From: Methanothermococcus sp. Ax23 | GTDB lineage: Archaea; AGJL01; Methanococci; Methanococcales; Methanococcaceae | DNA: 64,000 nt | Assembly: GCF_049075655.1 (NCBI RefSeq) | Contig: NZ_CP157522.1 | Coordinates: 1,280,001-1,344,000, forward strand | Direction: 5' to 3' | Shown here: positions 1-64,000 of the stretch, in pieces | How positions within the stretch are numbered: the first letter of the stretch is position 1 | How the letters are laid out: the number at the start of each line of letters is the position of its first letter | The notes under the pieces: model-generated | What the model saw: the letters and a program-made list of their open reading frames with translations, nothing else | Databases searched by the model: none | What the model was told of the DNA's origin: nothing | Program-made: the position numbers and the translations under genes

Positions 1-360
1 GAAAGAACAACGAGAAAATACACAAGATACCTTTTGGTAGGTTAGTAAGTATGATAATGTATAAAGCAGAAGAAAAGGGATTAACAGTAGAACAGGTTAA
101 TGAATCTTATACTTCTCAAACTTGTAGTAATTGTGGTGTAGTTAAAAAGAGTAATAGGAAGTACAGGGGTTTGTATGTTTGTAGTGAGTGTGGTATGGTT
201 TTGAATGCAGACATTAACGGGGCTTTGAATATTTTAAAAAAAGTATTTTCATGTAGCGTAGCCCTGAACCCGTTAATGGGTAGGGGTAGTGGGTTTGGCC
301 ACCCATGTAGGGTTAGACCCTGCTAAAGAACCCCACGATTTTAATGTGGGAGTAGGTCAG
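1..360 (+). mobile_element. 3' part of an IS200/IS605 (IS1341-type, tnpB-only) element, copy 1, cut by the window edge
   Basis: tnpB C-terminus, then right-end hairpin CCCAC-GATTTTAAT-GTGGG and terminal AGTAGGTCAG; same right end at 3263-3296 and 22414-22447. Confidence 0.9.
3..326 (+). CDS. tnpB: TnpB RNA-guided nuclease, C-terminal part (5' end outside window)
   Basis: YTSQTCSNCG...CSECG zinc finger and RuvC-III NADINGA; near-identical to 22062-22280. Confidence 0.92.
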   Translation, partial: KNNEKIHKIPFGRLVSMIMYKAEEKGLTVEQVNESYTSQTCSNCGVVKKSNRKYRGLYVCSECGMVLNADINGALNILKKVFSCSVALNPLMGRGSGFGHPCRVRPC

Positions 361-436
361 ATAGATTATATATTTAATATATAATAACATATATTGATAA
401 AAGATAATGACTAAAAATTAGAAAGAGAGTGATTTT

Positions 437-2008
437 ATGTCAAAGATACTTATAACTGATGCTATTCATGATGATGCAATTGAAATATTAAAAAACGTTG
501 GCGATGTAGAAATAGCCACGGGTTTAACGCCAGAGGAGTTAAAAGAAAAAATAAAGGATGCAGACGCTATTGTTATTAGAAGTGGAACAAAACTTACAAA
601 AGATATAATCGACGCAGCTGAAAAATTAAAAGTTATCGCAAGGGCAGGTGTTGGAGTAGATAATGTTGATTTACAGGCAGCAACAGAAAAGGGGATTATA
701 GTAGTTAATTCACCGGATGCTTCATCAATATCAGTAGCAGAATTAACAATAGGATTCATGCTCTCAGCTGCAAGAAATATTCCCCAAGCAACTGCCTCAT
801 TAAAGAGAGGCGAATGGGATAGAAAATCATTTAAAGGTGTAGAGCTCTACGGGAAAACCCTTGGTATTGTTGGATTGGGAAGAATAGGACAGCAAGTGGC
901 AAAAAGGGCTAAGGCTTTTGGAATGAATATTGTAGGATATGACCCATACATACCAGCAGAGGTTGCGAAAAATATGGGTATTAAATTAATGGATGTGAAT
1001 GAATTATGTCAGGTAAGTGATTTCATTACGCTACATGTCCCATTAACTCCAAAAACTAAACATATCATTAGTAAAGAACAAATTTCATTAATGAAAAAGA
1101 ATGCCATAATTGTAAATTGTGCAAGAGGTGGCTTAATTGACGAGGAAGCCCTTTATGAAGCTTTAAAAGACAAAAAAATAAGAAGTGCGGCACTTGATGT
1201 ATTCGAACAGGAGCCACCAAAGGACAACCCGCTGTTGGAGCTAGACAATGTAATAGGAACTCCACATCAGGGAGCTTCAACCGTGGAAGCTCAGAAAAGT
1301 GCTGGAACAATCGTAGCTGAACAAGTTGTAAAGATATTGAAAGGAGAACCTGCTGAAAATGTTGTAAATCTTCCTATGCTACCTATGGAAAAGATGAGTA
1401 AATTAAAACCATACATGATACTTGCAGAGAAAATAGGCAATATGATAATACAATTACTGGACAAATCGATAGAAAAAGTAGAATTAACATACATGGGTGA
1501 GCTCGCAAAAGAAGATACCGAAATGATAAAAAGGTCATTTTTAATGGGAATCTTATCACCAATATTACTTGCAGGAGTTAATTTAATAAATGCACCGACA
1601 ATAGCAAAGAACAGAAATATAAAGATTGTAGAAGGAACCGTATCAGAGAGCGATTATGGAAATGCCATAAAAATTATAGCAAAAGGAAAAACAGAAGAAA
1701 TTTCAATAGTAGGGTCATTAACAGATGGCAGGCCTGTTCTTCGTGAAATAAATGGGTATAAAGTAGATATTAAACCAGAAGGAATTATCTGCGTGATTAA
1801 ACACATAGATAGACCCGGTATGATTGGTAAGGTTGGTCTATTACTTGGGGACTGCGGAGTAAATATTGCAGGGATGCAGGTTGGAAGGAAAGAACCTGGC
1901 GGAGAAAGTATAATGGTGCTTAATGTGGACCATATGATTCCAGATGATGTTATAGAAAAACTAAAAAAACTTGAAAATATTAAGGATGCTAAGGTTATTG
2001 ACTTATAA
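437..2008 (+). CDS. serA: D-3-phosphoglycerate dehydrogenase
   Basis: RAGVGVDN, GLGRIG, TPHQGAST motifs and C-terminal ACT domain. Confidence 0.97.
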   Translation: MSKILITDAIHDDAIEILKNVGDVEIATGLTPEELKEKIKDADAIVIRSGTKLTKDIIDAAEKLKVIARAGVGVDNVDLQAATEKGIIVVNSPDASSISVAELTIGFMLSAARNIPQATASLKRGEWDRKSFKGVELYGKTLGIVGLGRIGQQVAKRAKAFGMNIVGYDPYIPAEVAKNMGIKLMDVNELCQVSDFITLHVPLTPKTKHIISKEQISLMKKNAIIVNCARGGLIDEEALYEALKDKKIRSAALDVFEQEPPKDNPLLELDNVIGTPHQGASTVEAQKSAGTIVAEQVVKILKGEPAENVVNLPMLPMEKMSKLKPYMILAEKIGNMIIQLLDKSIEKVELTYMGELAKEDTEMIKRSFLMGILSPILLAGVNLINAPTIAKNRNIKIVEGTVSESDYGNAIKIIAKGKTEEISIVGSLTDGRPVLREINGYKVDIKPEGIICVIKHIDRPGMIGKVGLLLGDCGVNIAGMQVGRKEPGGESIMVLNVDHMIPDDVIEKLKKLENIKDAKVIDL

Positions 2009-2095
2009 TTGACTTATTAACAGCGAATCCAAGATTCTTATTAGAATAATTATTTTTTATTTTATTTTTTTCAATTTAATTTTCAACTAACTAAA

Positions 2096-2521
2096 ATGGT
2101 GGTAAATATCAACGAAATTATAGCTGGACTTGTGATAGCATTTTTATATGGTGTTGGCACATTTTTTGCAAAAATAGTGTCTGAAAAGGACCCATTTTTA
2201 CAGTGGATAATTGTTAATATCGTTGGTATTATATTATGTATGGCCATAATTGCAAAAGAACCCCAAAGAATATACCAACTTCACGGAAAAATACTTTTAT
2301 ATGGGATAATTTCTGCTGTAATGGTTGTAGTTGGTAGCCTGCTTTTGTATTATACATTGCACAAGGGAAGGGCAAGTATAGTTGTGCCACTGTCATCAAT
2401 AGGTCCAGCAATTACTACAATATTAGCAGTGATTTTTCTAAAAGAGCATTTGTCTGCTTTTCAAATATTTGGGATAGTGTTAATAATTGTGGGAATTATA
2501 TTAATTTCGTTAAACAGTTAA
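2096..2521 (+). CDS. EamA/DMT family membrane transporter
   Basis: 141 aa, about 5 hydrophobic helices, ASIVVPL...LAVIFLKE pattern. Confidence 0.85.
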   Translation: MVVNINEIIAGLVIAFLYGVGTFFAKIVSEKDPFLQWIIVNIVGIILCMAIIAKEPQRIYQLHGKILLYGIISAVMVVVGSLLLYYTLHKGRASIVVPLSSIGPAITTILAVIFLKEHLSAFQIFGIVLIIVGIILISLNS

Positions 2522-2607
2522 AAAACACATATCAAGAAGTATCTAAAAAATACATAAAAAAGAAAAAAGAAAATAATAAATCTAATTTAATATAATCATT
2601 ATATCAA

Positions 2608-2850
2608 TTATAATTTCAATAACTTTTTAGCCCCCTGAGCTCCAAGCTGTAATTTTAGTGCATTTAATATTTCATTTACATCATCCATATCTTCCGCATC
2701 TTCCATTGCATTTTGAAATATCTCTCTTTTACTCGGCTCTACAAGACCTATTAAATATTCTACTGTGGATACTAATTCTATATATCTGCCTTCTTTTTGA
2801 GCCTGAGCTCGAACTTCTTCAATGGTCTTTTTTATATTTTCAGATACCAC
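2608..2850 (-). CDS. Small hypothetical protein
   Basis: 80 aa ORF with GGTGA RBS and TTTATATA box upstream on the minus strand. Confidence 0.75.
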   Translation of the reverse strand: MVSENIKKTIEEVRAQAQKEGRYIELVSTVEYLIGLVEPSKREIFQNAMEDAEDMDDVNEILNALKLQLGAQGAKKLLKL

Positions 2851-2911
2851 TGTATCACCATGCTTTTAATTTTAATATTTTGTAATTTATTAATATATAA
2901 AATTTTGTTTT

Positions 2912-2949
2912 TTGATATATTCCGTAGGAGTTGATATATTCCGTAGGAG
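2912..2949. repeat. 19-bp tandem duplication TTGATATATTCCGTAGGAG x2
   Basis: Exact copies at 2912-2930 and 2931-2949. Confidence 0.9.
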
Positions 2950-2972
2950 CTCGGAAGGTCGCAACTTTTTAT

Positions 2973-3296
2973 TACGATAAACCGCCGAGAAAGCCAACGA
3001 TTTTAATCGTTATACAAAACATAGTTTTGTAAAATCTCTTATGAGATTGGATGAGAGGCGGACATTATATCGGCTAGTAAGTAGTAAAATATAAATATGT
3101 GAAGATTAGTAGTAAGTAACGCTACCAGTCCAAGTTCTAATGGGTAGGGTTAGTGAAAACTCTACCGCTGGTAGTGGTTGAAAGTGCATAGCGTAGCCCT
3201 GAACCCATTAATGGGTAGGGGTAGTGGGTTTGGCCACCCATGTAGGGTTAAACCCTACTAATGAACCCCACGATTTTAATCGTGGGAGTAGGTCAG
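2973..3296 (+). mobile_element. Non-autonomous MITE derived from the tnpB element family of 20976-22447
   Basis: Left end nearly identical to 20976-21068; right end and omegaRNA nearly identical to 255-360; preceded by TTAT, ends in TCAG; no ORF. Confidence 0.92.
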
Positions 3297-4045
3297 AGAG
3301 ATTTAGCAATTTCTTCCACTTTCTTATATACTTCATTATTTTCATCTATATCAAACAGAGGTTTGCCTACTAAATCATATTTTGATATTTCTTCATTATA
3401 GGGCAATTTCCCTATTAAATTTAACCCCAATTCTTCGGCGTTTTTCTCAACTATATCTTTGGTTTCATCATTTACTTTATTTGCAACAACACATATATCT
3501 TTGAATTTTATTTCGAGGTCATTCGCTAGTTTTTTTATTCTTTTAGCAGTCCCTAACCCTCGCTTTGAAGCATCACTCACCACTATCATGGTATCTACAT
3601 TTTGAGTGGTTCTTCTACTCAAATGCTCCAAGCCTGCTTCCGTATCTATAACCACATAATCATAGGATTTTGCAAGATTATCTATAATCTGCCTTAACCA
3701 GTTATTCACACTACAATAACAACCACTTCCTTCGGGTCTCCCCATAACAAGCAAATCAAAGTTCTCTGTTTCAACCATAATTTCATATATTCTTCCCAGT
3801 AAATAATCCTGTTTTGATATGCCAGAAGGCAATTTATCATCAGCCACTAACTGTTTTAACTCTTCTCTTATATCCCCAATAGTCCGTTCTACTTCAACGC
3901 CAAGAGTTTCGGGGAGATTTGAATCGGGGTCAGCATCAACAACAAGCATATTGTGCGTCTTTTTTGATAATGCTTTTACAAGTAATGTGGAAAACATGGT
4001 TTTACCAGTTCCTCCTTTTCCGCTTATTGCTATTATTTTGGTCAA
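3293..4045 (-). CDS. cooC: CooC/AcsF nickel-insertion ATPase (CO dehydrogenase maturation factor)
   Basis: Deviant Walker A GKGGTGKT, GCYC motif, DTEAGLEH. Confidence 0.92.
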   Translation of the reverse strand: MTKIIAISGKGGTGKTMFSTLLVKALSKKTHNMLVVDADPDSNLPETLGVEVERTIGDIREELKQLVADDKLPSGISKQDYLLGRIYEIMVETENFDLLVMGRPEGSGCYCSVNNWLRQIIDNLAKSYDYVVIDTEAGLEHLSRRTTQNVDTMIVVSDASKRGLGTAKRIKKLANDLEIKFKDICVVANKVNDETKDIVEKNAEELGLNLIGKLPYNEEISKYDLVGKPLFDIDENNEVYKKVEEIAKSL

Positions 4046-4247
4046 ATTATCACCAATTACCTACATATATACATACAAAAAAAGTTTAAGACATATAACG
4101 AATATATTACATTGAACAATATCATCTAAATCAATATATATTATATATTTATTACATAAATATATTGGCAATGAATATATAGGACACACATAAGAATAAT
4201 ATATTTATTTAATAGTCGTTTTTTAAAAATGATATTGGGGGGCTCTT

Positions 4248-7200
4248 ATGTATGAGAGGATGTTGCAAGAAGAACTTTCAAAATTATTTAAAGAATATTG
4301 TGAATTGGATTGGAAAAAGAAATCTGAGGCAGCCCGAATATTAGGGTATATTAATGATGTTAATGAAATTAAGAAAATACAGGAACAAATTATAAAACTA
4401 GCTCAGGATAAAAACTTAGCTACAAGAGTAAATCTAATGAACTCTATAAAGAAGCTCGTTTTAGACCGCCACATTATCAATGAAGATATCTTTGTTTTAC
4501 TCTATTTTTGGGCCAATTCCTTCAACACCACAACATCAGAATTTGCCAAACAAATTATAAACTCCTTAAATGTGAATGTGATTGTCGACTACATCCTCTC
4601 ATTATCCATAAAACTTTATTCTTCCAATCCTTATGAAGTAGCATATGCCATGGCATCCTTGGGATTGATATCAACAGTTACCCCTGAACACTTAACAAAT
4701 ACCCTCCCTGAGATTGTATTAATATCTAACAGTTATAAATACAAGATACTTCAAGTGCTTGCTATTGAAATACTTGAAGAATTTAAAACATTGGATAAAG
4801 AATATCTAATAAGTTCATTTTTTTTAATTTATAATATATATAAAAATAATAAACAGATTGGCGACTTCAATATTGAATCTATGAATGGAAGCGAATTATT
4901 TGAATATATGTTATGTATATATTTTAAAAAAAATGCAAGTAACGAAAATATTTTAAATATAATAACAATGTTGGATTATGTTGATTTACTTACAAAATCC
5001 TTTGCACTGATCACATTATATACTCATGCCGATGTTTTGTATCGGATATTAAAGGAGGATAAGAAATTAAGCAATTACCTGATAGATGAAATAATAAGCT
5101 CTTTTAAAAATCCTGACCGGATGATTAGGCTTTCATCCATGTTTTTGTTTATAAAGTTGATATTCTTTGATAAAATATATATTAAAGATGAATACTTAGA
5201 TATGTTTTTTGACAAAATCCTTGAAAATTTCAATGATAAATATATTGTAAAAGGATTTTCTCTTGAAATATTATACTACCTATTAAAAAATACAGAATCG
5301 AAATATATTAAAAAGAAAGTATCTGAGGTTATTGATAAAATTGATTTAAAAAGTATAATGAATGAAGGACATTTATGCTATTATAATGGGTTATATTTGG
5401 CATATGAATTAAAAAAATATGAATGTTTCTCAGCAACATCTTCTCCTAATTTTAATATGGCTCTTGTGGGGGAATTTAACACATTGGAAACTGTTGAATA
5501 TTATGATTTAATTAAATCTATTAATATATCTGTGAAGCGAAAATACTGGCTTAGTGGATGGTTGGATAGATACTACGCTGGAAAATATTTAGGCAATGCA
5601 ATATATGCAAGACCCGGTTATGCATCCAATATGTTTGATACAATAGACACCCTATTAGGTGATAACAACTATATGGTAAGATGCATTGGAATTTGGATTT
5701 TAAGACTTACCACTGAGTTAGGTATTGAACCGCCAACTGATATTATCATTAAATCAATATCATTGCTTGATGACTGGTTCTATGAATGCAGAATTGAATA
5801 TATGTTATTTTACAACATATTATTAAAAAATTTTCCGCATATTTTGGAAGACAGCAGAATTAAACAAAAACTCATTTCTGCAATAGCCTCAAAACATCTA
5901 ACGGACAGCAATAAACTTGTAAGGAATGTTTGCACAATGATATTAAAAAATAAAGAATTATTATATAGGAATTCAGAAATTGAATTTTTTAAAAATTACT
6001 ATGACTTGTCAGTTCCTGAAAGAATTGAATTACTTGAAAAATATTGGGAAATCCCAGAGCTGAGAAAAGCTGTAATTATGCTCGTTAAAGTAAGATTAAA
6101 ATATTATATTAAAAAAGGAGATTATACTACCATTGAAATGGCTTTAAAAAAAATATTTGATGGGAAACTCCATAAAGAAATAGGTCATATACTGTATGAA
6201 ATTGTACGATTGAAAGAAAAATCTGAAATGGCTAAAAAGATATTAAATGCATTTAAAAACAAATATCCAAAACTTCCAAAAGATTTAGAGAAAACATTAT
6301 TCCATAATATCAATGAACCAATAATTACCATTAGAACCCATAAACTTAAAGAACTATTGTTATTTGTCAAAGAGGGAGTTACAATAAGCTATGAGTTATT
6401 AAATAAGGTTAAAGAGATAGCAATATACGAATGTGTTAGTGAGCGAAACCTAAATCTTGCATTATCTATACTTGGAGAAATAAATGAACTTGAAAGTATG
6501 GCCATAATTAAGGAAAAAAGGGAATTAATAGAATATCTGGAAAATAATCCATTAAATCTTGACAAAATAAAAAGAAAAGATTTGAAAAGATTGGATTGGA
6601 AGGATTATTGTATTAAAATAGCATACATTCCCACGGAAGGAATAATGGATATATTTGCAGAGGATAATGTAAATGAGGTTGTAGAAACAGTTGTATCTCT
6701 ATTGCACTTTGAAGATGTTGTAATTTTAAAGGTAAGAATTATAGATTTATTAATTGAAGAAATTTCCAAAAATGAAGAATTATTAAATATATTGTTGGAT
6801 AATAAAGAAATATTTGCTATATTGTTAAAACTATATTTATCTAAAGGATATAGTTTTTTATCAAAAAAAGCACTAACCTTACTAGAAAAATTATCGCTAA
6901 AAAGAGATAACTGGTTAAGAAGTAATTTAATACATTATTTTAAAAGTAATGATTTTAATTCTCAAAAATCGTTAAATAATATATTATACCTCCTAACTGA
7001 AAATATCTCCACATATGTTAAAATAGAAATTTTGAATTCTATAAAATATGCATTAGAAAATAAATTAATTGAATGTAATAAAGATGCTGCATATACTTTC
7101 GTAGACATTATGATGAATACCGACAGTAATCAGCCATGGACAATATTTAAAAACGCAGTTGATATTATTTTTTCATGTCCGTATATAAAAACTGATGAAA

Positions 7201-7379
7201 AACTTCTAAGTAGCATTGTCGAGAAATTTATAGGTCTTGCGGACATTGTAGAAGAAGGAAAGAAAGACTATATACTCATTTACCTAAAAAAACTATTAGA
7301 AATGAGTGGAGTTAACATTATAGAACTTGATGAGGAGGTTATTGAAAAACTTCTTGAATTTGAAAATAGGAATTTATAA
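4248..7379 (+). CDS. Large HEAT/ARM-repeat (alpha-solenoid) protein, function unknown
   Basis: 1043 aa with recurring HEAT-like segments (LLGDNNYMVRCIGIWIL, LTDSNKLVRNVC, FKNPDRMIRLSS). Confidence 0.7.
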   Translation: MYERMLQEELSKLFKEYCELDWKKKSEAARILGYINDVNEIKKIQEQIIKLAQDKNLATRVNLMNSIKKLVLDRHIINEDIFVLLYFWANSFNTTTSEFAKQIINSLNVNVIVDYILSLSIKLYSSNPYEVAYAMASLGLISTVTPEHLTNTLPEIVLISNSYKYKILQVLAIEILEEFKTLDKEYLISSFFLIYNIYKNNKQIGDFNIESMNGSELFEYMLCIYFKKNASNENILNIITMLDYVDLLTKSFALITLYTHADVLYRILKEDKKLSNYLIDEIISSFKNPDRMIRLSSMFLFIKLIFFDKIYIKDEYLDMFFDKILENFNDKYIVKGFSLEILYYLLKNTESKYIKKKVSEVIDKIDLKSIMNEGHLCYYNGLYLAYELKKYECFSATSSPNFNMALVGEFNTLETVEYYDLIKSINISVKRKYWLSGWLDRYYAGKYLGNAIYARPGYASNMFDTIDTLLGDNNYMVRCIGIWILRLTTELGIEPPTDIIIKSISLLDDWFYECRIEYMLFYNILLKNFPHILEDSRIKQKLISAIASKHLTDSNKLVRNVCTMILKNKELLYRNSEIEFFKNYYDLSVPERIELLEKYWEIPELRKAVIMLVKVRLKYYIKKGDYTTIEMALKKIFDGKLHKEIGHILYEIVRLKEKSEMAKKILNAFKNKYPKLPKDLEKTLFHNINEPIITIRTHKLKELLLFVKEGVTISYELLNKVKEIAIYECVSERNLNLALSILGEINELESMAIIKEKRELIEYLENNPLNLDKIKRKDLKRLDWKDYCIKIAYIPTEGIMDIFAEDNVNEVVETVVSLLHFEDVVILKVRIIDLLIEEISKNEELLNILLDNKEIFAILLKLYLSKGYSFLSKKALTLLEKLSLKRDNWLRSNLIHYFKSNDFNSQKSLNNILYLLTENISTYVKIEILNSIKYALENKLIECNKDAAYTFVDIMMNTDSNQPWTIFKNAVDIIFSCPYIKTDEKLLSSIVEKFIGLADIVEEGKKDYILIYLKKLLEMSGVNIIELDEEVIEKLLEFENRNL

Positions 7380-7415
7380 TTTTTAATATTATGTTATAAT
7401 TTAATATTATTTTAG

Positions 7416-8037
7416 AGAGTGTGTCTAAAATCGAATGATAAATATATACTAATAAAAAAATATGGTGGCAAAAAGTGGATTCTAGAAAATTCTTAAAAAA
7501 CTTTGGAGTTTTGATTACGAAAGGACGTTTATTAATTCAACAAAGTTTCCAAATAATGTAGGTGAATTGGAGTGAGCAAAGCGAACGGAGGGCTATAAAA
7601 ATCCCTTTGGGATTTTCATTCAATCGGTAAGATACATGCTATAACTCGCTACGATTTAGAAAATAAAACATTATATCTCACATCCATGATTAAAAATCAG
7701 ACTTGGAATTTGCTGATGGGAAAGGATATTTTTTGGTGATGGAGAATAGGGAAATAAAAAGACATTGAATAAAATCTTATCGGATTTTATAACCCGCTCT
7801 CTTTGCTCGTGGTTGAACAATATCGTTAAATCCATCTAAACAATAATAAAGAAAACGTAAAGATAGGTAGACATGTAAAGGATTCTTCAGAGCTTTAACC
7901 AATAGATTCAGAGATAAATTAAATACTTCCTTAGTATTAACTACCATCACTCTTATCGCTATAAGAGTTTATATGTACTCGTTAATCATGTTGCTAAGAT
8001 ATACTATATAATACCTGAGCTATCTTAGACACACCCT
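7416..8037 (+). mobile_element. Degenerate IS5-like element or MITE
   Basis: 13-bp inverted repeats AGAGTGTGTCTAA (7416) and TTAGACACACCCT (8025), one mismatch; no intact ORF; family assignment is tentative. Confidence 0.7.
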
Positions 8038-8080
8038 GCCTAATCCATAATGAAAATAAATAAAAAAATGAGATGAAAAC

Positions 8081-8962
8081 ATGGAATGTATAGAATATGA
8101 AATAAAACATGCGATAGAACATATGATGGAAACTAATTATCCGAGAAAAAAATTATGGGATATGGATTCAAAAGTTCCGGAGTTAATAAGAGGAATTAGG
8201 GCAGGAGATGATGCAGTAGTGATAGGAAAAAAGGTTATAAACATGGAAGGTCCCTATCCTTTAAAATTGGGTTCAAAAACTGCCTTAATTCATACATCAT
8301 GCGATGTTGTGGCAATGGGTGCAAAACCATTATATGCCATGGATGCAATTCAGGCGCAGAATGAAGAAGAAATAAAAATGGCAGTAGATGGACTAAAAAA
8401 GCAATCCATAGGTCTAAATATACCTATTGTTGGTGGAAATACACAAACAGAAAAGGAATTAAAATCCTGTGTGAGTGTAGTGGTATTTGGAGAGCTCATA
8501 TGTGATAAGGTAATTACTGATGGCGGAGCTCAGGCTGGAGATACAATAATTATGCTCGGTCATCCTGTGGAAGGAGATATTGGAGGTAGAGTCCAGAAGG
8601 CAAAAAATAAATTTGACACATTTCTGAAAATTTTAGAAAATGATGTGGAAGTCCATGCCTGCAAAGACGCTTCAAGGGGTGGATGGCTTTGTAACATACT
8701 TGAAATGCTTGCAAAGGCAAAAAAAGGTATTAGGATAAATGCAATCCCTTATCCAAGAGCTACAAGATATTTGGGAACTTATCTTGTGTGTATGGATGAG
8801 GATAATTTAAATGACGCCATAAATATAGCAATCGACAACAGATGTCCTATTATTCCATTTGGAAAAATAACAGAGGAAAGAACCTTTAAAATAGGGAATA
8901 AAGAATACATCAGTGAAGAAAAAATGAACAATATTATAAAAGAATTTCCCTATAAATACTAA
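8081..8962 (+). CDS. AIR synthase-related (PurM/ThiL/HypE fold) protein
   Basis: AGDDAVV, DVVAMGAKP, IVGGNT, CKDASRGG motifs. Confidence 0.85.
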   Translation: MECIEYEIKHAIEHMMETNYPRKKLWDMDSKVPELIRGIRAGDDAVVIGKKVINMEGPYPLKLGSKTALIHTSCDVVAMGAKPLYAMDAIQAQNEEEIKMAVDGLKKQSIGLNIPIVGGNTQTEKELKSCVSVVVFGELICDKVITDGGAQAGDTIIMLGHPVEGDIGGRVQKAKNKFDTFLKILENDVEVHACKDASRGGWLCNILEMLAKAKKGIRINAIPYPRATRYLGTYLVCMDEDNLNDAINIAIDNRCPIIPFGKITEERTFKIGNKEYISEEKMNNIIKEFPYKY

Positions 8963-8970
8963 TTTAATAT

Positions 8971-9906
8971 TTAATATATTTCCTCTAAATCATATTTTTT
9001 TGAAATTTCTTTTAGTATTAAATCAACTATTGTGGATTTACCATATATTTTACAGTATTTTTTTAATGCATCTATATTTTTATAAATTACATCGGGGTGA
9101 TATTTAGAGATTTCATAGATAGTATTTAGCGTCGTATATCTAATAACATCATTTTCATTGAATAATAGTTTTAACACATTTTCGATAATCTCTTCCAATT
9201 CCTCTTCATTTAAGGTCGATATTGTGGAAAGGCAATACGCAATATTTAATGGACTTAATTTATCAATATCTCCGCTTTTTATAACTTTTAAAGTCCCTTT
9301 TAGGTCATCTTTGCGTATTGATGAGTTAATTTTTTCTTCTGTTATGTCTATCTTATCTACTTTATCGAAATTAATTAAAGATAAGCCCGTATTAAGCAAT
9401 TTTTTAATTAACGCATTTTGTTTAAGGGAGTCTTTCAATAGCCTAATACGTTCATATGATTTTGGACGTGATTCACTTTCTGATTTTGGAATTTCACCAT
9501 ATTTCCTTATTAATTCCCAGGCATATTCTCTTATTTGAAGATTCACAAATTTTTCATTTATATTCCATAGTTCCTTCTCCACCACGTTAAAATATTCTGG
9601 ATTGTTGAGCAATATAATCTTTAAAGAAATTAGTGTATTTAATACAAGATTTTCGTTATTACTTCTTAGACATTTTTTAATATATGGCATGAGATTTTTA
9701 ACATTCTTCCCATGCTTTAAAAATATTTTTGTTGTAAGATAGACAGAGTTTGACACTATCTTGGGATTATTTGAATCGATAAGCCCCATAAGAGAATCCA
9801 TAAGTGAAGTATTATTTTCCACAAGTTTCTGAGCTTCTAAAAGTCGCCCCTCCTCTAAGAGTTTTTTTAGCTTACTAGATTTTGAGCGAAAAAAAGGGAT
9901 AGCCAT
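8971..9906 (-). CDS. HEAT-repeat protein
   Basis: LIDSNNPKIVSNSV, LRSNNENLVLNTL, LLFNENDVIRYTTL repeats; GGTGA RBS before ATG 9906. Confidence 0.7.
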   Translation of the reverse strand: MAIPFFRSKSSKLKKLLEEGRLLEAQKLVENNTSLMDSLMGLIDSNNPKIVSNSVYLTTKIFLKHGKNVKNLMPYIKKCLRSNNENLVLNTLISLKIILLNNPEYFNVVEKELWNINEKFVNLQIREYAWELIRKYGEIPKSESESRPKSYERIRLLKDSLKQNALIKKLLNTGLSLINFDKVDKIDITEEKINSSIRKDDLKGTLKVIKSGDIDKLSPLNIAYCLSTISTLNEEELEEIIENVLKLLFNENDVIRYTTLNTIYEISKYHPDVIYKNIDALKKYCKIYGKSTIVDLILKEISKKYDLEEIY

Positions 9907-9972
9907 TATTGAATCACCCAACGCTATTAAATAAATTATTACTAATTTACCACCTGCAATCTTGGACTTAAT

Positions 9973-10470
9973 TTAACATTCGTAGGATTCTATGGGGGTT
10001 ATGGTATAGGATAGGTCTTTGTTTTTTCTGAGAATCTCTAAAAATTTCACACATTTTGATGGGTCCTTGTTTGTCACAATAATATCACATATGGCTGTTA
10101 TGAAATCATCTGATGTAATTTCGGTTTTAAGTGGAACTGCACCGCAACATATAAAAGAATTTAATAGTTCCTTCTGAATAGTAAGACATTTTTCTGCGTC
10201 TCCTTTTATTCTAACTCGATAAGATGGGAAAACCAATTCATAACAATTTGTAATTATAACATTATACCCTTGCAAAATTTCACAGAGTTTTGTGCAATTT
10301 TCACTAGTTGTCTTTATTATAAATTTTAAAAAATAATGATTATGGTTTAACGTATTTGTAACCTTTATATCATAAACTCTTGAAACATTTTCTGCAACTA
10401 AAATTCTTAACTTATCAAATATTTCTGATTCACATAATGAGTGAATAACATACAATTTTTCCATACTCAT
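9973..10470 (-). CDS. Hypothetical protein, possibly two ACT-like domains
   Basis: 165 aa ORF with GGGTGA RBS; fold call is only an impression from the repeated alpha/beta pattern. Confidence 0.6.
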   Translation of the reverse strand: MSMEKLYVIHSLCESEIFDKLRILVAENVSRVYDIKVTNTLNHNHYFLKFIIKTTSENCTKLCEILQGYNVIITNCYELVFPSYRVRIKGDAEKCLTIQKELLNSFICCGAVPLKTEITSDDFITAICDIIVTNKDPSKCVKFLEILRKNKDLSYTITPIESYEC

Positions 10471-10631
10471 CTTTTCACCCTCTTAATTACATACGCCCAT
10501 ATATATTTTCATTTAAATATATATGTTTTAATATAAAAATATATATCATAAAACTGTGTAATTAAAAAATATTTTAAAATACATACATATAAATATATGC
10601 CATATTTAGAAATAGATATAAAATAGTGATT

Positions 10632-11027
10632 TTATAAGGGATTATACTGCAAAACCAGTAGAGTTATTGATATAATAATGGTAAATATTAAAAATACCAC
10701 TTCACTGAGACCTATGGTTCCATCATGTAGTTGTATTTTCGAATTTTCAGAATATCCTCTTGAAACCATTGCTAAATATGTTCGTTCCCCCTGCTCATAT
10801 GCTCTTATAAAGAGAGCTCCTACACTGTAACCAAATATATTCAGTATTTGTTTGTAACCAAATATATTCAGTATTTGTTTATATGTTAAATTTTTCCCAT
10901 TAAAACATCTTGACTGTTGAGCTCTCAATGTAGATTCTAAAACGTCATACATGATAAATATATATCTTATCATCAATCCCAAAAGTGTTGAAAAAATATT
11001 TGGAAGCCCCAACTTCCTTCTGCACAT
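10632..11027 (-). pseudogene. 5'-truncated CbiQ/NikQ (ECF T component) fragment
   Basis: Only the C-terminal half (RYIF..AQQSR..AMVSRGY); 27-bp tandem duplication at 10826-10880. Confidence 0.75.
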
Positions 11028-11069
11028 ATTACTTCATGCATCAGCAGGTACTTCACGTATATTCTATGA

Positions 11070-11969
11070 TTAATATTGTTTTAAAATAGATTTTAATAAA
11101 TCATATGCCTCATCTACGGTATTTGGTATTTCATCAATGTTTAATTTATCATTGAATTCATCTTTTATCTTTTTGAAAAGTTTTGCTATCTCTGGGACAT
11201 CCAAGTTTTCTTTTTCAAGTAATTCAATGTTGGAAAAAACATCCTTTGGACTTCCTTCAAATATTATTGTTTTGTTTAAAACATAACACCTATCTGCAAT
11301 TGAAACCAAATTTGGGTCGTGGCTAACAAAAATTATTGTTTTTCCTTCATTATTTAATTTCTTTATTAGATTGATAATATATCTTTTGCTTTTTGGGTCT
11401 AAATATGATGTTGGTTCATCCATTAAAATAATTTCTGGTTCAATTGAGATAACGGAGGCTATTGATGCTTTTTTCTTTTCACCCCCGCTTATATTGTAAG
11501 GATGTTTGTCTCTTAATCCATATATGTTCATATCTCTAAGAGTTTTATCTGTGATTTTCACTGCTTTTTCTTTTGAATATAGGTGCAAAGGTCCAAAAGC
11601 TACATCATCCCAAACAGTTGGACTAAACAGCATGATATCGGGGTCTTGAAACACAAAACCTACTTTGCTTCTGAAGTATTTCATAGAACTCTTTTTCATA
11701 AGAACTTTTTCAGTTAATTTTTTTCCTTCAAAATAAATTTCCCCACTGCTTGGAAATTCCAATCCATTTAGAATTTTTAATAATGTGGTTTTTCCAGCAC
11801 CATTTGAACCAATTATTGCGAGTATTTCACCACCATATATGTTCATATTAATATTACTTAATGCTAATGTGCCGTCTGGGTATTTATAGGACAAATTTTT
11901 TAATTCAAAAATCTTTTTATTTTTTTTATTTTTTTTCATATCAATATTATTTTTATTCATAATATACAC
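11070..11969 (-). CDS. nikO: ECF-type nickel transporter ATPase
   Basis: GSNGAGKT, ISGGEKKK, MDEPTSYLD; downstream of nikMNQ. Confidence 0.88.
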   Translation of the reverse strand: MYIMNKNNIDMKKNKKNKKIFELKNLSYKYPDGTLALSNINMNIYGGEILAIIGSNGAGKTTLLKILNGLEFPSSGEIYFEGKKLTEKVLMKKSSMKYFRSKVGFVFQDPDIMLFSPTVWDDVAFGPLHLYSKEKAVKITDKTLRDMNIYGLRDKHPYNISGGEKKKASIASVISIEPEIILMDEPTSYLDPKSKRYIINLIKKLNNEGKTIIFVSHDPNLVSIADRCYVLNKTIIFEGSPKDVFSNIELLEKENLDVPEIAKLFKKIKDEFNDKLNIDEIPNTVDEAYDLLKSILKQY

Positions 11970-12778
11970 CTGTCAATAATCATTGCAATCGCCATTATTA
12001 GCATTGAAACTATTAAAAATACATAATCTTTTGTTTTAATATAAAAATTAGAATATGTTTTTGGTTCATTTAAATAACCTCTCGAAAGCATTGCATAGTA
12101 TAAATCTTCCCCCATTTGATGTGTTTTTATAAATAAAGCCCCCATATTCTTCCCAGCTTCAATCCAGCTTTCTTTTAATCCTATATTTTTACATAACCTC
12201 GATTTTCTTGAATACATTGAATCTAAAAGTGTGTTCATAAGAAGAAAAATATATCGATAGGCAATTGTCATTATGGTAATTATTATGTCTGGAACCCCAA
12301 GGTTATTTAATGCCTTTGTTATATCATTCCATGTTGTTGTAATTGTAAGTAAAACTGCATAGGAAACAGCTGTTGCAACTCTTAATGTAAACATTATAGC
12401 ATAATACAATCCATTATCGCTAATGGCAATATATGGGTTATTTAATAGAACATAAATTGGTTTTCCGGGGGTTATAAATATAATTGGAACTGCAATAATA
12501 CCCGTGAAAATTGGAATAAATAACCATACTCTTTTTAAGTAGTGTTTTAATGGAATTTTTGAGATATAACAAAAAATTATAGATAATATATACAATCCAA
12601 AAATAACCTCTAAATGTTTTGTAAGAACAGTAATAACGATAAATGAAATAATAACTATTAGTTTTATCCTGGGTTCCATGGATTGTAATACCCCATTGTT
12701 TTTTGCATATTTTTCTGCAAAAACTGCCTCATTTATATATTTAATAACTCCCTCAATGGTTTTATTAAATAATTTCAT
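11957..12778 (-). CDS. nikQ: ECF-type nickel transporter T component
   Basis: EPRIKL, YRYIF, AMLSRGY motifs. Confidence 0.88.
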   Translation of the reverse strand: MKLFNKTIEGVIKYINEAVFAEKYAKNNGVLQSMEPRIKLIVIISFIVITVLTKHLEVIFGLYILSIIFCYISKIPLKHYLKRVWLFIPIFTGIIAVPIIFITPGKPIYVLLNNPYIAISDNGLYYAIMFTLRVATAVSYAVLLTITTTWNDITKALNNLGVPDIIITIMTIAYRYIFLLMNTLLDSMYSRKSRLCKNIGLKESWIEAGKNMGALFIKTHQMGEDLYYAMLSRGYLNEPKTYSNFYIKTKDYVFLIVSMLIMAIAMIIDRCIL

Positions 12779-12996
12779 TGAATCACCAACAAAAATATGA
12801 GATGTAAATTTCATAAAATATTAAATTAATTATTAATTAGTGACATTTATTATTTAAATAATATTTAAAATTTTATAGAAGATTAAAAATTTTAATTATC
12901 TAATATATATTTCAAAAATTATCTGTATAGGTTTACAGAAGACTTAAACCATTATTTAAAATATTCAAAATTATGAAAAAAAATTAAAAATGGAAA

Positions 12997-13335
12997 TTAT
13001 TGGGATGAAGGATTTATTGTTTTTACAAGGCCATAATATAAACCCATGCAGAGAACAACTCCAACTATTGCAGATAATATATAACCTATTGAAGCATGTG
13101 TAGGGTCATCCCATCCTGGAACATCATAATCTGGAAGTGGAGCGTAAGCCCAAACATCTGAAAGAGATTCAAGCCCTGAAATATCACCATGCACATTATC
13201 AGCTAAATCTTCTACACCCCATTCTCCCCAAGCGTCGCCATAATCCCATGTTATCAATATACCAAGGGGGGATAATATAATCAACACTCCAATTACTATA
13301 AAAAACTTTTTAATTAATGGATCATTAAAGTTCAT
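12997..13335 (-). CDS. nikN: NikN/PDGLE-like small component of the nickel ECF transporter
   Basis: AWGEW and APLPDY motifs between two transmembrane helices; GGTGA RBS. Confidence 0.85.
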   Translation of the reverse strand: MNFNDPLIKKFFIVIGVLIILSPLGILITWDYGDAWGEWGVEDLADNVHGDISGLESLSDVWAYAPLPDYDVPGWDDPTHASIGYILSAIVGVVLCMGLYYGLVKTINPSSQ

Positions 13336-13996
13336 CTTTTTCACCACCTGCAAGTTTTGAGAGATTAAATAAATCTGGCCTTGATTTTTTGACATACCAA
13401 ACCACTATTGCAGTTACTATGGCTGCGGCTGGTCCAGCAGTTATTAAATGAGCCAAAGCCATTGCTGGAACAGATACTGTAAAAGGGTATGGACAGTATC
13501 CAGGCTGTATATATGGTTGAAGTCCAAACTCAAATCCTGCTACAATTGCAGCTGCAACAATACCAATATATGCACCAATACCACTGGCAGCAACATCCCC
13601 AATTTTATTTTTTAATATTTTATAGCAATAATAACCAATGAAGGGTAAAACTACACCCATATTAAAACAGTTTGCTCCAAGTGCTGTTATTCCACCATCA
13701 CCAAAGAATAATGCCTGTATTAGTAATACTATTGAAATAGCAACTGTTGCGGTCCATGGGTTCCCCATTAATATTGCTATCAATGTTCCACCTACCATGT
13801 GTGCGGTGGTTCCATCAGGCACAGGTAGGTTATACATCATTACTAAGAAAGAAAATGCCGTCAAAACTCCAAGAAGTGGTATTTGTTTGGGATGCAGGGT
13901 TTTTAACTTTTTAATTGCAATAGCCCAAAAGAACAACATTATAATATAAAATATTGCACATGTTATTGGGCCTAAATACCCATCTGGTATATGCAT
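13325..13996 (-). CDS. nikM: ECF-type nickel transporter S component
   Basis: N-terminal MHIPDGYL metal-binding signature, GDGGITALGAN. Confidence 0.9.
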   Translation of the reverse strand: MHIPDGYLGPITCAIFYIIMLFFWAIAIKKLKTLHPKQIPLLGVLTAFSFLVMMYNLPVPDGTTAHMVGGTLIAILMGNPWTATVAISIVLLIQALFFGDGGITALGANCFNMGVVLPFIGYYCYKILKNKIGDVAASGIGAYIGIVAAAIVAGFEFGLQPYIQPGYCPYPFTVSVPAMALAHLITAGPAAAIVTAIVVWYVKKSRPDLFNLSKLAGGEKDEL

Positions 13997-14069
13997 ATTT
14001 TCACCTTTTTTTATATTTTTTCATATTCTTATGTATTTTTTTGTATTTTTTAATATTTATTTGTATTTT

Positions 14070-14086
14070 AGTAATACCATATTACT
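14070..14086. promoter_or_regulatory. Possible NikR-type operator palindrome AGTAAT-N5-ATTACT
   Basis: Inverted repeat upstream of nikM; the region is very AT-rich so chance is plausible. Confidence 0.3.
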
Positions 14087-14245
14087 TTAATAAAATTAAT
14101 AATATTTATAGTTTTTCATAAAATTTTTTGTAATAATTTTTAATATATTTTTATAAAAAATATTACCTGAGAATAATTATATAAAATATTTATATTATAG
14201 TGTAGTGTATTTAGAACACTTTACAGCATAATTGGTGGGTAAATA

Positions 14246-17200
14246 ATGATAAATACGATATACGATATTTTAAAAGAGAATGGCATCACTGAGCTCAGAC
14301 CTCCACAAAAAAAAGTAATCGAAGGAGGGCTATTAAATAAAAATAAAAATTTTTTAATCTGCATACCTACGGCATCGGGGAAAACACTTATTGGTGAGAT
14401 GGCATTTATAAACCATCTTTTAAATGAGAATAAAAATCCCACAAATAAAAAAGGATTGTTCATTGTTCCTTTAAAGGCACTTGCAAATGAGAAATACGAA
14501 GAATTTAAGGAGAAATATGAAAAATACGGTTTAAAAGTAGCATTGTCCATTGGAGATTTTGATGAAAAAGATGAACTAAGCGGATATGATTTAATAATCA
14601 CGACAGCGGAAAAGCTCGATTCACTGATTAGGCACAATATAGGGTGGATAAATGACGTATCTGTTGTAGTTATAGATGAAATCCATTTAATAGGAGATGA
14701 TGGGAGAGGGGGAACCCTTGAAATTCTACTTACAAAACTGAAAAGCAAATACGACACCCAAATAATTGGACTATCTGCCACCATAGGAAATCCCGAAGAG
14801 TTTGCCAAATGGCTAAATGCTGAGCTGGTTATGGACGAGTGGAGACCTGTTGAATTAAGAAAGGGAGTAGGGTATGACGACAAAATCATATTTATTGATG
14901 AGGATGGAAATGTCATAGAGGAATACGTTATTAATGGAACATCTAAAAACAGCATGTTTAATATTGTAGTGGATAGTGTTTTAAAGGACGGCTCATGCCT
15001 GATATTTTGCAATTCAAAGAGAGGGGCAGTTAATGAAGCAAAAAAATTAAATTTGAAAAAATATTTATCAGCTGATGAAGTAGCGGAGCTCCGAAATTTA
15101 AAAGAGGAAGTCCTAATGGCACTTGACCCGCCAACAGAAACCTGCAAAACCCTTGCGGAATGTATTGAAAGGGGTGTAGCATTCCATCATGCAGGTTTAA
15201 CCTACGAACAGCGGAAAATTGTTGAAGATGGATTCAGAAAAAAGCTGATAAAGGTAATTTGTTGCACTCCGACACTCTGTTTAAATGCAAATACTGAGAT
15301 ATTACAAGAAAGTGGGTTTAAAAAGATTACAGAATTGAATAAAAATGAAAAGGTATTTGCATTGTGTGGAAATAAAATAAAACCGGTGGATTGTTGGAAA
15401 GTCCATAAGACCCCGCAACATGAGTATAATATTGTTGTAAAAACAGCAAATGGGCTAAAAATTACCACAACTCCTAATCATTTGTTCTTAGTTAAAAAAG
15501 GAAAAGATACTTGTGAAAAAGAAGCAAAGGATTTAAAAATAGGGGATTATGTGGCTACTACTGATAAAATAGTAGTTGAAGAAAGAGATATCGATTTATC
15601 CTATGGGGACATTTATTTCATTGGATATTTTATAGGGGATGGATATACTGGCGTTATTGAAAAAAATGTATTTAGGGGCAGTCCAGATATTGCATTTAAT
15701 CCAAAATCCTCGCCAAATTTCGACGACTCCAAATTACATAAAAAATACTTCTTAAAGCATAGGGAAATGGAAGGTGTATCTCATTATATATATTCAAAAA
15801 AACTAAGGAAAGTATTCAACAAATTGAACATGCTAACCAAGAATAACAAGAATATTGATACATTTTACAATCTTCCATTGGAAAAATTTTCATACTTTAT
15901 TGCAGGGTTGTTTGATAGTGATGGATACATTAATGCCAATAGAAAGGAAATTGAATTCGATTCAATATCGGAAAATCTAATCAAAAAACTACAATTGGGA
16001 TTATTGAGGTTTGGAATACATAGCACCATTAGAAAAAGAAAAGGAAAAGTTATGAAACTTGACAAAACCTTCGGGTTTTGTAAGTCAGCGAATCCAAAGG
16101 ATTCGCTTCGATCACCAACGAATTATAAAGAATATAAAAGTAGGGACATTTATAAACTAATAATTGGTGATTTTATAAGTGTAAAAAGATTTTATGAAAA
16201 TATTCCACTGAGGCACAAGGAAAAAAGAAGAAAATTGGAGGAAATCGTAAAAAGTAAGGAAATTGCTAAAATGTGGTGTGATTGTGGATTTAGCACTGAT
16301 TTAACTATGTTTAAGCCGAGAACAGAAAGTCAGAGGAACTTGAATAAAAAGCGTATAAACTTGCTTTTTGAACTATTAAATGGGAAAAAATTGATTATGA
16401 ATTACAAGAGCTATTATTCAAAGAGAAAGAATTCTCATTTTGAATTCATAACAAGAGAAAATGTGGGAGGAAATAAGAAAGGAGTATATTATTCCCTAAA
16501 TAATAAAGGAAAGATTTTAATGAATCTTCTTAATAAAAATATAAAAAATAAAGAGAATTTAGAAGAAATGTATGATTTCTTAACAAATCTTGAAAAATGT
16601 CCAATTTGTGGTAAGCCACTCTACAAAGAAATAAGATACAGTTGGAAAAAAGAATATTATGATGAAGATATTTATTGGGATGCAATTAAAGAAATTAAAA
16701 AAATAAAAGTAAATGACAAATATGCTTATGACATAGAACTGCCTGATGATGGGACAAATGACCATTATGTTGTGGCGAATGGATTTATTGTGCATAACTC
16801 TGCGGGACTAAATTTACCTTGTAGAAGGGCAATCGTAAGGGATTTAAAGAGATTTTCCAGCAGAGGTATGGCCCCAATTCCAAAAATGGAAATTCATCAG
16901 TGCATTGGAAGAGCTGGACGGCCAAATTTAGACCCCTATGGTGAAGGAATAATATATGTAAGCAATAGGGAGAACCCTGAAAGCATTGAAAATGCAAAAA
17001 ACTATTTAATTGGAAATGTGGAGGAAATTTACTCAAAACTATCTAATCAGAAGGTTTTAAGAACTCATATACTTGGGTTAATTACCACAGGTGAGGTTAA
17101 AAACAAAAATGATTTAGAGGAATTTATAAAAAATACATTCTATGCTCATCAATATCAAAATACTGAAAAAATTTTGGAAAATATTGATGAAATAACCAAT

Positions 17201-18061
17201 TTTTTAGAGAAAAATGGATTTATACAGTTAAATTATGGTTCAAATGATAATAATAACAATAATAATGTAAAGATGCTCGTATTGGATAACAATTCATTGA
17301 CTGTTAAATCAAGATACGAGGGCGAAAATATATATTATACTATCACACCCCTTGGAAAGAGGGTTTCGGAGCTCTACATAGACCCACTAAGTGCAGAGAT
17401 TATTATAGATGGATTGAAGGAGCTCCATAAAAAAACATTAAATTCAGCAAGTCCAAAAACTATGGATTATTATATTTTTTATATACTATATATAATATCA
17501 AAAACCACCGAAATGCAGCCAGCTTTAAGAGTAAAAAAATTTGAAGAGGAGGATTTAATTTATGAGATGATAAATTTGGATATGGGCGTAGATATGAACG
17601 ATATATCTTTGGAAAATTTAGAATATTTTAAAAATGCCAAAATGTTCTATGATTGGATTAATGAAGTTCCTGAGGAAAAGATTTTGGAGAAATACAACAT
17701 TGAGCCGGGAATTTTACGATACAAGGTAGAACAATCTAAATGGATGATTCATTCTGCAAAAGAAATATTTGATTTGCTTGATATTGAAAATAAATTCATA
17801 AGGGACTGTTTAAATGATTTGGAGATAAGAATAGAATATGGTGCAAAACAGGATATCATAGAACTCCTAAAAATAAAACATATTGGTAGGGTCAGAGCTC
17901 GAACATTATATAATTCAGGTATAAAAAATGTAAGGGATATCGTTAATAACCCTAAAAAAGTCATTAATTTATTGGGGGAAAAAATAACAAAGAAAATTTT
18001 AGAGGAACTGGGTGTGGATGTTAAATTTGGTCAGATGAAACTTTCAATGTATGATATGTGA
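14246..18061 (+). CDS. hel308: Hel308/Hjm SF2 DNA helicase containing an intein
   Basis: PTASGKT, DEIH, SAT, FHHAGL, QCIGRAGRP motifs; motif V TPTL|SAGLNLP is split by the intein. Confidence 0.95.
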   Translation: MINTIYDILKENGITELRPPQKKVIEGGLLNKNKNFLICIPTASGKTLIGEMAFINHLLNENKNPTNKKGLFIVPLKALANEKYEEFKEKYEKYGLKVALSIGDFDEKDELSGYDLIITTAEKLDSLIRHNIGWINDVSVVVIDEIHLIGDDGRGGTLEILLTKLKSKYDTQIIGLSATIGNPEEFAKWLNAELVMDEWRPVELRKGVGYDDKIIFIDEDGNVIEEYVINGTSKNSMFNIVVDSVLKDGSCLIFCNSKRGAVNEAKKLNLKKYLSADEVAELRNLKEEVLMALDPPTETCKTLAECIERGVAFHHAGLTYEQRKIVEDGFRKKLIKVICCTPTLCLNANTEILQESGFKKITELNKNEKVFALCGNKIKPVDCWKVHKTPQHEYNIVVKTANGLKITTTPNHLFLVKKGKDTCEKEAKDLKIGDYVATTDKIVVEERDIDLSYGDIYFIGYFIGDGYTGVIEKNVFRGSPDIAFNPKSSPNFDDSKLHKKYFLKHREMEGVSHYIYSKKLRKVFNKLNMLTKNNKNIDTFYNLPLEKFSYFIAGLFDSDGYINANRKEIEFDSISENLIKKLQLGLLRFGIHSTIRKRKGKVMKLDKTFGFCKSANPKDSLRSPTNYKEYKSRDIYKLIIGDFISVKRFYENIPLRHKEKRRKLEEIVKSKEIAKMWCDCGFSTDLTMFKPRTESQRNLNKKRINLLFELLNGKKLIMNYKSYYSKRKNSHFEFITRENVGGNKKGVYYSLNNKGKILMNLLNKNIKNKENLEEMYDFLTNLEKCPICGKPLYKEIRYSWKKEYYDEDIYWDAIKEIKKIKVNDKYAYDIELPDDGTNDHYVVANGFIVHNSAGLNLPCRRAIVRDLKRFSSRGMAPIPKMEIHQCIGRAGRPNLDPYGEGIIYVSNRENPESIENAKNYLIGNVEEIYSKLSNQKVLRTHILGLITTGEVKNKNDLEEFIKNTFYAHQYQNTEKILENIDEITNFLEKNGFIQLNYGSNDNNNNNNVKMLVLDNNSLTVKSRYEGENIYYTITPLGKRVSELYIDPLSAEIIIDGLKELHKKTLNSASPKTMDYYIFYILYIISKTTEMQPALRVKKFEEEDLIYEMINLDMGVDMNDISLENLEYFKNAKMFYDWINEVPEEKILEKYNIEPGILRYKVEQSKWMIHSAKEIFDLLDIENKFIRDCLNDLEIRIEYGAKQDIIELLKIKHIGRVRARTLYNSGIKNVRDIVNNPKKVINLLGEKITKKILEELGVDVKFGQMKLSMYDM
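15278..16798 (+). mobile_element. Intein (507 aa) with LAGLIDADG endonuclease in Hel308
   Basis: Starts CLNANT, block B TPNHLF, GYFIGDG and AGLFDSDG, ends VVANGFIVHN before Ser. Confidence 0.93.
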
Positions 18062-18118
18062 TATGACAAAATATACTAAAATATAACAAAACACCCAAAT
18101 ATGATTTAAAATAAAAAT

Positions 18119-18180
18119 AACTGCTCAGCTGTCCCCGTTGTCATCACGAATCAGTGAAGTCGGCACTCATCATTGCAGTT
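18119..18180 (-). ncRNA. Box C/D methylation guide sRNA
   Basis: Minus strand AACTGCA-ATGATGA(C)-GTGCCGACTTCA-CTGA(D')-TTC-GTGATGA(C')-CAACGGGGACAG-CTGA(D)-GCAGTT: two 12-nt guides and a 6-bp terminal stem. Confidence 0.92.
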
Positions 18181-18387
18181 TAATAAAAAAATTAGCTACT
18201 CTGCGAGCTCTTATTTATTTTCAGATGTTATATAATAAAACAATGTCATCGTTTTTATAGCTTTGTATGTTAAATATGTATAAACATTTTATAAAATATA
18301 ACTTAAAATTACCATTATTTATTTTAATTAACATATTGTTATTATATTTGTATTGGAAGCATATGTTATTGGTGGAGGAGGTAAAAA

Positions 18388-19737
18388 ATGAAAAATTTGA
18401 ATCGTAAAACCAAAATATTAATAACAATGGGTCCATCCATTGAAAATAAATTAAAAGATGTAGTTAAACTAATAGATGGCATTAGATTCAACATGTCACA
18501 TACTGATGTTGAAGATATTAAAAAATATCTAGATATTTTAGAGAAAAACAACATTGCCAAATTAATGGATTTAAAGGGGAACAAAATAAGAATAAAAAAG
18601 ACCTTTAAGTCGGAGCTAAAAAATGGGGATGAGCTCGTAATTGGGAAGGACATAATATTATCATATCATCCAATAGATGAAGCAGAAGAAGACCATTTTA
18701 TACTTATAAACGATGGAAAGATAAAATTAAAAGTTAAAAGAATAAAGGATAATTTAATATATTCCGAGGTATTAATTGGCGGTGTTGTAAAAGAGGGGAT
18801 GGGCGTAAATCTACCGGATACTCATTTAAAAATACCTATAATATCCAACGAAGACATAGAGAATATAAAATTTGCCATAGAACATGATTTTGAATACATA
18901 TCACTATCTTTTGTTAGAAATAAGGATGATATTATTAATTTAAGAAATATAATATCTGAACAGGATGGGAATATCTCTATAATCGCCAAAATAGAGACAA
19001 AGGAAGGGTTAAGGAATATAGATGAAATAGCAAAATATTCTGATGGTGTCATGGTTGCTAGGGGTGATTTGGGGGTTGAAATTCCTATTGAATATATCCC
19101 GATAGAACAAAAAAATATAATAAATACTACAAATAAATGGGGAAAATTGACAATAACTGCCACTCAAATGCTTGATTCAATGGTGTCTAACCCATATCCT
19201 ACAAGGGCTGAGATAACAGATATTGCAAATGCCATATTTGACGGAACAGATTGTTTAATGCTCTCGAATGAAACGGCAGTTGGAAAATATCCAATAGAAG
19301 CCATTAAAGTTATGAACAAGGTTGCAAAGATTTCAGAACAAAATATGGAAAAATTTGCCGTGGAAACTTGCTTAGAGGGTTCTTCCATTTCAACAGGCAT
19401 AGCACATGCTACATACACCCTTTACACAAAATTAAATCCAAAGATAATAATGACTCCAACATGGTCTGGAAAAAGTGCCATGCTTATATCAAAGTTTAGA
19501 CCAAAAGTTCCAATAATTGCTTTAACTCCAAACGTGAAAACATTTAAAAAATTAAGGCTTGTTTGGGGCGTGATTCCTCACTATGTTGATGAAGTAAATA
19601 ATGTGGATGACATATTGGAAATATCAAAGAAGGTGGCAGAAAGTATGATTGACGAAGGTATATACATTACCACGCTAGGTCATCCAGTTGGCAAGAAAAA
19701 GACCAACGTGATTAAGGTTGGAGTTATAAAAAGGTAA
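18388..19737 (+). CDS. pyk: Pyruvate kinase
   Basis: RFNMSH, AKIE, MVARGDLGVE, ATQMLDSM, PTRAEITD. Confidence 0.97.
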   Translation: MKNLNRKTKILITMGPSIENKLKDVVKLIDGIRFNMSHTDVEDIKKYLDILEKNNIAKLMDLKGNKIRIKKTFKSELKNGDELVIGKDIILSYHPIDEAEEDHFILINDGKIKLKVKRIKDNLIYSEVLIGGVVKEGMGVNLPDTHLKIPIISNEDIENIKFAIEHDFEYISLSFVRNKDDIINLRNIISEQDGNISIIAKIETKEGLRNIDEIAKYSDGVMVARGDLGVEIPIEYIPIEQKNIINTTNKWGKLTITATQMLDSMVSNPYPTRAEITDIANAIFDGTDCLMLSNETAVGKYPIEAIKVMNKVAKISEQNMEKFAVETCLEGSSISTGIAHATYTLYTKLNPKIIMTPTWSGKSAMLISKFRPKVPIIALTPNVKTFKKLRLVWGVIPHYVDEVNNVDDILEISKKVAESMIDEGIYITTLGHPVGKKKTNVIKVGVIKR

Positions 19738-19790
19738 TAAGAATAAAAATATATTCCATTACATAGGTAGTTATAAATTATGGTGATATT

Positions 19791-20921
19791 ATGAATACAT
19801 TTGGAGAGATGTTTAGAGTAACGACATGGGGAGAAAGTCATGGGAAGGCACTTGGTGCAGTAATTGACGGGTGTCCATCAAATTTGCCCCTTACAGAGGA
19901 GGATATACAAAAGGAGCTCAACAGAAGAAGACCTGGATACAGTCTTTTTTCCACACCACGAAAGGAAGCCGATGAAGTTGAATTACTCTCGGGAGTTTTT
20001 GAAGGAAAAACAACAGGAACTCCAATTTCAGCATTAGTATATAATAGAAATCAAAAATCAAAGGATTACAGTAAGATAAAGGATACTCCAAGACCCGGAC
20101 ACGCAGATTTTACCTATGGCGTAAAATATGGTAATTACGACTACCGCGGAGGCGGAAGAAGCAGTGGAAGAACTACAATAGGGCATGTTATAGGTGGTGC
20201 AGTTGCAAAAAAACTTTTAGATTATACTCATAATATCAAGATAGTAGGGTATGCTGTGAAAATTGGGAAGATTGAAGGAGATTTTAACTACTATTCAAAA
20301 CCTGAGATATTTAATCTAAATAATATCGATAATATAGTTGAAAAAATCGAAAATAATCCATTGAGGTGCCCCTCTTCAAACTCTGATGAAATGAAGGATT
20401 ATGTGCTTAATGCCATGGAAAACAAAGATAGTGTTGGAGGAATTGTGGAAGTGGTGGCATTAAATGTTCCCGCAGGCGTGGGCAATCCAATATTTGGAAA
20501 ACTCAATGGAGAGCTCGCAAGTGCTATGATGAATATAAATGCAGTTAAGGGCGTGGAGATAGGAAGAGGTTTTGAAAGTGCAGAGGTCTATGGAAGCGAG
20601 ATGAACGATGAATATTATTATGATAGTGAAAACAATATACAACTAAAAACAAATAACTGCGGTGGAATATTGGGAGGTATAAGTTGCGGAGCTCCGCTTG
20701 TTTTAAGGGTGGCAATTAAACCAACGCCATCAATTTCAAAAATCCAAGAGACTGTCAATATAAAAACAGGACAAAATCAGGAGATAGAAATTGGTGGGAG
20801 ACACGACCCAATAATTGTTCCTAGGGCAATTCCTGTTTTAGAATCTATGGTTGCCATTACTCTTTCAGACTTGATGATTAGAGGAGGTTTTATTCATCCT
20901 TGTAGATTACCTCAAAAATAA
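19791..20921 (+). CDS. aroC: Chorismate synthase
   Basis: GESHG, RPGHAD, GGGRSSGR, GRHDP. Confidence 0.97.
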   Translation: MNTFGEMFRVTTWGESHGKALGAVIDGCPSNLPLTEEDIQKELNRRRPGYSLFSTPRKEADEVELLSGVFEGKTTGTPISALVYNRNQKSKDYSKIKDTPRPGHADFTYGVKYGNYDYRGGGRSSGRTTIGHVIGGAVAKKLLDYTHNIKIVGYAVKIGKIEGDFNYYSKPEIFNLNNIDNIVEKIENNPLRCPSSNSDEMKDYVLNAMENKDSVGGIVEVVALNVPAGVGNPIFGKLNGELASAMMNINAVKGVEIGRGFESAEVYGSEMNDEYYYDSENNIQLKTNNCGGILGGISCGAPLVLRVAIKPTPSISKIQETVNIKTGQNQEIEIGGRHDPIIVPRAIPVLESMVAITLSDLMIRGGFIHPCRLPQK

Positions 20922-20975
20922 AAATAAAATAAAAAAATAAAAAATATAATAAGAGAGGTAAAAGCTTTATATTAT

Positions 20976-22447
20976 TACGATAAACCGCCGAGAAAGCCAA
21001 CGATTTTAATCGTTATACAAAACAAGGTTTTGTAAAATCTCTTATGAGATTGGATGAGAGGCGGACATCATTTTTTTTATATGCTCCACTACATAATATA
21101 TGAGTGTAATTAGAATAATAGCATATATATAAATTTGGTGAATTCCATGCAAGTAACCAGAGTGCTGACAATAAACCTAACCAGAAGTTTGAGTAATGAA
21201 CAATTAACAATCATAAACCATTTAACCTACTCGGCATCAAAACTCTGGAATGTATCAAACTACGAAGTAATGCAACGAAACATTAAACCAAATAAAGCAG
21301 ATGTTCAAATGAAAAACAACTTCTGGTTTAAAAATCTTCATTCACAGTCAGCACAGGCAGTATGTCAAAAACTCACAATAGCATGGGATAACTTTTTTAA
21401 ACAACACACTAAAAGACCACGATACCAACCAAAAGATGGACACTTTCCAGTAAAATGGAAAAAACAAGGTTTCAAAATCATAAACAATAAATTAAGATTA
21501 TCATTATCTAAACAAACTAAAAACTATCTCAAAGAAAAGCATGGTATTAAGTCCAAGTATTTATGGGTAGAGTTATCGAAAACTCTACCGCTTGATACCA
21601 TGCAGGTTAAAGAAGTTGAAATAGTTCCACATAAAATCTACGGGATAACTTATTATATGCTTCATTTAATCTATAAGAAACCAGTAATTCAAGAACCTAT
21701 CAAAGAAGGTAATATATTAAGTATTGATTTAGGAATTAAGAATTTAGCAACCGCAGTAATTAATACGGGCAGTGCGATAATCTACGATGGAAGAAGGTTA
21801 ATTTCTAAATTTCGGTGGTTTGCTAAAAGTAAAGGAAAAATCCAATCTACCCTAACAAAGCAAGAGTTAAAATATAATAAACGATTATCCCGCTTAACAG
21901 TAAAGGAGAAAAACTACACTAAGGATTATCTACATAAAATAAGTAAAATGATTATCGATTTTGCAGTAGATAATAAAGTTTCAAGGATTGTAATCGGCGA
22001 GTTAAACAAAGGCATTTCAAGTATTGACATTGGAGATAGGGTTAATCAGCAATTGCATAGAATACCTTTTGGTAGGTTAGTAAGTATGATAATGTATAAA
22101 GCAGAAGAAAAGGGATTAACAGTAGAACAGGTTAATGAATCTTATACTTCTCAAACTTGTAGTAATTGTGGTGTGGTTAAAAAGAGCAATAGGAAGTATA
22201 GGGGTTTGTATGTGTGTAGTGAGTGTGGCATGGTTTTGAATGCAGACATTAACGGGGCTTTGAATATTTTAAAAAAAGTATCGCATAAGGTAGCCCTGAA
22301 TCTCCTAAACGGAGATAGGGGTAGTGGGCTTGGCAACCCATGTAGGGTTAGACCCTGCTAAAATTAGACGAAATCACTTCGTGATTTCGTTGCTCGCTTA
22401 CTACCGTAAGCGAGAACCCCACGATTTTAATCGTGGGAGTATGTCAG
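20976..22447 (+). mobile_element. IS200/IS605 (IS1341-type) tnpB-only element, complete copy
   Basis: TTAT before the left end, subterminal hairpins AACGAT-TTTA-ATCGTT and CCCACGAT-TTTA-ATCGTGGG, terminal TCAG; no tnpA; boundaries from comparing copies (about 1 nt uncertainty). Confidence 0.9.
21147..22361 (+). CDS. tnpB: TnpB RNA-guided nuclease
   Basis: RuvC-I SIDLG, RuvC-II region VIGEL, zinc finger, RuvC-III NADING; GGTGA RBS. Confidence 0.93.
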   Translation: MQVTRVLTINLTRSLSNEQLTIINHLTYSASKLWNVSNYEVMQRNIKPNKADVQMKNNFWFKNLHSQSAQAVCQKLTIAWDNFFKQHTKRPRYQPKDGHFPVKWKKQGFKIINNKLRLSLSKQTKNYLKEKHGIKSKYLWVELSKTLPLDTMQVKEVEIVPHKIYGITYYMLHLIYKKPVIQEPIKEGNILSIDLGIKNLATAVINTGSAIIYDGRRLISKFRWFAKSKGKIQSTLTKQELKYNKRLSRLTVKEKNYTKDYLHKISKMIIDFAVDNKVSRIVIGELNKGISSIDIGDRVNQQLHRIPFGRLVSMIMYKAEEKGLTVEQVNESYTSQTCSNCGVVKKSNRKYRGLYVCSECGMVLNADINGALNILKKVSHKVALNLLNGDRGSGLGNPCRVRPC

Positions 22448-22467
22448 TACAACAATAACAATAATAT
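22288..22467 (+). ncRNA. Predicted omegaRNA/reRNA overlapping the tnpB 3' end, plus flank-derived guide
   Basis: Covarying hairpins among three copies (ATCTCC/GGAGAT vs ACCCAT/ATGGGT; GTAGGGT/ACCCTGC vs ACCCTAC); ends are approximate. Confidence 0.7.
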
Positions 22468-22494
22468 ATAAATTCCAAAATATGGAGGGGTTTT

Positions 22495-23418
22495 ATGAAA
22501 GATATTGAAATATTATCAAAAAAAGATGTATTAATTCCAGCAGATGTTCCAGCAAATAAAAAGGAAGAATATATAAAAAATTACCTTGAATTAACAAAAA
22601 ATACTGGAAGGTTAATGCTTTTTGCAGGAGACCAAAAAATAGAGCATTTAAATGATGATTTTTATGGTGAAGGCATATCAAAAGACGATGCCACTCCTGA
22701 GCATTTATTTAAAATTGCTTCAAATTCAAAAATAGGGGCATTTGCCACACAGTTGGGATTAATAGCAAGATATGGTATGGATTATAAAGATATAAACTAC
22801 ATAGTTAAAATAAACTCAAAAACAAACCTTGTTAAAACTTCTCAGAAAGACCCAATAAGTAAGGCATTAGTTGATATAAATGATGTTGTGGAGTTTAAAA
22901 ATAATTCAGGGCTTAATATTTTAGGAGTAGGTTATACAATATATTTGGGAAGTGAATTTGAACATGAAATGCTTTCAGAGGCTTCAAGAATAATTTATGA
23001 TGCTCATAAAAATGGATTAATTACCATATTGTGGATATACCCAAGAGGAAAGGCAGTTAAAAACGAAAAAGACCCTCATTTAATAGCAGGAGCCACAGGT
23101 GTTGGGGCATGTTTGGGAGCAGATTTTGTTAAGGTTAATTATCCCGAATGTGAAAATCCAGCTGAAGCATTTAAGGAGGCAGTTTTAGCCGCAGGTAGAA
23201 CAAAAGTAGTTTGTGCTGGTGGGAGCTCCACAGACCCAGAGGCATTTTTGCAGAGGTTGTATGACCAAATACACATAAGCGGTGCAGCAGGAAATGCCAC
23301 AGGTAGAAATATTCATCAAAAATCCTACGAAGAAGCTGTAAGAATGTGTAATGCAATATATGCCATTACCGTTGAAAATAAAACAGTTGATGAGGCTTTA
23401 AAAATATATTATGGATAA
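22495..23418 (+). CDS. Class I (DhnA-type) fructose-bisphosphate aldolase, MJ1585-like DKFP synthase
   Basis: FAGDQKIEH, GADFVKVNYP Schiff-base lysine, ATGRNIHQ. Confidence 0.9.
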   Translation: MKDIEILSKKDVLIPADVPANKKEEYIKNYLELTKNTGRLMLFAGDQKIEHLNDDFYGEGISKDDATPEHLFKIASNSKIGAFATQLGLIARYGMDYKDINYIVKINSKTNLVKTSQKDPISKALVDINDVVEFKNNSGLNILGVGYTIYLGSEFEHEMLSEASRIIYDAHKNGLITILWIYPRGKAVKNEKDPHLIAGATGVGACLGADFVKVNYPECENPAEAFKEAVLAAGRTKVVCAGGSSTDPEAFLQRLYDQIHISGAAGNATGRNIHQKSYEEAVRMCNAIYAITVENKTVDEALKIYYG

Positions 23419-23454
23419 TTATTCTAAATTTTTCTTATATTTATATTATTTCAA

Positions 23455-23910
23455 TTATAACTGTTTTTTCAGCATATCAAAGGCTTTCTTTAAATCTCCT
23501 GTTTCAAGTAATGCCTTTTCAATGTCTTCCTTTTTAAATCCTTTTTTTTCAAAAAATTCCACAGCCTCCTCAAAGAATTTTGAATTTTTTAAAATCTCCT
23601 CAGCGAGCTCCTTCTTCAACTCCATATATTCATCTTCGCCCATTCCAATCCTCAAAAGGTCGCTATCTCTGAAAGGACAGGGTTTTGTTATTTTACAGCA
23701 CCATACCAAACTACCAAAGCAGGTGTTTTTCCCTTCACCTAATCGTGTTTTTTTTCCAAAATCTTCCTTTATCTTTATGAATTCCTGAGGAGTCATTTTT
23801 AATACATTCAATGCGTTATAGATTGGACAACCTTTTACAGGAGGACAGCAAAAGGCAAGACCTCTTAAATCTCCTCCTCTACATACATGAGACGGTGCAT
23901 TTTCCCACAT
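23455..23910 (-). CDS. Methanogenesis marker 9 domain protein
   Basis: PSHVCRGGDLRGLAFCCPP and CFGSLVWCCK Cys-rich signature. Confidence 0.85.
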   Translation of the reverse strand: MWENAPSHVCRGGDLRGLAFCCPPVKGCPIYNALNVLKMTPQEFIKIKEDFGKKTRLGEGKNTCFGSLVWCCKITKPCPFRDSDLLRIGMGEDEYMELKKELAEEILKNSKFFEEAVEFFEKKGFKKEDIEKALLETGDLKKAFDMLKKQL

Positions 23911-24020
23911 TTTATTTCCTCCGTGTATATTGTATATTAATTATAGTATAGACAAAAATATAATTTATATTATATATACTATTTCATTAGGATTACTATT
24001 ATAATATTAATGGTGAAATT

Positions 24021-24644
24021 ATGAAAACAGTGCATTTTGACAGTATTTCTGCATTGATAGTAGATGATAAAAAACTGGATTATACAGGAAGTGAAATAGA
24101 ACCCCTTTGGGCATTTAAAAACTTCAATATTCAAAAGGATAGTATAATCGCATTTAACGGAGCTCTCAATGTGGGCATCAAAAACATGAAGGATTTGAAG
24201 GATGTTAAAGAAGAATCAAAATATGGGGATATTTTAATAAAATCATCAAATGCCATAAACTTCATAGTGGAGCATTTTGATAACCCTGATTTAAAGATGA
24301 TATATTTAAGACAGAGGATTTTAGTATCCATAGCAAAGGAAATAATAGAAGAAATAACCAATAAACGATTAAAAAGAAGTGGGGATGATTTATATTATAA
24401 AGATGGTAAATTATCCGTATGTATAGCTTGCCGTGGAATATCCTCAGCAAAGATACACCTCGGTATAAATGTGTCAAATGTGGGAGCTCCCGAGTATGTT
24501 AATACCTCTTCATTGGAGGATTTGGGAATTGATATAAATGATGATATGAACATAATCAGTTTAATGAAAAAAATAGCAACCAAATATGCGGAAGAAATGG
24601 ATAAAATAGAAAAGGATATGAGAAAGACATTGTATTTAGTTTAG
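24021..24644 (+). CDS. DUF366 family protein
   Basis: YTGSEIEPLWA, FIVEHFD, RSGDDLY, IHLGINV. Confidence 0.8.
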   Translation: MKTVHFDSISALIVDDKKLDYTGSEIEPLWAFKNFNIQKDSIIAFNGALNVGIKNMKDLKDVKEESKYGDILIKSSNAINFIVEHFDNPDLKMIYLRQRILVSIAKEIIEEITNKRLKRSGDDLYYKDGKLSVCIACRGISSAKIHLGINVSNVGAPEYVNTSSLEDLGIDINDDMNIISLMKKIATKYAEEMDKIEKDMRKTLYLV

Positions 24645-25523
24645 TTCTCTTCTTTTTCTTAATATCAAATACATAATTAAAGATATTGCAATTAGTGTTG
24701 TGGATATTGGGATTGGTGTTATTATAGGAGTTCCTCCCCCCTCCCCCGCCACAATATTCCCCAACAATCTTTCCAAGTTTTCAGGAGCTTCTGAACTCAC
24801 ATTAATAGTATCGCCAATAGTGGTTCCGTTGAATCCATTTATAATATCGGAAGTATTACCTATCAATGGAGCAAAGAATACAACACCAGTGTCATTAAAC
24901 TCCTCAGCAGTCATTGTTCCATTGTATAACTTTTCAATTTCCTCTGGCGTTAATGTCTTATTGAATATACCTACTCCAGATACATTTATATCAGCACCCC
25001 ATATCTCTTTCCACGGTCTATTGGCTATCTCTAAACCAGAGTTAATATATGTCGTATCATTCCTAAAATTTGAAGTTAAAGTTCCAGTTTTGAAATCAGT
25101 TTTACTATAAACTTCTTCTCCATCTTTATATATTTTAACGGTACCAGTGTTTCCGTCATAAGTTAAAACAATATTTTGATATTCATCGGGCGTTAGTTGA
25201 ACATCAGTTTCAATCCAATACCACGAATCGCCTACTCCATCATTATTTGTATCTACATTAATAGCATACTTTATTTTGTTATCTGTGGTCAATGCAACCT
25301 CATAAGTATTTTCCTGATTCACTATAATATCATAATCAGTGTTTTGATTGTCAGTTGGTGCAACCCAGAAAGAAATAGAAAGCTGGTCGCTTCCTGTCAG
25401 TTGTGTAACATCCTGAGAACCATCGTATCTTAATGTAGAATTATCTCCCCAATTGGAAAGGTCACCATACGCAGTGTTAAAAAATAATACCAAAATGCCC
25501 AATAATGTTATAGCTTTTTTCAT
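24636..25523 (-). CDS. Secreted LamG/concanavalin-like protein with PIP-CTERM-like anchor
   Basis: Signal peptide; SISFWV, IVLTYDG, KIYKDG, IFNKTLTPEEI; C-terminal TPIP + hydrophobic helix + RKRR. Confidence 0.8.
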   Translation of the reverse strand: MKKAITLLGILVLFFNTAYGDLSNWGDNSTLRYDGSQDVTQLTGSDQLSISFWVAPTDNQNTDYDIIVNQENTYEVALTTDNKIKYAINVDTNNDGVGDSWYWIETDVQLTPDEYQNIVLTYDGNTGTVKIYKDGEEVYSKTDFKTGTLTSNFRNDTTYINSGLEIANRPWKEIWGADINVSGVGIFNKTLTPEEIEKLYNGTMTAEEFNDTGVVFFAPLIGNTSDIINGFNGTTIGDTINVSSEAPENLERLLGNIVAGEGGGTPIITPIPISTTLIAISLIMYLILRKRRELN

Positions 25524-25616
25524 AACCACCACCGAATGTTCAGTGAGATGTACAATATATATTTTGATAATTGTAAGTTAGTTATAATATCGCATACAGT
25601 GGAAGGTTATATTTAA

Positions 25617-26633
25617 CTATTTCTCATTTGTTTCAATCTTAAATCCATTATTATTCCCCTTTGTAATTATTACATCCCCCTCAATACCATTTTTATCAAA
25701 GAATTCTTTGGAGGTTTCGACTACCTTTTGTATGCCCTCTTTTCCATTGCATATGGAATAAATCGTCGGTCCAAAACTTGACAGTCCGCTATATGACACT
25801 TTTTGAAGAGCTCCTAAAAGTTCCTTAACAATATCTTTTTGGAGCTCCACTTCAACTTTTTTAAATCCAATATATTGTAATTCATTTACAACTTCCCCAA
25901 AGGATTTTATGTCATTTTCAATTACTGCGGGCATCATTTTCATTAATATTAAATGACACATCCTTTGAGTTTCGTTTAATGGTATTGGGCAGTATTTTTT
26001 AAAAATATCTATCTCTTTATCGCCGTAAATATTTTCTCCTTTTGGAATGGTTAAAACAACATCCCAATTAAAATCATGTCTAAACAGAAGGGGCGGAGCT
26101 CTCACATTTTTTGATGCTGATGAAGGTCTAAAATCCTCTTTATCCTTTCCTTTTCCAAAGGTATGACCTCCGTCAATTATAAATCCTCCTTTTTCAAATG
26201 CATTAACTCCAATGCCTGATGTTCCTCCCCTACCTGTAATATTTGAAAGAGTTTTTCCATCCAATTCCTTATTATATATCATTGATATTAATTTTCCAGT
26301 AGAAAGTGCCATTTGAGTTCCACTTCCTAAACCACTGTGTTGAGGTATTATATTTTTTATTTTTAAATAAATACCCTCCTCCCCAATGTAGTTTAAAATT
26401 TTCTTTGAAATATTGTATATTCTTTTTTCTATCTCATTTTTATTGATATTGTTAATATTATTCAATATATTTTTGTCAAATTCTATCTCAATATCTGAGC
26501 TCCCCCTCCCTTCAACTATAAAATTTGGATGGTTTAATGTAATACCTATACCTCCATCTACCCTGCCGATACTACCGTTCAAATCTATAAGCCCTAAATG
26601 AATCCTTGAAGGGGATATTATTGTTAATTTCAT
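25617..26633 (-). CDS. mptG: Beta-ribofuranosylaminobenzene 5'-phosphate synthase (methanopterin biosynthesis)
   Basis: PSRIHLGLIDL, HSGLGSGTQ GHMP motif, GRGGTSGIG. Confidence 0.9.
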   Translation of the reverse strand: MKLTIISPSRIHLGLIDLNGSIGRVDGGIGITLNHPNFIVEGRGSSDIEIEFDKNILNNINNINKNEIEKRIYNISKKILNYIGEEGIYLKIKNIIPQHSGLGSGTQMALSTGKLISMIYNKELDGKTLSNITGRGGTSGIGVNAFEKGGFIIDGGHTFGKGKDKEDFRPSSASKNVRAPPLLFRHDFNWDVVLTIPKGENIYGDKEIDIFKKYCPIPLNETQRMCHLILMKMMPAVIENDIKSFGEVVNELQYIGFKKVEVELQKDIVKELLGALQKVSYSGLSSFGPTIYSICNGKEGIQKVVETSKEFFDKNGIEGDVIITKGNNNGFKIETNEK

Positions 26634-26659
26634 AATATTCACCGAAAAAAGAAAATTTA

Positions 26660-27124
26660 TTAAATTAATGCTTCTATTAAATCTCCTCTTGTAATTATGC
26701 CTACAAGTTCTCCATTTTTAATTACAGGTAGCCTTTTAATTTTATTTTTAGTCATTACTTCAGCTGCTTCATTTATTGAAGCTTCTGGTGAAATGACAAT
26801 TACATCCTTTGTCATTATATCTTTTACCTTTGTTTTTAATGCCTTTTCAATATCCTCCCTAAATTCTTCTATTTTTAACGTTGTTTTTAAAGGTAGTTCA
26901 ATTAAATCAAAAGGGGATGGCAATACAATATTAAATTTTTCGTCATGGGTTGTAAGAGTTTTTATAATATCACTTTCGGATATAATCCCAACAAGATTTC
27001 TATCATCGTCTATTACAGGAGCTCCGCTAATCTTATGTTCTCTAAATAATTTAATTACATCCCTAATATCGTTATTTTGATTAACAACAATGGGTTTTTT
27101 CATTACAGAATCTACATTAACCAT
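26660..27124 (-). CDS. CBS domain protein
   Basis: Two CBS repeats (ISGAPV..GIISESD; IKRLPV..GIITRGD). Confidence 0.9.
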   Translation of the reverse strand: MVNVDSVMKKPIVVNQNNDIRDVIKLFREHKISGAPVIDDDRNLVGIISESDIIKTLTTHDEKFNIVLPSPFDLIELPLKTTLKIEEFREDIEKALKTKVKDIMTKDVIVISPEASINEAAEVMTKNKIKRLPVIKNGELVGIITRGDLIEALI

Positions 27125-27235
27125 AAAATCACCAAATGATAATTATAATAATTTTATATTTATAATATAAAAAACTACGATAATATAATAAATTATAGGT
27201 ATAAATATATATGACATTCTTTCAATATAAACCTG

Positions 27236-28423
27236 GTGAAAATAATGCATATAAGAATTAACAATGGTATCAATGAGTGTGATATTTACTTAATAGGCAC
27301 AGCTCATGTTTCAGGCGAGAGTATAAAGGAAGTTGAAAGAGCCATAACTGACATAGACCCTGATTTAATAGCTGTTGAACTGGATGAGGATAGATTTTTT
27401 GCTATCACAAACGATAATCTCAATAAAGCTAATGGTAAAAATAACATCGATATATTAAAATTAATAAAGGAGGGGAATGTAGGTCTTTTTTTGGTTCATA
27501 CGATTTTAGCAAATTTTCAAAAGGATATTGGGGAGAAGTTTGGTATAAAACCAGGCAGTGAAATGAAAAAGGCAGTGGATTTAGCCATAATATACAATAA
27601 ACCAATATCTCTAATAGATAGGCCCATAAATATTACATTGAAGCGTGCATTAAAAAGCATGAGTTTAAAGGAAAAATTAAGCTTTTTATATGGAATTTTC
27701 GAGGATAAAGACGGCATGGAATTGGATGAAAAATCGTTAAATGAAATGGTGAATAATGCAGAGGATTTAATCCATGTATTAAAAGAAGTATCCCCTTCAA
27801 TATATGAAGTTCTCGTAGATGAAAGGGATAAATTTATGGCAAAAAACATTTTTGAAATTAGCAAAGGGAAAGAAAGAATATTGGTGGTTGTGGGGGCAGG
27901 TCATTTAAAAGGAATAGCCAATTATTTAAAAAAGCTTGAAAAAAATGAAATAGATATAAATTTAAAGGAATTAATGGAGATAAAAAAAGGAAAAAATTAT
28001 TTTAAAATGGTATTCTCAGTAATGATATTGTGTATTATATTATATGGATTTTATTCAATATCCTCAAATCCCGAAGCCCTAAAAAAACTAACTATTGATT
28101 GGATTCTTATAAATGGTAGTTTGTCTGCACTAGGGGCAGTTCTTGCCCGTGGGAAGATTCCATCAATTATTTCGGCATTTCTTGCGGCACCAGTCACATC
28201 TTTGATTCCAGTAATTGGAGCAGGTTATGTTGCAGGATTTGTTGAATTGAAATATAGGGGCATTACAACAGAGGATATCGACGAATTGTTTAAATCCGAT
28301 GATTTAAAAAGGTTAATGAATAACAATGTGATAAGGGTTTTAATGGTTGCAACACTTTCCAGTATTGGAAGTGCCATTGGGACATTTTATTTTGTTCCAG
28401 GATTTTTAGGACATTTGTTTTAA
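27236..28423 (+). CDS. TraB/PrgY family protein
   Basis: IGTAHVS, AVELD, ERDKFMA, VVGAGH and C-terminal membrane helices. Confidence 0.9.
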   Translation: MKIMHIRINNGINECDIYLIGTAHVSGESIKEVERAITDIDPDLIAVELDEDRFFAITNDNLNKANGKNNIDILKLIKEGNVGLFLVHTILANFQKDIGEKFGIKPGSEMKKAVDLAIIYNKPISLIDRPINITLKRALKSMSLKEKLSFLYGIFEDKDGMELDEKSLNEMVNNAEDLIHVLKEVSPSIYEVLVDERDKFMAKNIFEISKGKERILVVVGAGHLKGIANYLKKLEKNEIDINLKELMEIKKGKNYFKMVFSVMILCIILYGFYSISSNPEALKKLTIDWILINGSLSALGAVLARGKIPSIISAFLAAPVTSLIPVIGAGYVAGFVELKYRGITTEDIDELFKSDDLKRLMNNNVIRVLMVATLSSIGSAIGTFYFVPGFLGHLF

Positions 28424-29833
28424 CATATTCTGCGAGAAGTTTGATAAATTCCTTCGGAATTTATAAATGTCTTCGCTACGCTCAGACATCCCCATCCGTA
28501 AGGGTGGGGATGAATCGCAGGCATTATTTATATATGGCATAAGTGGCAACATACTATTTATAAATAATCAAACTGTGATGCCAATGATAAGGACTCATAA
28601 GTTCCGCCTTTATCCTTCAAAGAGTATCCAAATAACAATAGAGGAGCATCTAAATATATGTAGATACCTCTATAACTATCTTTTGGAGCAGAAAACTAAA
28701 AATCCGAAACTAAATAAAATGGATACTCAAAAACTAATCACAGAACATAAGAAGGAGAATCCTGAACTTAAAAAAGTCCATTCGAAAGTCCTTCAAATGG
28801 TAAATAATAAACTTTGGGGGAACCTCAAAGCATTAGGCAAACTAAAACAGAACGGTCATAAGGTAGGTAAATTAAGATTTAAATCATCAAGGAACAGATA
28901 TAAAACATTAGAATACAATCAATCAGGTTTCAAGATTAAGGATAACAAACTTCACCTATCTAAAATAGGTGAAATTCCCATAAAACTACACAGAAACATT
29001 AAAGGGAAGACTAAAAACGTAATCCTAAAAAAAGAACCTACGGGCAAGTGGTTTGCTTTCTTTCAAGTGGAAGAAGAACCTAAACCACTACCTAAAACTA
29101 ACAAGGTTGTAGGTATCGATTTAGGAATCGATGGTTATACCATCGATTCAGATGGTAATAAATTCGAAAATCCTAAATTCATAGATAGAACTTTGGATAA
29201 AATAAAGAGAGTCCAAAAAAACATATCTAGAAAAGTAAAAGGTTCGAACAACTACAAAAAGACCAAACTAAAACTTATCAGGATTTACGATAAACTAAAC
29301 AATCAGAAAAATGATTTTCTACATAAACTATCAAGATATTACATAAATAACTACGATAAAATAATTTTAGAAGACTTAAATATAAAATCGATGGTTGAAA
29401 ATGGAAAATGTAAGACCTTAAACCGTCATATCCTTGACGGTTCTTGGCGTAAATTCATAAATCTACTTCTCTACAAGGCGGAGGGTGCTGGTAGAGAAGT
29501 AATATTAGTAAATCCCCATTATACTTCTAAAAAATGTTCCAACTGCGGGCATGTTGTTAAAGACTTAAAACTTTCAGATAGAATCTTTTTTTGTCCCAAC
29601 TGCGGTTGGAAATCTGACAGGGACTACAATGCGTCCCTAAATATATTAAAGTCAGGGCTGGGAGAGTCCGTTGTGCCTGTTGAGGGGGGACCTCTACTCA
29701 GAGTTATACCTTATATAAAGGTAATCTCTGGGCAAGTATCCCCTATGAGTCAGGAAGCCTTGCCCGAAGGGCGAGGGCTACGAAAACCGAAAGGTTTTCG
29801 TTTAACCCCGTCCGTAAGGGCGGAGTAATTCAC
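28424..29833 (+). mobile_element. IS200/IS605 tnpB-only element, second family
   Basis: TTTAA (28419-28423) before the left end; hairpins TCCCCATCC-GTAA-GGGTGGGGA and CCGTCC-GTAA-GGGCGG; terminal TTCAC; single copy so ends are inferred. Confidence 0.85.
28584..29828 (+). CDS. tnpB: TnpB RNA-guided nuclease
   Basis: KFRLYP N-terminus, GIDLG, ILEDL, zinc finger, DRDYNAS: catalytic D-E-D intact. Confidence 0.95.
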   Translation: MIRTHKFRLYPSKSIQITIEEHLNICRYLYNYLLEQKTKNPKLNKMDTQKLITEHKKENPELKKVHSKVLQMVNNKLWGNLKALGKLKQNGHKVGKLRFKSSRNRYKTLEYNQSGFKIKDNKLHLSKIGEIPIKLHRNIKGKTKNVILKKEPTGKWFAFFQVEEEPKPLPKTNKVVGIDLGIDGYTIDSDGNKFENPKFIDRTLDKIKRVQKNISRKVKGSNNYKKTKLKLIRIYDKLNNQKNDFLHKLSRYYINNYDKIILEDLNIKSMVENGKCKTLNRHILDGSWRKFINLLLYKAEGAGREVILVNPHYTSKKCSNCGHVVKDLKLSDRIFFCPNCGWKSDRDYNASLNILKSGLGESVVPVEGGPLLRVIPYIKVISGQVSPMSQEALPEGRGLRKPKGFRLTPSVRAE

Positions 29834-30079
29834 TTTCCTAAATATCATTATTATCTAATGTATTATATTGAAATCTAAAATTACTGCAAAAAAATCCATC
29901 ATGCAATGAATGCCCCTTATTTGTGGCGTAAAAAACTCATTTAATTATTTAATTTAATTTTTATCCCATAAATTCTATTGACTATTAATACCATATCGAT
30001 AGATTAATATATTATTACAGATACAAATATGTATGTATTATATATTTAGTATTATGAAAATGAAAAAATAAAAAGTGGA

Positions 30080-31093
30080 ATGATGAAAAAAATATTTGTA
30101 TTAATGGGGTTAATTACATTAACCTTTGGTATCTTCTTTGCTGGATGCACAGAACAGATGTCCGCAGACCAGATAGCAAAAAAGATGGAAGAGAAATACA
30201 ATTCCATCACCGACATGAGCTGTAAGATGGTCATGACAACAAATATTCAGGACAATTCTAAATCAATAATTTATGCTTACAAATATAAAAAACCAAATAA
30301 AGTTTATATGGAAAATAATGATACCATAATGGTTTCTGATGGAAAAACTATATATGTATATGATAAAAAACAAAATACCTATATGAAAATGGATGCACCG
30401 CCACAACAGAATTGGGACTACGGAGCTCTCATAAAAAGCATGTTTGATTTATATGATATAAAATATGTTGGAGATGAAAAAGTTTCAAATAGGGATTGTT
30501 ATGTATTGGAATTAACTCCAAAAAACAAAACTGGAAATATGGCTGTAAATATGGGAGCTCTGAAAATGTGGGTTGATAAAGAATACTGGCAACCATTGAA
30601 AATTGAAATGAATGGAAAAGGATTTTCAAGCATAATAGAATATCAAGACGTGAGATATAATATAGGAATTGGTGATGATGCGTTTAAATTCGCACCGCCT
30701 AAGGATGCAAAATTAGTTGAAAATAACATGCCAAAAGAAATGACAATTGAAGATGCACAAAAAGAAGTTTCATTTAATATATTAGTTCCAAAATATACCG
30801 CAGGTTATGAATTCAAGTCTGCAACACCTAATAAATATGGCGGGGAAGAATCCGTTATATTGAAGTATGCAAAGGATGAAAATCATGTAATTGTTATAAT
30901 GGAGTCAAACTCTGGAAATAGCAATAACATGCCAAATGCCGAAAAGGTAAAAATAGGAGATATTGAAGGAGAATATGTTAAATCTATTGGAATCAATATG
31001 CTTTCATTTAAAAAAGATGGCATTACCATTATAATAGCAGGAGCTCTTGAAAAAGAAGAATTAATAAAAATAGCCGAATCGATGATTAATTAA
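30080..31093 (+). CDS. LolA-like lipoprotein (DUF2092/DUF4367 type)
   Basis: Lipobox FFAGC, KKPNKV..VSDGKT, KMWVDKE, FKFAPP. Confidence 0.8.
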   Translation: MMKKIFVLMGLITLTFGIFFAGCTEQMSADQIAKKMEEKYNSITDMSCKMVMTTNIQDNSKSIIYAYKYKKPNKVYMENNDTIMVSDGKTIYVYDKKQNTYMKMDAPPQQNWDYGALIKSMFDLYDIKYVGDEKVSNRDCYVLELTPKNKTGNMAVNMGALKMWVDKEYWQPLKIEMNGKGFSSIIEYQDVRYNIGIGDDAFKFAPPKDAKLVENNMPKEMTIEDAQKEVSFNILVPKYTAGYEFKSATPNKYGGEESVILKYAKDENHVIVIMESNSGNSNNMPNAEKVKIGDIEGEYVKSIGINMLSFKKDGITIIIAGALEKEELIKIAESMIN

Positions 31094-31143
31094 TACATAT
31101 TCTCTTCCTTTTTCCTTTCTTCCTTTTCTTTTTTTAATATTTT

Positions 31144-31437
31144 TTATTTTATTTGTTTTATATATGATTTATTTTTATTAAATTCATCCCTTAAAGACAT
31201 GTATAAAAGAGGTATCCAAAATATTAGCGAAATAATGTTAAATATTATTATTGGATAATCGTCCCTTAATAGTCCATAAATTAACCATAGAAACAAACCT
31301 GTTGTAAATGACATTACAAAATAGGGAGATATTCCACTCATGTCTTTTGTTTTTAATGACTTAATTAGTTGAGGGAGCGATGCAAAGGTCGTTAGTGTGC
31401 CTGCCATATATCCAATAATTGTGAAATCCAATGCCAT
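31144..31437 (-). CDS. SemiSWEET/PQ-loop transporter
   Basis: TTFASLPQLIKS, WLIYG, three helices. Confidence 0.88.
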   Translation of the reverse strand: MALDFTIIGYMAGTLTTFASLPQLIKSLKTKDMSGISPYFVMSFTTGLFLWLIYGLLRDDYPIIIFNIISLIFWIPLLYMSLRDEFNKNKSYIKQIK

Positions 31438-31578
31438 GTTATCATCTTTTTGATTTTATTAATGTTCTATATTTTATCCCATATATATTTTAAGTAATAT
31501 ACAAAATTTTCCGTATAATTTAAAAATAAAAAGAAAACGGCTTCCTTTTTCTTTAAAAAAACATATATATGGGATATA

Positions 31579-31592
31579 GGAAAACACATTCC
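31579..31592. promoter_or_regulatory. NrpR nitrogen operator GGAA-N6-TTCC
   Basis: GGAAAACACATTCC just downstream of a TATA-like box before amt; imperfect second site at 31532-31545. Confidence 0.85.
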
Positions 31593-31635
31593 CGTTGATA
31601 TTAAAAAAACATACAATTAAAACCGAGGTGTGCAT

Positions 31636-32790
31636 ATGTCTGGTTTGGATGTGTTCTTCTTTTTATGGGCAGCATCGTTAATATTTTTCATGAAAGCAGG
31701 GTTTATTGCATTGGAAATCGGTCAGTTCAGTCATAAAAATGCAGCTTACCACTGTGTTTTAAAATTGGTGGATTTATTCGCAGTGTTTTTAGGATATTTA
31801 GTAGTTGGTTATGGAATTTCTTATGGATTTGAATATATTATGCCATTGATAACTGGAACATTTGATGCCGAGCTCGGGGCATGGTGGATGAAGATGGCAG
31901 TATTTGCGGCGGCGGCTGTAACCATTATCACAGGTGGAGTTGCTGAGAGAATAAAAATTCTTCCATACTTTATAGGTGCATTACTTGTGGGTGGCGTGTT
32001 ATATCCAATAGTTGAGCATCTTGTATGGGGCGGAGGATTTGCAAGTTTAGGAATATCCTTTGCTGACTATGCAGGAAGTGGAGCAGTTCATTTATTCGGT
32101 GGTTTAGTTGGATTGGCTGCGGCATGGGCATTAGGTCCAAGACTCAGAAAATACATAAACGGTGTTCCACAGGCATTGCCAGGACACAACATTCCAATTG
32201 CTGTTTTAGGTGCATTTATATTGGCATTTGGATGGTATGGATTCAACATAGGAAGTGCATCAGGTGTTGGTGATGGTTTAGAGCTCGTGCAGGTTGCAAT
32301 AGCTACAACAATGGCACTTGCAGGAGGTATAGCAGGAGGAGCTCTGAGCTCAAGAAATGACCCACTCTATACAGCAAACGGTATGTGTGCAGGACTTGTT
32401 GCAGTATGTAGCGGTGTTAATATATTCACACCAATAGGAGCTCTGGTAGTTGGACTTATAGCGGGATTACAACAGCCATTCACATACAAGTTTATTGAAG
32501 AAAAATTGAAAATAGATGATGTTTGTGCTATTGGACCTGTTCATGCTATGAGTGGTTTTATAGGTGTAATCTGTGCAGGTATTCCATTTTTATTAAGGGA
32601 CCCATCAGCAACATCATTTGTTGGTCAGGCGATTGGGGCAATAGTAATTGCTTTAATAGCATTAATCGGTGGTGTAATTATATACAAAGGGCTTGATTTA
32701 ACAATAGGTTTAAGAGTTTCAGAGAAAGCAGAGAAAGAAGGACTCGATGAAGGTGTTCTTCAAGTAAGGGCATACTCTGAAATGGATTAA
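31636..32790 (+). CDS. amt: Ammonium transporter
   Basis: GGVAERIK, DYAGSGAVH, GWYGFNIGS, IDDVC..VH. Confidence 0.95.
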   Translation: MSGLDVFFFLWAASLIFFMKAGFIALEIGQFSHKNAAYHCVLKLVDLFAVFLGYLVVGYGISYGFEYIMPLITGTFDAELGAWWMKMAVFAAAAVTIITGGVAERIKILPYFIGALLVGGVLYPIVEHLVWGGGFASLGISFADYAGSGAVHLFGGLVGLAAAWALGPRLRKYINGVPQALPGHNIPIAVLGAFILAFGWYGFNIGSASGVGDGLELVQVAIATTMALAGGIAGGALSSRNDPLYTANGMCAGLVAVCSGVNIFTPIGALVVGLIAGLQQPFTYKFIEEKLKIDDVCAIGPVHAMSGFIGVICAGIPFLLRDPSATSFVGQAIGAIVIALIALIGGVIIYKGLDLTIGLRVSEKAEKEGLDEGVLQVRAYSEMD

Positions 32791-32859
32791 TATAATATAT
32801 TCATAATAATCCTTAATTATTTTTTATTTTAGGAATTAGGATTCTTCTTTCCGTGGTAA

Positions 32860-33240
<381 letters not shown>

Positions 33241-33382
33241 TTATTTCATTAATTTTTTTACCATTTCATTTTTCACTATTTTTATTTATTTCATATTTTA
33301 CTTATTTTCATCTTATTTTACAATATTTATTGATGTAATTAAATTATTAAATTTTCGAAAGGTATATATATGCCCTATTTAA

Positions 33383-33781
<399 letters not shown>

Positions 33782-33811
33782 TAAAAATAAAAACACAAAA
33801 AGGTGATATTA

Positions 33812-35104
33812 ATGGCTACAGCTGATTTAATAAATCAAACATTGGTAAATAATACAATTGCATCATTGCAATCAGCAGGGATTGATACAGCAGGAGCAAC
33901 CAATGTAGTAAATGCATTAACTACAATGGCAAATGCAAGCGATGTATTTTTCTTAGTAGTAATGGGTGTCCTTGTCTTTATGATGCAGTGGGGCTTTGCC
34001 ATGCTTGAAGGTGGGCAGGTTAGAAAGAAAAATGTTAATAACGTTATGATGAAAAACATGGTTGATTGGTTGATTGGCTGTGTTTCATGGTTGTTTATAG
34101 GTGGTGTTCTCTGTGCTTCAATAAATCCATCAGATTTCATAAGCTGGTGGCATCAAATATTTGGAACTGACTGGTCAAACAATGGTTTAGACTTGGCAAA
34201 CTGGTTCTTTGGTTTGGTATTTGCCGCAACAGCCGCAACAATCGTATCAGGAGGAGTTGCTGAGAGAATAAAATTTGGTGCCTATGTGTTGATATCAATA
34301 GTAATTACAGCACTCTTGTATCCATTGTTCGTATATTTGGGTCCTTGGGGGGCAAGTATAGTTCCATGGCATGACTACGCAGGAAGTTTAGTAGTTCATG
34401 GTTTAGGGGGATTCTTAGCATTAGGTGCCATTGCGGCATTGGGTCCAAGAGTTGGAAGATTCTTGGATGGAAAATCAGTTCCTATATTGGGTCATAACAT
34501 ACCTATGGCAGTATTCGGGGCATTTGCTCTTGCTATTGGTTGGTATGGATTCAATGTCGGGAGCTCACTTGCATTGGGAGACATAAGCGGATTAGTATGT
34601 GCCACAACAACACTTGCCATGGCAGGTGGTGGTATCGGAGCTCTCCTAATGTCAAAGAAGGATGTGTTATTCACAGCAAATGGTTTAGTTGCAGGGCTTG
34701 TGGCAATCTGTGCTGGAACTGATATAGTTAGTCCAATAGGCGGTTTGTTGATAGGTCTCATAGCAGGAGCTCAGGTTCCAATAGTTTATAAACTCGTTGA
34801 AAACGCAGGATTGGATGATGTCTGTGGTGTTGTCCCAGTTCATGGAACAGCAGGTGTTGTTGGGGCAATATTGGCAGGGGTATTTGGAATGACTGCATTG
34901 GGTGGAACAGGAGATGTTAGTTTGGTAAATCAGATAATAGCATCAGTATTCTGTATAGTATATGGTACAGGTCTTGGATTTGTGCTTGCTAAAATAGCAG
35001 GAATATTCACAGGAGGTCTCAGAGTATCAGAAGAAGATGAGAAAAGAGGTCTTGACTTAGCAGAACACAGGTTATCAGCATACCCTGAGGAAGAAATGGT
35101 TTAA
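33812..35104 (+). CDS. amtB: Ammonium transporter
   Basis: GFAMLEGG, SGGVAERIK, HDYAGS, GWYGFNVGS. Confidence 0.95.
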   Translation: MATADLINQTLVNNTIASLQSAGIDTAGATNVVNALTTMANASDVFFLVVMGVLVFMMQWGFAMLEGGQVRKKNVNNVMMKNMVDWLIGCVSWLFIGGVLCASINPSDFISWWHQIFGTDWSNNGLDLANWFFGLVFAATAATIVSGGVAERIKFGAYVLISIVITALLYPLFVYLGPWGASIVPWHDYAGSLVVHGLGGFLALGAIAALGPRVGRFLDGKSVPILGHNIPMAVFGAFALAIGWYGFNVGSSLALGDISGLVCATTTLAMAGGGIGALLMSKKDVLFTANGLVAGLVAICAGTDIVSPIGGLLIGLIAGAQVPIVYKLVENAGLDDVCGVVPVHGTAGVVGAILAGVFGMTALGGTGDVSLVNQIIASVFCIVYGTGLGFVLAKIAGIFTGGLRVSEEDEKRGLDLAEHRLSAYPEEEMV

Positions 35105-35315
35105 ATTAGTTAGATATATTAAAAAATATTTCTTTTTATTTTATTCAGTATTTATTATTATATACAGGGGAGAGGGTAATTTACGATTAAAATACTATTA
35201 ATTTTCAATTTTTTTAATTTTTCATAATTTAAATATTAAATTTTTAAAAGTTAAAAATAATATTTTTTTATACATTAATTACATTTATACCAATATTATA
35301 TTGATGGATGGTATT

Positions 35316-35633
35316 ATGGATTTCAAAGAAGAGTGCTACAATTTAGTTAAAAAAGTTCCAAAAGGAAAAATAACCACATATAAGGAAATTGCAGAAGCAC
35401 TTGGAACAAATGGATATCGAGCTGTTGGAAATGTATTGAATAAAAATCCAAATCTTATAACTGTTCCATGCCATAGAGTGGTTAAATCAAACGGTGAAGT
35501 TGGAGGGTATGTAGAAGGCATAGAAAGGAAAATAGAACTTTTAAGAAGTGAAGGGATACCGATTAAAGACAATAAGGTAATAGATTTTGAAAAATACTTT
35601 TTTAGGTTAAAAAATAATAAATTTAAAAAATAA
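35316..35633 (+). CDS. ogt: Methylated-DNA-protein-cysteine methyltransferase (single domain)
   Basis: TYKEIA, RAVG, active-site PCHRV. Confidence 0.88.
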
Positions 35634-35662
35634 TGAACACCAATATTTTATTGGTGATTATT

Positions 35663-36619
35663 ATGGTTTTTGGATTATTCAAAAAATCAAAAAAGAAATC
35701 TCTAAATGATTTCTTAGATGAAAATAAAGGAAAGATTTTGAAAATAAATCTAAATAAACCCCTTGACTGTATATGCGATTTCACATATAACTTTGTATGG
35801 CAGAGCTCCTTCGACTACAACCAAAAAGTAGTTGATGAAGTATCTTTTAAAGATTTGGTGGAACATTTAAAAAATAGAGGAATAATATGTATTAAGGGGA
35901 ATGTAGGGCATAGATTTTGTAGTTCCATGGGTGCGGACTTGAAATACTTTGGAGGAAGCGGGGGCAAAATTGATACTGGAATTGTAATTGTTGATGGGGA
36001 TGTAGATACAAGATTTGGAATAAGTATGGTCTCTGGAACGGTTTATGTGAATGAAAGAAATAAGATAAAAGAACCTATTGGAAACATTGTTGAAGTTGAA
36101 AGCGACATTAAAGGATATAGAAAATTCATATCTATTACCGAATATATTGAAGGAAGATATAAAAATGAAAAACTTTTAAAACCGAATAAATTCGATAAAA
36201 ATAATTATAATTTAATTTTAAATGATAAAATTGTAAGAGACACTGTCGGAGCTCGGCTGGAAAAAGATGCAACAATAACAATAAATGGAGACGTTGATTT
36301 ATCCACAGGAATATTGATGAAAAAAGGAAAGGTTGTTGTAAATGGAAATGCCGGGAAAAACACAGGTGCAGTTTTAAATGGTGGGACAGTTGTAGTTGAT
36401 GGAAATACAGGAGATTTCACGGCGTTTGAAATGAAAAGTGGAACAATTATCGTGAATGGAAATGCTAGAAAGTTTTTAGGTGCTAAGAAAAAAGGTGGAG
36501 TGGTTTATGCCAAGAATGGTTCGCCAGTTCCACCGACAAAGAAGATTCCTTTGAATGATGAAGATAAAACTATATTAAATAAATATGGATTTATTGGAAA
36601 ATTCTACAAATTTCAATAA
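35663..36619 (+). CDS. FwdC-like GXGXG beta-helix protein
   Basis: Repeated G-x-I-x-V-x-G-N/D-A-G units. Confidence 0.8.
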
Positions 36620-36685
36620 ATAACAATAGTGATTAATAATTATTTCATTTAAATTAACAAATATATATTCCTAAAATAAAAATAA

Positions 36686-36705
36686 GCCTTGGGCGGAGTT
36701 CAAAC
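36686..36705 (-). repeat. Degenerate duplicate of the tRNA-Thr 3' end
   Basis: GCCTTGGGCGGAGTTCAAAC vs GCCTTGGGCGGGGTTTGAAC at 36834-36853. Confidence 0.8.
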
Positions 36706-36832
36706 GCAAACTTTAAAAAATCTCAAAATTGCTTCGCAATTTATACGATTTCTCGCTATCGCTCGAAAGTTTGCTATTCAAAGTCCAAATACTACTCCGC
36801 TTCGCTTCGTAGCATTTGGAACCTAAAAATAA

Positions 36833-36906
36833 AGCCTTGGGCGGGGTTTGAACCCGCGACCTTCTGCTTACCAAGCAGACGCTCTACCAGGCTGAGCCAC
36901 CAAGGC
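36833..36906 (-). tRNA. tRNA-Thr(GGT)
   Basis: Cloverleaf GCCTTGG acceptor, TCTGC-TTGGTAA-GCAGA anticodon arm, TTCAAAC T loop; TTTATATA box at 36933-36940; CCA not encoded. Confidence 0.97.
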
Positions 36907-37041
36907 ACCAAGTTATATAAAATATAAACTAGTATATAAAGTTTTCGGTTGATTAGAGGTTGATTAAATTTATAGTATAGCCCTTCAATCTATACAATAA
37001 AATTATTTAAAAATAAAAAATAAATTTTAATTGTTAATTAA

Positions 37042-37842
37042 TTAAGTTCCCACTCTTATGGGCTCTGAGAGGTCTTTTATAATTCTTATCACTGAGTATG
37101 CTGCCAATGCAGAAGTTTTGGGATTATCTTTACATGGATTATTCTCAACTGTGGTTTTTATAGTGCCTATGGAGCCTTTAACAACTATCTCATGTTTATT
37201 TGATACTGCGGAAGGGTCTGCTACTATCTTAACTTTCGCAGGGACTTTCGATGCCAATGAAAGAACCACCGATACATTTATATTTTGTGGGAATTCTTTA
37301 ATGGCTTTAAATACATCCCCTTCAAAAACTGTTGTTGGTTCTGAAATGGCTTCTGCATCTATTCCAAGGTTCTTTAATGCATCTTTTAATCCATAAACGG
37401 GTTTTGTTGTTGTAAGGATTACCTCTTCAATAGTTCCTAATGATGAGGCCTTAATGGCATCAACACCGGCAATTGCTCCTGAGGGAATGTATATTTTTCT
37501 ATTGTTTTCTTTTGCGAGATTGTATAATTTTAAAAATAAGTCCTTATCTGCAAATGCCCCAACGCTCATTACAATTATATCTTTTCCATTACTGAGAGCT
37601 TTGGATACAGTTTCATCAACTGCCTTAACTGATGCACATTCTATTACTATGTCTAAGTTCTTACCCACTAGTTCATCTATTGAATCACATACTTCTGCAT
37701 TCACTAATTTTCCGAGCTCTTCTGATTTATGTCTATTTTTGTCGTACAATGCAACTATTTTTGGATTTATTTTTCCGGACATTACTGCTTTTACTATCAA
37801 TGTGGCGATTGTTCCACATCCAACCACGCCTATTTTTAACAT
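37042..37842 (-). CDS. nadX: L-aspartate dehydrogenase
   Basis: [34 protein letters not shown]. Confidence 0.93.
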
Positions 37843-37963
37843 TTTAGCATCACTTCGTAATTATTAATTCCTTTTGAACAGTAACTAAAATATTCATTAA
37901 ATAACATATTAAATAATGTTTTAAATTGCTTTTTTTAACTCCCTAATTTAAAAAAAATAAGAT

Positions 37964-38224
37964 TTATGGTAATTTTTTCTCTGTTGCTGGCGGTTTTATT
38001 AAGATAATATTACCTATTGATTCCACTATTTTATATGGGAGAATTATCTTTTTAGATGGGTCACTTACATTATCCCTTAAACATCCTCTTGATGCATCGG
38101 ATATCACAATGCCACTTACTGATGATTTTTCAATATCTATCATGGCATCATAAGTTTCTCCAACATAAAGTCCCTTTGTTGTGTATATTTTTTTACCCAA
38201 TATTTCACTAATTTTAATAGCCAT
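37964..38224 (-). CDS. PRC-barrel domain protein
   Basis: ILGKKIYTTKGLYVG..D..ID and IILPYKIVESIGNIILI. Confidence 0.88.
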   Translation of the reverse strand: MAIKISEILGKKIYTTKGLYVGETYDAMIDIEKSSVSGIVISDASRGCLRDNVSDPSKKIILPYKIVESIGNIILIKPPATEKKLP

Positions 38225-38285
38225 TTTGAAACCTCCAATATTTGGATATGCAACATTATTATATTTGCCATATATAAATGTTTAA

Positions 38286-38966
38286 TTATAAATCGATATC
38301 ATCAATACTTATTTTTTCAGCACCATATAATTCCTTTGCTCTCAAATATATTAATTCATCTGCCTTGTTATTTTCATCCATAATTACAATAACCTTGGAA
38401 GGATTTAATTTATTTATCAGCTTATTTATCTGCTCCTTGATTATACCACATTTTTTTTCAATGCCTTTAAGAGCCTTTTCTGGCATATTTGGATTTATAA
38501 CTTTCATATCCTCGGCTTCTAAAACACCCTCCGTGGAGATTATATTTAAGTTTGGCATTTTATTTTTTAGATTTTTCAACAATTTTTTATTGCTCACAAT
38601 ATATAGGGCACTTTCATCCAGCTGAGCTCCTCCTTCAAACTCAAACCCAAATTCTTTCAATACATTGTTAAGATGTTTTTGGGTTTGTAGTATTAATTTA
38701 CAAAATATTTTTGCCTCATCATCATTTAAATTATGTAGCGGTGCTTTTTTGTAAAGGTAATCATCTGCCTCAATAAGTGCGTAAAATGCCTTTTTAAATT
38801 CAGCTACATTAATATTTCCAGATTTTGCATCTTTATACGTTACGTTTTTAGATTCTGCAATTTTATGGGGTTTGGCATTTTTTAATTTTGATGATTCCTC
38901 ATCCAACTTTGATATTGTGGCTACTGACTTTTTTATAAGTATTTTTGAATCGTCTATTCTGTTCAT
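38286..38966 (-). CDS. Conserved methanogen protein (DUF2100-like)
   Basis: YLYKKAPLH, EDMKVINPNMPEKAL, DELIY motifs. Confidence 0.7.
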   Translation of the reverse strand: MNRIDDSKILIKKSVATISKLDEESSKLKNAKPHKIAESKNVTYKDAKSGNINVAEFKKAFYALIEADDYLYKKAPLHNLNDDEAKIFCKLILQTQKHLNNVLKEFGFEFEGGAQLDESALYIVSNKKLLKNLKNKMPNLNIISTEGVLEAEDMKVINPNMPEKALKGIEKKCGIIKEQINKLINKLNPSKVIVIMDENNKADELIYLRAKELYGAEKISIDDIDL

Positions 38967-39045
38967 TGTATCACATTAATAAATTACTTATGGTTTCTTT
39001 TAGGTATTTTAGGATATTTTTTAATATATATGGCATATGTTCAAA

Positions 39046-40317
39046 TTATTGGTTATTATCATTACCATTATTATTTTCCATTTCCATTCTTTCGAGCTCC
39101 TCCACTAGTAATGTAATAAATACTCCTACATCAGTGACTACTCCTATTGCCTGGGAGGTTCCCCTATCCATTAATTTTGTTACAGTATCTGAATTGATAT
39201 CCACACATACGGTTTTTATGTATGATGGCATTAGATTTCCAGTAGCTATGGAATGTAATAATGTAGCCATCATAATTACCATTTTTTTATCGAGTATTGC
39301 TTCTCTCATCTTGTTTTGAGCATCGATAATATTTGGAATAACATCTGGAAGAGGTCCATCGTCCCTTATACTACCTGCAAGCACATAAGGAACATTATTT
39401 TTTACACACTCATACATAATTCCGCTTTTAAGTATGCCCTGTTCAACGGCATTTTTGATACTACCTGCCCTCATAATGGTATTTATGGCATATATGTGGT
39501 GCTTATGACCTCCAAGAACAGGTTTTCCAGTTTTTATATTCACTCCAAGGGAGGTTCCATATAAAACACTTTCCATATCATGAGTTGCAAGAGCATTTCC
39601 TGCAAGAAGTGCCTGAATATAACCCATTCTAATGAGTTTTGCGAGAGCAGGGCCCCCACCTGTGTGTATTACCGCAGGACCTGCTACAATAGCTATTCCC
39701 CCTTTCCCTGTTTTTTTGTATTCTTCTCTTATCTGATACATTTCTTTTGCTATTTTTCTTATAATTGCCTGTTTAGGCTTTTCAGCAGATACCTCAGAGT
39801 TCATAAATTCAAATAACTCCCCTTTTTCCCTTGGTCTCTCTGGCGGCATAACTCTAATACCCTTATGCCCTACAACAATTAAATCCCCCTTCTTAATGTC
39901 TCTCATAACCTTTGTTTCTGCCCTTTTTTCGTTGGGATAAACTACAATTACTGCGTCCATCTTTGGTTTTTCAACTTCTATCCATTCATTGTTGTATTTT
40001 ATATATGTTGGATGGTTCGTTGTTGAATAAAATCCATCAGGTAAAACTTTGTCCTGTTCAGCTGGTTTTATCTCTACATTTTCAATTTCTGGAATTTCCG
40101 CCCCTATATTTTGCAGTTCTTCCAGTATCCTATCAAGATGAGCCTGATTTTTACCAATTACCAATAATTTTGCATAGGATGGGTCAGTCTTTCTTTTTCC
40201 TATATCAAACTCTAAAACCTTATAATCTCCATCGAGCTCCAAAATTGTATCAAATGCCTTTGGAAGTATTAAATTATCAATAATGTGCCCTCTTAATTCA
40301 ATTTCCCTAGCAAACAT
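39046..40317 (-). CDS. TIGR00300-family LOR/SDH protein (archaeal ornithine cyclodeaminase type)
   Basis: GHIID, FYSTTNHPT, GNALATHD, AGSIRDDGPLP, TKLMDRG. Confidence 0.85.
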   Translation of the reverse strand: MFAREIELRGHIIDNLILPKAFDTILELDGDYKVLEFDIGKRKTDPSYAKLLVIGKNQAHLDRILEELQNIGAEIPEIENVEIKPAEQDKVLPDGFYSTTNHPTYIKYNNEWIEVEKPKMDAVIVVYPNEKRAETKVMRDIKKGDLIVVGHKGIRVMPPERPREKGELFEFMNSEVSAEKPKQAIIRKIAKEMYQIREEYKKTGKGGIAIVAGPAVIHTGGGPALAKLIRMGYIQALLAGNALATHDMESVLYGTSLGVNIKTGKPVLGGHKHHIYAINTIMRAGSIKNAVEQGILKSGIMYECVKNNVPYVLAGSIRDDGPLPDVIPNIIDAQNKMREAILDKKMVIMMATLLHSIATGNLMPSYIKTVCVDINSDTVTKLMDRGTSQAIGVVTDVGVFITLLVEELERMEMENNNGNDNNQ

Positions 40318-40379
40318 AGAATCACCAAGTTTTTATTTTCTCCACCATATGACTAATATTGCAAATATTACAATATATT

Positions 40380-41264
40380 TTATAATATAAATGAGTAATG
40401 TTCCCTTTTAATCTCTGGAACATCTGCAAAACAATCGGAAGTTATTGAGTTTAGCATAAATCCATCCATACCTTTTAAATTAACTAAGAGACATCCCTTT
40501 ATTGTGATGTTAATATTCGGAGCTCTCCTTCTCATCTCATCCACAAGTAAAAGAAGGTCCTTAATCTTTCCAACTTTATCAATATCTCCGACATTTTTTA
40601 AATCCATTAAATTTTTGTCATGCACGATTAATTGATGAATCATCATCTCTTTAACATCAGTGTTATTGTTTAGTATCTCTGCCAGCTCAATAAGTTCATT
40701 TTCATTAAAATTTGGAATATATATGCTCCTCACAATGGTGTGTATATATTTTGACGATAGTTTTATATTATTTAAAACCTTTTCGAAAGTATCTGAATTT
40801 GTAAGAATTTTATGAGTTTCAGGTTTTGAAGCACTTAAACTTATCATTACAATGTCAAGCCCCATTTCCTTAAATTCTTTTATTAACTCCTCATTTAAAT
40901 TGACTCCATTTGTCTGTAAATCACACCTTAAATTTAGTGATTTTGTAAATTCTATTGCCTTTTTAACCTTATCAGGATAAGTAAGCGGCTCTCCATATTG
41001 ACTAATTGTTATTCCAGTATGTCCTTTGGTGTCAGGATTATCAGGGTCAATCCCATAAATTCCTGATTTTATTTTTAATAATTTTGAATAACAAAATATA
41101 CAATCATGTTCGCACTTTTGAGTTATTTCTATTGACGGGTGGTGGTGCGGATTTTTATTATTTAAATCAAGCCCTTCACAACCGATACAGTGTTTTGATA
41201 CCTTTAAATTTTTCACAATAGACTCTAATTTATCGCAAATTTCATTTCTTAGAACAATTTTCAA
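40380..41264 (-). CDS. Radical SAM protein
   Basis: CEHDCIFC motif, QYGEP, QTNG, extra N-terminal CIGC. Confidence 0.88.
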   Translation of the reverse strand: MKIVLRNEICDKLESIVKNLKVSKHCIGCEGLDLNNKNPHHHPSIEITQKCEHDCIFCYSKLLKIKSGIYGIDPDNPDTKGHTGITISQYGEPLTYPDKVKKAIEFTKSLNLRCDLQTNGVNLNEELIKEFKEMGLDIVMISLSASKPETHKILTNSDTFEKVLNNIKLSSKYIHTIVRSIYIPNFNENELIELAEILNNNTDVKEMMIHQLIVHDKNLMDLKNVGDIDKVGKIKDLLLLVDEMRRRAPNINITIKGCLLVNLKGMDGFMLNSITSDCFADVPEIKREHYSFIL

Positions 41265-41273
41265 TATCTCACC

Positions 41274-41762
41274 TTAATCCAATAAGTGTTTTAAGATATG
41301 TCCAGTTTCTTTTTTTATTATATTCATTGCAGTTTTACAGGCGTTTAATGAACCGGGTAGTGCATATATTATTTTATTTCGGTAAATTCCAGCAGTTGCC
41401 CTTGAAAGAACTGTTGCATACCCTACCTCATTGTAGCTTAAATTGTGGAATACTATTTTAAATCCGTCGAGCTCCTTCTCAAATAACTCTCTCAACACAT
41501 CGGGTGTGTTGTCCCTGTTTGATATTCCAGTTCCCCCAGTAATTACGATGCTATCTATGTCAAAAAAATCTATTATATGATTTATTAAACCTTTCAACAT
41601 GTCTTTGTTATCGGGAATTAGTGCGTAATATTGAGCATTTAATTCATCCCTTAAATAATTCCCTGATTTATCATCAACATTCTTTCCAGATAGGAGCTCA
41701 TTAAATCTACTATCACTTACAGTTATTACTGCATATTTTACATTTTCCAATCCTTTGTGCAT
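41274..41762 (-). CDS. mogA: Molybdopterin adenylyltransferase MogA/MoaB
   Basis: ITVSD, DKSG, TGGTG..RDNTP, SRATAG, LPGS. Confidence 0.9.
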   Translation of the reverse strand: MHKGLENVKYAVITVSDSRFNELLSGKNVDDKSGNYLRDELNAQYYALIPDNKDMLKGLINHIIDFFDIDSIVITGGTGISNRDNTPDVLRELFEKELDGFKIVFHNLSYNEVGYATVLSRATAGIYRNKIIYALPGSLNACKTAMNIIKKETGHILKHLLD

Positions 41763-41959
41763 AGTTTCACCTTTTTAAACATATGGATATATATTTATCA
41801 ATGAAATTAGAGAAATTATAAAATAATAAAAATTATTTTTTTTTGATTATGGTTTATAGATATTTTACACGCCGTTTAAAACTGTTTAGTTTTTTGTGAG
41901 TGTATGGGAGCATTTAGTTTTCGAAATGTTTATATAGTATTTTCATGCATAGTTTATAG

Positions 41960-42175
41960 TGTCAATCTAATCAACCCCAAGACTTTCCTAAACCTCTTTT
42001 AAACATGTTAAAACATCCAACAAATTGTCGAATTGATGGGTGGAGCTGGGGTCCCCACGACAGGGGAGGAGACCGATGACATGCTCCCAATGAACCCAGA
42101 GGGATATAAGGTTGATGACGCCCAAGTCCAATATGGGCATTTACTCACCAACGCTTACATTGGACAGACCCCATA
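41960..42175 (+). ncRNA. Candidate structured non-coding RNA, family unknown
   Basis: GC-rich intergenic island with several long-range helices; BRE/TATA CGAAATG-TTTATATA at 41922-41936; strand not certain. Confidence 0.6.
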
Positions 42176-42333
42176 TAATAATTTAACTTTAAAAAAACAA
42201 AATTATACTTTTGATGTAAAATAAAGATATGTAATATATATCATGTAAAAAAATATTTTTATAAGGTTATAGGATTACAACGTAATAAAACGCTTTATTT
42301 ATTAATTATATATTATTTTCACAATTTTCATAA

Positions 42334-43182
42334 TTATTCAATATCACAATGTCCTTCAAAATATTTTTTTAAATTTCTTCTTACTTCACCTATTGTATAT
42401 CCCATTTTTATTGGTACATTATCCTCTCGGTTTAATATCTCAATTAAATGTGCCACCCTTGGAAGTCTCAAATTTGCTTTTCTAATTATTTCGCTGTCGT
42501 TAAATACCACCTTTGGTTCCCCTTCTTTTATTATTTGCCCTTCGCTCATAATATATACTTTATTTGCATATATTGGCACTAAATCAACATCATGGGTGGA
42601 TATTATAATAGTAATACCCTTTTTATTTAAATTATATAATAATTTCATAATATGGGAAGCTCCAATTGGGTCCAATCCTGCTGTTGGTTCGTCCAATACA
42701 ATTACTTCTGGTTCCATTGCCAAAATTCCTGCTATGGCCACTCTTTTTTTCTGCCCTCCGCTTAAATGGTGTGGTGGTTTATTTTCAAATTGTTCCATAC
42801 CAACTGCCTTTAACGCCTCTTTTACTCTTTTTTCAACTTCTTCCTTGCTAAGTCCTAAATTTAAAGGTCCAAATGCCACATCCTGCTTCACTGTTGGGGC
42901 AAATAGCTGGTCGTCGGAATTCTGAAAGACTATTCCAACGGTTTTTCTAACTTCCAATAAGGATTTACTATTGTATTTTATTGGTTTTCCTTTAACTAAT
43001 ACATTCCCCTTATAGGGCTTTAATATGCCATTAAAATGTAAAAATAATGTACTCTTACCTGCACCATTGGGTCCCAAAAGTGCAACCATTTCTCCTTTTT
43101 CTGCTTTAAAATTTATTCCATTTAATGCCTCTGTTCCATCAGGATACTTATAATATAAATTTTCTACTTCAAGAATGCCCAT
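42334..43182 (-). CDS. cbiO: ECF-type cobalt transporter ATPase
   Basis: [30 protein letters not shown]; GGTGA RBS. Confidence 0.92.
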
Positions 43183-43193
43183 TATTTCACCTG

Positions 43194-44024
43194 TTATTTT
43201 ATTGGAATCAAACGCCAAATATAATTTGAAATCTTTTTAGTTAATTCATTAAGGATATTATCAATGTTTTTATTTTCAAATATTTGGTTAAAATTTTCAA
43301 TATTATCAAATTTTACTTCAATATTTTCATTGTTATTAGATGATTTTATTTTTACAACAACAAAATCGTTATTTAAATGTAAATTTATATATCCGTATAT
43401 TTCACTAAGAAGAAAATTAAAACCTTTTTCTACATTATCAACGCCTGTGCTTGAATATAAATCGTAATGAACATTTCTATGGCATTCCCTACATAATGTT
43501 ATTAAATTATCAAAATTATTATTCTTTGAATTTTTATCAATGTGATGTATTTCTAAATAAGAATATCCACACTTATCACATTTATATTGGTTTTCTAAAA
43601 TTAGATTGTCTTTCACATCCTCAGAAACAATCCTAAATTCTGATTCTACATCTTTCTCAATCTCTTCCATAGTCATTTTAGCAAGTTTATAGGATAAAAC
43701 ATATTTTAGTCTCCGTAATACTGCATCTTTTATAAAATCCTCGTCATAAATCAACATATTTTCTGATTTTGAATATATTGTAATAACTAATTTACCCTCT
43801 GAAATTTTTTGAATAGTTGTAAAAAGGAAATTATCGTATTCATCAATCTTATCGGAAATATGGGTCCTATAATGGCATTGTTTGCATAGTATTTTAAAAC
43901 TTCCATTTTTTGAAATGTGTATTTGCAAATATTCATGTTCGCATATATTGCATTTATATCCATCCCTTTCTAAAATTTTTTTTCTAATTCTGGAAGGAAG
44001 TCCTTTATTTTTTACATTGCTCAT
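43194..44024 (-). CDS. Protein with two HNH endonuclease-like modules
   Basis: RDGYKCNIC..LQIH..LCKQCH and CDKC..LEIHHID..N..NLITLCRECH. Confidence 0.8.
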   Translation of the reverse strand: MSNVKNKGLPSRIRKKILERDGYKCNICEHEYLQIHISKNGSFKILCKQCHYRTHISDKIDEYDNFLFTTIQKISEGKLVITIYSKSENMLIYDEDFIKDAVLRRLKYVLSYKLAKMTMEEIEKDVESEFRIVSEDVKDNLILENQYKCDKCGYSYLEIHHIDKNSKNNNFDNLITLCRECHRNVHYDLYSSTGVDNVEKGFNFLLSEIYGYINLHLNNDFVVVKIKSSNNNENIEVKFDNIENFNQIFENKNIDNILNELTKKISNYIWRLIPIK

Positions 44025-44049
44025 GATACCCCATATTCTAAATTATTAT

Positions 44050-44844
44050 TTAAACTAGTTTAAAATCCTTTGTTATATATGCTAATGTTATCAATATTAT
44101 TTCAAACAGCCCCATCATTAATAAATATTTCAACTCAGGATTTTCTATGTTTCCAAGTATTTTTAAATCTCCATTATATCCCCGTGAGCTCATAGTTATA
44201 AATAATGTTTCTCCCCTATCCCATGTTCTTATAAACAGATTTGATGCAAGTAGTCCAAGTGATTTATAAGTTGTTTTTAAATTTCTATATCCTAATCTAG
44301 TTTTTTGGGCATTCTCCGTTCTAATCATTTCCTCCAATAAAACAAACACATATCTATACATCATCATAGCAATATCCAACATGGCATTTGGAACCCTCAT
44401 CTCCTTCAATACATAAAAGAGCTCAGTCATAGGGGTGGTTAATGTCAAAAATAATGTTGAAGCCACGCCACCAAGCATCCTACTAAATACCAACAATCCG
44501 AGCTCAGCCCCATACCTATACAATGAAATATCAAAACCAAATAAATTTAATGAAAATAATGCATCCCCCTGACCATATATGAATGCCATAAGAATTACTG
44601 TGATTAATCCAAATCCAATCGGAGCTCCCATGAATTTTAAATAAATGTTTTTTGGAACTTTTGCCTTAAACAGTGTTAAATAAACCATTATAGATGCAAT
44701 AATAAGGGGAACAATAACCGATTTAGAAAAAACACAAATCAACAATGTAGATATTGAAAATATTACCTTCAATTTTGGATTTACATGCCTTAATTTGTTG
44801 TAATGTGCTATATTGTCAATAATATTTTGTAGCAAAACCTTCAC
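44050..44844 (-). CDS. cbiQ: ECF-type cobalt transporter T component
   Basis: NPKLK, TTPMTELF, YRYVF, AQKTRLGY, MSSRGY. Confidence 0.92.
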   Translation of the reverse strand: MKVLLQNIIDNIAHYNKLRHVNPKLKVIFSISTLLICVFSKSVIVPLIIASIMVYLTLFKAKVPKNIYLKFMGAPIGFGLITVILMAFIYGQGDALFSLNLFGFDISLYRYGAELGLLVFSRMLGGVASTLFLTLTTPMTELFYVLKEMRVPNAMLDIAMMMYRYVFVLLEEMIRTENAQKTRLGYRNLKTTYKSLGLLASNLFIRTWDRGETLFITMSSRGYNGDLKILGNIENPELKYLLMMGLFEIILITLAYITKDFKLV

Positions 44845-44910
44845 CTGTAAATTTTAAATTTTAATAATGGTAAAACAAATATAAAAAAGAAATAATTAAA
44901 AAAATAATTA

Positions 44911-45839
44911 TAGTGTGGGTCATATTACACCCTAACCTCTAAGACTTTCATATAAGGATAACCTCTGGTAATTAGATTATATAATGCTAAAACCTGTGCA
45001 GAAGCCACTGCACAGAAGCAGAATATTTTTTTACGAACATAACCCTTAACATTTGTCCAATACTTATTCATAAATCTATTCTTTAATATCGAATTGGTAT
45101 GTTCTATTTTAACTCTTATCTTAGAGACTTCTTTCGGAAGTTTCTTTTTGTTTTTCTTACCTAATCTCCGTGGATTATGGGCAGTTATTAGTTCGTTTTG
45201 GTATAACTCCTTAGCTTTTTTTTAAATCTTTTGAATCATAGCCCGCATCTGCGCAGGATTTTTTGGTAGATACTAACAATTTATCAGCCACTTTAACGTC
45301 ATGAGTATTTGCCGCGGTAAATTCTGCTCTCAATGGTATTCCTCGCTTATCCACTGCTAAGTGTAATTTAAAGCCTTTGAATATCCCTTCACTATTGTAT
45401 CCTATTTTTCCATCTTTGTCCATTTCATCCCTTATTGGAGTACTATCATATATTGACCATTCAGGATTATTCAGTTCAATATATTTATCACCTAATAAAG
45501 TAATTATTGCATGCAATTCTTCATCAAGGGATTTTTTCCATCTATCGATGGTTCTCCTACCAGGACAAGATTTAAATCCCAATGTTTTTAAAATCTGAGG
45601 ATTATTTTGTAAGTGTAATACTAACGCTCTATTTGAGTGTATGCCTTTTAAAAAGGCATACACTAATAGTTTAAGCCTCAACTCTAAATTATATCCTTTC
45701 CTCCCTACCTTTCTTCGTTTAGGGATTCTATTAATTAAATCTGATGTAATTATCTTATTTACCACTTCCTCAGCCTTCATAATATCGTCTTTTTTATAAT
45801 ATTATATTTAGTATAGGTTATATATTTTGACCCATACTA
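44911..45839 (-). mobile_element. DDE insertion sequence (IS5/IS4-superfamily-like) between cbiN and cbiQ
   Basis: Inverted repeats TAGTGTGGGTCA and TGACCCATACTA; 9-bp target duplication AAATAATTA (44902-44910, 45840-45848). Confidence 0.9.
44930..45780 (-). pseudogene. Frameshifted DDE transposase
   Basis: YDSTP, GFKLH, ADAGYD in 45211-45780; RVKIEHTN continues in the +1 frame after an A8 run near 45216-45223; probable second shift near 45030. Confidence 0.8.
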
Positions 45840-45850
45840 AAATAATTATA

Positions 45851-46144
45851 TTATGCAGAATATACTTTTCTAGCTTTGAAGTAGCCTATATAGTATCCAA
45901 TAATTATAGCACCAATTGCAGCCTGTAATGCGAACAATAAACTTTCAATTTCCCCACTTGGTGGTTCCCATATTGGATGGAACCATGGATGATAGTTAGG
46001 ATTCATCTCTTCAATTGCTTCTCCTCCCGCATCATCTGAACCTCCAAAATAACCATCATGCTCACCATGTCCCGCATACATTACAAGGGGTGCCACTGTT
46101 AAAATAATTACACCCAATATCATTGCTATGTGTTTTCCTTCCAT
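45851..46144 (-). CDS. cbiN: Cobalt transport protein CbiN
   Basis: FGGSDD, PWFHPIWEPPSGEIESLLFALQAAIGA. Confidence 0.95.
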   Translation of the reverse strand: MEGKHIAMILGVIILTVAPLVMYAGHGEHDGYFGGSDDAGGEAIEEMNPNYHPWFHPIWEPPSGEIESLLFALQAAIGAIIIGYYIGYFKARKVYSA

Positions 46145-46842
46145 TATTCAGCACCTCCACTTGGTACTGCTGAGTAATTAGGAACTTCGCTTTCATCGAT
46201 TACTCCTAATTTCAAAAGTATATCAGGTCTTAATTCTTTAATTTTATCCCACAACAATGCTGTTAATAAACCTTCTGCTATTGCAAGTGGAACTTGTGTG
46301 ACTGCATATATTCCTAAAAATACCGTCAATGTGTGTATTGGGTCTGAACCTGGAAATGCCAGTGTAAGTTGAACTGCTGTGGTAATGTAAGTTACCCAGT
46401 CTGCAATAATTGCCACTATCATTACAACCCATGTTGAGTTCATTTTTCCCTTTAAAGCTTTCCATACTAACCATCCTGCAAATGGACCCATTATACCCAT
46501 TGAGAATATATTGGCTCCAAGTGTGGTTATACCACCATGTGCTAACAATGTAGCTTGGAATATTAAAACAATAGTTGCTAACACTGAAGTAACTGCTGGA
46601 CCAAATAAAACTGCACCAAATCCATTTCCGCAAGGGTGGGAACAGCTTCCCGTTACAGAAGGCATTTTTAAGGAACTCAGTATAAACATAAATGCCCCCG
46701 CAACTGCTATCAATGGTTTTGCCTCTGGATTTTCTTTAAATATTTTATTCAATTGCATAATACCATATGCCACTACTGTACCAGATATTACAAACCAAAT
46801 TCCACACCACATTGGTGGTAGGAACCCTTCCATTATGTGCAA
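46144..46842 (-). CDS. cbiM: Cobalt ECF transporter S component
   Basis: MHIMEGFLP signature (GTG start), GSCSHP, HGGITTLGAN. Confidence 0.95.
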   Translation of the reverse strand: MHIMEGFLPPMWCGIWFVISGTVVAYGIMQLNKIFKENPEAKPLIAVAGAFMFILSSLKMPSVTGSCSHPCGNGFGAVLFGPAVTSVLATIVLIFQATLLAHGGITTLGANIFSMGIMGPFAGWLVWKALKGKMNSTWVVMIVAIIADWVTYITTAVQLTLAFPGSDPIHTLTVFLGIYAVTQVPLAIAEGLLTALLWDKIKELRPDILLKLGVIDESEVPNYSAVPSGGAE

Positions 46843-47016
46843 GATATCACCTCACGGCATATATAAAATCCATATGTTATTAAAGTATAGTTAAAAAATA
46901 TACATTTTCCTTTAATTAATCTAATATATAAATTTAACTATTTTTTATTGATGTTAAAATTATGTTTATATGTATTATTAAATAATTTAAGTATATCAAA
47001 ATAAAACTGTGAGAAC

Positions 47017-47790
47017 ATGAATAGGAAATTGGCAAAATATTATGATAACCTGGCAAAAGAATATAATAAGCTGTATTATGGGAGTAAATTGAAGTGGATG
47101 AGAGAAATAGAAAATATAGTGATGGAAAATGAAATTAAAAGGGATTATTTAGTTCTTGATATTGGATGCGGAACAGGTGAGCAGTTGCAAAAATTGAATA
47201 ATAATCCTGCCATAGGTCTCGATATATCCATAGAAATGGCAAAAATAGCACACAGTAAAACAAATAAATTCGTTGTAGTGGGGGATGCCGAAAACCTCCC
47301 ATTTAAAAGTAAAACCTTTGACTGTGTAATATCATTTTTCGGAGCTCTGAATCATGTGCAATTGAACCGAGCTCTGAAAGAGATAAGACGAGTTTTAAAA
47401 GATGATGGGATTTTAATATTTACCGTTGCAAATGTCTATGATATAAGATGGATACTTAAAACCCTAAGGCGAAAAGGAATAAAAAGCACAAAAAAAGCTG
47501 TTAAAAATAAAAAAGGGGAGATTGTAAAGTTCATAGATGGAAAAAGAATAAAGGTAAAAACAAAATTTTATGATTTAAATGATATTGAAAATGCACTGAA
47601 TAAGTATGATTTTCATATAAACTACACATTTGGAACAAATATTACAAATTCATTTATAGACAAATTCATTTATAAAAGCTTTTTAAAGAACTTTGGATGC
47701 TATATCGGAGTTGTTGCAAAGAAAATTAATTTAACTGACAGTGTGATTATGATATTCCTTTCTTTATTAGTTCTTTACCACACTTTTTAA
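47017..47790 (+). CDS. Class I SAM-dependent methyltransferase, C-terminus extended into an IS
   Basis: LDIGCGTG, GDAENLPF, EIRRVLK. Confidence 0.9.
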   Translation: MNRKLAKYYDNLAKEYNKLYYGSKLKWMREIENIVMENEIKRDYLVLDIGCGTGEQLQKLNNNPAIGLDISIEMAKIAHSKTNKFVVVGDAENLPFKSKTFDCVISFFGALNHVQLNRALKEIRRVLKDDGILIFTVANVYDIRWILKTLRRKGIKSTKKAVKNKKGEIVKFIDGKRIKVKTKFYDLNDIENALNKYDFHINYTFGTNITNSFIDKFIYKSFLKNFGCYIGVVAKKINLTDSVIMIFLSLLVLYHTF

Positions 47791-48889
47791 CGATTTCATA
47801 AAACGATAATCCATAGTTGTAGCTTAAGTATTCGATGCAGTTTGATACTACCGCCATAAATCTAATGAATCCAATATTACTCTTTTCAGAAGTTATGTAA
47901 TTCCCTTCAACTTCTAAAATCGATTTATCCCTTTTATGTTTTTCTTCTATCTTTGGTCTCTTCATATACTCGATTATAATGTTCTCCGCCTTCTTTTTAT
48001 AGTTTGTAGAGACTAAATACTTAGGTTTTTTCTGATTTTCCATTTGCACAGCAACGATTTTAACCTTGCCAACATTTGGAATATTCACAATCCTATCGGA
48101 TAATTTGAACTCTATTCCATTAATCGTCCTTAATTTGAACTTTCTTTTTTGAAAATCCTTTTCGAACAATTCTTCCACTTTAACCTTCTTACTGAAAAAC
48201 TCGATTATAATGTTTTTCCTAAGTTTGCCAATGTATTCGATTCCCAATCCCTTACATCCCTTTAGAATTTTCTTTGTTGTGATAAAACTGTCCCCTATAA
48301 CCGTCCTGATGTTAGTTTGAGATAAAAATTCAATGATTTCAATAAATATGTTTGTGGATTTTTTGTCGAGTGGTTTTATCGTAGTGTGAATAGTATAAAG
48401 CCCTTTTTTTTGTGATAGATACAGCAGTTTATTTGCTCTTGATATAGTTTGCTATGATTTTCGATGTAATTGTATCTAATACTACAACCATAAATATTTT
48501 CACTCCATCTTCTTAATAATGTTGAATCGATTATTGCAGCGTATTTAAATCTATTGTCATTCAAAATGTCGGGAAGGTTTAATAATTGAGCGTATAAGTA
48601 AAACTCTTCTTCGAAGAGTTTTTGCAAGTTTTTAACGATAGTTGTTCTGTGGATTTTTGAAATACTTTCTGAAAATGCTTTAATAGTTTTTATCGGCGTT
48701 AACGTTCTAACCAATGCAAACTTAGATAATTCTTCCGAACAGTTAAATCCTAAACTATTTATAGAATTAGTGAGCATATTACTTAATGTCTTTAGCATGC
48801 TGAATTCACCGTTTTTTAATGAGATATTTAACTACTACCTATTTCTATTTTTTGATTTTAAAGATGGTATTGTTAATTCACACTGTCAG
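47735..48889 (-). mobile_element. DDE insertion sequence (IS701/ISH3-like or unclassified)
   Basis: Perfect 12-bp inverted repeats CTGACAGTGTGA and TCACACTGTCAG; 7-bp target duplication AATTTAA (47728-47734, 48890-48896). Confidence 0.92.
47747..48798 (-). CDS. DDE transposase split by a -1 frameshift
   Basis: IIDST in ORF1; VIGDS and RPKIEE in the -1 frame; junction at A AAA AAG near 48403-48411. Confidence 0.75.
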
Positions 48890-48990
48890 AATTTAAGTTA
48901 ATGTTTTTGTATTTGGTTCTTTATGGTTATTTGGAGTAAGTTAAACATCCACAAAATAAAATTAAAAGTAAAAAAATAGAAAAAAAGTTT

Positions 48991-49497
48991 TTATTTTTTC
49001 GTCATTCTTAACGTTATTAATGGAATTGCTATTAATGTTAATATTATTGCTCCTAAAGGGGTTGGGGATTTTGTTATTTGTGTTGGGGTTGGTGTATCTG
49101 GTGCATTATATTTTATAATTAATGTCATGTTAAGAGTACTAGGATAATGTGGATAAACAGTACCGTACCTAAAGGTTATCTTACCATTCTTTAGTACTCT
49201 ATTTTTATCTAAGTTATAGGTATTTATCTTATTTATAGGATCACCTATTCCCCCTATTAAAAAATTATAATCCCAGGAATCAGGATAATAAAACATTATT
49301 ATATCAGTACAATATGCCTTTAATGTTATACTTGTTATATTACTTGAATTTATATTTGGTGGTATATTGTAAGAAAATGAATATACCGCCGAATCAGTAA
49401 TCTGTTCGGATGTTGAATAAATCAGTGTCTTTTCTTCCCCATAAACTACTCCACTTAAAAGAAAAATACATAAGAAAGTAAAAAATAATCTTTTCAT
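48991..49497 (-). CDS. Small secreted protein with PIP-CTERM-like anchor
   Basis: Signal peptide, Pro/Thr linker, KSPTP + hydrophobic helix + basic tail. Confidence 0.75.
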   Translation of the reverse strand: MKRLFFTFLCIFLLSGVVYGEEKTLIYSTSEQITDSAVYSFSYNIPPNINSSNITSITLKAYCTDIIMFYYPDSWDYNFLIGGIGDPINKINTYNLDKNRVLKNGKITFRYGTVYPHYPSTLNMTLIIKYNAPDTPTPTQITKSPTPLGAIILTLIAIPLITLRMTKK

Positions 49498-49709
49498 AAT
49501 TTCACCATTTTTAATATCATACATGAAAAAAACATTATCCAAAAACCATATATTTATTTATTTATTTATTTATTTTACAACTTTGAATATTTAAATTAAT
49601 AAATAAAATTTTCAAAAATTAAACTTTTAGCATTCATTTTTATCATAAAATAAACCCATAACTCATACATTTCATATATAATTTAAAAAGAAAAACAATA
49701 TAAAAATAA

Positions 49710-50963
49710 TTATTCGTTTGTAATATATCCTTTAACAGCACTCTTTGCCGCAATTGCTGGGGATGCTAAATATATTTCAGCATTTACATTGCCCATTCTT
49801 CCTTTAAAGTTTCTGTTTGTTGTAGCTAAACATACTTCACCATCTGCAAGAACTCCCTGGTGAGCTCCTAAACATGGACCACATCCCGGTGTGCATATGA
49901 GAGCTCCGGCATCAACAAAAATATCAATCAAACCTTCATTCAATGCCTGTTTAAATATTGATTTTGATGCAGGAATTACAATCAGTCTTACGTCTTTATG
50001 AACCTTTTTTCCCTTCAAATACTTTGCCGCAATTCTTAAATCATTTAATCTTCCATTTGTGCAGGAGCCAATAAACACCTGGTCGATATGTGTTCCATTT
50101 ACTTCTGAAACTGGTTTAACATTATCTGGATGGTGCGGGCAGGCAATCTGCTCTTCCATATCGGTTATATCTATATCTATTACCTTATAATAATCCTCTT
50201 CTTTTTCATTTACTGTAATTCTGTTCTGTTTTAAATTCAATAGTTCCTTTTCACTAATTCTATTTTTTAGGTAGCTATATGTTGTTTCATCTGCCTCGAT
50301 TAGCCCGGCCTTTCCACCCATCTCAATAGCCATGTTGCTTAAAACCATCCTGTCTTCCATATCTAAATTTTTAATGGCTTCTCCACCGTATTCAAGAGCC
50401 ATGTATGTGGCTCCTCTTCTTCCAACCTCTTTACAGATTCTTAAAATAATGTCCTTTCCGGTGATTTTCTCATTTTTTCCATTTACATTTACTCTAATTG
50501 TTTTTGGAACCTTCATCCATGTTTTTCCTGTTGCAAATATATACCCCATATCTGTTGCTCCAAATCCTGTGGAAAATGCCCCAAATGCTCCATAAGTGCA
50601 TGTATGACTATCTCCTCCTGCGATTACCATGTTTGGCTTTACATGTCCTTTTTCAGGAAGAACCTGATGGCAAACTCCTTCGCCTTCAAAATAATAATGT
50701 TTTATATTCTGCTCTTTTATAAATTCTCTTGTTATTTTCTGCATGTTTGCAGCTTTTGATGTGTTTGCTGGAACATTGTGGTCAAAAACTATCACTATTT
50801 TTTCGTTATCCCAGACTTTATCTGTTATCTGTCTAAATGCCTTTGCTGATAATGGTGTTGTTCCATCATGTGTCATAGCTAAATCGATGCCTACTTCTAT
50901 TGTATCTCCTGCATAAACTTTTTTTCCTAATTTTTTTGATAAAATTTCCTCTGCTAATGTCAT
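49710..50963 (-). CDS. hacA: Homoaconitase large subunit (HacA/AksD, LeuC family)
   Basis: HDGTTP, DSHTCT, IGSCTNGR, CGPCLG; N-terminus resembles MJ1003 as recalled. Confidence 0.85.
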   Translation of the reverse strand: MTLAEEILSKKLGKKVYAGDTIEVGIDLAMTHDGTTPLSAKAFRQITDKVWDNEKIVIVFDHNVPANTSKAANMQKITREFIKEQNIKHYYFEGEGVCHQVLPEKGHVKPNMVIAGGDSHTCTYGAFGAFSTGFGATDMGYIFATGKTWMKVPKTIRVNVNGKNEKITGKDIILRICKEVGRRGATYMALEYGGEAIKNLDMEDRMVLSNMAIEMGGKAGLIEADETTYSYLKNRISEKELLNLKQNRITVNEKEEDYYKVIDIDITDMEEQIACPHHPDNVKPVSEVNGTHIDQVFIGSCTNGRLNDLRIAAKYLKGKKVHKDVRLIVIPASKSIFKQALNEGLIDIFVDAGALICTPGCGPCLGAHQGVLADGEVCLATTNRNFKGRMGNVNAEIYLASPAIAAKSAVKGYITNE

Positions 50964-51090
50964 ATTTTTCCTCTGTTTTAAATTTACTAATAATACAAAT
51001 CATCAATAAAAAAGCATAATGAATCATAGCAAAATAAGACAACAATATATAAAAATATTATTTATAAATTTTTGTAAAAATTAGTATAAT

Positions 51091-52062
51091 TTAGTATATA
51101 TATGAATTTTCATCATCTAATCTATTTGGATTTATTTCAACAAGTATTTCTCCATCTTTAAATACTCTAACTATTCCACCACTTTCAGAAACTGTAATGG
51201 CTATTGCATCGGTATGTTTTGAGATAGCCGCAGCTGCATAATGCCGAGCTCCGAGACCTAATGGGAGATTCAAATTACCGCCAATACATTCTATGTATCT
51301 TCCAGCAGACTTTACCTCTCCTTTTTCAGTGATTATAAATGCACCATCTATTGTGGAGAGCTCCTTTATTGTTCCTTTAACCTTTTTATCAAATATTATT
51401 GCATTATGGCCCTCAAATGGATTCAATATCAACTGACTTGACATTTTAAGCACTTTTTCAGTATCCCCTATGACAAATATGGTTCCTACGGGTTTCCCTT
51501 CTCTACCTTCCACAGCGAGCTCCATGGCAATATCCAATATTTCATTAATAATCAATCCTTCAATTTTTTTTATGGAGTTTATAAACTGATAAAACTTCAA
51601 TATTGGACTGTAATTATTTACTTCAATTAGGGATATTGTGTCTGTTCCACCAGAGACTTTTGGAAGTCCCAATATAGCTACTATTAAATCCCCTTTTTTT
51701 ATAAGGTTATTTTCAAATAATTTTATGATTGCCTGTTTTGTCATTGTGGTTTTGTATTTATTCCGATAATTCATCAATATAGGTATTATCCTTTTTTCAT
51801 TTTTAAGATTAAAGTAGGTATCTTCATTTGGCGTAGATACTATTATTTTTAAATCACTCCCAGTGAAGTCTTTTTTACAATTTTCTCCATTATGTGTATT
51901 ACTATTAGATTCAATTCCTGCCTGAGAATCCTCAATGGATTCTAAATATTCTTTAAATATATTGTATGTTTTACCTGTTTCTGTAAATATCAAAAATATA
52001 TCTGCATTTACATCGATAGCTAATTTATATCCATATTTTAAAATTGATTTAATCCTATCCAT
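51091..52062 (-). CDS. dacZ: Diadenylate cyclase, DacZ type (pyruvate-kinase-C-like plus DisA_N)
   Basis: EGREGKPVG, IDGAF, GLGARH, VSESGG. Confidence 0.88.
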   Translation of the reverse strand: MDRIKSILKYGYKLAIDVNADIFLIFTETGKTYNIFKEYLESIEDSQAGIESNSNTHNGENCKKDFTGSDLKIIVSTPNEDTYFNLKNEKRIIPILMNYRNKYKTTMTKQAIIKLFENNLIKKGDLIVAILGLPKVSGGTDTISLIEVNNYSPILKFYQFINSIKKIEGLIINEILDIAMELAVEGREGKPVGTIFVIGDTEKVLKMSSQLILNPFEGHNAIIFDKKVKGTIKELSTIDGAFIITEKGEVKSAGRYIECIGGNLNLPLGLGARHYAAAAISKHTDAIAITVSESGGIVRVFKDGEILVEINPNRLDDENSYIY

Positions 52063-52131
52063 CGAGCCACCAATTATATTAATAATTTAGTAATTGATAA
52101 TTTAATAATTTTTATTATTATTTTTATTTTA

Positions 52132-53502
52132 TTATAAATCCTCCACAAGAGAAGAAGCGAAATAAGGATTACCTACACAATGTTGATGGGCATAACCTCC
52201 AAGAACTCTTCCATCGTTGGATAGTATGCCATCCATATTATTTATTATACCTCTTCCCCTATTTATTTTATATGCAAATAATTTTTCTTTTATGTTTATT
52301 AACTTTGAATAATGGAATTCATGGGCTTTAAATTCACATTCTTTTTTTCCAGTTGGACAGTTATGCATGAATGTTCCCCTAACATAACTTAACCCCTGAA
52401 CATTCTCAGTCATTATGGAATCACAATTTAATACTTTTAACATTTCAATGCCATTTATGGAATTGGTTAAATACATCAATCCTCCGCATTCTCCGTAGAT
52501 TTTACCATCGAAGTTTCTTATTGATTCAATCATTGATTTGTTTTTATTCAATTCATTTGCAAAAATTTCTGGATAGCCTCCCCCAAAATAAAGAACATCA
52601 CAATTGGGAATGCATTCATCATTCAATGGGCTGAAAAATTTAAGTTTTGCTCCATTTTCTTCCAACGCATCGAAGTTATCCCAATAATAAAAATTAAATA
52701 CTTCGTCATATGCTACCCCAATGGTGCATTTATTTTTATGTATATTCCAGAGTGTGCGGTTTTCATCATCGATACTTTCAATGGCTTCATTATCATTATT
52801 AAACTCATTATTTTCACTTATTTCGACGATTTTATCCAAATCAAGATATTCTTCAACGACATGCCCCCACATGTCTATATTTTTATTAAGATTATCCCTA
52901 TTTTCAGGCGTTGGAACAAGCCCTAAGTGTCTCTGAGATACTTCAAGCTTTTCATCTCTTGGGATTGCTCCAATTATTTCTATATCTGGAACATAGTAAT
53001 TTACAGCATCCTTTAATTTTTTGTAGTGCTTTTCCCCTCTTATTTTGTTAAATATAACTCCCTGAATATCCACATTTTCATCAAAACTTTTAAATCCTTT
53101 TATGACTGCGGCTGCACTTCTAGTTAAACTCCTTGCGTCCATTATTAATATCACAGGAGTATTTAATGATTTTGAAACTGATGCAGTGCTTCCTACATCA
53201 TTATATGGGGATATCCCCTCATACAATCCTCTGACCCCCTCTATGATGCTTATATCTTTATTTTTAGAATTTCTTTTAAACAGTTCTTTAATCTGATAAT
53301 TTTCCATAAAAAATGAATCTAAGTTTCTACTACGGTTTCCTGTGGCTGATGTATGGTATGTGGGGTCAATATAATCAGGACCTATTTTGTAAGGCTGGAT
53401 ATTGTATTTTTTTGAAAGTGCCTTCATTATTCCTGTTGATATGGTGGTCTTTCCGACCATTGAAGAAGTTCCAGCTAACACGACTCTCCTAAGGTTTTTC
53501 AT
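52132..53502 (-). CDS. cfbB: Cobyrinate/Ni-sirohydrochlorin a,c-diamide synthase (CbiA/CfbB)
   Basis: GKTT, GPDYIDP, EGVRGLY, RHLGL, GECGG, HEFHYS. Confidence 0.85.
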
Positions 53503-53865
53503 AATTTCCCTTTTTGATATTTTTAATATAATACTATCCAAATTTGATAGGTTTTAGTCTCTATTTCTATTAAATGATTTTTATAGTTTATTATTTTTTA
53601 TTCAACGAGATGGTATCACATATTTTTTAGAAATTAAAATTAATTTAAGATTTTAAGATTTTCCAAATAACATTTAATATATATTAAAAATTATATATTA
53701 TACGTGCTGTATTAATCATTATGAATATATTTTATTGTATAGGCTATCTTTTATTATTATATTAACTATCGGAGCTCCAATATAACAAGTAGGATAAAAA
53801 TATTTATTTTCAATGGCACTGAGCTCAGATTGCTATAACAAGATTTTTATAGATATGGTGAAACA

Positions 53866-54675
53866 ATGTTCTGCGACCAAAACTATAAATTTGGAGTTCT
53901 TCCAAAAAAGGACGGGTTTATGATAAGAATATCTTTAAAACCGGGATATATTACTTCTAAACAATTAGATGCTATAAGCTATATTGCAAAGCACTATGGC
54001 GAAGATAAAGTCCATATAACAAACCGACAAGGTATGGAATTAAAAATAAGGCATGAACATCTTGAAGATGCAGAAGAACTATTGAATGATGTAGGACTTA
54101 AATTAGGTTCCACTGGGAAGCGTATAAGACAGATTAAATCATGTATTGGAAAAGAATGTCAAAACTCCATTGGAAACTCTATAAGCTTGGCAGAATTATT
54201 GCACAATGAATTTGAAGGAATATGGGTTCCAAAAAAATTAAAAATAAACATAAGTGGCTGTCCAAACGATTGTGCATGGGCTAAATTCTGCGATGTTGGC
54301 ATTATCTTTCGATATACTATGGATATAAACGGTAAGGAGTGTTCAGGTTGTGGAAAATGTGAAGAATTTTGTGAAGTATGTGCAATAGATTGGAAAAATC
54401 AGACAATATCTGAAAAATGTATTGGAACAGGAGAATGTCTTAAACTTTGCGGAGCTCTGGAAGTTAAAGATGAAGTCATGTCAATATATATTGGTGGAAA
54501 AGGGGGGAAATTTCCAAAAATGGGAAAACATATTTTAAATGTTAAAACAGAAGATGAAGTTGTCGATATAGTTGATTTGATAATTGAAAAATATGCAAAA
54601 TATGGAAAAAAAAGAGTATATGATTTAGTTAAAGAATACAATGTTAATACTATTGAAGATATTGAAAATATCTAA
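53866..54675 (+). CDS. Small dissimilatory-sulfite-reductase-like (Dsr-LP) protein with ferredoxin insert
   Basis: TNRQGME, CIGKEC..GCPNDC siroheme/Fe-S ligands, CSGCGKC. Confidence 0.82.
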   Translation: MFCDQNYKFGVLPKKDGFMIRISLKPGYITSKQLDAISYIAKHYGEDKVHITNRQGMELKIRHEHLEDAEELLNDVGLKLGSTGKRIRQIKSCIGKECQNSIGNSISLAELLHNEFEGIWVPKKLKINISGCPNDCAWAKFCDVGIIFRYTMDINGKECSGCGKCEEFCEVCAIDWKNQTISEKCIGTGECLKLCGALEVKDEVMSIYIGGKGGKFPKMGKHILNVKTEDEVVDIVDLIIEKYAKYGKKRVYDLVKEYNVNTIEDIENI

Positions 54676-54735
54676 AATTACATAATAAAAACTAAGGTGA
54701 TACAAATAAATAATAAAAATAGATAAATGGATTAA

Positions 54736-55998
54736 TTAATCCAACCTGTATCTCAATATTGCAGCAATACCTTTAAATGCTTTATATATCTGGCTTCCTT
54801 CTTCGGTATCTGTTGAGACAATCTTTAAATTTGCCCCTGATTCATCACACAATCTTGCAAAGTATTCAATTATATCCTCTGTTTCATCAATATAGAGCAT
54901 ACCTCCACAGTTTGGACAGGTTTTTGTTTTTAGAGCTTCTTCAACTTTTGGGAGCTCGTCATTTTTTACATTCATTTCCTCTGTGAAATCACAGTTATTA
55001 CATTTTATTGTTATTCTTGACATGTTGATGTTATCTGTAACAATTAGGGTATCCACTGCCCCCATTTGAAGATACTTCATAACCTCTTTTTCACCATATG
55101 CCGCAAGACCACCATCTTCTTTTATGAGCTCCTTGAAGAATTTTTGAACAACTTCCTTTTCCTTCATTAAATCTAAATCCCTTAAAAGACCTGATGCCTT
55201 ATCTAAAAGTTCTCTTACTCCAAATTCCTCAGTATAACATAAATCAAATGTATCTATTACCTTCTTTTTTAACTCATGGTGCAGATAGTCCTTATTTACA
55301 AATTCGTTTTTAGTATTTCCAGGACCTCCAACAAGTATGCCACTTAATTTTTTCTGCTCCAATAGTGGCAAAAACTCCTCATTTGCATACTCTCCAACCC
55401 TTACCATAAACTGATTTGCAGCATCATCTATCAATCTTTCAAGCCTTCTCGCTGACTGACCTCCTGCTCTAAATTTTCCCGGAACACCACTGGTTAATCT
55501 TTTTGCTATTTGGATGTTCTTTCCCTTAACAAGAGCAATTGTAGCTTCGTTTCTGTCAATAAGTATAACTCCGTATATGTCTTTTTCTTGAATAAAGTCC
55601 TCCAATGGCTCTGTGTAAAATTGGGAATCACATCTATATATAAATGTTTTTACAGGTTCAGGGGGTTCTAATACATAGGTTTCCATTTTTTCAGTTCCAG
55701 GACCTCCTCTTGGAATCATCCCTGCAAATATAATTACTCCTTTTTCAAGGGGTTCTTTTAAAAGTTTTAATCTCTGCAATATTACCTCAATTGCTGATTG
55801 AACATTTTTCTTTGTAGTTTTACTTTTGATGTTTGAAGATTGTGAGAGCTCCTCCCTAAGATACTGTCCAACATCAGATAGTCTTTTCCCTGCTGGAATA
55901 TATAAACTGATTAATTCCGTTCCCTTTCCTTTTTTATCTTTCAATTCTTTAAGTGCTTTCTTAAATAGATAAACATCTGTTGCTGAATTTTCGCTCAT
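54736..55998 (-). CDS. prf1: Peptide chain release factor aRF1
   Basis: NIKS, YRCD and GGQ motifs. Confidence 0.97.
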   Translation of the reverse strand: MSENSATDVYLFKKALKELKDKKGKGTELISLYIPAGKRLSDVGQYLREELSQSSNIKSKTTKKNVQSAIEVILQRLKLLKEPLEKGVIIFAGMIPRGGPGTEKMETYVLEPPEPVKTFIYRCDSQFYTEPLEDFIQEKDIYGVILIDRNEATIALVKGKNIQIAKRLTSGVPGKFRAGGQSARRLERLIDDAANQFMVRVGEYANEEFLPLLEQKKLSGILVGGPGNTKNEFVNKDYLHHELKKKVIDTFDLCYTEEFGVRELLDKASGLLRDLDLMKEKEVVQKFFKELIKEDGGLAAYGEKEVMKYLQMGAVDTLIVTDNINMSRITIKCNNCDFTEEMNVKNDELPKVEEALKTKTCPNCGGMLYIDETEDIIEYFARLCDESGANLKIVSTDTEEGSQIYKAFKGIAAILRYRLD

Positions 55999-56327
55999 GA
56001 AATCACCGTGATAATTTGATAATAAATATCTATTGGATTAAATATATAAAATGGTTAATAATAAAAGAGCATATTTATTTAAATATATTATTATAATTTT
56101 AAAATTACCAATGAAGTTTAAAAATAGAAACTATATTTTCAAATTAATATTTAACAATCCTATATTTAGATTAATCATAAGACCACCAATCATTTACTTT
56201 TATTAGTAAAAAATAATATATATAGTTTTGGTATTCACAATTTCGAAAATAATATATAGTTTAATCAAAAGATGAATAAATGATACAATCTTCATAAGTG
56301 TTTTTTATTGTAATTATGGGTGAAATG

Positions 56328-57188
56328 ATGAAAAAAATGATAAAAAAGGCAGTAATACCTGCGGCGGGTTTTGGAACAAGATTATTACCAATTACAAAGG
56401 CTAAACCAAAGGAAATGCTTACGGTTGTGGGAAAACCTATTATACAGTATGTAATCGAAGATTTAGCAGATGCAGGCGTTGATAATATTTTAATAGTTAC
56501 AGGGAAAGGAAAGAGTGCAATAGAGAACCATTTTGATAGAAATTTTGAATTAGAGGATAAATTAAAAAACAACGGAAAACAGGAATTATTGAACATGATT
56601 AGAAAAATTGACAACCTTGCAAATATATATTACACCAGACAGAAAGAACAGAAAGGGCTGGGGGACGCGATAAACTGTGGAAAAGAATTTGTTGGAAAAG
56701 AATATTTTTTGGCGATGGTGGGGGATACAATATACTCTGGAAATGTCGTTAAAAAGATGCTTGAAGCATATAACAAATATAAATGTTCTGTAATTGTGCT
56801 TGAAAGGGTTCCAAAAGAAATGGTTTATAAATATGGTGTAATATCTGGAAAAGAGATTGAAAAAGGCATTTTTGAAATAGATGATTTAGTTGAAAAACCA
56901 GCAGTCGAGGAAGCTCCATCAAATTTAATAATTACTGGTGCCTATCTCCTATCGCCTAAAATTTTCAAACATTTGGAAAATACAAAAGTAGGAAAAGGTG
57001 GGGAAATCCAGCTAACTGATGCTATGAAATCTCTTTTAAGCGAAGAAAAGATAATAGGTGTTGAAATAAATTACAAAAGATATGATATAGGGGATATTGA
57101 AGGATGGTTAAAGGCAAATGTTGAAATTGCATTGGAGGAAATTCCTGGATTTAAAGAGTATTTAAAAGAAATAATCGAAGAAAAATAA
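56328..57188 (+). CDS. galU: UTP-glucose-1-phosphate uridylyltransferase
   Basis: PAAGFGTRLLP.TKA.PKEML, VEKP, GEIQLTDA. Confidence 0.95.
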   Translation: MKKMIKKAVIPAAGFGTRLLPITKAKPKEMLTVVGKPIIQYVIEDLADAGVDNILIVTGKGKSAIENHFDRNFELEDKLKNNGKQELLNMIRKIDNLANIYYTRQKEQKGLGDAINCGKEFVGKEYFLAMVGDTIYSGNVVKKMLEAYNKYKCSVIVLERVPKEMVYKYGVISGKEIEKGIFEIDDLVEKPAVEEAPSNLIITGAYLLSPKIFKHLENTKVGKGGEIQLTDAMKSLLSEEKIIGVEINYKRYDIGDIEGWLKANVEIALEEIPGFKEYLKEIIEEK

Positions 57189-57212
57189 ACAGCATTTTTA
57201 TGTGGTGATGGT

Positions 57213-58124
57213 ATGAAAGTTTTAATTACTGGCGGGGCAGGGTTTATTGGAAGCCATATTGTTGATAAATTTTTAGATGATAATTATGAAGTTGTTGTTC
57301 TAGACAACCTAACCACGGGAAATTTAAAAAATCTAGATAATAAAGATATTGAATTTATAAACAAGGACATCTGCGATAATGACCTAAATCTTGAAGGTGT
57401 CGATGTAGTTATACATCACGGAGCTCAGATAAATGTCCGAACATCTGTTGAAAAACCTGTTTATGATGGCAATACAAATGTTTTAGGAACTTTGAATATT
57501 TTGGAAAAAATGAGAAAATACGATGTTAAAAAGATTATATTTGCATCATCAGGGGGAGCAGTATATGGGGAACCACATTATATGCCTGTTGATGAAAAGC
57601 ATCCGGTGGCTCCCATGTCTCCATACGGGCTAAGTAAATTTTGCGGAGAGGAATATATAAAACTGTATAATAGATTATATGGCATAGATTACACAATTTT
57701 GAGATATTCAAATGTATTTGGAGAGAGGCAAGACCCAATGGGAGAGGCGGGAGTAATAAGCATATTTATAGACAAAATCATGAATAACCAAAGACCTACA
57801 ATATTTGGAGATGGAAATCAAACAAGAGATTTTGTTTATGTTGGAGATGTGGCAAATGCAAATTTAATGGCACTAAATTGGAAGAATGAAATTGTAAATA
57901 TAGGAACTGGAAAAGAAACATCTGTTAATGAACTATATGAGGTAATCGCAAAGGAATTAAACTATAAGGACAAACCAATATATGACAAACCAAGAGAGGG
58001 AGAGGTTTATAGAATATCATTAAATATAAACAAGGCGGAAGAATTGGGATGGAAACCATCTGTGGATTTAAAAGAAGGTATTAAAAGAACTGTTGAATGG
58101 ATGAAAGGCCTAAAAAGTTTATAA
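57213..58124 (+). CDS. galE: UDP-glucose 4-epimerase-like extended SDR
   Basis: TGGAGFIG, SSGGAVYG, YGLSK. Confidence 0.85.
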   Translation: MKVLITGGAGFIGSHIVDKFLDDNYEVVVLDNLTTGNLKNLDNKDIEFINKDICDNDLNLEGVDVVIHHGAQINVRTSVEKPVYDGNTNVLGTLNILEKMRKYDVKKIIFASSGGAVYGEPHYMPVDEKHPVAPMSPYGLSKFCGEEYIKLYNRLYGIDYTILRYSNVFGERQDPMGEAGVISIFIDKIMNNQRPTIFGDGNQTRDFVYVGDVANANLMALNWKNEIVNIGTGKETSVNELYEVIAKELNYKDKPIYDKPREGEVYRISLNINKAEELGWKPSVDLKEGIKRTVEWMKGLKSL

Positions 58125-58162
58125 AAAGGTTATAATATAATATCTATCAATTTGGTGATAAT

Positions 58163-60868
58163 ATGAAAATATCAGTAATTGGAACAGGATATGTTGGATT
58201 AATTCAAAGTGTAGGTTTGGCAGAGTTTGGATTTGATGTAGTGGGTATAGATATAGACGAAACTAAGGTAAAACATCTCAATGGGGGTAAATGTCCATTG
58301 TATGAAGATGGGTTAGAGGAACTCCTGCAAAAACATGTTGGAAATAAATTGAAATTTACAACATCCTACGATGAAATAAAAGATTCAGATGTTATATTTT
58401 TATGTGTGGGAACTCCGCAGGATGATGAAGGAAATGCAGATTTAAGATTTATATATTCGGCAACCGAATCCATTAAAAACCAGTTGGATGATAGCTATAA
58501 GATTTTAGTTATAAAATCCACCGTGCCCATTGGAACAAATAGGAATATTAAGGAATTATTAAAAGATTATAATGTTGATGTAGTTTCAAACCCAGAATTT
58601 TTAAGAGAGGGGATTGCAGTTTATGACTTTTTTAATCCTGAAAGAATTGTATTAGGATTTGAAAATTTAAACAATGAAAAACCAATAGACATTATGAAAG
58701 AGATATATAGTCATTTTGATAATAATATTCCATTTATAATTACAGATTGGGAAAGTGCTGAGATGATAAAATACGCATCCAACGCATTTTTGGCAACCAA
58801 AATTTCCTTTGTAAATGAGCTCTCAAAATTAGCTGATAAAGTTGGTGCAGATATAAAAACCATAAGTGAGGCTATGGGAATTGATAAAAGGATTGGAAAC
58901 AAGTTTTTAAACGCTGGAATCGGATATGGCGGGAGCTGTTTCCATCCTGATGAAGTGTTATTTGTGGATTTTGGAAAAGGTTTAGAGTGCATGACATTTA
59001 AGGAGTTATTTGATGAGCTCAGTAAAGACAGTAATAGGATGGTAAAAATATTATCCATTGATGAAAATTTGAAATTGGATTTGGTGGATTTAAAATTGAT
59101 TACAAAAAGGGATTATTCCGATGATTTAATTGTTTTAAAAACGTCGATGGGAAGGGAGCTAAAAATAACAAAAGACCATCCTGTTGTTGTGATGAATGAA
59201 AATAAATTAAACATTAAATTAGCGGAAGATATTAAAGAAGGGGATGAAATAGCACTACCTAATGGAGAATTTAATAACAATAATAATATAATTACAATCG
59301 ATGTTTTAGAAGAAATAAAAAATACTCCATTAATTGAAAACACTTATTTAAATAATAAAGATATGGTGTTGAATGAGTTTGAGAATATAAGAACTCATTT
59401 ATCAAATAAATATGTTCATGATGTAAAGAAGAATGGGACTGTAAGAGCAAAGGATATGCTACCATTAAGAAACTTGTTAAATAAATACAATTATAATTCA
59501 AATAGGTTATTCACTGTAAGAAGCAAATCTACAACAATCCCCTCTAAAATTAAAATAGATAAAGATTTTGCTCGGCTTATTGGATATTATTTAGCGGAAG
59601 GTTGGATTTCGGAGGACAATGGAAGAAATAGAGTTAATAGAAAAAGAATTAGTTTTTCATTCGGAGGTCATGAGGATGAATATATTAACGATGTTAAAAA
59701 TATATTGAGTAAATTGGATATAAATTATATTGAAAAAGTTGGGAATGGTTCTCATTCTATAGTAATATCTTCAAAATTGTTAGCATATATCTTTGAAGAG
59801 GTATTAAAATGTGGAAACAATTGCTATAATAAACAAATACCACCACAAATATTCAATTCACCAGAGGATATTAAATGGGAGTTTTTAAAAGGTATTTTAA
59901 GAGGAGATGGAGGCATAGTTAGGTTGAACAATAATAAAAATTTAAATATCGAATATGGAACGGTAAGCAAAAAATTAGCAAATTCCCTAATGATATTATT
60001 GCAATCTTTTGGCATTACAACATCATTAAAAAGATGCTACAACAACAAAAGCACAGTATTAACCTATATCATAAGAATAAACGGATTAAACCAAGTCAAA
60101 AAAATCGGAGAATTGTTTGGAGAAAAGTGGAATAACTATAAAGAAATCGCAGATAATTATCAAAGAAATATAAAACCTACGGGCTATAAAAAGTTCGACA
60201 ATTATGCAACATTAAAGGTTAAATCTATTGAAAGAGAACATTACAATGAAGAAGTTTATAGTGTGGAAACAGACAATAATTTATTAATATCATCTTATGG
60301 AATGTTAATTCATAACTGCTTCCCAAAAGACGTCAAAGCGCTGATAAAACAGTTTGAAAACAATAATATATCTCCAAAATTAGTTAAAGCGACAGATGAA
60401 GTAAATGAAGAGCAAATATGCTGGTTTTTCAATAAAATTAAAAATTATTATAATGGTAATTTAAATCAAAAAACTTTTGCAGTTCTTGGATTGGCATTTA
60501 AACCCAATACTGATGATTTAAGGGAAAGTAGGGGAATAAAATTAATCGATTTATTATTGAAAAGCGGAGCAATAGTTAAGGGCTTTGATTATGTTGAAAA
60601 AGCAAGAGAAAATACCATCAACAGATATAAATTGGATAAATCAAAAGCATTTTATGGATATAATTTATATGTATTGGATGATTTATACGAAACCGTAAAA
60701 GATGCTGATGCAATTATAATAACCACAGAATATGATTTTAATAATGAAGATTGGGAAATGATAAAGAAGCTAGTTAAAAATAAAACCATATTTGATGGTA
60801 GGAATATCCTAAATGCCGATAAAATAAAAAAATTGGGATTTGAATATTATGGGGTTGGTAGGAAATGA
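58163..60868 (+). CDS. ugd: UDP-glucose 6-dehydrogenase containing an intein
   Basis: GTGYVG, NPEFLREG, GYGGS|CFPKD split by the intein, FKPNTDDLRES. Confidence 0.93.
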   Translation: MKISVIGTGYVGLIQSVGLAEFGFDVVGIDIDETKVKHLNGGKCPLYEDGLEELLQKHVGNKLKFTTSYDEIKDSDVIFLCVGTPQDDEGNADLRFIYSATESIKNQLDDSYKILVIKSTVPIGTNRNIKELLKDYNVDVVSNPEFLREGIAVYDFFNPERIVLGFENLNNEKPIDIMKEIYSHFDNNIPFIITDWESAEMIKYASNAFLATKISFVNELSKLADKVGADIKTISEAMGIDKRIGNKFLNAGIGYGGSCFHPDEVLFVDFGKGLECMTFKELFDELSKDSNRMVKILSIDENLKLDLVDLKLITKRDYSDDLIVLKTSMGRELKITKDHPVVVMNENKLNIKLAEDIKEGDEIALPNGEFNNNNNIITIDVLEEIKNTPLIENTYLNNKDMVLNEFENIRTHLSNKYVHDVKKNGTVRAKDMLPLRNLLNKYNYNSNRLFTVRSKSTTIPSKIKIDKDFARLIGYYLAEGWISEDNGRNRVNRKRISFSFGGHEDEYINDVKNILSKLDINYIEKVGNGSHSIVISSKLLAYIFEEVLKCGNNCYNKQIPPQIFNSPEDIKWEFLKGILRGDGGIVRLNNNKNLNIEYGTVSKKLANSLMILLQSFGITTSLKRCYNNKSTVLTYIIRINGLNQVKKIGELFGEKWNNYKEIADNYQRNIKPTGYKKFDNYATLKVKSIEREHYNEEVYSVETDNNLLISSYGMLIHNCFPKDVKALIKQFENNNISPKLVKATDEVNEEQICWFFNKIKNYYNGNLNQKTFAVLGLAFKPNTDDLRESRGIKLIDLLLKSGAIVKGFDYVEKARENTINRYKLDKSKAFYGYNLYVLDDLYETVKDADAIIITTEYDFNNEDWEMIKKLVKNKTIFDGRNILNADKIKKLGFEYYGVGRK
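58937..60316 (+). mobile_element. Intein (460 aa) with LAGLIDADG endonuclease at the catalytic Cys of Ugd
   Basis: Starts CFHPDE, block B TKDHPV, GYYLAEG and KGILRGDG, ends LIHN before Cys. Confidence 0.93.
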
Positions 60869-61845
60869 AATATAAGAATATTTTGATAACAGGAAGTGCG
60901 GGATTTATTGGATTTCATTTAAGCAAATATTTATTAGATAATTATAATAATGTCCAAGTCATTGGGATTGATAATCTAAATAATTACTACAATCCCCTTT
61001 TAAAGGAAAAGAGAAATGATATCTTAAAAAATTATGAAAATTACAATTTTATTAAAATGGATTTTTCCAACTGGGATGATTTAGTTAATAATTTAGATGA
61101 TAAGGATATCGATTTAATCGTTCATCTCGGAGCTCAGGCAGGTGTGAGATACTCATTAGAAAATCCATGGGCTTATGAATCATCAAATTTATTGGGAACA
61201 TTGAATATATATGAGCTCGCTAGAAAGTTTGATATAGAAAAGGTTGTTTATGCTTCGTCATCATCAGTATATGGTGGGAACAAAAAGATTCCATTCAGTG
61301 AAGATGATAATGTAGATAAGCCTGTTTCACTATATGCCGCAACAAAAAAATCAAATGAATTAATGGCACATACATACCACCATTTATACAACATAAAAAT
61401 GATAGGATTAAGATTTTTTACAGTTTATGGAGAATATGGAAGACCTGACATGGCATATTTTAAATTTGTAAAAAAAATATTATCAAATGAACCTATTGAC
61501 ATATATAACTATGGAAATATGGAAAGAGATTTTACCTATATATCCGATGTTGTAGATGGAATAGTTTCATCTATTGAAAAGGATTTTGATTATGAAATTT
61601 TTAATTTAGGGAACTCCAAACCTGTTAAGTTAATGTATTTTGTAGAGCTCATAGAAAAATACCTTAACAAAAAGGCGGAAAAGAATTTTTTACCTATGCA
61701 GGATGGGGATGTTTTAAGAACTTATGCGGATTTAAACAAAAGCAACGAGCTGTTGGGATATAATCCGAAGGTTTCTATTGAAGAAGGGTTGAAAAGGTTT
61801 TGTAATTGGTTTTTAGATAATAAAGAATGGCTGTTAAAATTATAA
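60865..61845 (+). CDS. UDP-glucuronate 4-epimerase-like SDR
   Basis: TGSAGFIG, AQAGVRYS, SSSSVYG, YAATK, GRPDMA. Confidence 0.9.
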   Translation: MKYKNILITGSAGFIGFHLSKYLLDNYNNVQVIGIDNLNNYYNPLLKEKRNDILKNYENYNFIKMDFSNWDDLVNNLDDKDIDLIVHLGAQAGVRYSLENPWAYESSNLLGTLNIYELARKFDIEKVVYASSSSVYGGNKKIPFSEDDNVDKPVSLYAATKKSNELMAHTYHHLYNIKMIGLRFFTVYGEYGRPDMAYFKFVKKILSNEPIDIYNYGNMERDFTYISDVVDGIVSSIEKDFDYEIFNLGNSKPVKLMYFVELIEKYLNKKAEKNFLPMQDGDVLRTYADLNKSNELLGYNPKVSIEEGLKRFCNWFLDNKEWLLKL

Positions 61846-61867
61846 TTTATTAGATATTGGTGCTATA

Positions 61868-63832
61868 ATGTGCGGAATCAATGGGGTAATTAGATTTAAT
61901 GAAGATATTTCAAAGGATGAGCTCGAATCAATGAATAAGTCCATAAAACATAGAGGTCCTGATGATAATGGCATTTATATATTTAATTCCAAAAACCTTC
62001 GGTTTTTGTCCCCTGAAGGTTCCAAAAATTATTCCGTTGGATTGGGGCACGTGAGGTTGTCAATTTTAGATTTATCTGAAAAAGGACATCAACCTATAGG
62101 GTATGGTATTGAAGATGATAAAATTATATATAATGATAATGAGTTAGATGATGCCGATATAATTATCGTCTATAACGGTGAAGTTTATAATTATTTGGAA
62201 TTAAAGGAAAAATATGATTTAAATACTGAAACAGGAACTGATACAGAAGTTATTTTAAAGTTATATTATAAATTGGGCTTTGATTGTGTAAAAGAATTTA
62301 ATGGGATGTGGGCGTTTTGTATCTTCGATAAAAGGAAAAATTTAATTTTTTGTTCAAGGGATAGGTTGGGGCAAAAACCGTTTTATTATTATTTTAATGA
62401 AAATACTAATGAATTTATTTTCTCTTCTGAATTAAAGGGGATAATATCTGTTAAAGACATAAATAAAAAGGAAAATATTAACAAAGATGCCGTTAATCTA
62501 TATTTTGCACTTGGATTTATCCCATCCCCCCATTCAATTTACAAGAATGTTTTTAAATTAGAAGCCAGGCAAAATTTAATATTTGATTTAAATAGTAAAG
62601 AAATTAAAAAGAATTACTATTGGGAGCTCCCAAATTATAATCCAATTTATGATAAAAATAAATTAATTGAAGAAGGTAAAAAACTACTTTATGATGCCGT
62701 TAAACTAAGAATGCGTTCAGATGTTCCAGTTGGAGCATTTTTAAGTGGTGGTTTGGATAGCTCTTCTGTTGTTGGAATTATGAGTAAATACACTGATTTA
62801 AAAAACCTACATACTTTTTCCATAGGCTTCGAAGGAAAATATGATGAAACACCATATATAAATGTAGTTAAGGATTATTTTAAAACAAATCACCATCATT
62901 ATTATTTTAAAGAGGAGGATTTTGTAGAGCTCATTGATAAATACGGCTGGATTTATGATGAGCCATTTGGTGATTACAGTGGATTTCCAACATATAAAGT
63001 TTCTGAGATGGCAAAACAATTTGTAAGTGTTTCATTAAGTGGTGATGGAGGAGATGAAATTTTTGGAGGCTATCGATTTCATCTGATTAGTAAAAGAATA
63101 GAATATTTAAAAAAAATCCCTGTATCAGTTAGAAAGATATTTTTAAACATGTTGAGTAATAATTTACTAAAAAAAAATTCCATATTGTATTTAATTAGAG
63201 AAGCAGTTAAATTATCCCTAATTGAAAATAATGAAAAATTTTACTCAGAATTATTCGATGGAGATTTTATTATTTCCGATGAGGGCAAAAGTTGGATAGA
63301 AAAAAATTTAAAATACTGCTTAAATAAAACAGATAATAATTTATCTGAATCCCTTAGAATTTTTGATTTATTATTTAGAACATTATCTGATAATTTTTTA
63401 GTTAAGGTGGATAGGGCATCGATGGCAAATGCATTAGAGGTTAGAAGTCCCTTTTTAGATTACAGATTTGCAGAATTTAGTCAAAAAATCCCAACAGAAT
63501 TTAAAGTCGATTTCTTTAAAACAAAAAAATTAATGAGGGAAATTATTAAGGATATTTTGCCAGATGAGATAGTTAATAGAGGAAAGGGAGGTTTTGAACC
63601 GCCATTGGATATGTGGATTTTGAATGAAAAATATGATAGTATTTTGGAAAATGGAATTGCTATTTTAGAAGACATTGGGTTGGAGCAGTTGGTTAAATTT
63701 TATAAAACTAAAATCTTTATGTCAAATCAAAGATTTGTCAAACCAAAGGTAAAGAAAAATAATAAGCTTTATAGTATTTACAAGATTAGGTTGTTTTTGT
63801 TTGCTAAATGGTGGGAGAGATGGATAAGGTAA
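61868..63832 (+). CDS. asnB: Asparagine synthase-like glutamine amidotransferase (probably glycan amidation)
   Basis: MCGI, HRGPD, NGEVYN, LSGGLDSS, GDGGDE, KVDRASMA; lies in a nucleotide-sugar cluster. Confidence 0.92.
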   Translation: MCGINGVIRFNEDISKDELESMNKSIKHRGPDDNGIYIFNSKNLRFLSPEGSKNYSVGLGHVRLSILDLSEKGHQPIGYGIEDDKIIYNDNELDDADIIIVYNGEVYNYLELKEKYDLNTETGTDTEVILKLYYKLGFDCVKEFNGMWAFCIFDKRKNLIFCSRDRLGQKPFYYYFNENTNEFIFSSELKGIISVKDINKKENINKDAVNLYFALGFIPSPHSIYKNVFKLEARQNLIFDLNSKEIKKNYYWELPNYNPIYDKNKLIEEGKKLLYDAVKLRMRSDVPVGAFLSGGLDSSSVVGIMSKYTDLKNLHTFSIGFEGKYDETPYINVVKDYFKTNHHHYYFKEEDFVELIDKYGWIYDEPFGDYSGFPTYKVSEMAKQFVSVSLSGDGGDEIFGGYRFHLISKRIEYLKKIPVSVRKIFLNMLSNNLLKKNSILYLIREAVKLSLIENNEKFYSELFDGDFIISDEGKSWIEKNLKYCLNKTDNNLSESLRIFDLLFRTLSDNFLVKVDRASMANALEVRSPFLDYRFAEFSQKIPTEFKVDFFKTKKLMREIIKDILPDEIVNRGKGGFEPPLDMWILNEKYDSILENGIAILEDIGLEQLVKFYKTKIFMSNQRFVKPKVKKNNKLYSIYKIRLFLFAKWWERWIR

Positions 63833-64000
63833 TTTGTAAAAGTTATAAATCACTAAACGGAGAATCAAAAATAGTGATTATAAATAAAAATTGTCCATAC
63901 AGTTCTAAAAACACAAATGTGTCAAGAATTCACTTAATAGGACATATTGTTGATGAAATAATATCGTTAAGTATCACAATTTTCCGAAGAGTTTTAAAAT

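Follow-up and report, generated by a model that had tools for sequence, protein, structure and literature searches.

Uptake sequences of Neisseria (DUS) and of the Pasteurellaceae (USS) occur about once per kb, lie in coding DNA at tolerant positions with some change of peptides, form lineage dialects and are scarce in new DNA, and drive alone can explain their accumulation; we know of no uptake specificity in archaea. In E. coli the palindrome-directed very short patch repair of Dcm and Vsr lifts CCWGG-related words genome-wide, to our knowledge the sole proven route by which repair enriches a short palindrome. According to two reports, the cyanobacterial HIP1 (GCGATCGC) and the alternative HIPs are short perfect palindromes, 15- to 300-fold over-represented, present about once per gene in all frames of coding DNA and in intergenic DNA, conserved across genomes beyond neutral expectation and differing in word by lineage (PMC5861425, PMC4390886). 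HIP1 boosts transformation efficiency, and a role as a signal for uptake, or one like Chi, has been proposed for it (bioRxiv 10.1101/2024.09.10.611283; PMC13756078).

GAGCTC in the methanogen analysed here (Methanothermococcus sp. Ax23, G000) is a genuine hyperabundant palindrome of this kind and the first archaeal counterpart of HIP1 that we could find in the literature, where our search met no printed description of GAGCTC hyperabundance in these archaea. It shares the above properties of the HIPs, the word being here a 6-mer in G000 and an 8-mer, GGAGCTCC, in the relative G010. It differs from HIP1 in its archaeal host, in a core of 6 and not 8 bp, in that no cognate orphan methyltransferase was found among the families searched, in showing no 5-200 kb periodicity in a simple test (152 of 500 shuffles gave a peak at least as high), and in being restricted to five of 23 family genomes, whereas HIP1 is found in most of the cyanobacterial phylum. 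With the uptake sequences it has in common the density of about 1 per kb, tolerant coding sites, peptide change, dialects and motif-poor newcomers, but those are asymmetric 9-12-mers and not palindromes of 6-8 bp. DUS are paired in terminators in Neisseria, whereas GAGCTC density dips just past stop codons, where no excess was found; members of the ComEC and DprA families, which serve competence in bacteria, were found in none of five genomes, rich or poor. The Dcm and Vsr system requires a cytosine-5 methyltransferase and Vsr, neither found in G000, gives a modest enrichment compared with the 17- to 590-fold seen here, and should lead to a selective loss of T-for-C variants, which is absent here. 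Restriction-site avoidance affects the same word class, GATC (observed/expected, O/E, 0.03), GTAC (0.07), ACGT (0.10), CTAG (0.14) and CTCGAG (8 copies) being avoided in G000, but it has the opposite sign, GAGCTC being accumulated and not removed.

GAGCTC in the window and in the genome

An exact search of the window, i.e. the whole stretch of 64,000 nt analysed, gave exactly 74 GAGCTC, the first starting at 842 and the last at 62927-62932 (Table 1). The initial annotation had counted at least 74, and all the coordinates it listed were found again; its expectation of about four agrees with dinucleotide-preserving shuffles of the window (n = 100; mean 3.16, sd 1.70, maximum 7), none of which reached 74. 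Six sites (2637, 2805, 2947, 18205, 53772 and 53821) fall in no ORF of 120 aa or more, including all four that had been called intergenic (2947, 18205, 53772 and 53821). The whole genome (1.67 Mb) holds 2089 GAGCTC. The hexamer statistics proposed at the outset, run genome-wide, gave an O/E of 16.75 for the mononucleotide model and of 19.7, 13.1 and 4.9 for Markov orders 1, 2 and 3, at which GAGCTC ranks first of 3596 words, as it also tops the mononucleotide list; in the maximal-order model (order 4), which conditions on the 5-mers of GAGCTC itself, the O/E is 1.60 (rank 10).

Synonymous-codon shuffles within genes (n = 30), which preserve the protein and the codon usage of each gene, gave 189 GAGCTC (maximum 220) compared with 1907 observed, so that only about 10% survive. 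Coding sites number 1073, 613 and 221 in the three frames, compared with 80, 83 and 26 after shuffling. In-frame GAG-CTC, 56% of the coding sites, accounts for 1073 of the 3865 Glu-Leu dipeptides, and GAG precedes 39% of the CTC codons, both codons being disfavoured in this AT-rich genome (usage 25% for GAG and 7% for CTC). Non-coding DNA (26% GC) carries 0.68 GAGCTC per kb, with about 0.04 predicted by composition, and the plasmid carries 4 with 0.35 expected. In the orthologues of the motif-poor G005, GAGCTC is present at one of 795 aligned G000 positions. These data show that the abundance of GAGCTC is a feature of the DNA and not an effect of codons, peptides or repeat elements. The HIP1-like, DNA-level signature originally described thus stands: all frames and intergenic DNA are enriched, codon bias is insufficient, and recently mobile DNA is without the motif.

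Spacing of GAGCTC is approximately exponential (per 50 kb mean 62.7, variance 54.9; dispersion index among genes 0.92), no more even than chance across the genome. One-mismatch variants are not enriched (O/E 0.37 to 1.2, with two more near 0.05 owing to other avoided words within them), which counts against a sloppy uptake receptor, as this might be expected to raise near-matches.

Table 1. GAGCTC sites and site-free features of the window (positions counted from its first nucleotide)
Feature	Position	Strand	Remarks
GAGCTC x74	842..62932	.	single, scattered copies; exact search, 3.16 expected by dinucleotide shuffles
GAGCTC starts, part 1	842, 1499, 2637, 2805, 2947, 8492, 8526, 10814, 10919, 14291, 15086, 17369, 17420, 17895, 18205		
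GAGCTC starts, part 2	18631, 19914, 20511, 20689, 23223, 23605, 24160, 24484, 25808, 25842, 26096, 26497, 27019, 30423, 30555		
GAGCTC starts, part 3	31041, 31870, 32281, 32339, 32346, 32438, 34561, 34638, 34767, 35803, 36249, 37714, 38624, 39094, 40234		
GAGCTC starts, part 4	40520, 41469, 41694, 44186, 44419, 44500, 44622, 47342, 47369, 49862, 49901, 51246, 51358, 51517, 53772		
GAGCTC starts, part 5	53821, 54452, 54952, 55126, 55846, 57421, 58817, 59015, 61130, 61213, 61645, 61919, 62624, 62927		
Gap without GAGCTC, 5.5 kb	2953..8491	.	about 5 expected at coding density
ParA/MinD-type ATPase gene	3293-4045	minus	inside the 5.5-kb gap
1043-aa ORF, no Pfam match, GC 27%	4248-7379		inside the 5.5-kb gap
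HEAT-like gene	8971-9921		no GAGCTC
Intein (splicing and LAGLIDADG domains) in Hel308-type helicase gene 14246-18061	about 15275..16961	+	no GAGCTC
TnpB (OrfB_IS605 / Cas12f-like) element	21135..22361	+	no GAGCTC; multi-copy block in genome
Second TnpB element	28467..29828	+	no GAGCTC
HNH endonuclease gene, GC 24%	43194..44024	-	no GAGCTC
DDE transposase fragment	45211..45780	-	no GAGCTC
Intein (LAGLIDADG) in UDP-glucose dehydrogenase gene 58163-60868	about 58973..60479	+	sole GAGCTC 59015

Mobile DNA and motif-poor relatives

Multi-copy sequence (93.7 kb) contains 14 GAGCTC, that is 0.15 per kb compared with 1.32 per kb elsewhere, despite its higher GC, and about 40 IS-sized multi-copy blocks contain none. 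Within the window, the elements reported to be free of sites proved to be so (both TnpB elements, the DDE and HNH genes, the Hel308 intein, the HEAT-like gene and both cbiM/Q/O sets), while the exteins of the Hel308-type helicase hold five; as a small correction, the UDP-glucose dehydrogenase intein has its one site near the N-terminal edge and none further in. The proposed contrast of acquired with core genes held in part: the multi-copy elements are nearly empty, but genes without a homologue in any compared relative have 1.11 GAGCTC per kb and shared genes 1.51, a weaker difference than had been implied. The 5.5-kb gap ranks among the longest GAGCTC-free gaps genome-wide, and we infer that its DNA is likely foreign.

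Among the 31 relatives compared only G000, G003, G010, G012 and G013 are rich in GAGCTC, which shows that the enrichment is limited to few Methanococcaceae lineages; the comparison across Methanococcales suggested by the initial annotation thus revealed a patchy trait. In G010 the octamer GGAGCTCC accounts for 1259 of 1645 GAGCTC, about 590-fold above expectation, and in the other four rich genomes for 13-16%. The genomes G005, G008, G007 and G002 are poor in GAGCTC and AAGCTT alike, and G005 avoids AGCT itself (O/E 0.11). In a single-protein tree G010 clusters with G000 and G012; SerA identities show no such grouping.

Conservation, gain and loss of sites

Between G000 and G012 nucleotide identity is 86%, and 72% at the third positions of codons, yet 616 of 803 aligned GAGCTC are common to both. 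At conserved Glu-Leu, GAGCTC is unchanged in 352 of 412 cases (85%), compared with 64% for GAATTA, 67% for GAACTT and 11-41% for seven other codon pairs, so that the proposed check of orthologues found the sites kept well beyond their synonymous controls (11-67%). Third-position identity flanking conserved GAGCTC (0.71-0.75) equals the background of 0.72; only GAGCTC is conserved, and not its flanks. Intergenic GAGCTC were kept in 33 of 48 cases (all hexamers 39%, GC-matched hexamers 58%). In a three-way comparison 132 of 151 and 132 of 147 GAGCTC were retained, and the GAGCTC unique to a lineage numbered 100 and 89 as against 19 and 15 confirmed losses.

Opposite the 228 GGA-GCT-CCN (Gly-Ala-Pro) of G010, G000 has GAP at just 59 positions and GVP, GKP, GNP, GTP, GEP and others at the rest; aligned Glu-Leu exclusive to G000 number 640, those exclusive to the poor G005 416. 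The motif has thus altered amino acids (GxP to GAP). In the rich lineages a directional force is shown still to act on individual sites, preserving and creating them and strong enough for amino-acid change. Taken as ln(odds ratio) at Glu-Leu dipeptides, the scaled advantage per GAGCTC is about 3.

Possible origins of the motif

The reading we tentatively put first, with a probability of about 0.4, is that a putative two-fold symmetric protein recognises the motif and thereby skews recombination or the exchange of DNA. The exact two-fold symmetry, a boundary sharp at 6 bp and the dialects of 6-mer and 8-mer point to a homodimeric sequence-specific DNA-binding protein, whose specificity would evolve or be swapped between lineages. 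Most likely this would be a molecular drive, in which motif-bearing alleles are favoured as donors or survivors in recombination, so that the motif would spread site by site; the recombination may take place within these polyploid cells, as gene conversion between their many genome copies, or as cell-to-cell DNA exchange. Such a drive would work like the uptake sequences of Neisseria and Haemophilus and like the current HIP1 proposal, and incoming selfish elements (IS, tnpB, inteins) would be resident too briefly to gain the motif. The density in strain-specific genes is awkward for drive if acquisition is slow. Nothing was found in favour of a link of the motif to DNA exchange, and the naturally transformable Methanococcus maripaludis falls in a motif-poor group. 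Genes tracking the enrichment, which the initial annotation had proposed to look for, were sought through syntenic gaps and candidate families in the rich genomes, and no candidate protein follows the trait. The syntenic-gap candidates proved to be ordinary enzymes or copies of IS elements, the single winged-helix ATPase tested also occurs in poor lineages, and the distribution of a second HhH-GPD glycosylase does not follow the motif-rich trait.

From conservation and turnover, drive is indistinguishable from ordinary selection acting on a function of each site. Direct selection of GAGCTC as the binding site of a dimeric protein abundant in the nucleoid or chromatin, or as a 'self' mark for protection or repair (Chi-like), with sites kept because their loss is slightly harmful and without transmission bias, seems rather unlikely to us. 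It agrees with the coding and intergenic conservation, with the strikingly uniform density along the chromosome and the enriched plasmid, and with the unmarked mobile elements, which suit a self/non-self role; Xu et al. 2018 concluded likewise for HIP1 on similar evidence (PMC5861425). However, only 28% of the synonymous Glu-Leu chances are used, yet many sites were made via amino-acid change, which is easier to reconcile with a push on each site than with a required density; spacing shows no periodicity between 5 and 200 kb and is no more even than chance, sister lineages do without the motif or purge it, and here too a protein that tracks the trait is missing among the candidates.

Improbable in our judgement is the methylation-linked repair bias preferred at first, by which an orphan GAGCTC or AGCT methyltransferase would act together with a sequence-specific mismatch repair step, Vsr- or Mig-like, to turn near-matches into the motif. 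A precedent exists in very short patch repair, and the genes of G000 include two of PF01555 and three of PF02384, all of unassigned specificity. Against this, the profile search for cytosine-5 methyltransferases (PF00145) gave no match in G000 and none above the family cut-off in the other rich genomes of genus g1, G003, G010 and G012, the rich G013 carrying one match. The rich genomes share no methyltransferase of PF01555, PF02384 or PF02086 (the last searched with G012 and G013 excluded): a strong PF01555 gene is missing from G012, the single one of G010 is absent from G000, G012 and G013, and the PF02384 matches are type I or weak. Vsr and NucS were each found in none of the five genomes searched, and the transition variants are not specially depleted (O/E 0.81 for GAGTTC/GAACTC and 0.60 for GAGCTT/AAGCTC; others 0.80-0.91). 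On the other side, HIPs accompany cognate orphan methyltransferases (PMC4390886), the effect of HIP1 on transformation is described as methylation-dependent (bioRxiv 10.1101/2024.09.10.611283), and methyltransferases of the group can evade annotation, as M.MaeIII did with the standard one (PMC10113651). The only printed methylome of the family, that of Methanococcus aeolicus PL15/Hp, a strain outside the compared genomes, comprises CTAG, GTNAC, GCACY, CGAG and ACGT in the available part of the report, with nothing containing GAGCTC, by a method blind to 5-methylcytosine (PMC10113651). The motif does not seem to depend on methylation.

Accumulation in an ancestor by a process now stopped, with the present sites decaying, would explain that the rich genomes yielded no driver gene and that some relatives lost or purged the motif, but is very improbable: GAG and CTC being disfavoured in an AT-rich genome, neutral decay should exceed that of GAATTA and is slower, G000 and G012 use GAGCTC for an equal share of Glu-Leu (33.7% and 32.3%), and lineage-specific sites far outnumber confirmed losses. 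That the abundance is an artefact, produced by codon usage or codon pairs, by peptide content or by base composition, as the share of GAG-CTC in frame and the low maximal-order ratio might suggest, has a negligible chance, being refuted by the frame counts, the synonymous shuffles and the G005 orthologues, with enrichment extending to intergenic DNA and the plasmid and the order-4 model being made from the word's own 5-mers.

Abundance of GAGCTC and its independence from coding

The window contains exactly 74 GAGCTC sites, where the initial annotation counted at least 74, and every coordinate listed there is confirmed; dinucleotide-preserving shuffles of it gave 3.16 (sd 1.70, maximum 7, n = 100). 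The genome of Methanothermococcus sp. Ax23 is composed of a chromosome of 1,662,948 bp and a second contig of 7,732 bp, with a GC content of 31.9%, and carries 2089 sites, 2085 of them on the chromosome. At 16.75 times the mononucleotide expectation GAGCTC heads the hexamer list. The counts under Markov models, a check suggested by the initial annotation, place it first among 3596 words at orders 1, 2 and 3 (observed/expected 19.7, 13.1 and 4.9) and tenth at the maximal order, where the 1.60-fold excess is conservative, since the expectation is there computed from 5-mers that belong to the motif. The plasmid-like second contig has four sites where 0.35 are expected, and is presumably a plasmid sharing the signature of its host. 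Flanking positions carry at most 0.21 bit each, with G favoured before the motif and C after it, and the extended octamer form, GGAGCTCC, accounts for 331 of the 2085 chromosomal sites. A dispersed repeat element (REP, MITE) or a longer repeat unit was rejected on the basis of this low flank information and of a flanking third-position identity equal to background.

The 1568 crude gene calls cover 84% of the chromosome. Density is 1.36 sites per kb in coding DNA and 0.68 per kb in the remainder, where composition (26% GC) predicts approximately 0.04. By reading frame, 1073, 613 and 221 sites were observed; thirty within-gene synonymous-codon shuffles, which leave the protein and the codon usage of each gene unchanged, yielded 80, 83 and 26 (total 189, maximum 220), and codon-order shuffles yielded 111. 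A codon or peptide artefact is excluded by the two types of shuffle, and the earlier opinion that codon bias alone was unlikely to explain the sites is upheld by the low shuffle total and by the enrichment of all frames and of non-coding DNA. Glu-Leu dipeptides illustrate the strength of the preference: GAG-CTC encodes 1073 of 3865, GAA-CTC 56 and GAG-CTT 54, and 39% of CTC codons are preceded by GAG. The odds ratio of 18 at Glu-Leu translates into about 2.9 for the scaled advantage of each site. In the orthologous proteins of G005, a relative poor in the motif, GAGCTC is present at one of 795 aligned Ax23 sites.

Distribution in the Methanococcales and turnover of sites

As proposed in the initial annotation, the motif was counted across the Methanococcales and site conservation was followed in orthologues. 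Among the 31 genomes counted, enrichment is confined to five, namely Ax23, G012 (2070 sites), G010 (1645) and G003 (1321, in an assembly 90% complete), all of one genus, and G013 (1515) of another genus. The other genomes of the Ax23 genus hold 4 to 115 sites and those of a second family 49 to 229; the same five were the rich ones among 23 genomes counted in the family. The word enriched in G010 is properly speaking an octamer, with GGAGCTCC making up 1259 of the 1645 sites, about 590-fold over expectation; its share in the other four rich genomes is 13–16%.

The force on the motif changes proteins. GGA-GCT-CCN, encoding Gly-Ala-Pro (GAP), represents 228 of the 619 octamers in aligned genes of G010, and at these positions Ax23 has GAP in 59, the alternatives being GVP (13), GKP (10), GNP (9), GTP (7), AAP (6), GEP (5) and others. 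At aligned positions Glu-Leu is found 640 times in Ax23 only and 416 times in G005 only.

G005 has four GAGCTC in 800 kb versus 81 expected. An avoidance specific for SacI sites was replaced as an explanation by avoidance of AGCT as a whole, which is at 0.11 of expectation, with AAGCTT (12 copies) at 0.04. In three further relatives (G008, G007 and G002) the counts of both GAGCTC and AAGCTT are low, from which we infer a restriction pressure of the AluI type. Enrichment and purging of related words occur side by side in one genus. Ax23 itself strongly avoids most GC-containing 4-mer palindromes, among them GATC (0.03), GTAC (0.07), ACGT (0.10), GCGC and CGCG (0.13) and CTAG (0.14), and also many 6-mers, including CTCGAG (8 copies) and CTGCAG (0.04 of shuffle expectation); TGCA is over-represented (1.67). 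Such avoidance of palindromes suggests that restriction has been at work on this lineage for a long time.

In a single-protein tree (RpoB', FastTree) G010 groups with Ax23 and G012, a poor clade is their sister, and G013 lies beside a poor genus, g3. SerA identity to Ax23 is 80% for G010 and 79–83% for poor genomes. Since the tree and SerA disagree, one origin followed by losses and several origins are both possible. For G008, one protein with 91% identity suggests a position inside the rich clade, while SerA (83%) does not. In the 4-kb RpoB loci the sites of G013 are at positions other than those of Ax23, except for one common to nearly all genomes. Opposite the GAGCTC sites of Ax23, the codons CTT and CTC are over-represented in G005. 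The idea of "ghost sites" in G005 was abandoned, as two RpoB columns read GAACTT in G005, in G004 and in the outgroup G016; these two columns are suggestive of GAACTT being a precursor of GAGCTC rather than its remnant.

Ax23 genes were aligned to 800 kb of G012 (588 orthologues), 1.2 Mb of G010 (904 orthologues) and 800 kb of G005 (583 orthologues). Ax23 and G012, at a nucleotide identity of 86.1% (71.8% at third positions), have 616 of 803 aligned sites in common. Of 412 GAGCTC at conserved Glu-Leu positions, 352 (85%) are unchanged, compared to 67% for GAACTT, 64% for GAATTA and 11–41% for seven other synonymous codon pairs; the fraction of Glu-Leu written as GAGCTC is 33.7% in Ax23 and 32.3% in G012. 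Intergenic sites are retained in 33 of 48 cases (69%), a fraction that is 39% among hexamers in general and 58% among those matched for GC, and conservation ends at the edge of the hexamer.

Over 390 genes compared in three genomes, 132 sites are present in Ax23, G012 and G010, 302 in Ax23 and G012, 19 in Ax23 and G010, 15 in G012 and G010, and 100, 89 and 232 in Ax23, G012 and G010 only, respectively. GAGCTC retention deduced from these counts is 87–90%. It is 48–68% for seven of eleven control words and 75–91% for the remaining four, one of which overlaps the motif and one of which has n = 6. Lineage-only sites far outnumber confirmed losses, and plain arithmetic on the counts, rather than a fitted model, gives roughly 50–65 gains and 55 losses per terminal branch, near equilibrium. 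A G010 site is four times likelier where Ax23 has one (0.344 versus 0.086), an overlap which fits either partial inheritance or common permissive positions. Multi-nucleotide jumps from GAATTA to GAGCTC were discarded as a mark of recombination, with three and one cleanly polarised cases which fast decay after loss could explain.

Layout along the chromosome and in acquired DNA

Spacing of the sites is near-exponential at an overall 1.25 per kb, with a mean of 62.7 and a variance of 54.9 per 50 kb and a dispersion index of 0.92 among non-repeat genes. Pairs 20–50 bp apart are in 1.5-fold excess and pairs closer than 20 bp in deficit; gaps of more than 5 kb number 11 versus 3.9 expected. A search for periods of 5 to 200 kb, by a test simpler than the one published for HIP1, the highly iterated palindrome (HIP) of cyanobacteria, was negative: 152 of 500 bin shuffles produced a spectral peak as high as the strongest one observed, at 53.6 kb. 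Density drops to 0.5–0.6 per kb over the last 100 bp upstream of start codons and to 0.67–0.89 per kb just past stop codons. No effect of the sites on the divergence of neighbouring DNA was found.

Multi-copy sequence, defined by at least 85% identity over at least 300 bp, amounts to 93.7 kb of the Ax23 genome at 37% GC and contains 14 sites, or 0.15 per kb, the density of the rest being 1.32 per kb. Of these sites, four are inside two duplicated 4.9-kb blocks, which are probably the rRNA operons, and among about 115 repeat blocks some 40 of IS or tnpB size (0.8–1.6 kb) are without any site. The initial annotation had listed elements of the window devoid of the motif, and the tnpB elements, the DDE transposase fragment, the HNH gene, the Hel308 intein, the HEAT-like gene and the two cbiM/Q/O sets are indeed empty. 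Also free of sites are a CobQ-type gene and the ParA gene with the adjoining 1043-aa ORF, a stretch that may be a plasmid- or virus-derived island, and the second intein is almost wholly so. The accompanying notion of a core versus acquired contrast did less well at gene level: density is 1.51 per kb in genes with a G005 homologue, 1.38 in genes with a homologue in G012 or G010 only, 1.11 in genes without match in the relatives compared and 0.22 in repeat genes, strain-specific genes thus being only mildly poorer in sites than shared ones.

A GAGCTC-free stretch of 7.4 kb lies just past the window end, after an asparagine-synthase-like gene whose best outside matches (64–76% identity) are from Woesearchaeota, Methanocaldococcus and Methanothermococcus; this region may be an exchanged glycosylation cluster. 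Among the public sequencing runs, 18 of the 22 rows listed contain part of the window, and near-identical strains are present in several runs.

Features discussed in the text (window positions, except for the last line, which refers to the Ax23 chromosome, G000:C1)
Feature	Position	Strand	Remark
ParA/MinD ATPase gene	3293-4045	-	within a 5.5-kb motif-free stretch
1043-aa ORF	4248-7379	+	no Pfam match, GC 27%; adjoins the ParA/MinD ATPase gene
Hel308-type helicase gene	14246-18061		host of LAGLIDADG intein
tnpB element	21135-22361		site-free; multi-copy repeat block
tnpB element	28467-29828		site-free; multi-copy repeat block
UDP-glucose/GDP-mannose dehydrogenase gene	58163-60868		host of LAGLIDADG intein
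Asparagine-synthase-like gene	61868-63832
ATPase gene	654951-656204		C-terminal winged-helix-like region

Maintenance of the motif and relation to known systems

The facts require a directional force which acts per site at the DNA level and reads a two-fold symmetric word of 6–8 bp, and whose specificity varies by lineage, the force being absent or overridden in close relatives. We favour, with a probability of roughly 0.4, a drive linked to recombination or exchange, because new sites arise at the expense of protein sequence while the majority of synonymous openings stay unused, because their distribution resembles independent events without positional pattern, and because incoming selfish DNA is without the word. 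Motif drive is known for DNA uptake sequences, and cells that are highly polyploid and convert genes actively would readily allow it. For HIP1 a drive of the uptake/recombination type is now proposed in two reports (bioRxiv 10.1101/2024.09.10.611283; PMC13756078). A more specific and tentative proposal is that some Methanococcaceae tag their own DNA with GAGCTC, or with GGAGCTCC in one lineage. A putative dimeric, horizontally exchangeable protein would recognise this tag, no methylation being needed, and so bias uptake, recombination or retention among the many genome copies.

ComEC (PF03772) and DprA (PF02481) had no match in five genomes (Ax23, G010, G013, G005 and G016), which says little for archaea, where transformation runs on other, poorly known parts; we know of no sequence-specific uptake receptor in archaea. 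Candidates for the driver were taken from syntenic gaps relative to G005, 19 and then 11, and identified by reading their sequences. No credible driver was among them: they read as IS copies, an acylphosphatase-like protein, an RlmI-like RNA methyltransferase, a SulP permease, a glycosyltransferase, a dTDP-glucose dehydratase, a copper ATPase, an intein host and the winged-helix ATPase. The last of these, 70–98% identical across the Methanococcales, was rejected because it occurs in the poor groups g3, g4 and g5; it was not found in G001, G002, G004, G005, G006, G007, G009 and G011, small or incomplete assemblies of the Ax23 genus. HhH-GPD glycosylases are encoded by one gene in Ax23, G010 and G013 and by two in most relatives, the missing paralogue being of approximately 220–240 aa. 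This second glycosylase seemed absent from rich genomes when five genomes were searched, and was dropped when a search of 31 located it in G012 and G003, both rich, and showed several poor genomes to lack it.

Selection acting directly on a role of the sites in binding or self-marking is rather unlikely in comparison with the drive; conservation and turnover cannot tell weak selection from biased transmission, and it is the protein cost, the patternless distribution and the motif-free selfish DNA that tip the balance towards the drive.

Methylation-linked repair, the explanation named first in the initial annotation, has become improbable. PF00145 has no match in Ax23. PF01555 matches two genes in Ax23 (304 and 705 aa), an unshared one of 453 aa in G010 and in G012 only a weak, housekeeping-like one, and the matches to PF02384 are type I subunits or weak; no gene of either family is common to the five rich genomes, and none of PF02086 to the rich genomes other than G012 and G013. 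Vsr (PF03852), whose control matched in E. coli, B. subtilis and Caulobacter, and NucS both gave no match in the same five genomes searched for ComEC; the pair of cytosine-5 methyltransferase and Vsr which very short patch repair (Dcm/Vsr) needs was not found in Ax23. The SacI-type enzyme profile PF09566 had no match in five genomes, which carries no weight, its control having matched nowhere. No selective loss of T-for-C forms is apparent: observed/expected is 0.81 for GAGTTC/GAACTC, 0.60 for GAGCTT/AAGCTC and 0.80–1.2 for most other one-mismatch variants, with expectations inflated by the motif's own codons. On the other side, unannotated methyltransferases occur in the group according to a methylome study of M. 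aeolicus PL15/Hp (PMC10113651). The motifs reported there (m4C CTAG, m6A GTNAC, GCACY and CGAG, inferred m5C ACGT) are all assigned to genes and none contains GAGCTC, by a method blind to 5-methylcytosine and in a strain which may or may not be rich in the motif (PMC10113651).

A decaying relic is highly improbable, given the surplus of lineage-only sites over confirmed losses and the 85% unchanged sites versus at most 67% in controls. An artefact can be dismissed on the shuffles and on the enrichment in all frames and non-coding DNA.

GAGCTC is like HIP1 in anatomy and evolutionary behaviour, being a short perfect palindrome with an excess of some 15-fold or more over the whole genome, present in all frames and intergenic DNA independently of codon usage, and conserved between related genomes beyond neutral expectation. 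It differs in periodicity, the quasi-periodic distribution at 10–90 kb of HIPs not having appeared in the simpler test, and may differ in the cognate orphan methyltransferase. With uptake sequences it has in common about one copy per kb, chromosome-wide, and paucity in recently acquired DNA. However, the DUS and USS are asymmetric 9–12-mers often found as inverted pairs at terminators, whereas GAGCTC is a perfect palindrome of 6–8 bp whose density falls past stop codons and whose closely spaced pairs are only modestly in excess. Open-access PubMed Central and bioRxiv, the literature covered, yielded no account of hyperabundant GAGCTC or GGAGCTCC in Methanococcales and none of an archaeal HIP, in agreement with the earlier statement that no equivalent was known.

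The puzzle of HIP1, one short palindrome filling genomes, is some 30 years old, and a link to uptake or recombination has been proposed only in the last few years. The tag and its reader, if they exist, would constitute the first archaeal system of self-recognition of the uptake-signal or Chi-like type, and the function of HIP1-type motifs could be studied on it in a tractable setting. Five rich genomes, others that are neutral and others that purge related words, together with 6-mer and 8-mer dialects, constitute a natural experiment within one family, in which whole-proteome comparison should reveal the responsible gene. Methanococcus is genetically accessible, naturally transformable and extremely polyploid, so that a bias in gene conversion or in uptake lends itself to direct measurement. 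The apparent lack of a cognate methyltransferase, if confirmed, would mean that methylation is no general requirement for such motifs. In these genomes GAGCTC can serve as a powerful marker to tell resident DNA from recent arrivals, and the design of cloning and transformation is affected because SacI sites occur every 0.8 kb.

Follow-up and report, generated by a model that had tools for sequence, protein, structure and literature searches.

A conserved sense-strand structure within tnpB of one clade of IS200/IS605 elements and its retention in gene-less derivatives

The window analysed here is a stretch of 64,000 nt from the genome of Methanothermococcus sp. Ax23 (contig NZ_CP157522.1, positions 1,280,001 to 1,344,000). 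It carries a gene-less miniature element (MITE; 2976-3296) inserted after TTAC, and a full-length IS200/IS605 element (hereafter the IS) of the tnpB-only, IS1341 type with an intact tnpB gene (Table 1). The MITE, given as 324 bp in a first-pass annotation of this DNA, is 321 bp long. Its left (LE) and right (RE) ends show 94-97% identity to those of the IS in BLAST comparisons, and its right part (3186-3296) matches sequence of the IS (20979-22447). In these respects it resembles PATEs, described as core-deleted IS605 elements in the accessible part of PMC3119063: its subterminal palindromes are like those of the resident IS, inverted terminal repeats are lacking, all 27 aligned copies follow TTAC and end in GGTCAG, 321 bp is too short to code, and an omegaRNA-type scaffold is present. 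No target duplication was seen by eye at the 27 aligned copies, and their flanks differ. Within the same alignment the LE and RE hairpins co-vary among the MITE subfamilies of this genome. Some copies possess the hairpin CGATTTTAATCG at LE and RE alike, others CGACTTCAGTCG at the left end and CGAGTTCACTCG or CGACTTCAGTCG at the right end, and the first scaffold stem occurs in two compensating versions (ACCCA/TGGGT and TCTCC/GGAGA). The window also opens within a further IS belonging to this family, whose 3' portion occupies 1-364 (genome 1278848-1280364, locus L012), and a 19-nt unit, TTGATATATTCCGTAGGAG, is found twice in tandem directly upstream of the MITE (2912-2949).

Table 1. Features of the MITE and of the full-length IS, in window coordinates.
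Feature	Position	Strand	Basis or remark
TTAC target/TAM-like flank of MITE	2972-2975	+	Precedes 27/27 aligned MITE copies
MITE left end	2976-3065 (end approximate)	+	97% identity to IS 20979-21071
MITE subterminal LE hairpin, AACGATTTTAATCGTT	2996-3011	+	Within left end
TATA-like box, TATAAATA	3090-3097	+	Read in sequence; kept across MITE copies
Module in MITE, 57 nt	3120-3176	+	Fold and covariation
MITE module, outer parts	5' arm 3121-3128; U3129.G3167; bulge 3130-3142; 3' arm 3168-3175	+	RNA fold
MITE module, inner helix	Stem 3143-3151 with 3158-3166; loop 3152-3157	+	RNA fold
Linker from module to scaffold in MITE	3177-3192	+	Sequence
OmegaRNA-type scaffold and right end of MITE	3193-3296	+	Matches IS 22290-22447
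MITE RE hairpin	3267-3286	+	Element terminates GGTCAG at 3296
Full-length tnpB-only IS200/IS605 (IS1341-type), 1469 bp	20979-22447	+	After TTAC at 20975-20978
tnpB, 404 codons, intact	21147-22361	+	
Module inside tnpB, codons 131-152	21539-21603	+	Fold z -7.38; dip in synonymous differences
tnpB module, outer parts	5' arm 21539-21551; loop 21552-21565; G21590; 3' arm 21591-21603	+	
tnpB module, inner helix	Stem 21566-21574 with 21581-21589; apical loop 21575-21580	+	
OmegaRNA scaffold and right end of IS	22290-22447	+	Overlaps tnpB 3' end; RE hairpin 22418-22437
Two-hairpin mini-insert, ~51 nt	22363-22414	+	Between scaffold and RE hairpin

The first-pass annotation had noticed that the MITE is more than a left end joined to a right end, and this is borne out: a block of it (3120-3176, hereafter the module) matches tnpB at 21539-21603, and a 43-nt core of the block is identical to tnpB 21550-21592. 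Described PATEs consist of fused ends, or of ends plus a C-terminal tnpB remnant, whereas the MITE here additionally keeps a promoter and this internal piece of tnpB. The opening bases of the linker that follows (GGTTGAAAGT) are similar to the IS sequence 3' of the IS module (GGTTAAAGAAGT). Only two copies had been counted before, but the 1.67-Mb genome possesses 37 copies of the module core, 28 in MITEs and 9 in ISs. Our covariance model finds 39 matches in the genome, namely these 37, a diverged tnpB paralogue (L014; intact, 72% at the amino acid level) and one decayed MITE-like copy. In seven of the nine IS copies tnpB is split near codon 77-79 by an insert of ~50 nt, and five of these seven have one to three stem mismatches in the module, compared with none in the two intact copies or the MITE copies; module conservation is therefore not universal. 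The genome (G000) gives no match to the Y1 (TnpA) transposase, PF01797, despite its 28 MITEs and 10 tnpB elements, and a C-terminal tnpA-like remnant ahead of the diverged tnpB of L014 is the only tnpA trace in it.

Both modules fold alike, as previously described from these two copies, with an outer stem, a one-sided loop of 13-14 nt, an inner stem of 9 bp and a hexaloop whose 3' end is GAA. The outer stem differs in sequence and nevertheless pairs (GCTACCAG/CTGGTAGT in the MITE versus GCATGGTATTAAG/CTTGATACCATGC in the IS), while the inner stem is formed by GGTAGGGTT or GGTAGAGTT pairing with AACTCTACC. The predicted RNA fold reaches -26.1 kcal/mol for the MITE module (z -3.84) and -31.8 kcal/mol for the IS module (z -7.38), none of 200 shuffles being as good in either case, and the reverse-strand folds are weaker (-16.7 and -25.9 kcal/mol, respectively). 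As modelled, two helices stacked coaxially, one of 8-13 bp and one of 9 bp, make up the module, with the one-sided loop between them. This loop had been read as 14 nt opposite 1 nt. Its one-sidedness holds, but in the RNAfold structure the U that opens the loop is paired to the single G on the 3' strand (U3129.G3167; each base invariant, 53/53), and the loop may instead be a 13-nt bulge. The loop consensus, U-C-C-A-n-G-U ... A-U-G, is near-invariant and faces the invariant G. Among 53 aligned matches, about half of them non-coding, U18, C20, U31 and the opposite G are present in all, C19 and G23 in 50, A21 in 49, U24 and G32 in 51 and A30 in 52, an invariance that is partly ascertainment, because the model and pattern searches that supplied many sequences of alignments A3-A5 require loop bases. 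Kink-turns have tandem G.A pairs on both strands, and the 11-nt tetraloop receptor has CCUAAG opposite UAUGG. The module is unlikely to be a kink-turn, since by eye its 3' strand offers only one G, while we take the loop CCAAG...UAUGG to resemble the two halves of the tetraloop receptor, without the U.

Several lines of evidence suggest selection on the pairing itself. In an ungapped MAFFT alignment of 28 distinct sequences (A2), which like the other alignments contains related sequences that are not independent of one another, 92.5% of the cells are paired, against at most 47.4% in a control in which the pairing partner is slid; double changes occur in 11 of the 22 pairs, and none of 500 shuffles reaches this. 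The model-fitted alignment of all sources (A5; 75 distinct sequences) gives 92.9% against at most 44.1%, with double changes in 19 of the 22 pairs, 0/500 shuffles reaching this and 98.8% pairing in the inner helix, but because it is fitted to the model and its sequences are related, these figures lean towards structure and are not probabilities. Covariation across homologues is thus strong in both alignments. In L014, four of the nine inner pairs are changed on both sides (GATAAGATT/AATCTTATC) at the cost of amino acid changes, and double changes in the homologues join synonymous to non-synonymous sites, for instance a silent CAT-to-CAC change (His) accompanied by ATG to GTG (Met to Val). Synonymous differences among 11 intact tnpB genes amount to 0.476 overall and dip at two places only, codons ~133-158 (0.17-0.29), which is the module, and codons ~378-397 (0.10-0.28), which is the known omegaRNA overlap. 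The non-coding copies behave similarly: 28 MITE rows have 89.7% of cells paired, a lower value because the outer five pairs are missing from the shorter stem of this genome, with double changes in 10 of the 22 pairs and the loop bases kept. Across the 17 core pairs, G.U or U.G cells number 55 and A.C or C.A cells 3, indicating that the folded strand is the sense strand, and one pair is G.U in 25 of the 75 sequences of A5. The proposal of the first-pass annotation that the module represents a third functional cis element is hence supported in the form of a selected sense-strand structure beside the end hairpins and the omegaRNA. On this comparative evidence the module is a real, selected third cis element, conserved as a structure in one clade of IS200/IS605 tnpB elements.

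Our protein search of 40 genomes of the class identified tnpB homologues (59-71% at the amino acid level) in seven other genomes, and all nine loci that cover the region keep the fold at the same codons. The distant paralogues L003, L015 and L023 (30-38%) are without the module; the tnpB clade of L015 has a GGAATTC/GAATTCC hairpin at the corresponding place, with only two homologues in the 40 genomes. The covariance model recovered the module in 12 of the 40 genomes, and its matches outside tnpB are MITEs that share one architecture, LE-TATA-module-linker-scaffold-RE (seen in G021, G022, G024, G029, G033, G035, G036 and G039). The block is therefore the same in the other MITE copies of this genome and in the MITEs of other genomes, rather than a random fragment of tnpB. 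These other MITEs have a TTTTATATA box ~23 nt 5' of the module, a linker of ~16-20 nt and the end GTCAT after the RE hairpin, and their stems differ again, e.g. TTGCCCCCAG/CTGGGGGC with GGTGGGATT/AATCCCACC. Scaffold matches in five genomes, 22 in number, comprise four full ISs, 15 module-bearing MITEs and three module-less remnants, and each of these three module-less derivatives is single-copy. One genome harbours two MITE subfamilies with a common promoter-module half and different scaffold types. Many MITEs, and one intact tnpB (45 nt), have a two-hairpin insert of 41-47 nt in the apical loop of the module, which indicates that this loop is tolerant.

The module is also found in bacteria. 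A pattern scan together with the model detected it in Fervidobacterium thailandense, in eight copies, with TnpB at 48-52% amino acid identity. Among 151 scanned Thermotogota genomes, seven gave matches, of which four are convincing, one is a core-only decayed copy and two (L154 and L155) were rejected as unrelated perfect palindromes. One bacterial genome (G142) possesses two copies of a MITE in which promoter, module, linker, scaffold and RE follow in this order. The promoter is sigma-70-like (TTGACA-17-TATTAT, 11/12 matches), the leader ahead of the module is ~55 nt, the linker is 24 nt, and the module stems are ACTCCATTGAG/CTCAATGGAGT and GATAGACT/AGTCTATC. No tnpB homologue was found in G142. 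Its module is of the bacterial IS type, and this MITE therefore probably arose independently of the archaeal one; judged by their sequences, the same internal piece of tnpB has probably been retained at least twice, in two MITE lineages. Our pattern scan of metagenomes yielded 44 stretches, of which the model recognised 43. They contribute lineages at 52-57% amino acid identity with new compensatory pairs, and include mid-size deletion derivatives that keep the N-terminal part, module and scaffold. A 2.5-kb contig labelled as a Persephonella MAG (L125) has a tnpB with 65.5% identity and a module that does not differ from the one in L028, an archaeal g5 copy. It may represent either a transfer or a misbinned contig, and was left uncounted as a third phylum.

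Searches against Rfam gave no match to the module, and, in agreement with the first impression that it fits no hammerhead, twister, pistol or HDV consensus, no Rfam ribozyme appeared at E values up to 10 for either copy; over the window, only a tRNA passes the gathering threshold. The HgcC family (RF00062) aligns to 3158-3304 with 20.5 bits (E 0.013), below its gathering score of 50, but this match covers mainly the scaffold and right end and overlaps only the last 19 nt of the module. HgcC has 14 such sub-threshold matches in the genome (best 29.6 bits), five of which also overlap the 3' part of the module. Gomes-Filho et al. tied HgcC and the sotRNAs to the right ends of IS1341 elements (accessible part of PMC4615843). 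The omegaRNA or reRNA, to which the earlier sotRNAs and HgcC belong, resembles the module as a structured sense-strand RNA of the same elements that overlaps tnpB and suppresses synonymous change, and it is likewise kept in gene-less derivatives, according to the accessible parts of PMC10055086 and PMC4615843. However, it is found at the 3' end, with the RE hairpin beside the guide as part of it, whereas the module occupies codons 131-152, ~690 nt upstream in the IS, and in MITEs is situated upstream of the scaffold, not inside it.

TnpB has been described as cutting its own mRNA 5' of the omegaRNA and thereby yielding the omegaRNA, and in AmaTnpB mRNA a coding region modulates TnpB-omegaRNA activity (accessible part of PMC10278001). 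Like the module, this inhibitory region (nt 825-875) is a stretch of tnpB coding RNA, and it affects the TnpB-omegaRNA complex, but it adjoins the RuvC-II codons, pairing with the scaffold has been proposed for it, and the accessible part of PMC10278001 reports no conserved fold or covariation for it. The module, in contrast, is an autonomous hairpin that is not consistently complementary to the scaffold: in duplexfold comparisons of six elements, no site of pairing between module loop and scaffold recurred consistently. A kissing interaction or pseudoknot of the module loop CCAAG with the scaffold loop CUUGG was considered and rejected, as MITEs with CCACG keep the same scaffold loop, and that loop, by eye, covaries with the 3' tail instead. 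Our full-text literature searches turned up no description of a conserved structure midway along tnpB, nor of PATEs retaining one, though an earlier mention, e.g. in supplements, is possible. Judged from its sequence, the module is probably a new structured-RNA motif and a new component within a known system.

The usual archaeal spacing between TATA box and start would place the transcription start of the MITE near 3120-3121, and we infer that the transcript begins there, with the first bases of the module. The ~55-nt leader of the bacterial MITE indicates that the module as the exact 5' end is not general. In two small metatranscriptome runs, summed depths over Logan contigs, which cannot show RNA ends or levels, cover a repeated element and possibly include DNA, are 20.6 at 3100, 85-106 at 3135-3155 and 145 at 3257 (X1), and 81, 357-716 and 1096 at the same positions (X2), with greater depth over module and scaffold than at the spacer. 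Contig depths in X5 and X6, for which the run type is unrecorded, display no step from spacer to module (44.4 then 40.8 in X5; 64.5 then 46.8 in X6).

The structure exists, is selected in coding and non-coding copies, is strand-specific and in MITEs is kept with the scaffold. Most likely, as its sequence context suggests, it acts as RNA together with TnpB and the guide RNA. Its likeliest role would be to provide TnpB with a second site for recognition or loading on the omegaRNA-carrying transcript, a closely related alternative being a fold that protects or delimits the omegaRNA precursor. In autonomous elements the module is superimposed on tnpB codons 131-152, and in MITEs or PATEs it lies between promoter and scaffold; an omegaRNA is often encoded by PATEs and then depends on TnpB provided in trans (accessible part of PMC10055086), and the MITE would have to carry the module to compete for TnpB so supplied. 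The module is separated from the scaffold by ~20 nt in MITEs, or by 50 nt where the linker contains an insert (four copies), and by ~690 nt in the IS, and this variability, together with the promoter-module-scaffold design, points to an RNA function in cis that is insensitive to spacing. With omegaRNAs ranging from 79 to 466 nt (accessible part of PMC10278001), the ~690 nt in the IS also mean that the module cannot be a fixed structural domain of an omegaRNA of normal size. Its occurrence in archaea and bacteria implies a partner present in both domains, suggesting TnpB or shared RNA-decay enzymes. RNA as the active form, TnpB as the partner and the start of the MITE transcript at the module are what we infer from sequence comparison, and we consider there to be an even chance that the module works in this way, in cis with the guide-RNA system and irrespective of spacing, with TnpB recognition or loading as its likeliest task. 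More tentatively, these elements may define a TnpB clade with a second RNA determinant, a portable hairpin recognised on the guide transcript by TnpB or by shared RNA-decay machinery. If so, the module would give cis-preference to autonomous elements, parasitic MITEs would have to copy it to capture TnpB, and its fold could be used to control how TnpB is loaded in engineered systems.

An action as single-stranded DNA, with the top-strand hairpin aiding TnpA-type 'peel and paste' or the handling of the excised strand so that ISs and MITEs alike need it, appears unlikely. The folded strand is indeed the top strand, and since transcript and transposing top strand are the same, strand bias alone does not separate RNA from ssDNA. 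Moreover, transposition of IS200/IS605 elements proceeds through single strands and makes use of DNA hairpins (accessible part of PMC3119063), the module is kept whatever its distance to the scaffold, and the small two-hairpin inserts land in its apical loop as well as in other hairpin loops of these elements. Against this, G.U-type pairs are frequent in the module, both in the core pairs and in the pair that is G.U in a third of the sequences, whereas variation in the LE and RE hairpins among MITE copies, judged by eye, consists almost entirely of full Watson-Crick swaps, and the module, rich in G.U pairs, has no likeness to the LE or RE hairpins of the same element by eye or BLAST. In a genome without a Y1 transposase match, the five stem substitutions noted by eye in the unique sequences of its MITE modules are nevertheless all transitions to G.U, and in MITEs the module is always 3' of the promoter and 5' of the scaffold.

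It is improbable that the module only regulates tnpB translation or mRNA fate, through ribosome pausing, autorepression or mRNA stabilisation, with the MITE copies idle by descent. Such a role would suit a very stable hairpin within the reading frame (-31.8 kcal/mol) that has a conserved ATG/GTG codon in its 3' arm, and it has a parallel in IS200, where an internal stem-loop hides the ribosome-binding site and regulatory stem-loops in the tnpA leader control tnpA. Those stem-loops are, as the module would be, RNA-level hairpins beyond the transposase-binding ends within the same superfamily, but they belong to the tnpA leader, while the module is inside tnpB and persists without any gene. The non-coding MITEs keep its pairing by compensatory change along with its loop bases, a second, bacterial MITE has also retained it, and the multi-copy MITE families all possess it, the module-less remnants being single-copy.

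A processing signal that makes an RNA end, either self-cleaving as in a small ribozyme or directed by a nuclease, is very improbable: invariant unpaired bases within a defined fold, and the processing by TnpB of its own mRNA 5' of the omegaRNA (accessible part of PMC10278001), would agree with it, but the module matches no Rfam ribozyme at E up to 10, is a single interrupted hairpin lacking a multi-helix junction and in the IS lies far from the omegaRNA 5' end. It is barely credible that the module has no function of its own, with its pairing a side effect of selection on the protein and the MITE block left by chance between two deletions and then multiplied along with the element. This reading would fit the derivation of all MITEs of one genome from a single founder and the conserved Ser and Trp codons in the loop, but is opposed by the double changes that tie synonymous to non-synonymous sites (CAT..ATG to CAC..GTG), the local dip in synonymous differences, the covariation among non-coding copies, the conservation from archaea to bacteria at ~50% protein identity and the at most 47% pairing of the slid controls.

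The module matters because Cas12 descends from TnpB elements, which are themselves under development as genome editors, and because the cis parts known in these elements are the hairpin at either end and the omegaRNA. Conservation of a third one from Methanococcales to Thermotogota, visible at the synonymous sites of tnpB and kept in two apparently independent MITE lineages, points to an as yet undescribed step in how guide RNAs are made, TnpB is loaded or the elements transpose. The module offers a direct test of the competition of gene-less PATEs for TnpB, its presence means that codon-optimising tnpB may remove a functional RNA, and with its working covariance model it adds a new family of structured RNAs to those available for annotation.

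Two further candidates were considered for the loop. An internal promoter (TATTTAT) was rejected because the motif is not conserved, g5 copies reading TTCCTAT, and a short ORF from the loop AUG was rejected because the inserts in MITEs have lengths that are not divisible by three. In the scaffold, by eye, the hairpin loop covaries with the 3' tail, UUGGCAA occurring with AUGUCA and UUGGCGG with CCGUCA (window 22325-22345 with 22438-22447; loci L026, L077 and L088), which looks like an omegaRNA pseudoknot that covaries between two scaffold types.

The two-hairpin mini-insert of the IS (22363-22414) belongs to a separate small repeat family, lies outside the module and is variably present among copies. 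Members of this family are 37-53 nt long and are also seen at L029 (2234-2351) and at loci L077, L084 and L088. They are located ahead of the RE hairpin, in the left end (where the repeat is missing from 6 of 27 MITE copies), at tnpB codon 77-79 in seven of nine IS copies and, in other genomes, in the apical loop of the module, once in frame (45 nt) within an intact tnpB. They recall the SMR-A repeats that target PATE/IS605 palindromes in Haloquadratum (accessible part of PMC3119063). The repeat has 32 BLAST matches in this genome, some of them stand-alone with a different but still pairing second hairpin.

Follow-up and report, generated by a model that had tools for sequence, protein, structure and literature searches.

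Dispersed palindromic repeats of Methanocaldococcus jannaschii, termed MJRE, reportedly have a mean length of ~100 nt, with 141 copies in a single genome. We know of no description of MJREs nested in IS200/IS605 ends, or of filled and empty MJRE junctions. Rickettsia palindromic elements (RPE) are 100-150 nt long. The Nostoc SDR repeats of Elhai et al. 2008 are said to be 21-27 nt cyanobacterial single hairpins that carry compensatory changes and nest in MITEs and in each other – an RNA route has reportedly been proposed for them.

Some MJREs are described as fused in frame into protein genes (PMC2229807, PMC2996958), and the bacterial, CGTC-tagged RPEs as inserted in frame into unstructured parts of housekeeping proteins (PMC2996958, PMC3733652). 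REPs are cut by RAYT, a Y1-HUH enzyme, at a GTAG tag beside the hairpin (PMC3733652), and one CGTC-tagged REP class is described as having no dedicated transposase (PMC3116915, PMC3733652). The double-hairpin elements of Allomyces mitochondria (Paquin et al. 2000), described along with other repetitive elements that form hairpins, are adjacent stem-loops, portrayed as apparently mobile between close relatives and free of flanking duplications (PMC2800124). Yeast mitochondrial GC clusters, such as the 42-nt GC42, are described as hairpin elements of an AT-rich genome with a putative AG target duplication (PMC4478555).

We analyzed a 64,000-nt stretch of Methanothermococcus sp. Ax23 DNA (the window). 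The first-pass annotation had described short inserts of two adjacent hairpins in five of the seven visible tnpB-element ends; this count was correct, and we confirmed the sequences of all five inserts (Table 1). We estimate a probability of roughly 70% that these inserts are very small, non-coding, non-autonomous, DNA-level mobile hairpin units that occur across Methanococcales and resemble REPs and MJREs. As single-stranded DNA, each of the five folds into two adjacent hairpins, with z-scores (versus 200 dinucleotide shuffles) of -5.4 for A1, -6.6 for A2, -7.0 for B, -4.9 for C and -3.5 for D. Insert B comprises an ATTAG tag and two hairpins, one of 10 bp (TTC loop) and one of 8-9 bp, that a linker separates; in insert C, a first hairpin rich in A/T, again with a TTC loop, precedes a 6-bp stem with the loop TTCGCTACGCTC. 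The window also contains a beta-type unit (fold z -6.1) and a lone hairpin that matches the covariance model described below at positions 7-25 only (E 0.0035).

Table 1. Double-hairpin units, empty sites and context genes of the window (positions count from its first nucleotide).
Feature	Position	Strand	Context
Insert A1, 37-nt double hairpin	3012..3048	+	Splits 3' arm of left-end hairpin of tnpB-less MITE (2969-3296)
Insert A2, same 37-nt insert as A1	21015..21051	+	Left end of full-length tnpB element (~20966-22447)
Insert B (I4), 51-nt alpha-type unit	22363..22413	+	Between tnpB stop codon and right-end hairpin
Insert C, 49-nt delta-type unit	~28440..28489	+	Just 5' of left-end hairpin of second tnpB element
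Insert D, 48-nt unit, reverse orientation	~29758..29807	-	Just before right-end hairpin of second tnpB element
Empty B site	321..340	+	Right end of c1278k, the adjacent full-length copy, running into the start of the window
Empty B site	3255..3270	+	Right end of MITE
Beta-type double-hairpin unit	16062..16107	+	In frame in LAGLIDADG (intein) part of 1271-aa helicase ORF (14246-18061)
Lone first-type hairpin (stem with A-tract, loop TTC); second hairpin absent	61987..62009	+	Covariance model match
tnpB gene, element family 1	21135..22361	+	Pfam OrfB_IS605, Cas12f1-like_TNB
tnpB gene, element family 2	28467..29828	+	Pfam OrfB_IS605, Cas12f1-like_TNB, HTH_OrfB_IS605

For every one of the five inserts, a paralogous copy or a related genome provides a homologous site that is empty; the inserts are thus insertions rather than ancestral end structures. 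Insert A is present in eight of nine aligned full-length tnpB copies and has 32 matches genome-wide, including three at the left end of elements from a related IS family. The full-length copy without it, c431k, retains an intact left-end hairpin, a form carried by six copies across the genome; this A-free end is a perfect 8-bp hairpin that matches the right-end hairpin, and the A-filled form is split. Insert B (23 matches genome-wide) occupies three of the nine full-length copies, and its site is empty in the remaining 6/9. As the first-pass annotation had stated, B is missing from two other right ends in the window (Table 1), and in other genomes the B site is empty at all seven homologous right ends that we reached. 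Inserts C and D had been recognized only from the usual layout of such ends, and both now have empty counterparts. The C site is free of units in both other full-length copies of the second tnpB element; the left ends of its three copies differ both in the unit that they carry and in its position. Insert D is present in all three copies of its element in this genome; of the six right ends that we reached in two relatives, three (G012a, G012b and G010d) are empty at this site. The junctions of A1 and D each have a 2-nt ambiguity (TT and CC, respectively).

Scanning the chromosome for the double-hairpin pattern, we identified 153 adjacent pairs versus 10 in a single second-order Markov simulation. 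A covariance model built from eight units gave 120 matches at E<=1 and at least 79 full-length units at E<0.015 in this genome (150 of 572 candidates scored); these copies, at least 79 in number, trace to ~44 independent events. Insert B matched the model with 60 bits and insert D with 36.7 bits (29758-29806, minus strand); insert C matched through its first hairpin alone (28444-28464, E 0.009), and insert A gave no match. The proposal that all inserts share one design and one family was therefore correct in part: B, D, and C (by way of its first hairpin and its relatives) form one covariance-model family, and insert A (37 nt) belongs to a type of its own, though a similar one.

A typical unit spans 47-51 nt (~48 nt). 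It consists of a 5-nt single-stranded tag and a first hairpin of 9-10 bp, with an A-tract and a C-G pair closing a TTC/GAA loop, which a short linker (TTGCT/TTACT) joins to a second hairpin. The tag is of the T[TC]AG type – ATTAG, ATCAG or GTTAG – in all 15 aligned alpha units, and reads ATTGA, ATTAA or GTTAA in weaker family members. The units are a family held together by compensatory stem changes, as supported by the alignment: 98.7% of 520 stem cells are paired, double changes occur at 14 of 17 pairs, 89 cells changed on both sides versus 2 on one side, and none of 500 shuffles matched the covariation values. Pairs of the G·T (G·U) kind fill just 2 of the 520 cells. Loops occur either way round, and many combinations of first and second hairpin exist. 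Some units lie beside each other in arrays (C1:560100-560450 and 364980-365290), and the eight unit clusters that we examined have no flanking gene in common. Many units sit immediately 3' of genes.

Units also lie within coding regions of unrelated genes, in either orientation. A TPP-enzyme gene carries an in-frame 48-nt unit that is missing from the 90%-identical orthologue in a relative (G003), and a GHMP-kinase gene carries an exact 48-nt in-frame insert that is missing from all eight orthologues. Together with the in-frame intein unit, these cases parallel the in-frame positions reported for MJREs. In one copy, a unit inside an intact ORF has an altered tag that avoids a stop. Across the nine full-length tnpB copies, just four indel blocks occur in two or more copies, and all four are double hairpins, with lengths of 37, 47, 48 (I3) and 51 nt. 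The 47-nt unit frameshifts tnpB in seven of the nine – such units can disable transposon genes, where the first-pass annotation had proposed disabled transposon ends – and is absent from just two, among them the family 1 tnpB of the window. Both halves of the frameshifted gene are still open in the seven copies, with dN/dS of 0.10-0.25.

Inserted lengths are near-constant (47, 48, 48, 48, 48, 49 and 51 nt), with ends fixed within ~2 nt. Junction ambiguity ranges from 0 to 5 nt: the kinase junction has zero microhomology, the junctions of two units have a 5-nt ATTAG repeat, and I2 has a partial repeat. We found no target duplication at the kinase, TPP-enzyme, B or D junctions and no terminal inverted repeats, the 5' and 3' ends of the units not being complementary. 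The empty sites (CTAAA|GAACC, GGA|GATGG, CAA|TAGCA, AAGCC|CCTTC) have no word in common; the tag comes in with the unit. Empty sites for all inserts and compensatory stem changes uphold the earlier view of the inserts as real insertions of small, structure-defined units.

Pairwise divergence is lower within inserts than in their flanks: 0.006 versus 0.085/0.074 for I4, 0 versus 0.066/0.022 for I2, 0 versus 0.047/0.080 for I3, and 0.032 versus 0.090/0.185 for I1. This suggests that the inserts are younger than their carriers, though low divergence on varied flanks can also arise by short-tract gene conversion among mosaic IS copies. In one pair of copies, dS differs between the two halves (0 versus 0.21), pointing to frequent conversion. 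We saw no insertion event in progress, and two standalone units in a 19.6-kb stretch were unchanged across three near-identical genome runs.

The concentration of inserts in IS200/IS605 ends that the first-pass annotation had noted stood only in part. Inserts do cluster within or beside subterminal IS hairpins, and unit count correlates with tnpB count across 41 genomes (Spearman rho 0.78); in a two-by-two table of units and tnpB (rows 16, 7 and 3, 15) the association has p=0.0013, though p-values here are overstated because the genomes are related. However, raw counts chiefly reflect IS copies, since an insert multiplies with its carrier. Of the 44 independent events, 16 fall inside repeats or no more than 250 nt from one, versus 25% of non-ORF DNA (p=0.066) – a modest enrichment that is not significant relative to such DNA. 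The apparent concentration is thus mostly hitch-hiking, a unit that lands in an IS being copied along with it. Model matches extend to 22 of 40 related Methanococcales genomes (E<=0.001), including 13 of the 17 genomes of a sister-family genus (g5), with at most 13 per genome. Unit number varies from 0 to 69 among related genomes, this genome having the most.

Like MJREs, the units are dispersed palindromic repeats, of the same archaeal order, with in-frame fusions to protein genes, a likeness to MJREs as published descriptions present them. They are smaller and fewer, at ~48 nt and no more than 13 per g5 genome, than the ~100 nt and 141 copies reported for MJREs. Like Nostoc SDRs, they are very small, have compensatory changes and nest, whereas SDRs are said to be single hairpins and the units are double. 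Insertion of palindromic repeats in frame into proteins is also described for RPEs.

As described for REPs and REPINs, the units are short palindromes with a tetranucleotide tag at one end, single-stranded DNA hairpins and no classical inverted ends; new units land in or next to old ones, and some lie inside genes (PMC3116915, PMC3733652). We nevertheless rejected membership of the REP/REPIN-RAYT system. The T[TC]AG tag is neither GTAG nor CGTC and is analogous by position only, each unit is two different tandem hairpins rather than an inverted REP doublet, no RAYT/Y1 gene was found in this archaeal genome, and no tnpA is flanked by units among the listed matches of relatives. A minimal element derived from IS200/IS605 (PATE/MITE) would likewise insert without target duplication; this candidate was set aside as the hairpins of the units are unlike those at the ends of either resident tnpB family, and no fixed target tetra- or pentanucleotide lies outside the unit, the tag arriving with it. 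A classical MITE does not fit either, as the ends are not complementary and the kinase, B and D junctions have no duplication.

In design alone, the units resemble the mitochondrial double-hairpin elements as described: two stem-loops of a few tens of nt, no duplications, and residence in spacers and tolerant gene parts (PMC2800124). Those elements belong to eukaryote organelles, have no sequence relation to the units and are suggested to use an RNA route, whereas our evidence points to DNA (PMC2800124). The account of GC clusters offers further parallels – constrained structure, hairpin modules that are merged and shuffled, and strain-variable copy number – but their putative AG target duplication has no counterpart in the units (PMC4478555).

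From the strict Watson-Crick covariation of the stems, the near absence of G·T pairs, and loops that occur both ways round, we infer that the hairpins would act as single-stranded DNA and be required for propagation. The mechanism that we favor is REP-like: at replication forks, an enzyme able to nick and join DNA would recognize the tag and hairpin on single strands and would copy the unit into other single-stranded, hairpin-rich DNA. Such an enzyme would come in trans, only intermittently. Its likeliest source would be the TnpA of the IS200/IS605 elements that carry the units, a tentative assignment; ranked next is the possibility that host replication and repair would copy units via template switching at stalled hairpins. 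The tetranucleotide tag adjoining the hairpin resembles the REP layout, which we counted toward the IS200/IS605 link.

Several observations speak against TnpA. The earlier idea of a HUH (TnpA-like) enzyme, if resident, found no support here: this genome, the most unit-rich and 98.9% complete, has no PF01797 match (control genomes matched), and such matches occur in 6 of 23 unit-bearing genomes and are missing from the other 17. Unit and IS end hairpins are dissimilar, and among the unit matches listed in relatives none adjoins a tnpA gene. Free sequence variation of the stems is also awkward for a sequence-reading enzyme.

Spread without any dedicated enzyme is a somewhat doubtful alternative. 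The double hairpin would stall replication, and the nascent strand would switch to another unit and back, or a hairpin flap would be cut and re-ligated by host structure-specific nucleases, so that the unit is copied into hairpin-rich single-stranded DNA. This would suit a genome with no match to a Y1 transposase or a reverse transcriptase, junctions without duplication or inverted ends, the ATTAG repeats, inserts that adjoin existing hairpins and each other in arrays, the mixture of loop orientations and hairpin combinations, and unit clusters that share no flanking gene. Yet near-constant lengths and fixed ends are more in keeping with a defined unit than with patches whose limits depend on microhomology, of which the kinase junction has none whatever, and enzyme-free copying alone leaves the correlation with tnpB-rich genomes unexplained.

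It is improbable that the host selects the units as functional hairpins – for protein binding, or as signals that set where transcripts end or how stable they are – and that recombination and gene conversion, rather than any transposition of the units themselves, account for most of their spread. Strictly conserved structure, positions just 3' of genes and the conversion evident in mosaic IS copies would agree with such roles, which REPs are thought to have (PMC3733652). But a terminator or binding site would not be expected in unrelated coding regions both ways round or in a broken tnpB (7/9 copies), gene conversion could not place a unit in a single-copy gene without a filled paralogue, and unit number varies from none to 69 among relatives.

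Action at the RNA level, as mini-introns removed from transcripts or as hairpin RNAs copied back to DNA, is less probable again. The open halves of the seven frameshifted tnpB copies would favor it, but an insert younger than the copies that carry it would also account for them (0 versus 0.066/0.022). An RNA intermediate has been proposed for the mitochondrial double-hairpin elements because flanking duplications are missing from them, although the fungal elements reportedly stay in transcripts (PMC2800124). Against action as RNA, G·U pairs are almost absent, and the two-hairpin fold leaves just tag and linker free. RNA contigs of the one data set examined do not cover the tnpB insert. Reverse transcription would need an enzyme for which this genome has no match. 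Units in intact ORFs keep the frame, with both host-gene inserts exactly 48 nt relative to orthologues, I3 also 48 nt, and the one altered tag avoiding a stop; judged by sequence, this would argue against removal as archaeal bulge-helix-bulge introns.

That the hairpins are ancestral IS200/IS605 end parts (TnpA or omegaRNA structures) lost from some copies is scarcely credible: insert A does prevail (8/9 full-length copies; 32 matches versus 6 intact hairpins), but this reading is already contradicted by a perfect empty hairpin that A splits, homologous ends in other genomes that are empty for B (7/7), the same units in unrelated single-copy genes, and copies of one element that hold different units at different positions.

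The units occupy insertion-tolerant DNA, namely the ends and ORFs of tnpB-only IS200/IS605 elements and of the corresponding MITEs, an intein, host enzymes (in variable loops, as 48 nt in frame), and intergenic spacers. The double-hairpin inserts are a real example of an already-known kind of selfish DNA.

The first-pass annotation had described five short inserts in the window as pairs of adjacent hairpins in the ends of tnpB elements. On re-reading the window, C1:1280001-1344000, we found that all five sequences match that description exactly and that each insert folds as single-stranded DNA into two adjacent hairpins (z -3.5 to -7.0 against 200 dinucleotide shuffles). Such structures are abundant in the Methanothermococcus sp. 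Ax23 genome (1.67 Mb, 31.9% G+C, two contigs, 98.9% complete), which holds 328 perfect hairpins with a stem of at least 8 bp and at least 3 G/C, and 153 adjacent double hairpins; a second-order Markov control, simulated once per feature, gave about 94 (scaled from 800 kb) and 10.

To compare filled with empty sites, we aligned nine full-length copies of the tnpB element called family 1 and counted indel blocks of at least eight columns. Four of the five blocks are double hairpins, I1 to I4 in the table, and the fifth is a 15-nt block private to one copy. The left-end hairpin of the copy that lacks I1 is a perfect 8-bp mirror of the right-end hairpin, and six intact left-end hairpins without I1 are found in the genome. 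Family 1 homologues in other genera are 68-73% identical, several of them adjoining a tnpA gene, and I4 is absent from all seven of their right ends that were reached; the one from G033, a related genome, has a different unit ~70 nt upstream. In G033 (locus L075), a delta-type unit lies within the 3' part of the homologue's tnpB, in the presumed guide-RNA scaffold region, and is an independent strike on the same kind of target.

The second tnpB element, family 2, has three full-length copies, each with a different left-end unit at a different place: before the hairpin (insert C), inside it or after it. All three also carry insert D, and its site is empty in three of the six right ends reached in two relatives, which identifies D as a 48-nt insertion with a 2-nt junction ambiguity. 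Two single-copy genes give equivalent evidence. A TPP-enzyme gene has a 48-nt unit in an inter-domain linker that a 90%-identical orthologue lacks, and a GHMP-kinase gene has an exact 48-nt (16-codon) insert, with zero junction ambiguity, that is missing from all eight orthologues. In the TPP-enzyme orthologues of five relatives (G012, G007, G008, G002, G018), a different linker holds long low-complexity insertions rich in N, K and Y (alignment columns about 230-300), so the linkers of this enzyme are generally permissive. As A, B, C and D are each absent from some paralogous or related ends, we conclude that the inserts are true insertions.

Coordinates and properties of the units and their sites (C1, contig NZ_CP157522.1; divergences are pairwise)
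Feature	Coordinates	Length and site	Copies	Insert divergence	Left / right flank divergence
Family 1 tnpB element	window 20966-22447
Family 2 tnpB element	window about 28418-29833
I1 (insert A)		37 nt, inside 3' arm of left-end hairpin	8/9 aligned; 29 compared	0.032	0.090 / 0.185
I2		47 nt, within tnpB, past codon ~76	7/9 aligned; 7 compared	0	0.066 / 0.022
I3		48 nt, inside tnpB, in frame	3/9 aligned; 3 compared	0	0.047 / 0.080
I4 (insert B)		51 nt, between stop codon and right-end hairpin	3/9 aligned; 22 compared	0.006	0.085 / 0.074
tnpB copies split by I2	C1:130455-131960, 893015-894565, 1074440-1075925, 1124950-1126495, 1278835-1280365 (right end = window 1-360), 1498240-1499735, 1504230-1505830
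TPP-enzyme, GHMP-kinase and protein-kinase-like genes		unit inside ORF, kept open
Distant intact tnpB		unit inside ORF, kept open; tag reads ATTAT, no stop arises
ATP-grasp and DDE transposase genes		unit antisense, ORF kept open
DEAD/Hel308-like helicase ORF	window 14246-18061	1271 aa; beta-type double-hairpin unit 16062-16107, in frame in LAGLIDADG part of intein
Hairpin array	C1:560100-560450	decayed left end of family 2 element
Right-end fragment with insert B	C1:1141773-1141857
Tandem hairpin array	C1:869162-869834	stem GCAAC/GTTGC around A/T-rich spacer, seven times at 112-nt spacing
Exact 48-nt I2 sequence	L021 (G034) 1501-1548; L023 (G017) 1501-1548 and 1938-1985
Delta-type unit	L075 (G033), downstream of C1:1413305	3' part of tnpB

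Standalone copies are built alike. Their 5-nt tag reads ATTAG or ATCAG; the first hairpin, of 9-10 bp, combines an A-tract and a C-G closing pair with a loop that is TTC or, in some units, GAA or AAA; and a linker, TTGCT or TTACT, leads to a second hairpin. The second hairpin is either a perfect 8-9-bp stem or a short stem with the loop TTCGCTnnCGCTC, and this loop is the recurrent motif spotted in the first-pass annotation. DNA mini-hairpins of the C-GAA-G type are stable. A covariance model built from eight units, with 150 of 572 candidates scored in the genome, returned at least 120 matches at E<=1 and at least 79 full-length matches at E<0.015; the latter form 45 flank-defined clusters, or about 44 events since D is split in two. 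Insert B scored 60 bits and D 36.7 bits in reverse orientation, while C was matched through its first hairpin alone and its sister units in the two other family 2 copies were matched in full. The proposal that the inserts form one family thus holds for B, D and, by way of its first hairpin and sister units, C, but not for A, which the model did not match.

We found strict Watson-Crick covariation among 35 distinct aligned sequences from Ax23 and eleven relatives. Standard pairs occupy 98.7% of 520 cells, both sides have changed at 14 of the 17 pairs, and cells changed on both sides outnumber those changed on one by 89 to 2 – values approached by no shuffle and no slid register, in an alignment that was fitted to the model and is therefore biased towards structure. 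G·U pairs are nearly absent from the stems, which speaks for a structure with a role on DNA, or on both strands, and not in one RNA. Loops occur in both orientations and a single first hairpin is paired with at least five different second hairpins, observations that agree with a DNA-level structure. An Rfam search of the window returned only a tRNA above the gathering score, and a search of eight unit loci returned two chance-level matches, both below threshold. A general repeat search across the window yielded AT-rich palindromes and nothing else.

Crude ORF calls place a number of units within genes (table), and others lie in spacer arrays in runs of up to about ten hairpins. One such array, in which about ten consecutive units overgrow the element end, lies directly 3' of a 575-aa ORF judged by eye to be a putative aminoacyl-tRNA synthetase. 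The unit within the helicase intein is a mobile element nested in a mobile element. In the right-end fragment that carries insert B, homology to the MITE breaks off precisely at the unit's 5' edge; this locus also appears in RNA-library contigs of run X1. The hairpin series with 112-nt spacing is a separate tandem array that has no relation to the units. What had looked like an end hairpin of a third tnpB family turned out to be one more unit within that ORF, and an IS-end origin of the unit hairpins was rejected. Standalone units fall on both strands (16 plus, 19 minus), and replichores are undefinable, with cumulative GC skew and gene-strand bias switching sign many times. Eight unit clusters judged by eye from the first 90 residues of their neighbours are flanked by unrelated housekeeping ORFs, with no common REPtron-like gene.

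The I2 sequence recurs in two other genera in a shared context unlike tnpB, twice in G017 at a distance of 437 nt, which suggests horizontal transfer on another element. One strict sequence pattern run against public contig collections matched two genomic records, one a Methanothermococcus MAG and the other a Methanocaldococcaceae MAG, and no viral contig; it found far fewer matches than the model search of genomes and so does not measure the range of the units.

We also asked how closely the units are tied to IS200/IS605 elements. Repeats with at least three copies make up 5.0% of the genome. Of the genome as a whole, 8.8% lies within 250 nt of such a repeat, and for DNA outside long ORFs the share is 25.2%. 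Sixteen of the 44 events lie in or beside such repeats, which gives p=5e-7 when the whole genome is the background but only p=0.066 when the background is non-ORF DNA, so the high raw copy numbers of I4 (22), I1 (about 30) and I2 (7) mostly reflect hitch-hiking. Most of the concentration in element ends reported by the first-pass annotation is explained in this way. Within elements, most events nonetheless lie in or adjoin subterminal hairpins (I1, I4, C, D and further family 2 units, which in Ax23 as well as in G003, G010 and G012 sit within or after the left-end hairpin). Unit and tnpB matches correlate across 41 genomes (Spearman rho 0.78; presence-absence counts 16, 7 / 3, 15, Fisher p=0.0013), a correlation overstated by the relatedness of the genomes and by units inside IS copies, which raise the counts. 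Together, the hairpin clustering and the tnpB correlation keep alive a real link between the units and IS200/IS605.

The suggestion that inserts can disable transposons is borne out by I2, which cuts tnpB into two ORFs in seven of the nine full-length copies. I2 is identical in these seven genes. They are otherwise free of stops and frameshifts, and comparison with one another gives dN/dS values of 0.10-0.25. Pairwise comparison showed that I1-I4 are far less diverged than their carriers, with flank variants starting 2-6 nt from the junctions. Read most simply, I2 is a recent arrival in tnpB genes that were already diverged and functional. Its presence at one site in diverged copies reflects either precise re-insertion or short-tract gene conversion among mosaic copies, and either the inactivation is very recent or I2 is bypassed, for instance by a -1 shift on an A-AAA run within the unit. 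Two IS copies, c893k and c1504k, differ by a dS of 0 before I2 and 0.21 after it, and the pattern is reversed between c130k and c1074k; this mosaicism implies that IS copies often recombine or undergo gene conversion with one another.

We inspected C1:1263301-1282900 in one metatranscriptome run and three genome-like runs. Metatranscriptome contigs from the one run leave the bin with the 47-nt tnpB insert at zero depth. The three genome-like runs are near-identical to Ax23 and show no filled/empty differences across this region. Only one joint coincides with a unit: in runs X13 and X14, 50 nt are skipped at the I3 site, with GT in between. Its depth of 20-24 is about four times single-copy depth, and we take it to come from paralogous copies without I3, in preference to strain polymorphism.

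The junctions constrain how units move: there is no target duplication and there are no inverted ends, the inserted length is nearly constant (47-51 nt for the main type), and the tag comes in together with the unit. We infer that movement is DNA-level and dependent on single-stranded hairpins. The units resemble REPs in having a tag by a hairpin, no duplication, a preference for IS200/IS605 hairpins and co-occurrence with these elements, and trans-mobilisation by an intermittently present Y1 enzyme is our leading explanation, at a probability of about 40%. The resident HUH/TnpA enzyme envisaged earlier was not found: neither a Y1-HUH transposase nor a reverse transcriptase was matched in the 98.9%-complete genome, and only 6 of 23 unit-bearing genomes have a Y1 match. 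Ax23 has 21 matches to tnpB (PF07282) and about 30 MITE derivatives, and no match to tnpA (PF01797); either its elements are stranded or the enzyme that mobilised them has since been lost. A TnpA that has disappeared must have moved these tnpB-only elements and MITEs, so the missing enzyme is weak evidence against a Y1 route. Counting against that route are unit hairpins unlike IS end hairpins, stem sequences that vary freely, and the lack of any unit beside a tnpA gene among the matches listed. Host-driven template switching or flap processing is only slightly less probable as the way in which units move, and other routes take the remaining share. It is unlikely that units are self-sufficient 'homing hairpins' of 47-51 nt that, with no enzyme of their own and no known kind of transposase in the cell, re-insert precisely at the same site of diverged IS paralogues, a reading that draws on insert divergence of 0-0.6% against 2-8.5% in flanks varying within 2-6 nt of the junction; if true, they would be the smallest mobile element known in archaea and would in effect parasitise or silence RNA-guided transposon nucleases, with tnpB sterilised in seven of nine otherwise intact copies.

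The kind of element is already known. Palindromic repeats fused in frame into genes are cited for Methanocaldococcus jannaschii (MJREs; Suyama 2005, as cited in PMC2229807 and PMC2996958) and Rickettsia (cited in PMC2996958 and PMC3733652), double-hairpin elements without flanking duplications for fungal mitochondria (PMC2800124), and 42-nt hairpin elements that merge and shuffle for yeast mitochondria (PMC4478555). REPs, as described in PMC3733652 and PMC3116915, share with the units the tag-by-hairpin design and the lack of duplication; they are cut by RAYT at a GTAG tag, and tagged REPs are known both with and without a transposase (PMC3733652). Literature searches turned up no account of the units in Methanococcales beyond citations of Suyama 2005, and the supplementary species lists of PMC3733652 may include archaeal repeats. 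With MJREs compared by cited description only, what seems new is the exact 48-nt unit with its junctions, its strict Watson-Crick covariation, its nesting in IS200/IS605 ends and ORFs with tnpB inactivated, and its order-wide distribution and tie to tnpB.

By what means very small palindromic repeats move has long been a puzzle, for transposase-free REPs as for the palindromic elements of Rickettsia, for MJREs, and for the hairpin elements of mitochondria and the GC clusters of yeast. Ax23 offers unusually clean material for it: exact filled/empty junctions in single-copy genes and paralogous transposon copies, covariation that points to single-stranded DNA, no Y1 transposase or reverse transcriptase, and a clear statistical tie to tnpB. 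The finding also bears on TnpB and omegaRNAs: many natural elements of the order have either extra hairpins in the region presumed to yield the scaffold of the guide RNA or a tnpB frameshifted by an insert, and annotation and mining pipelines would misread both. The 16-codon insertions tolerated in enzymes are, in addition, a source of protein length variation.
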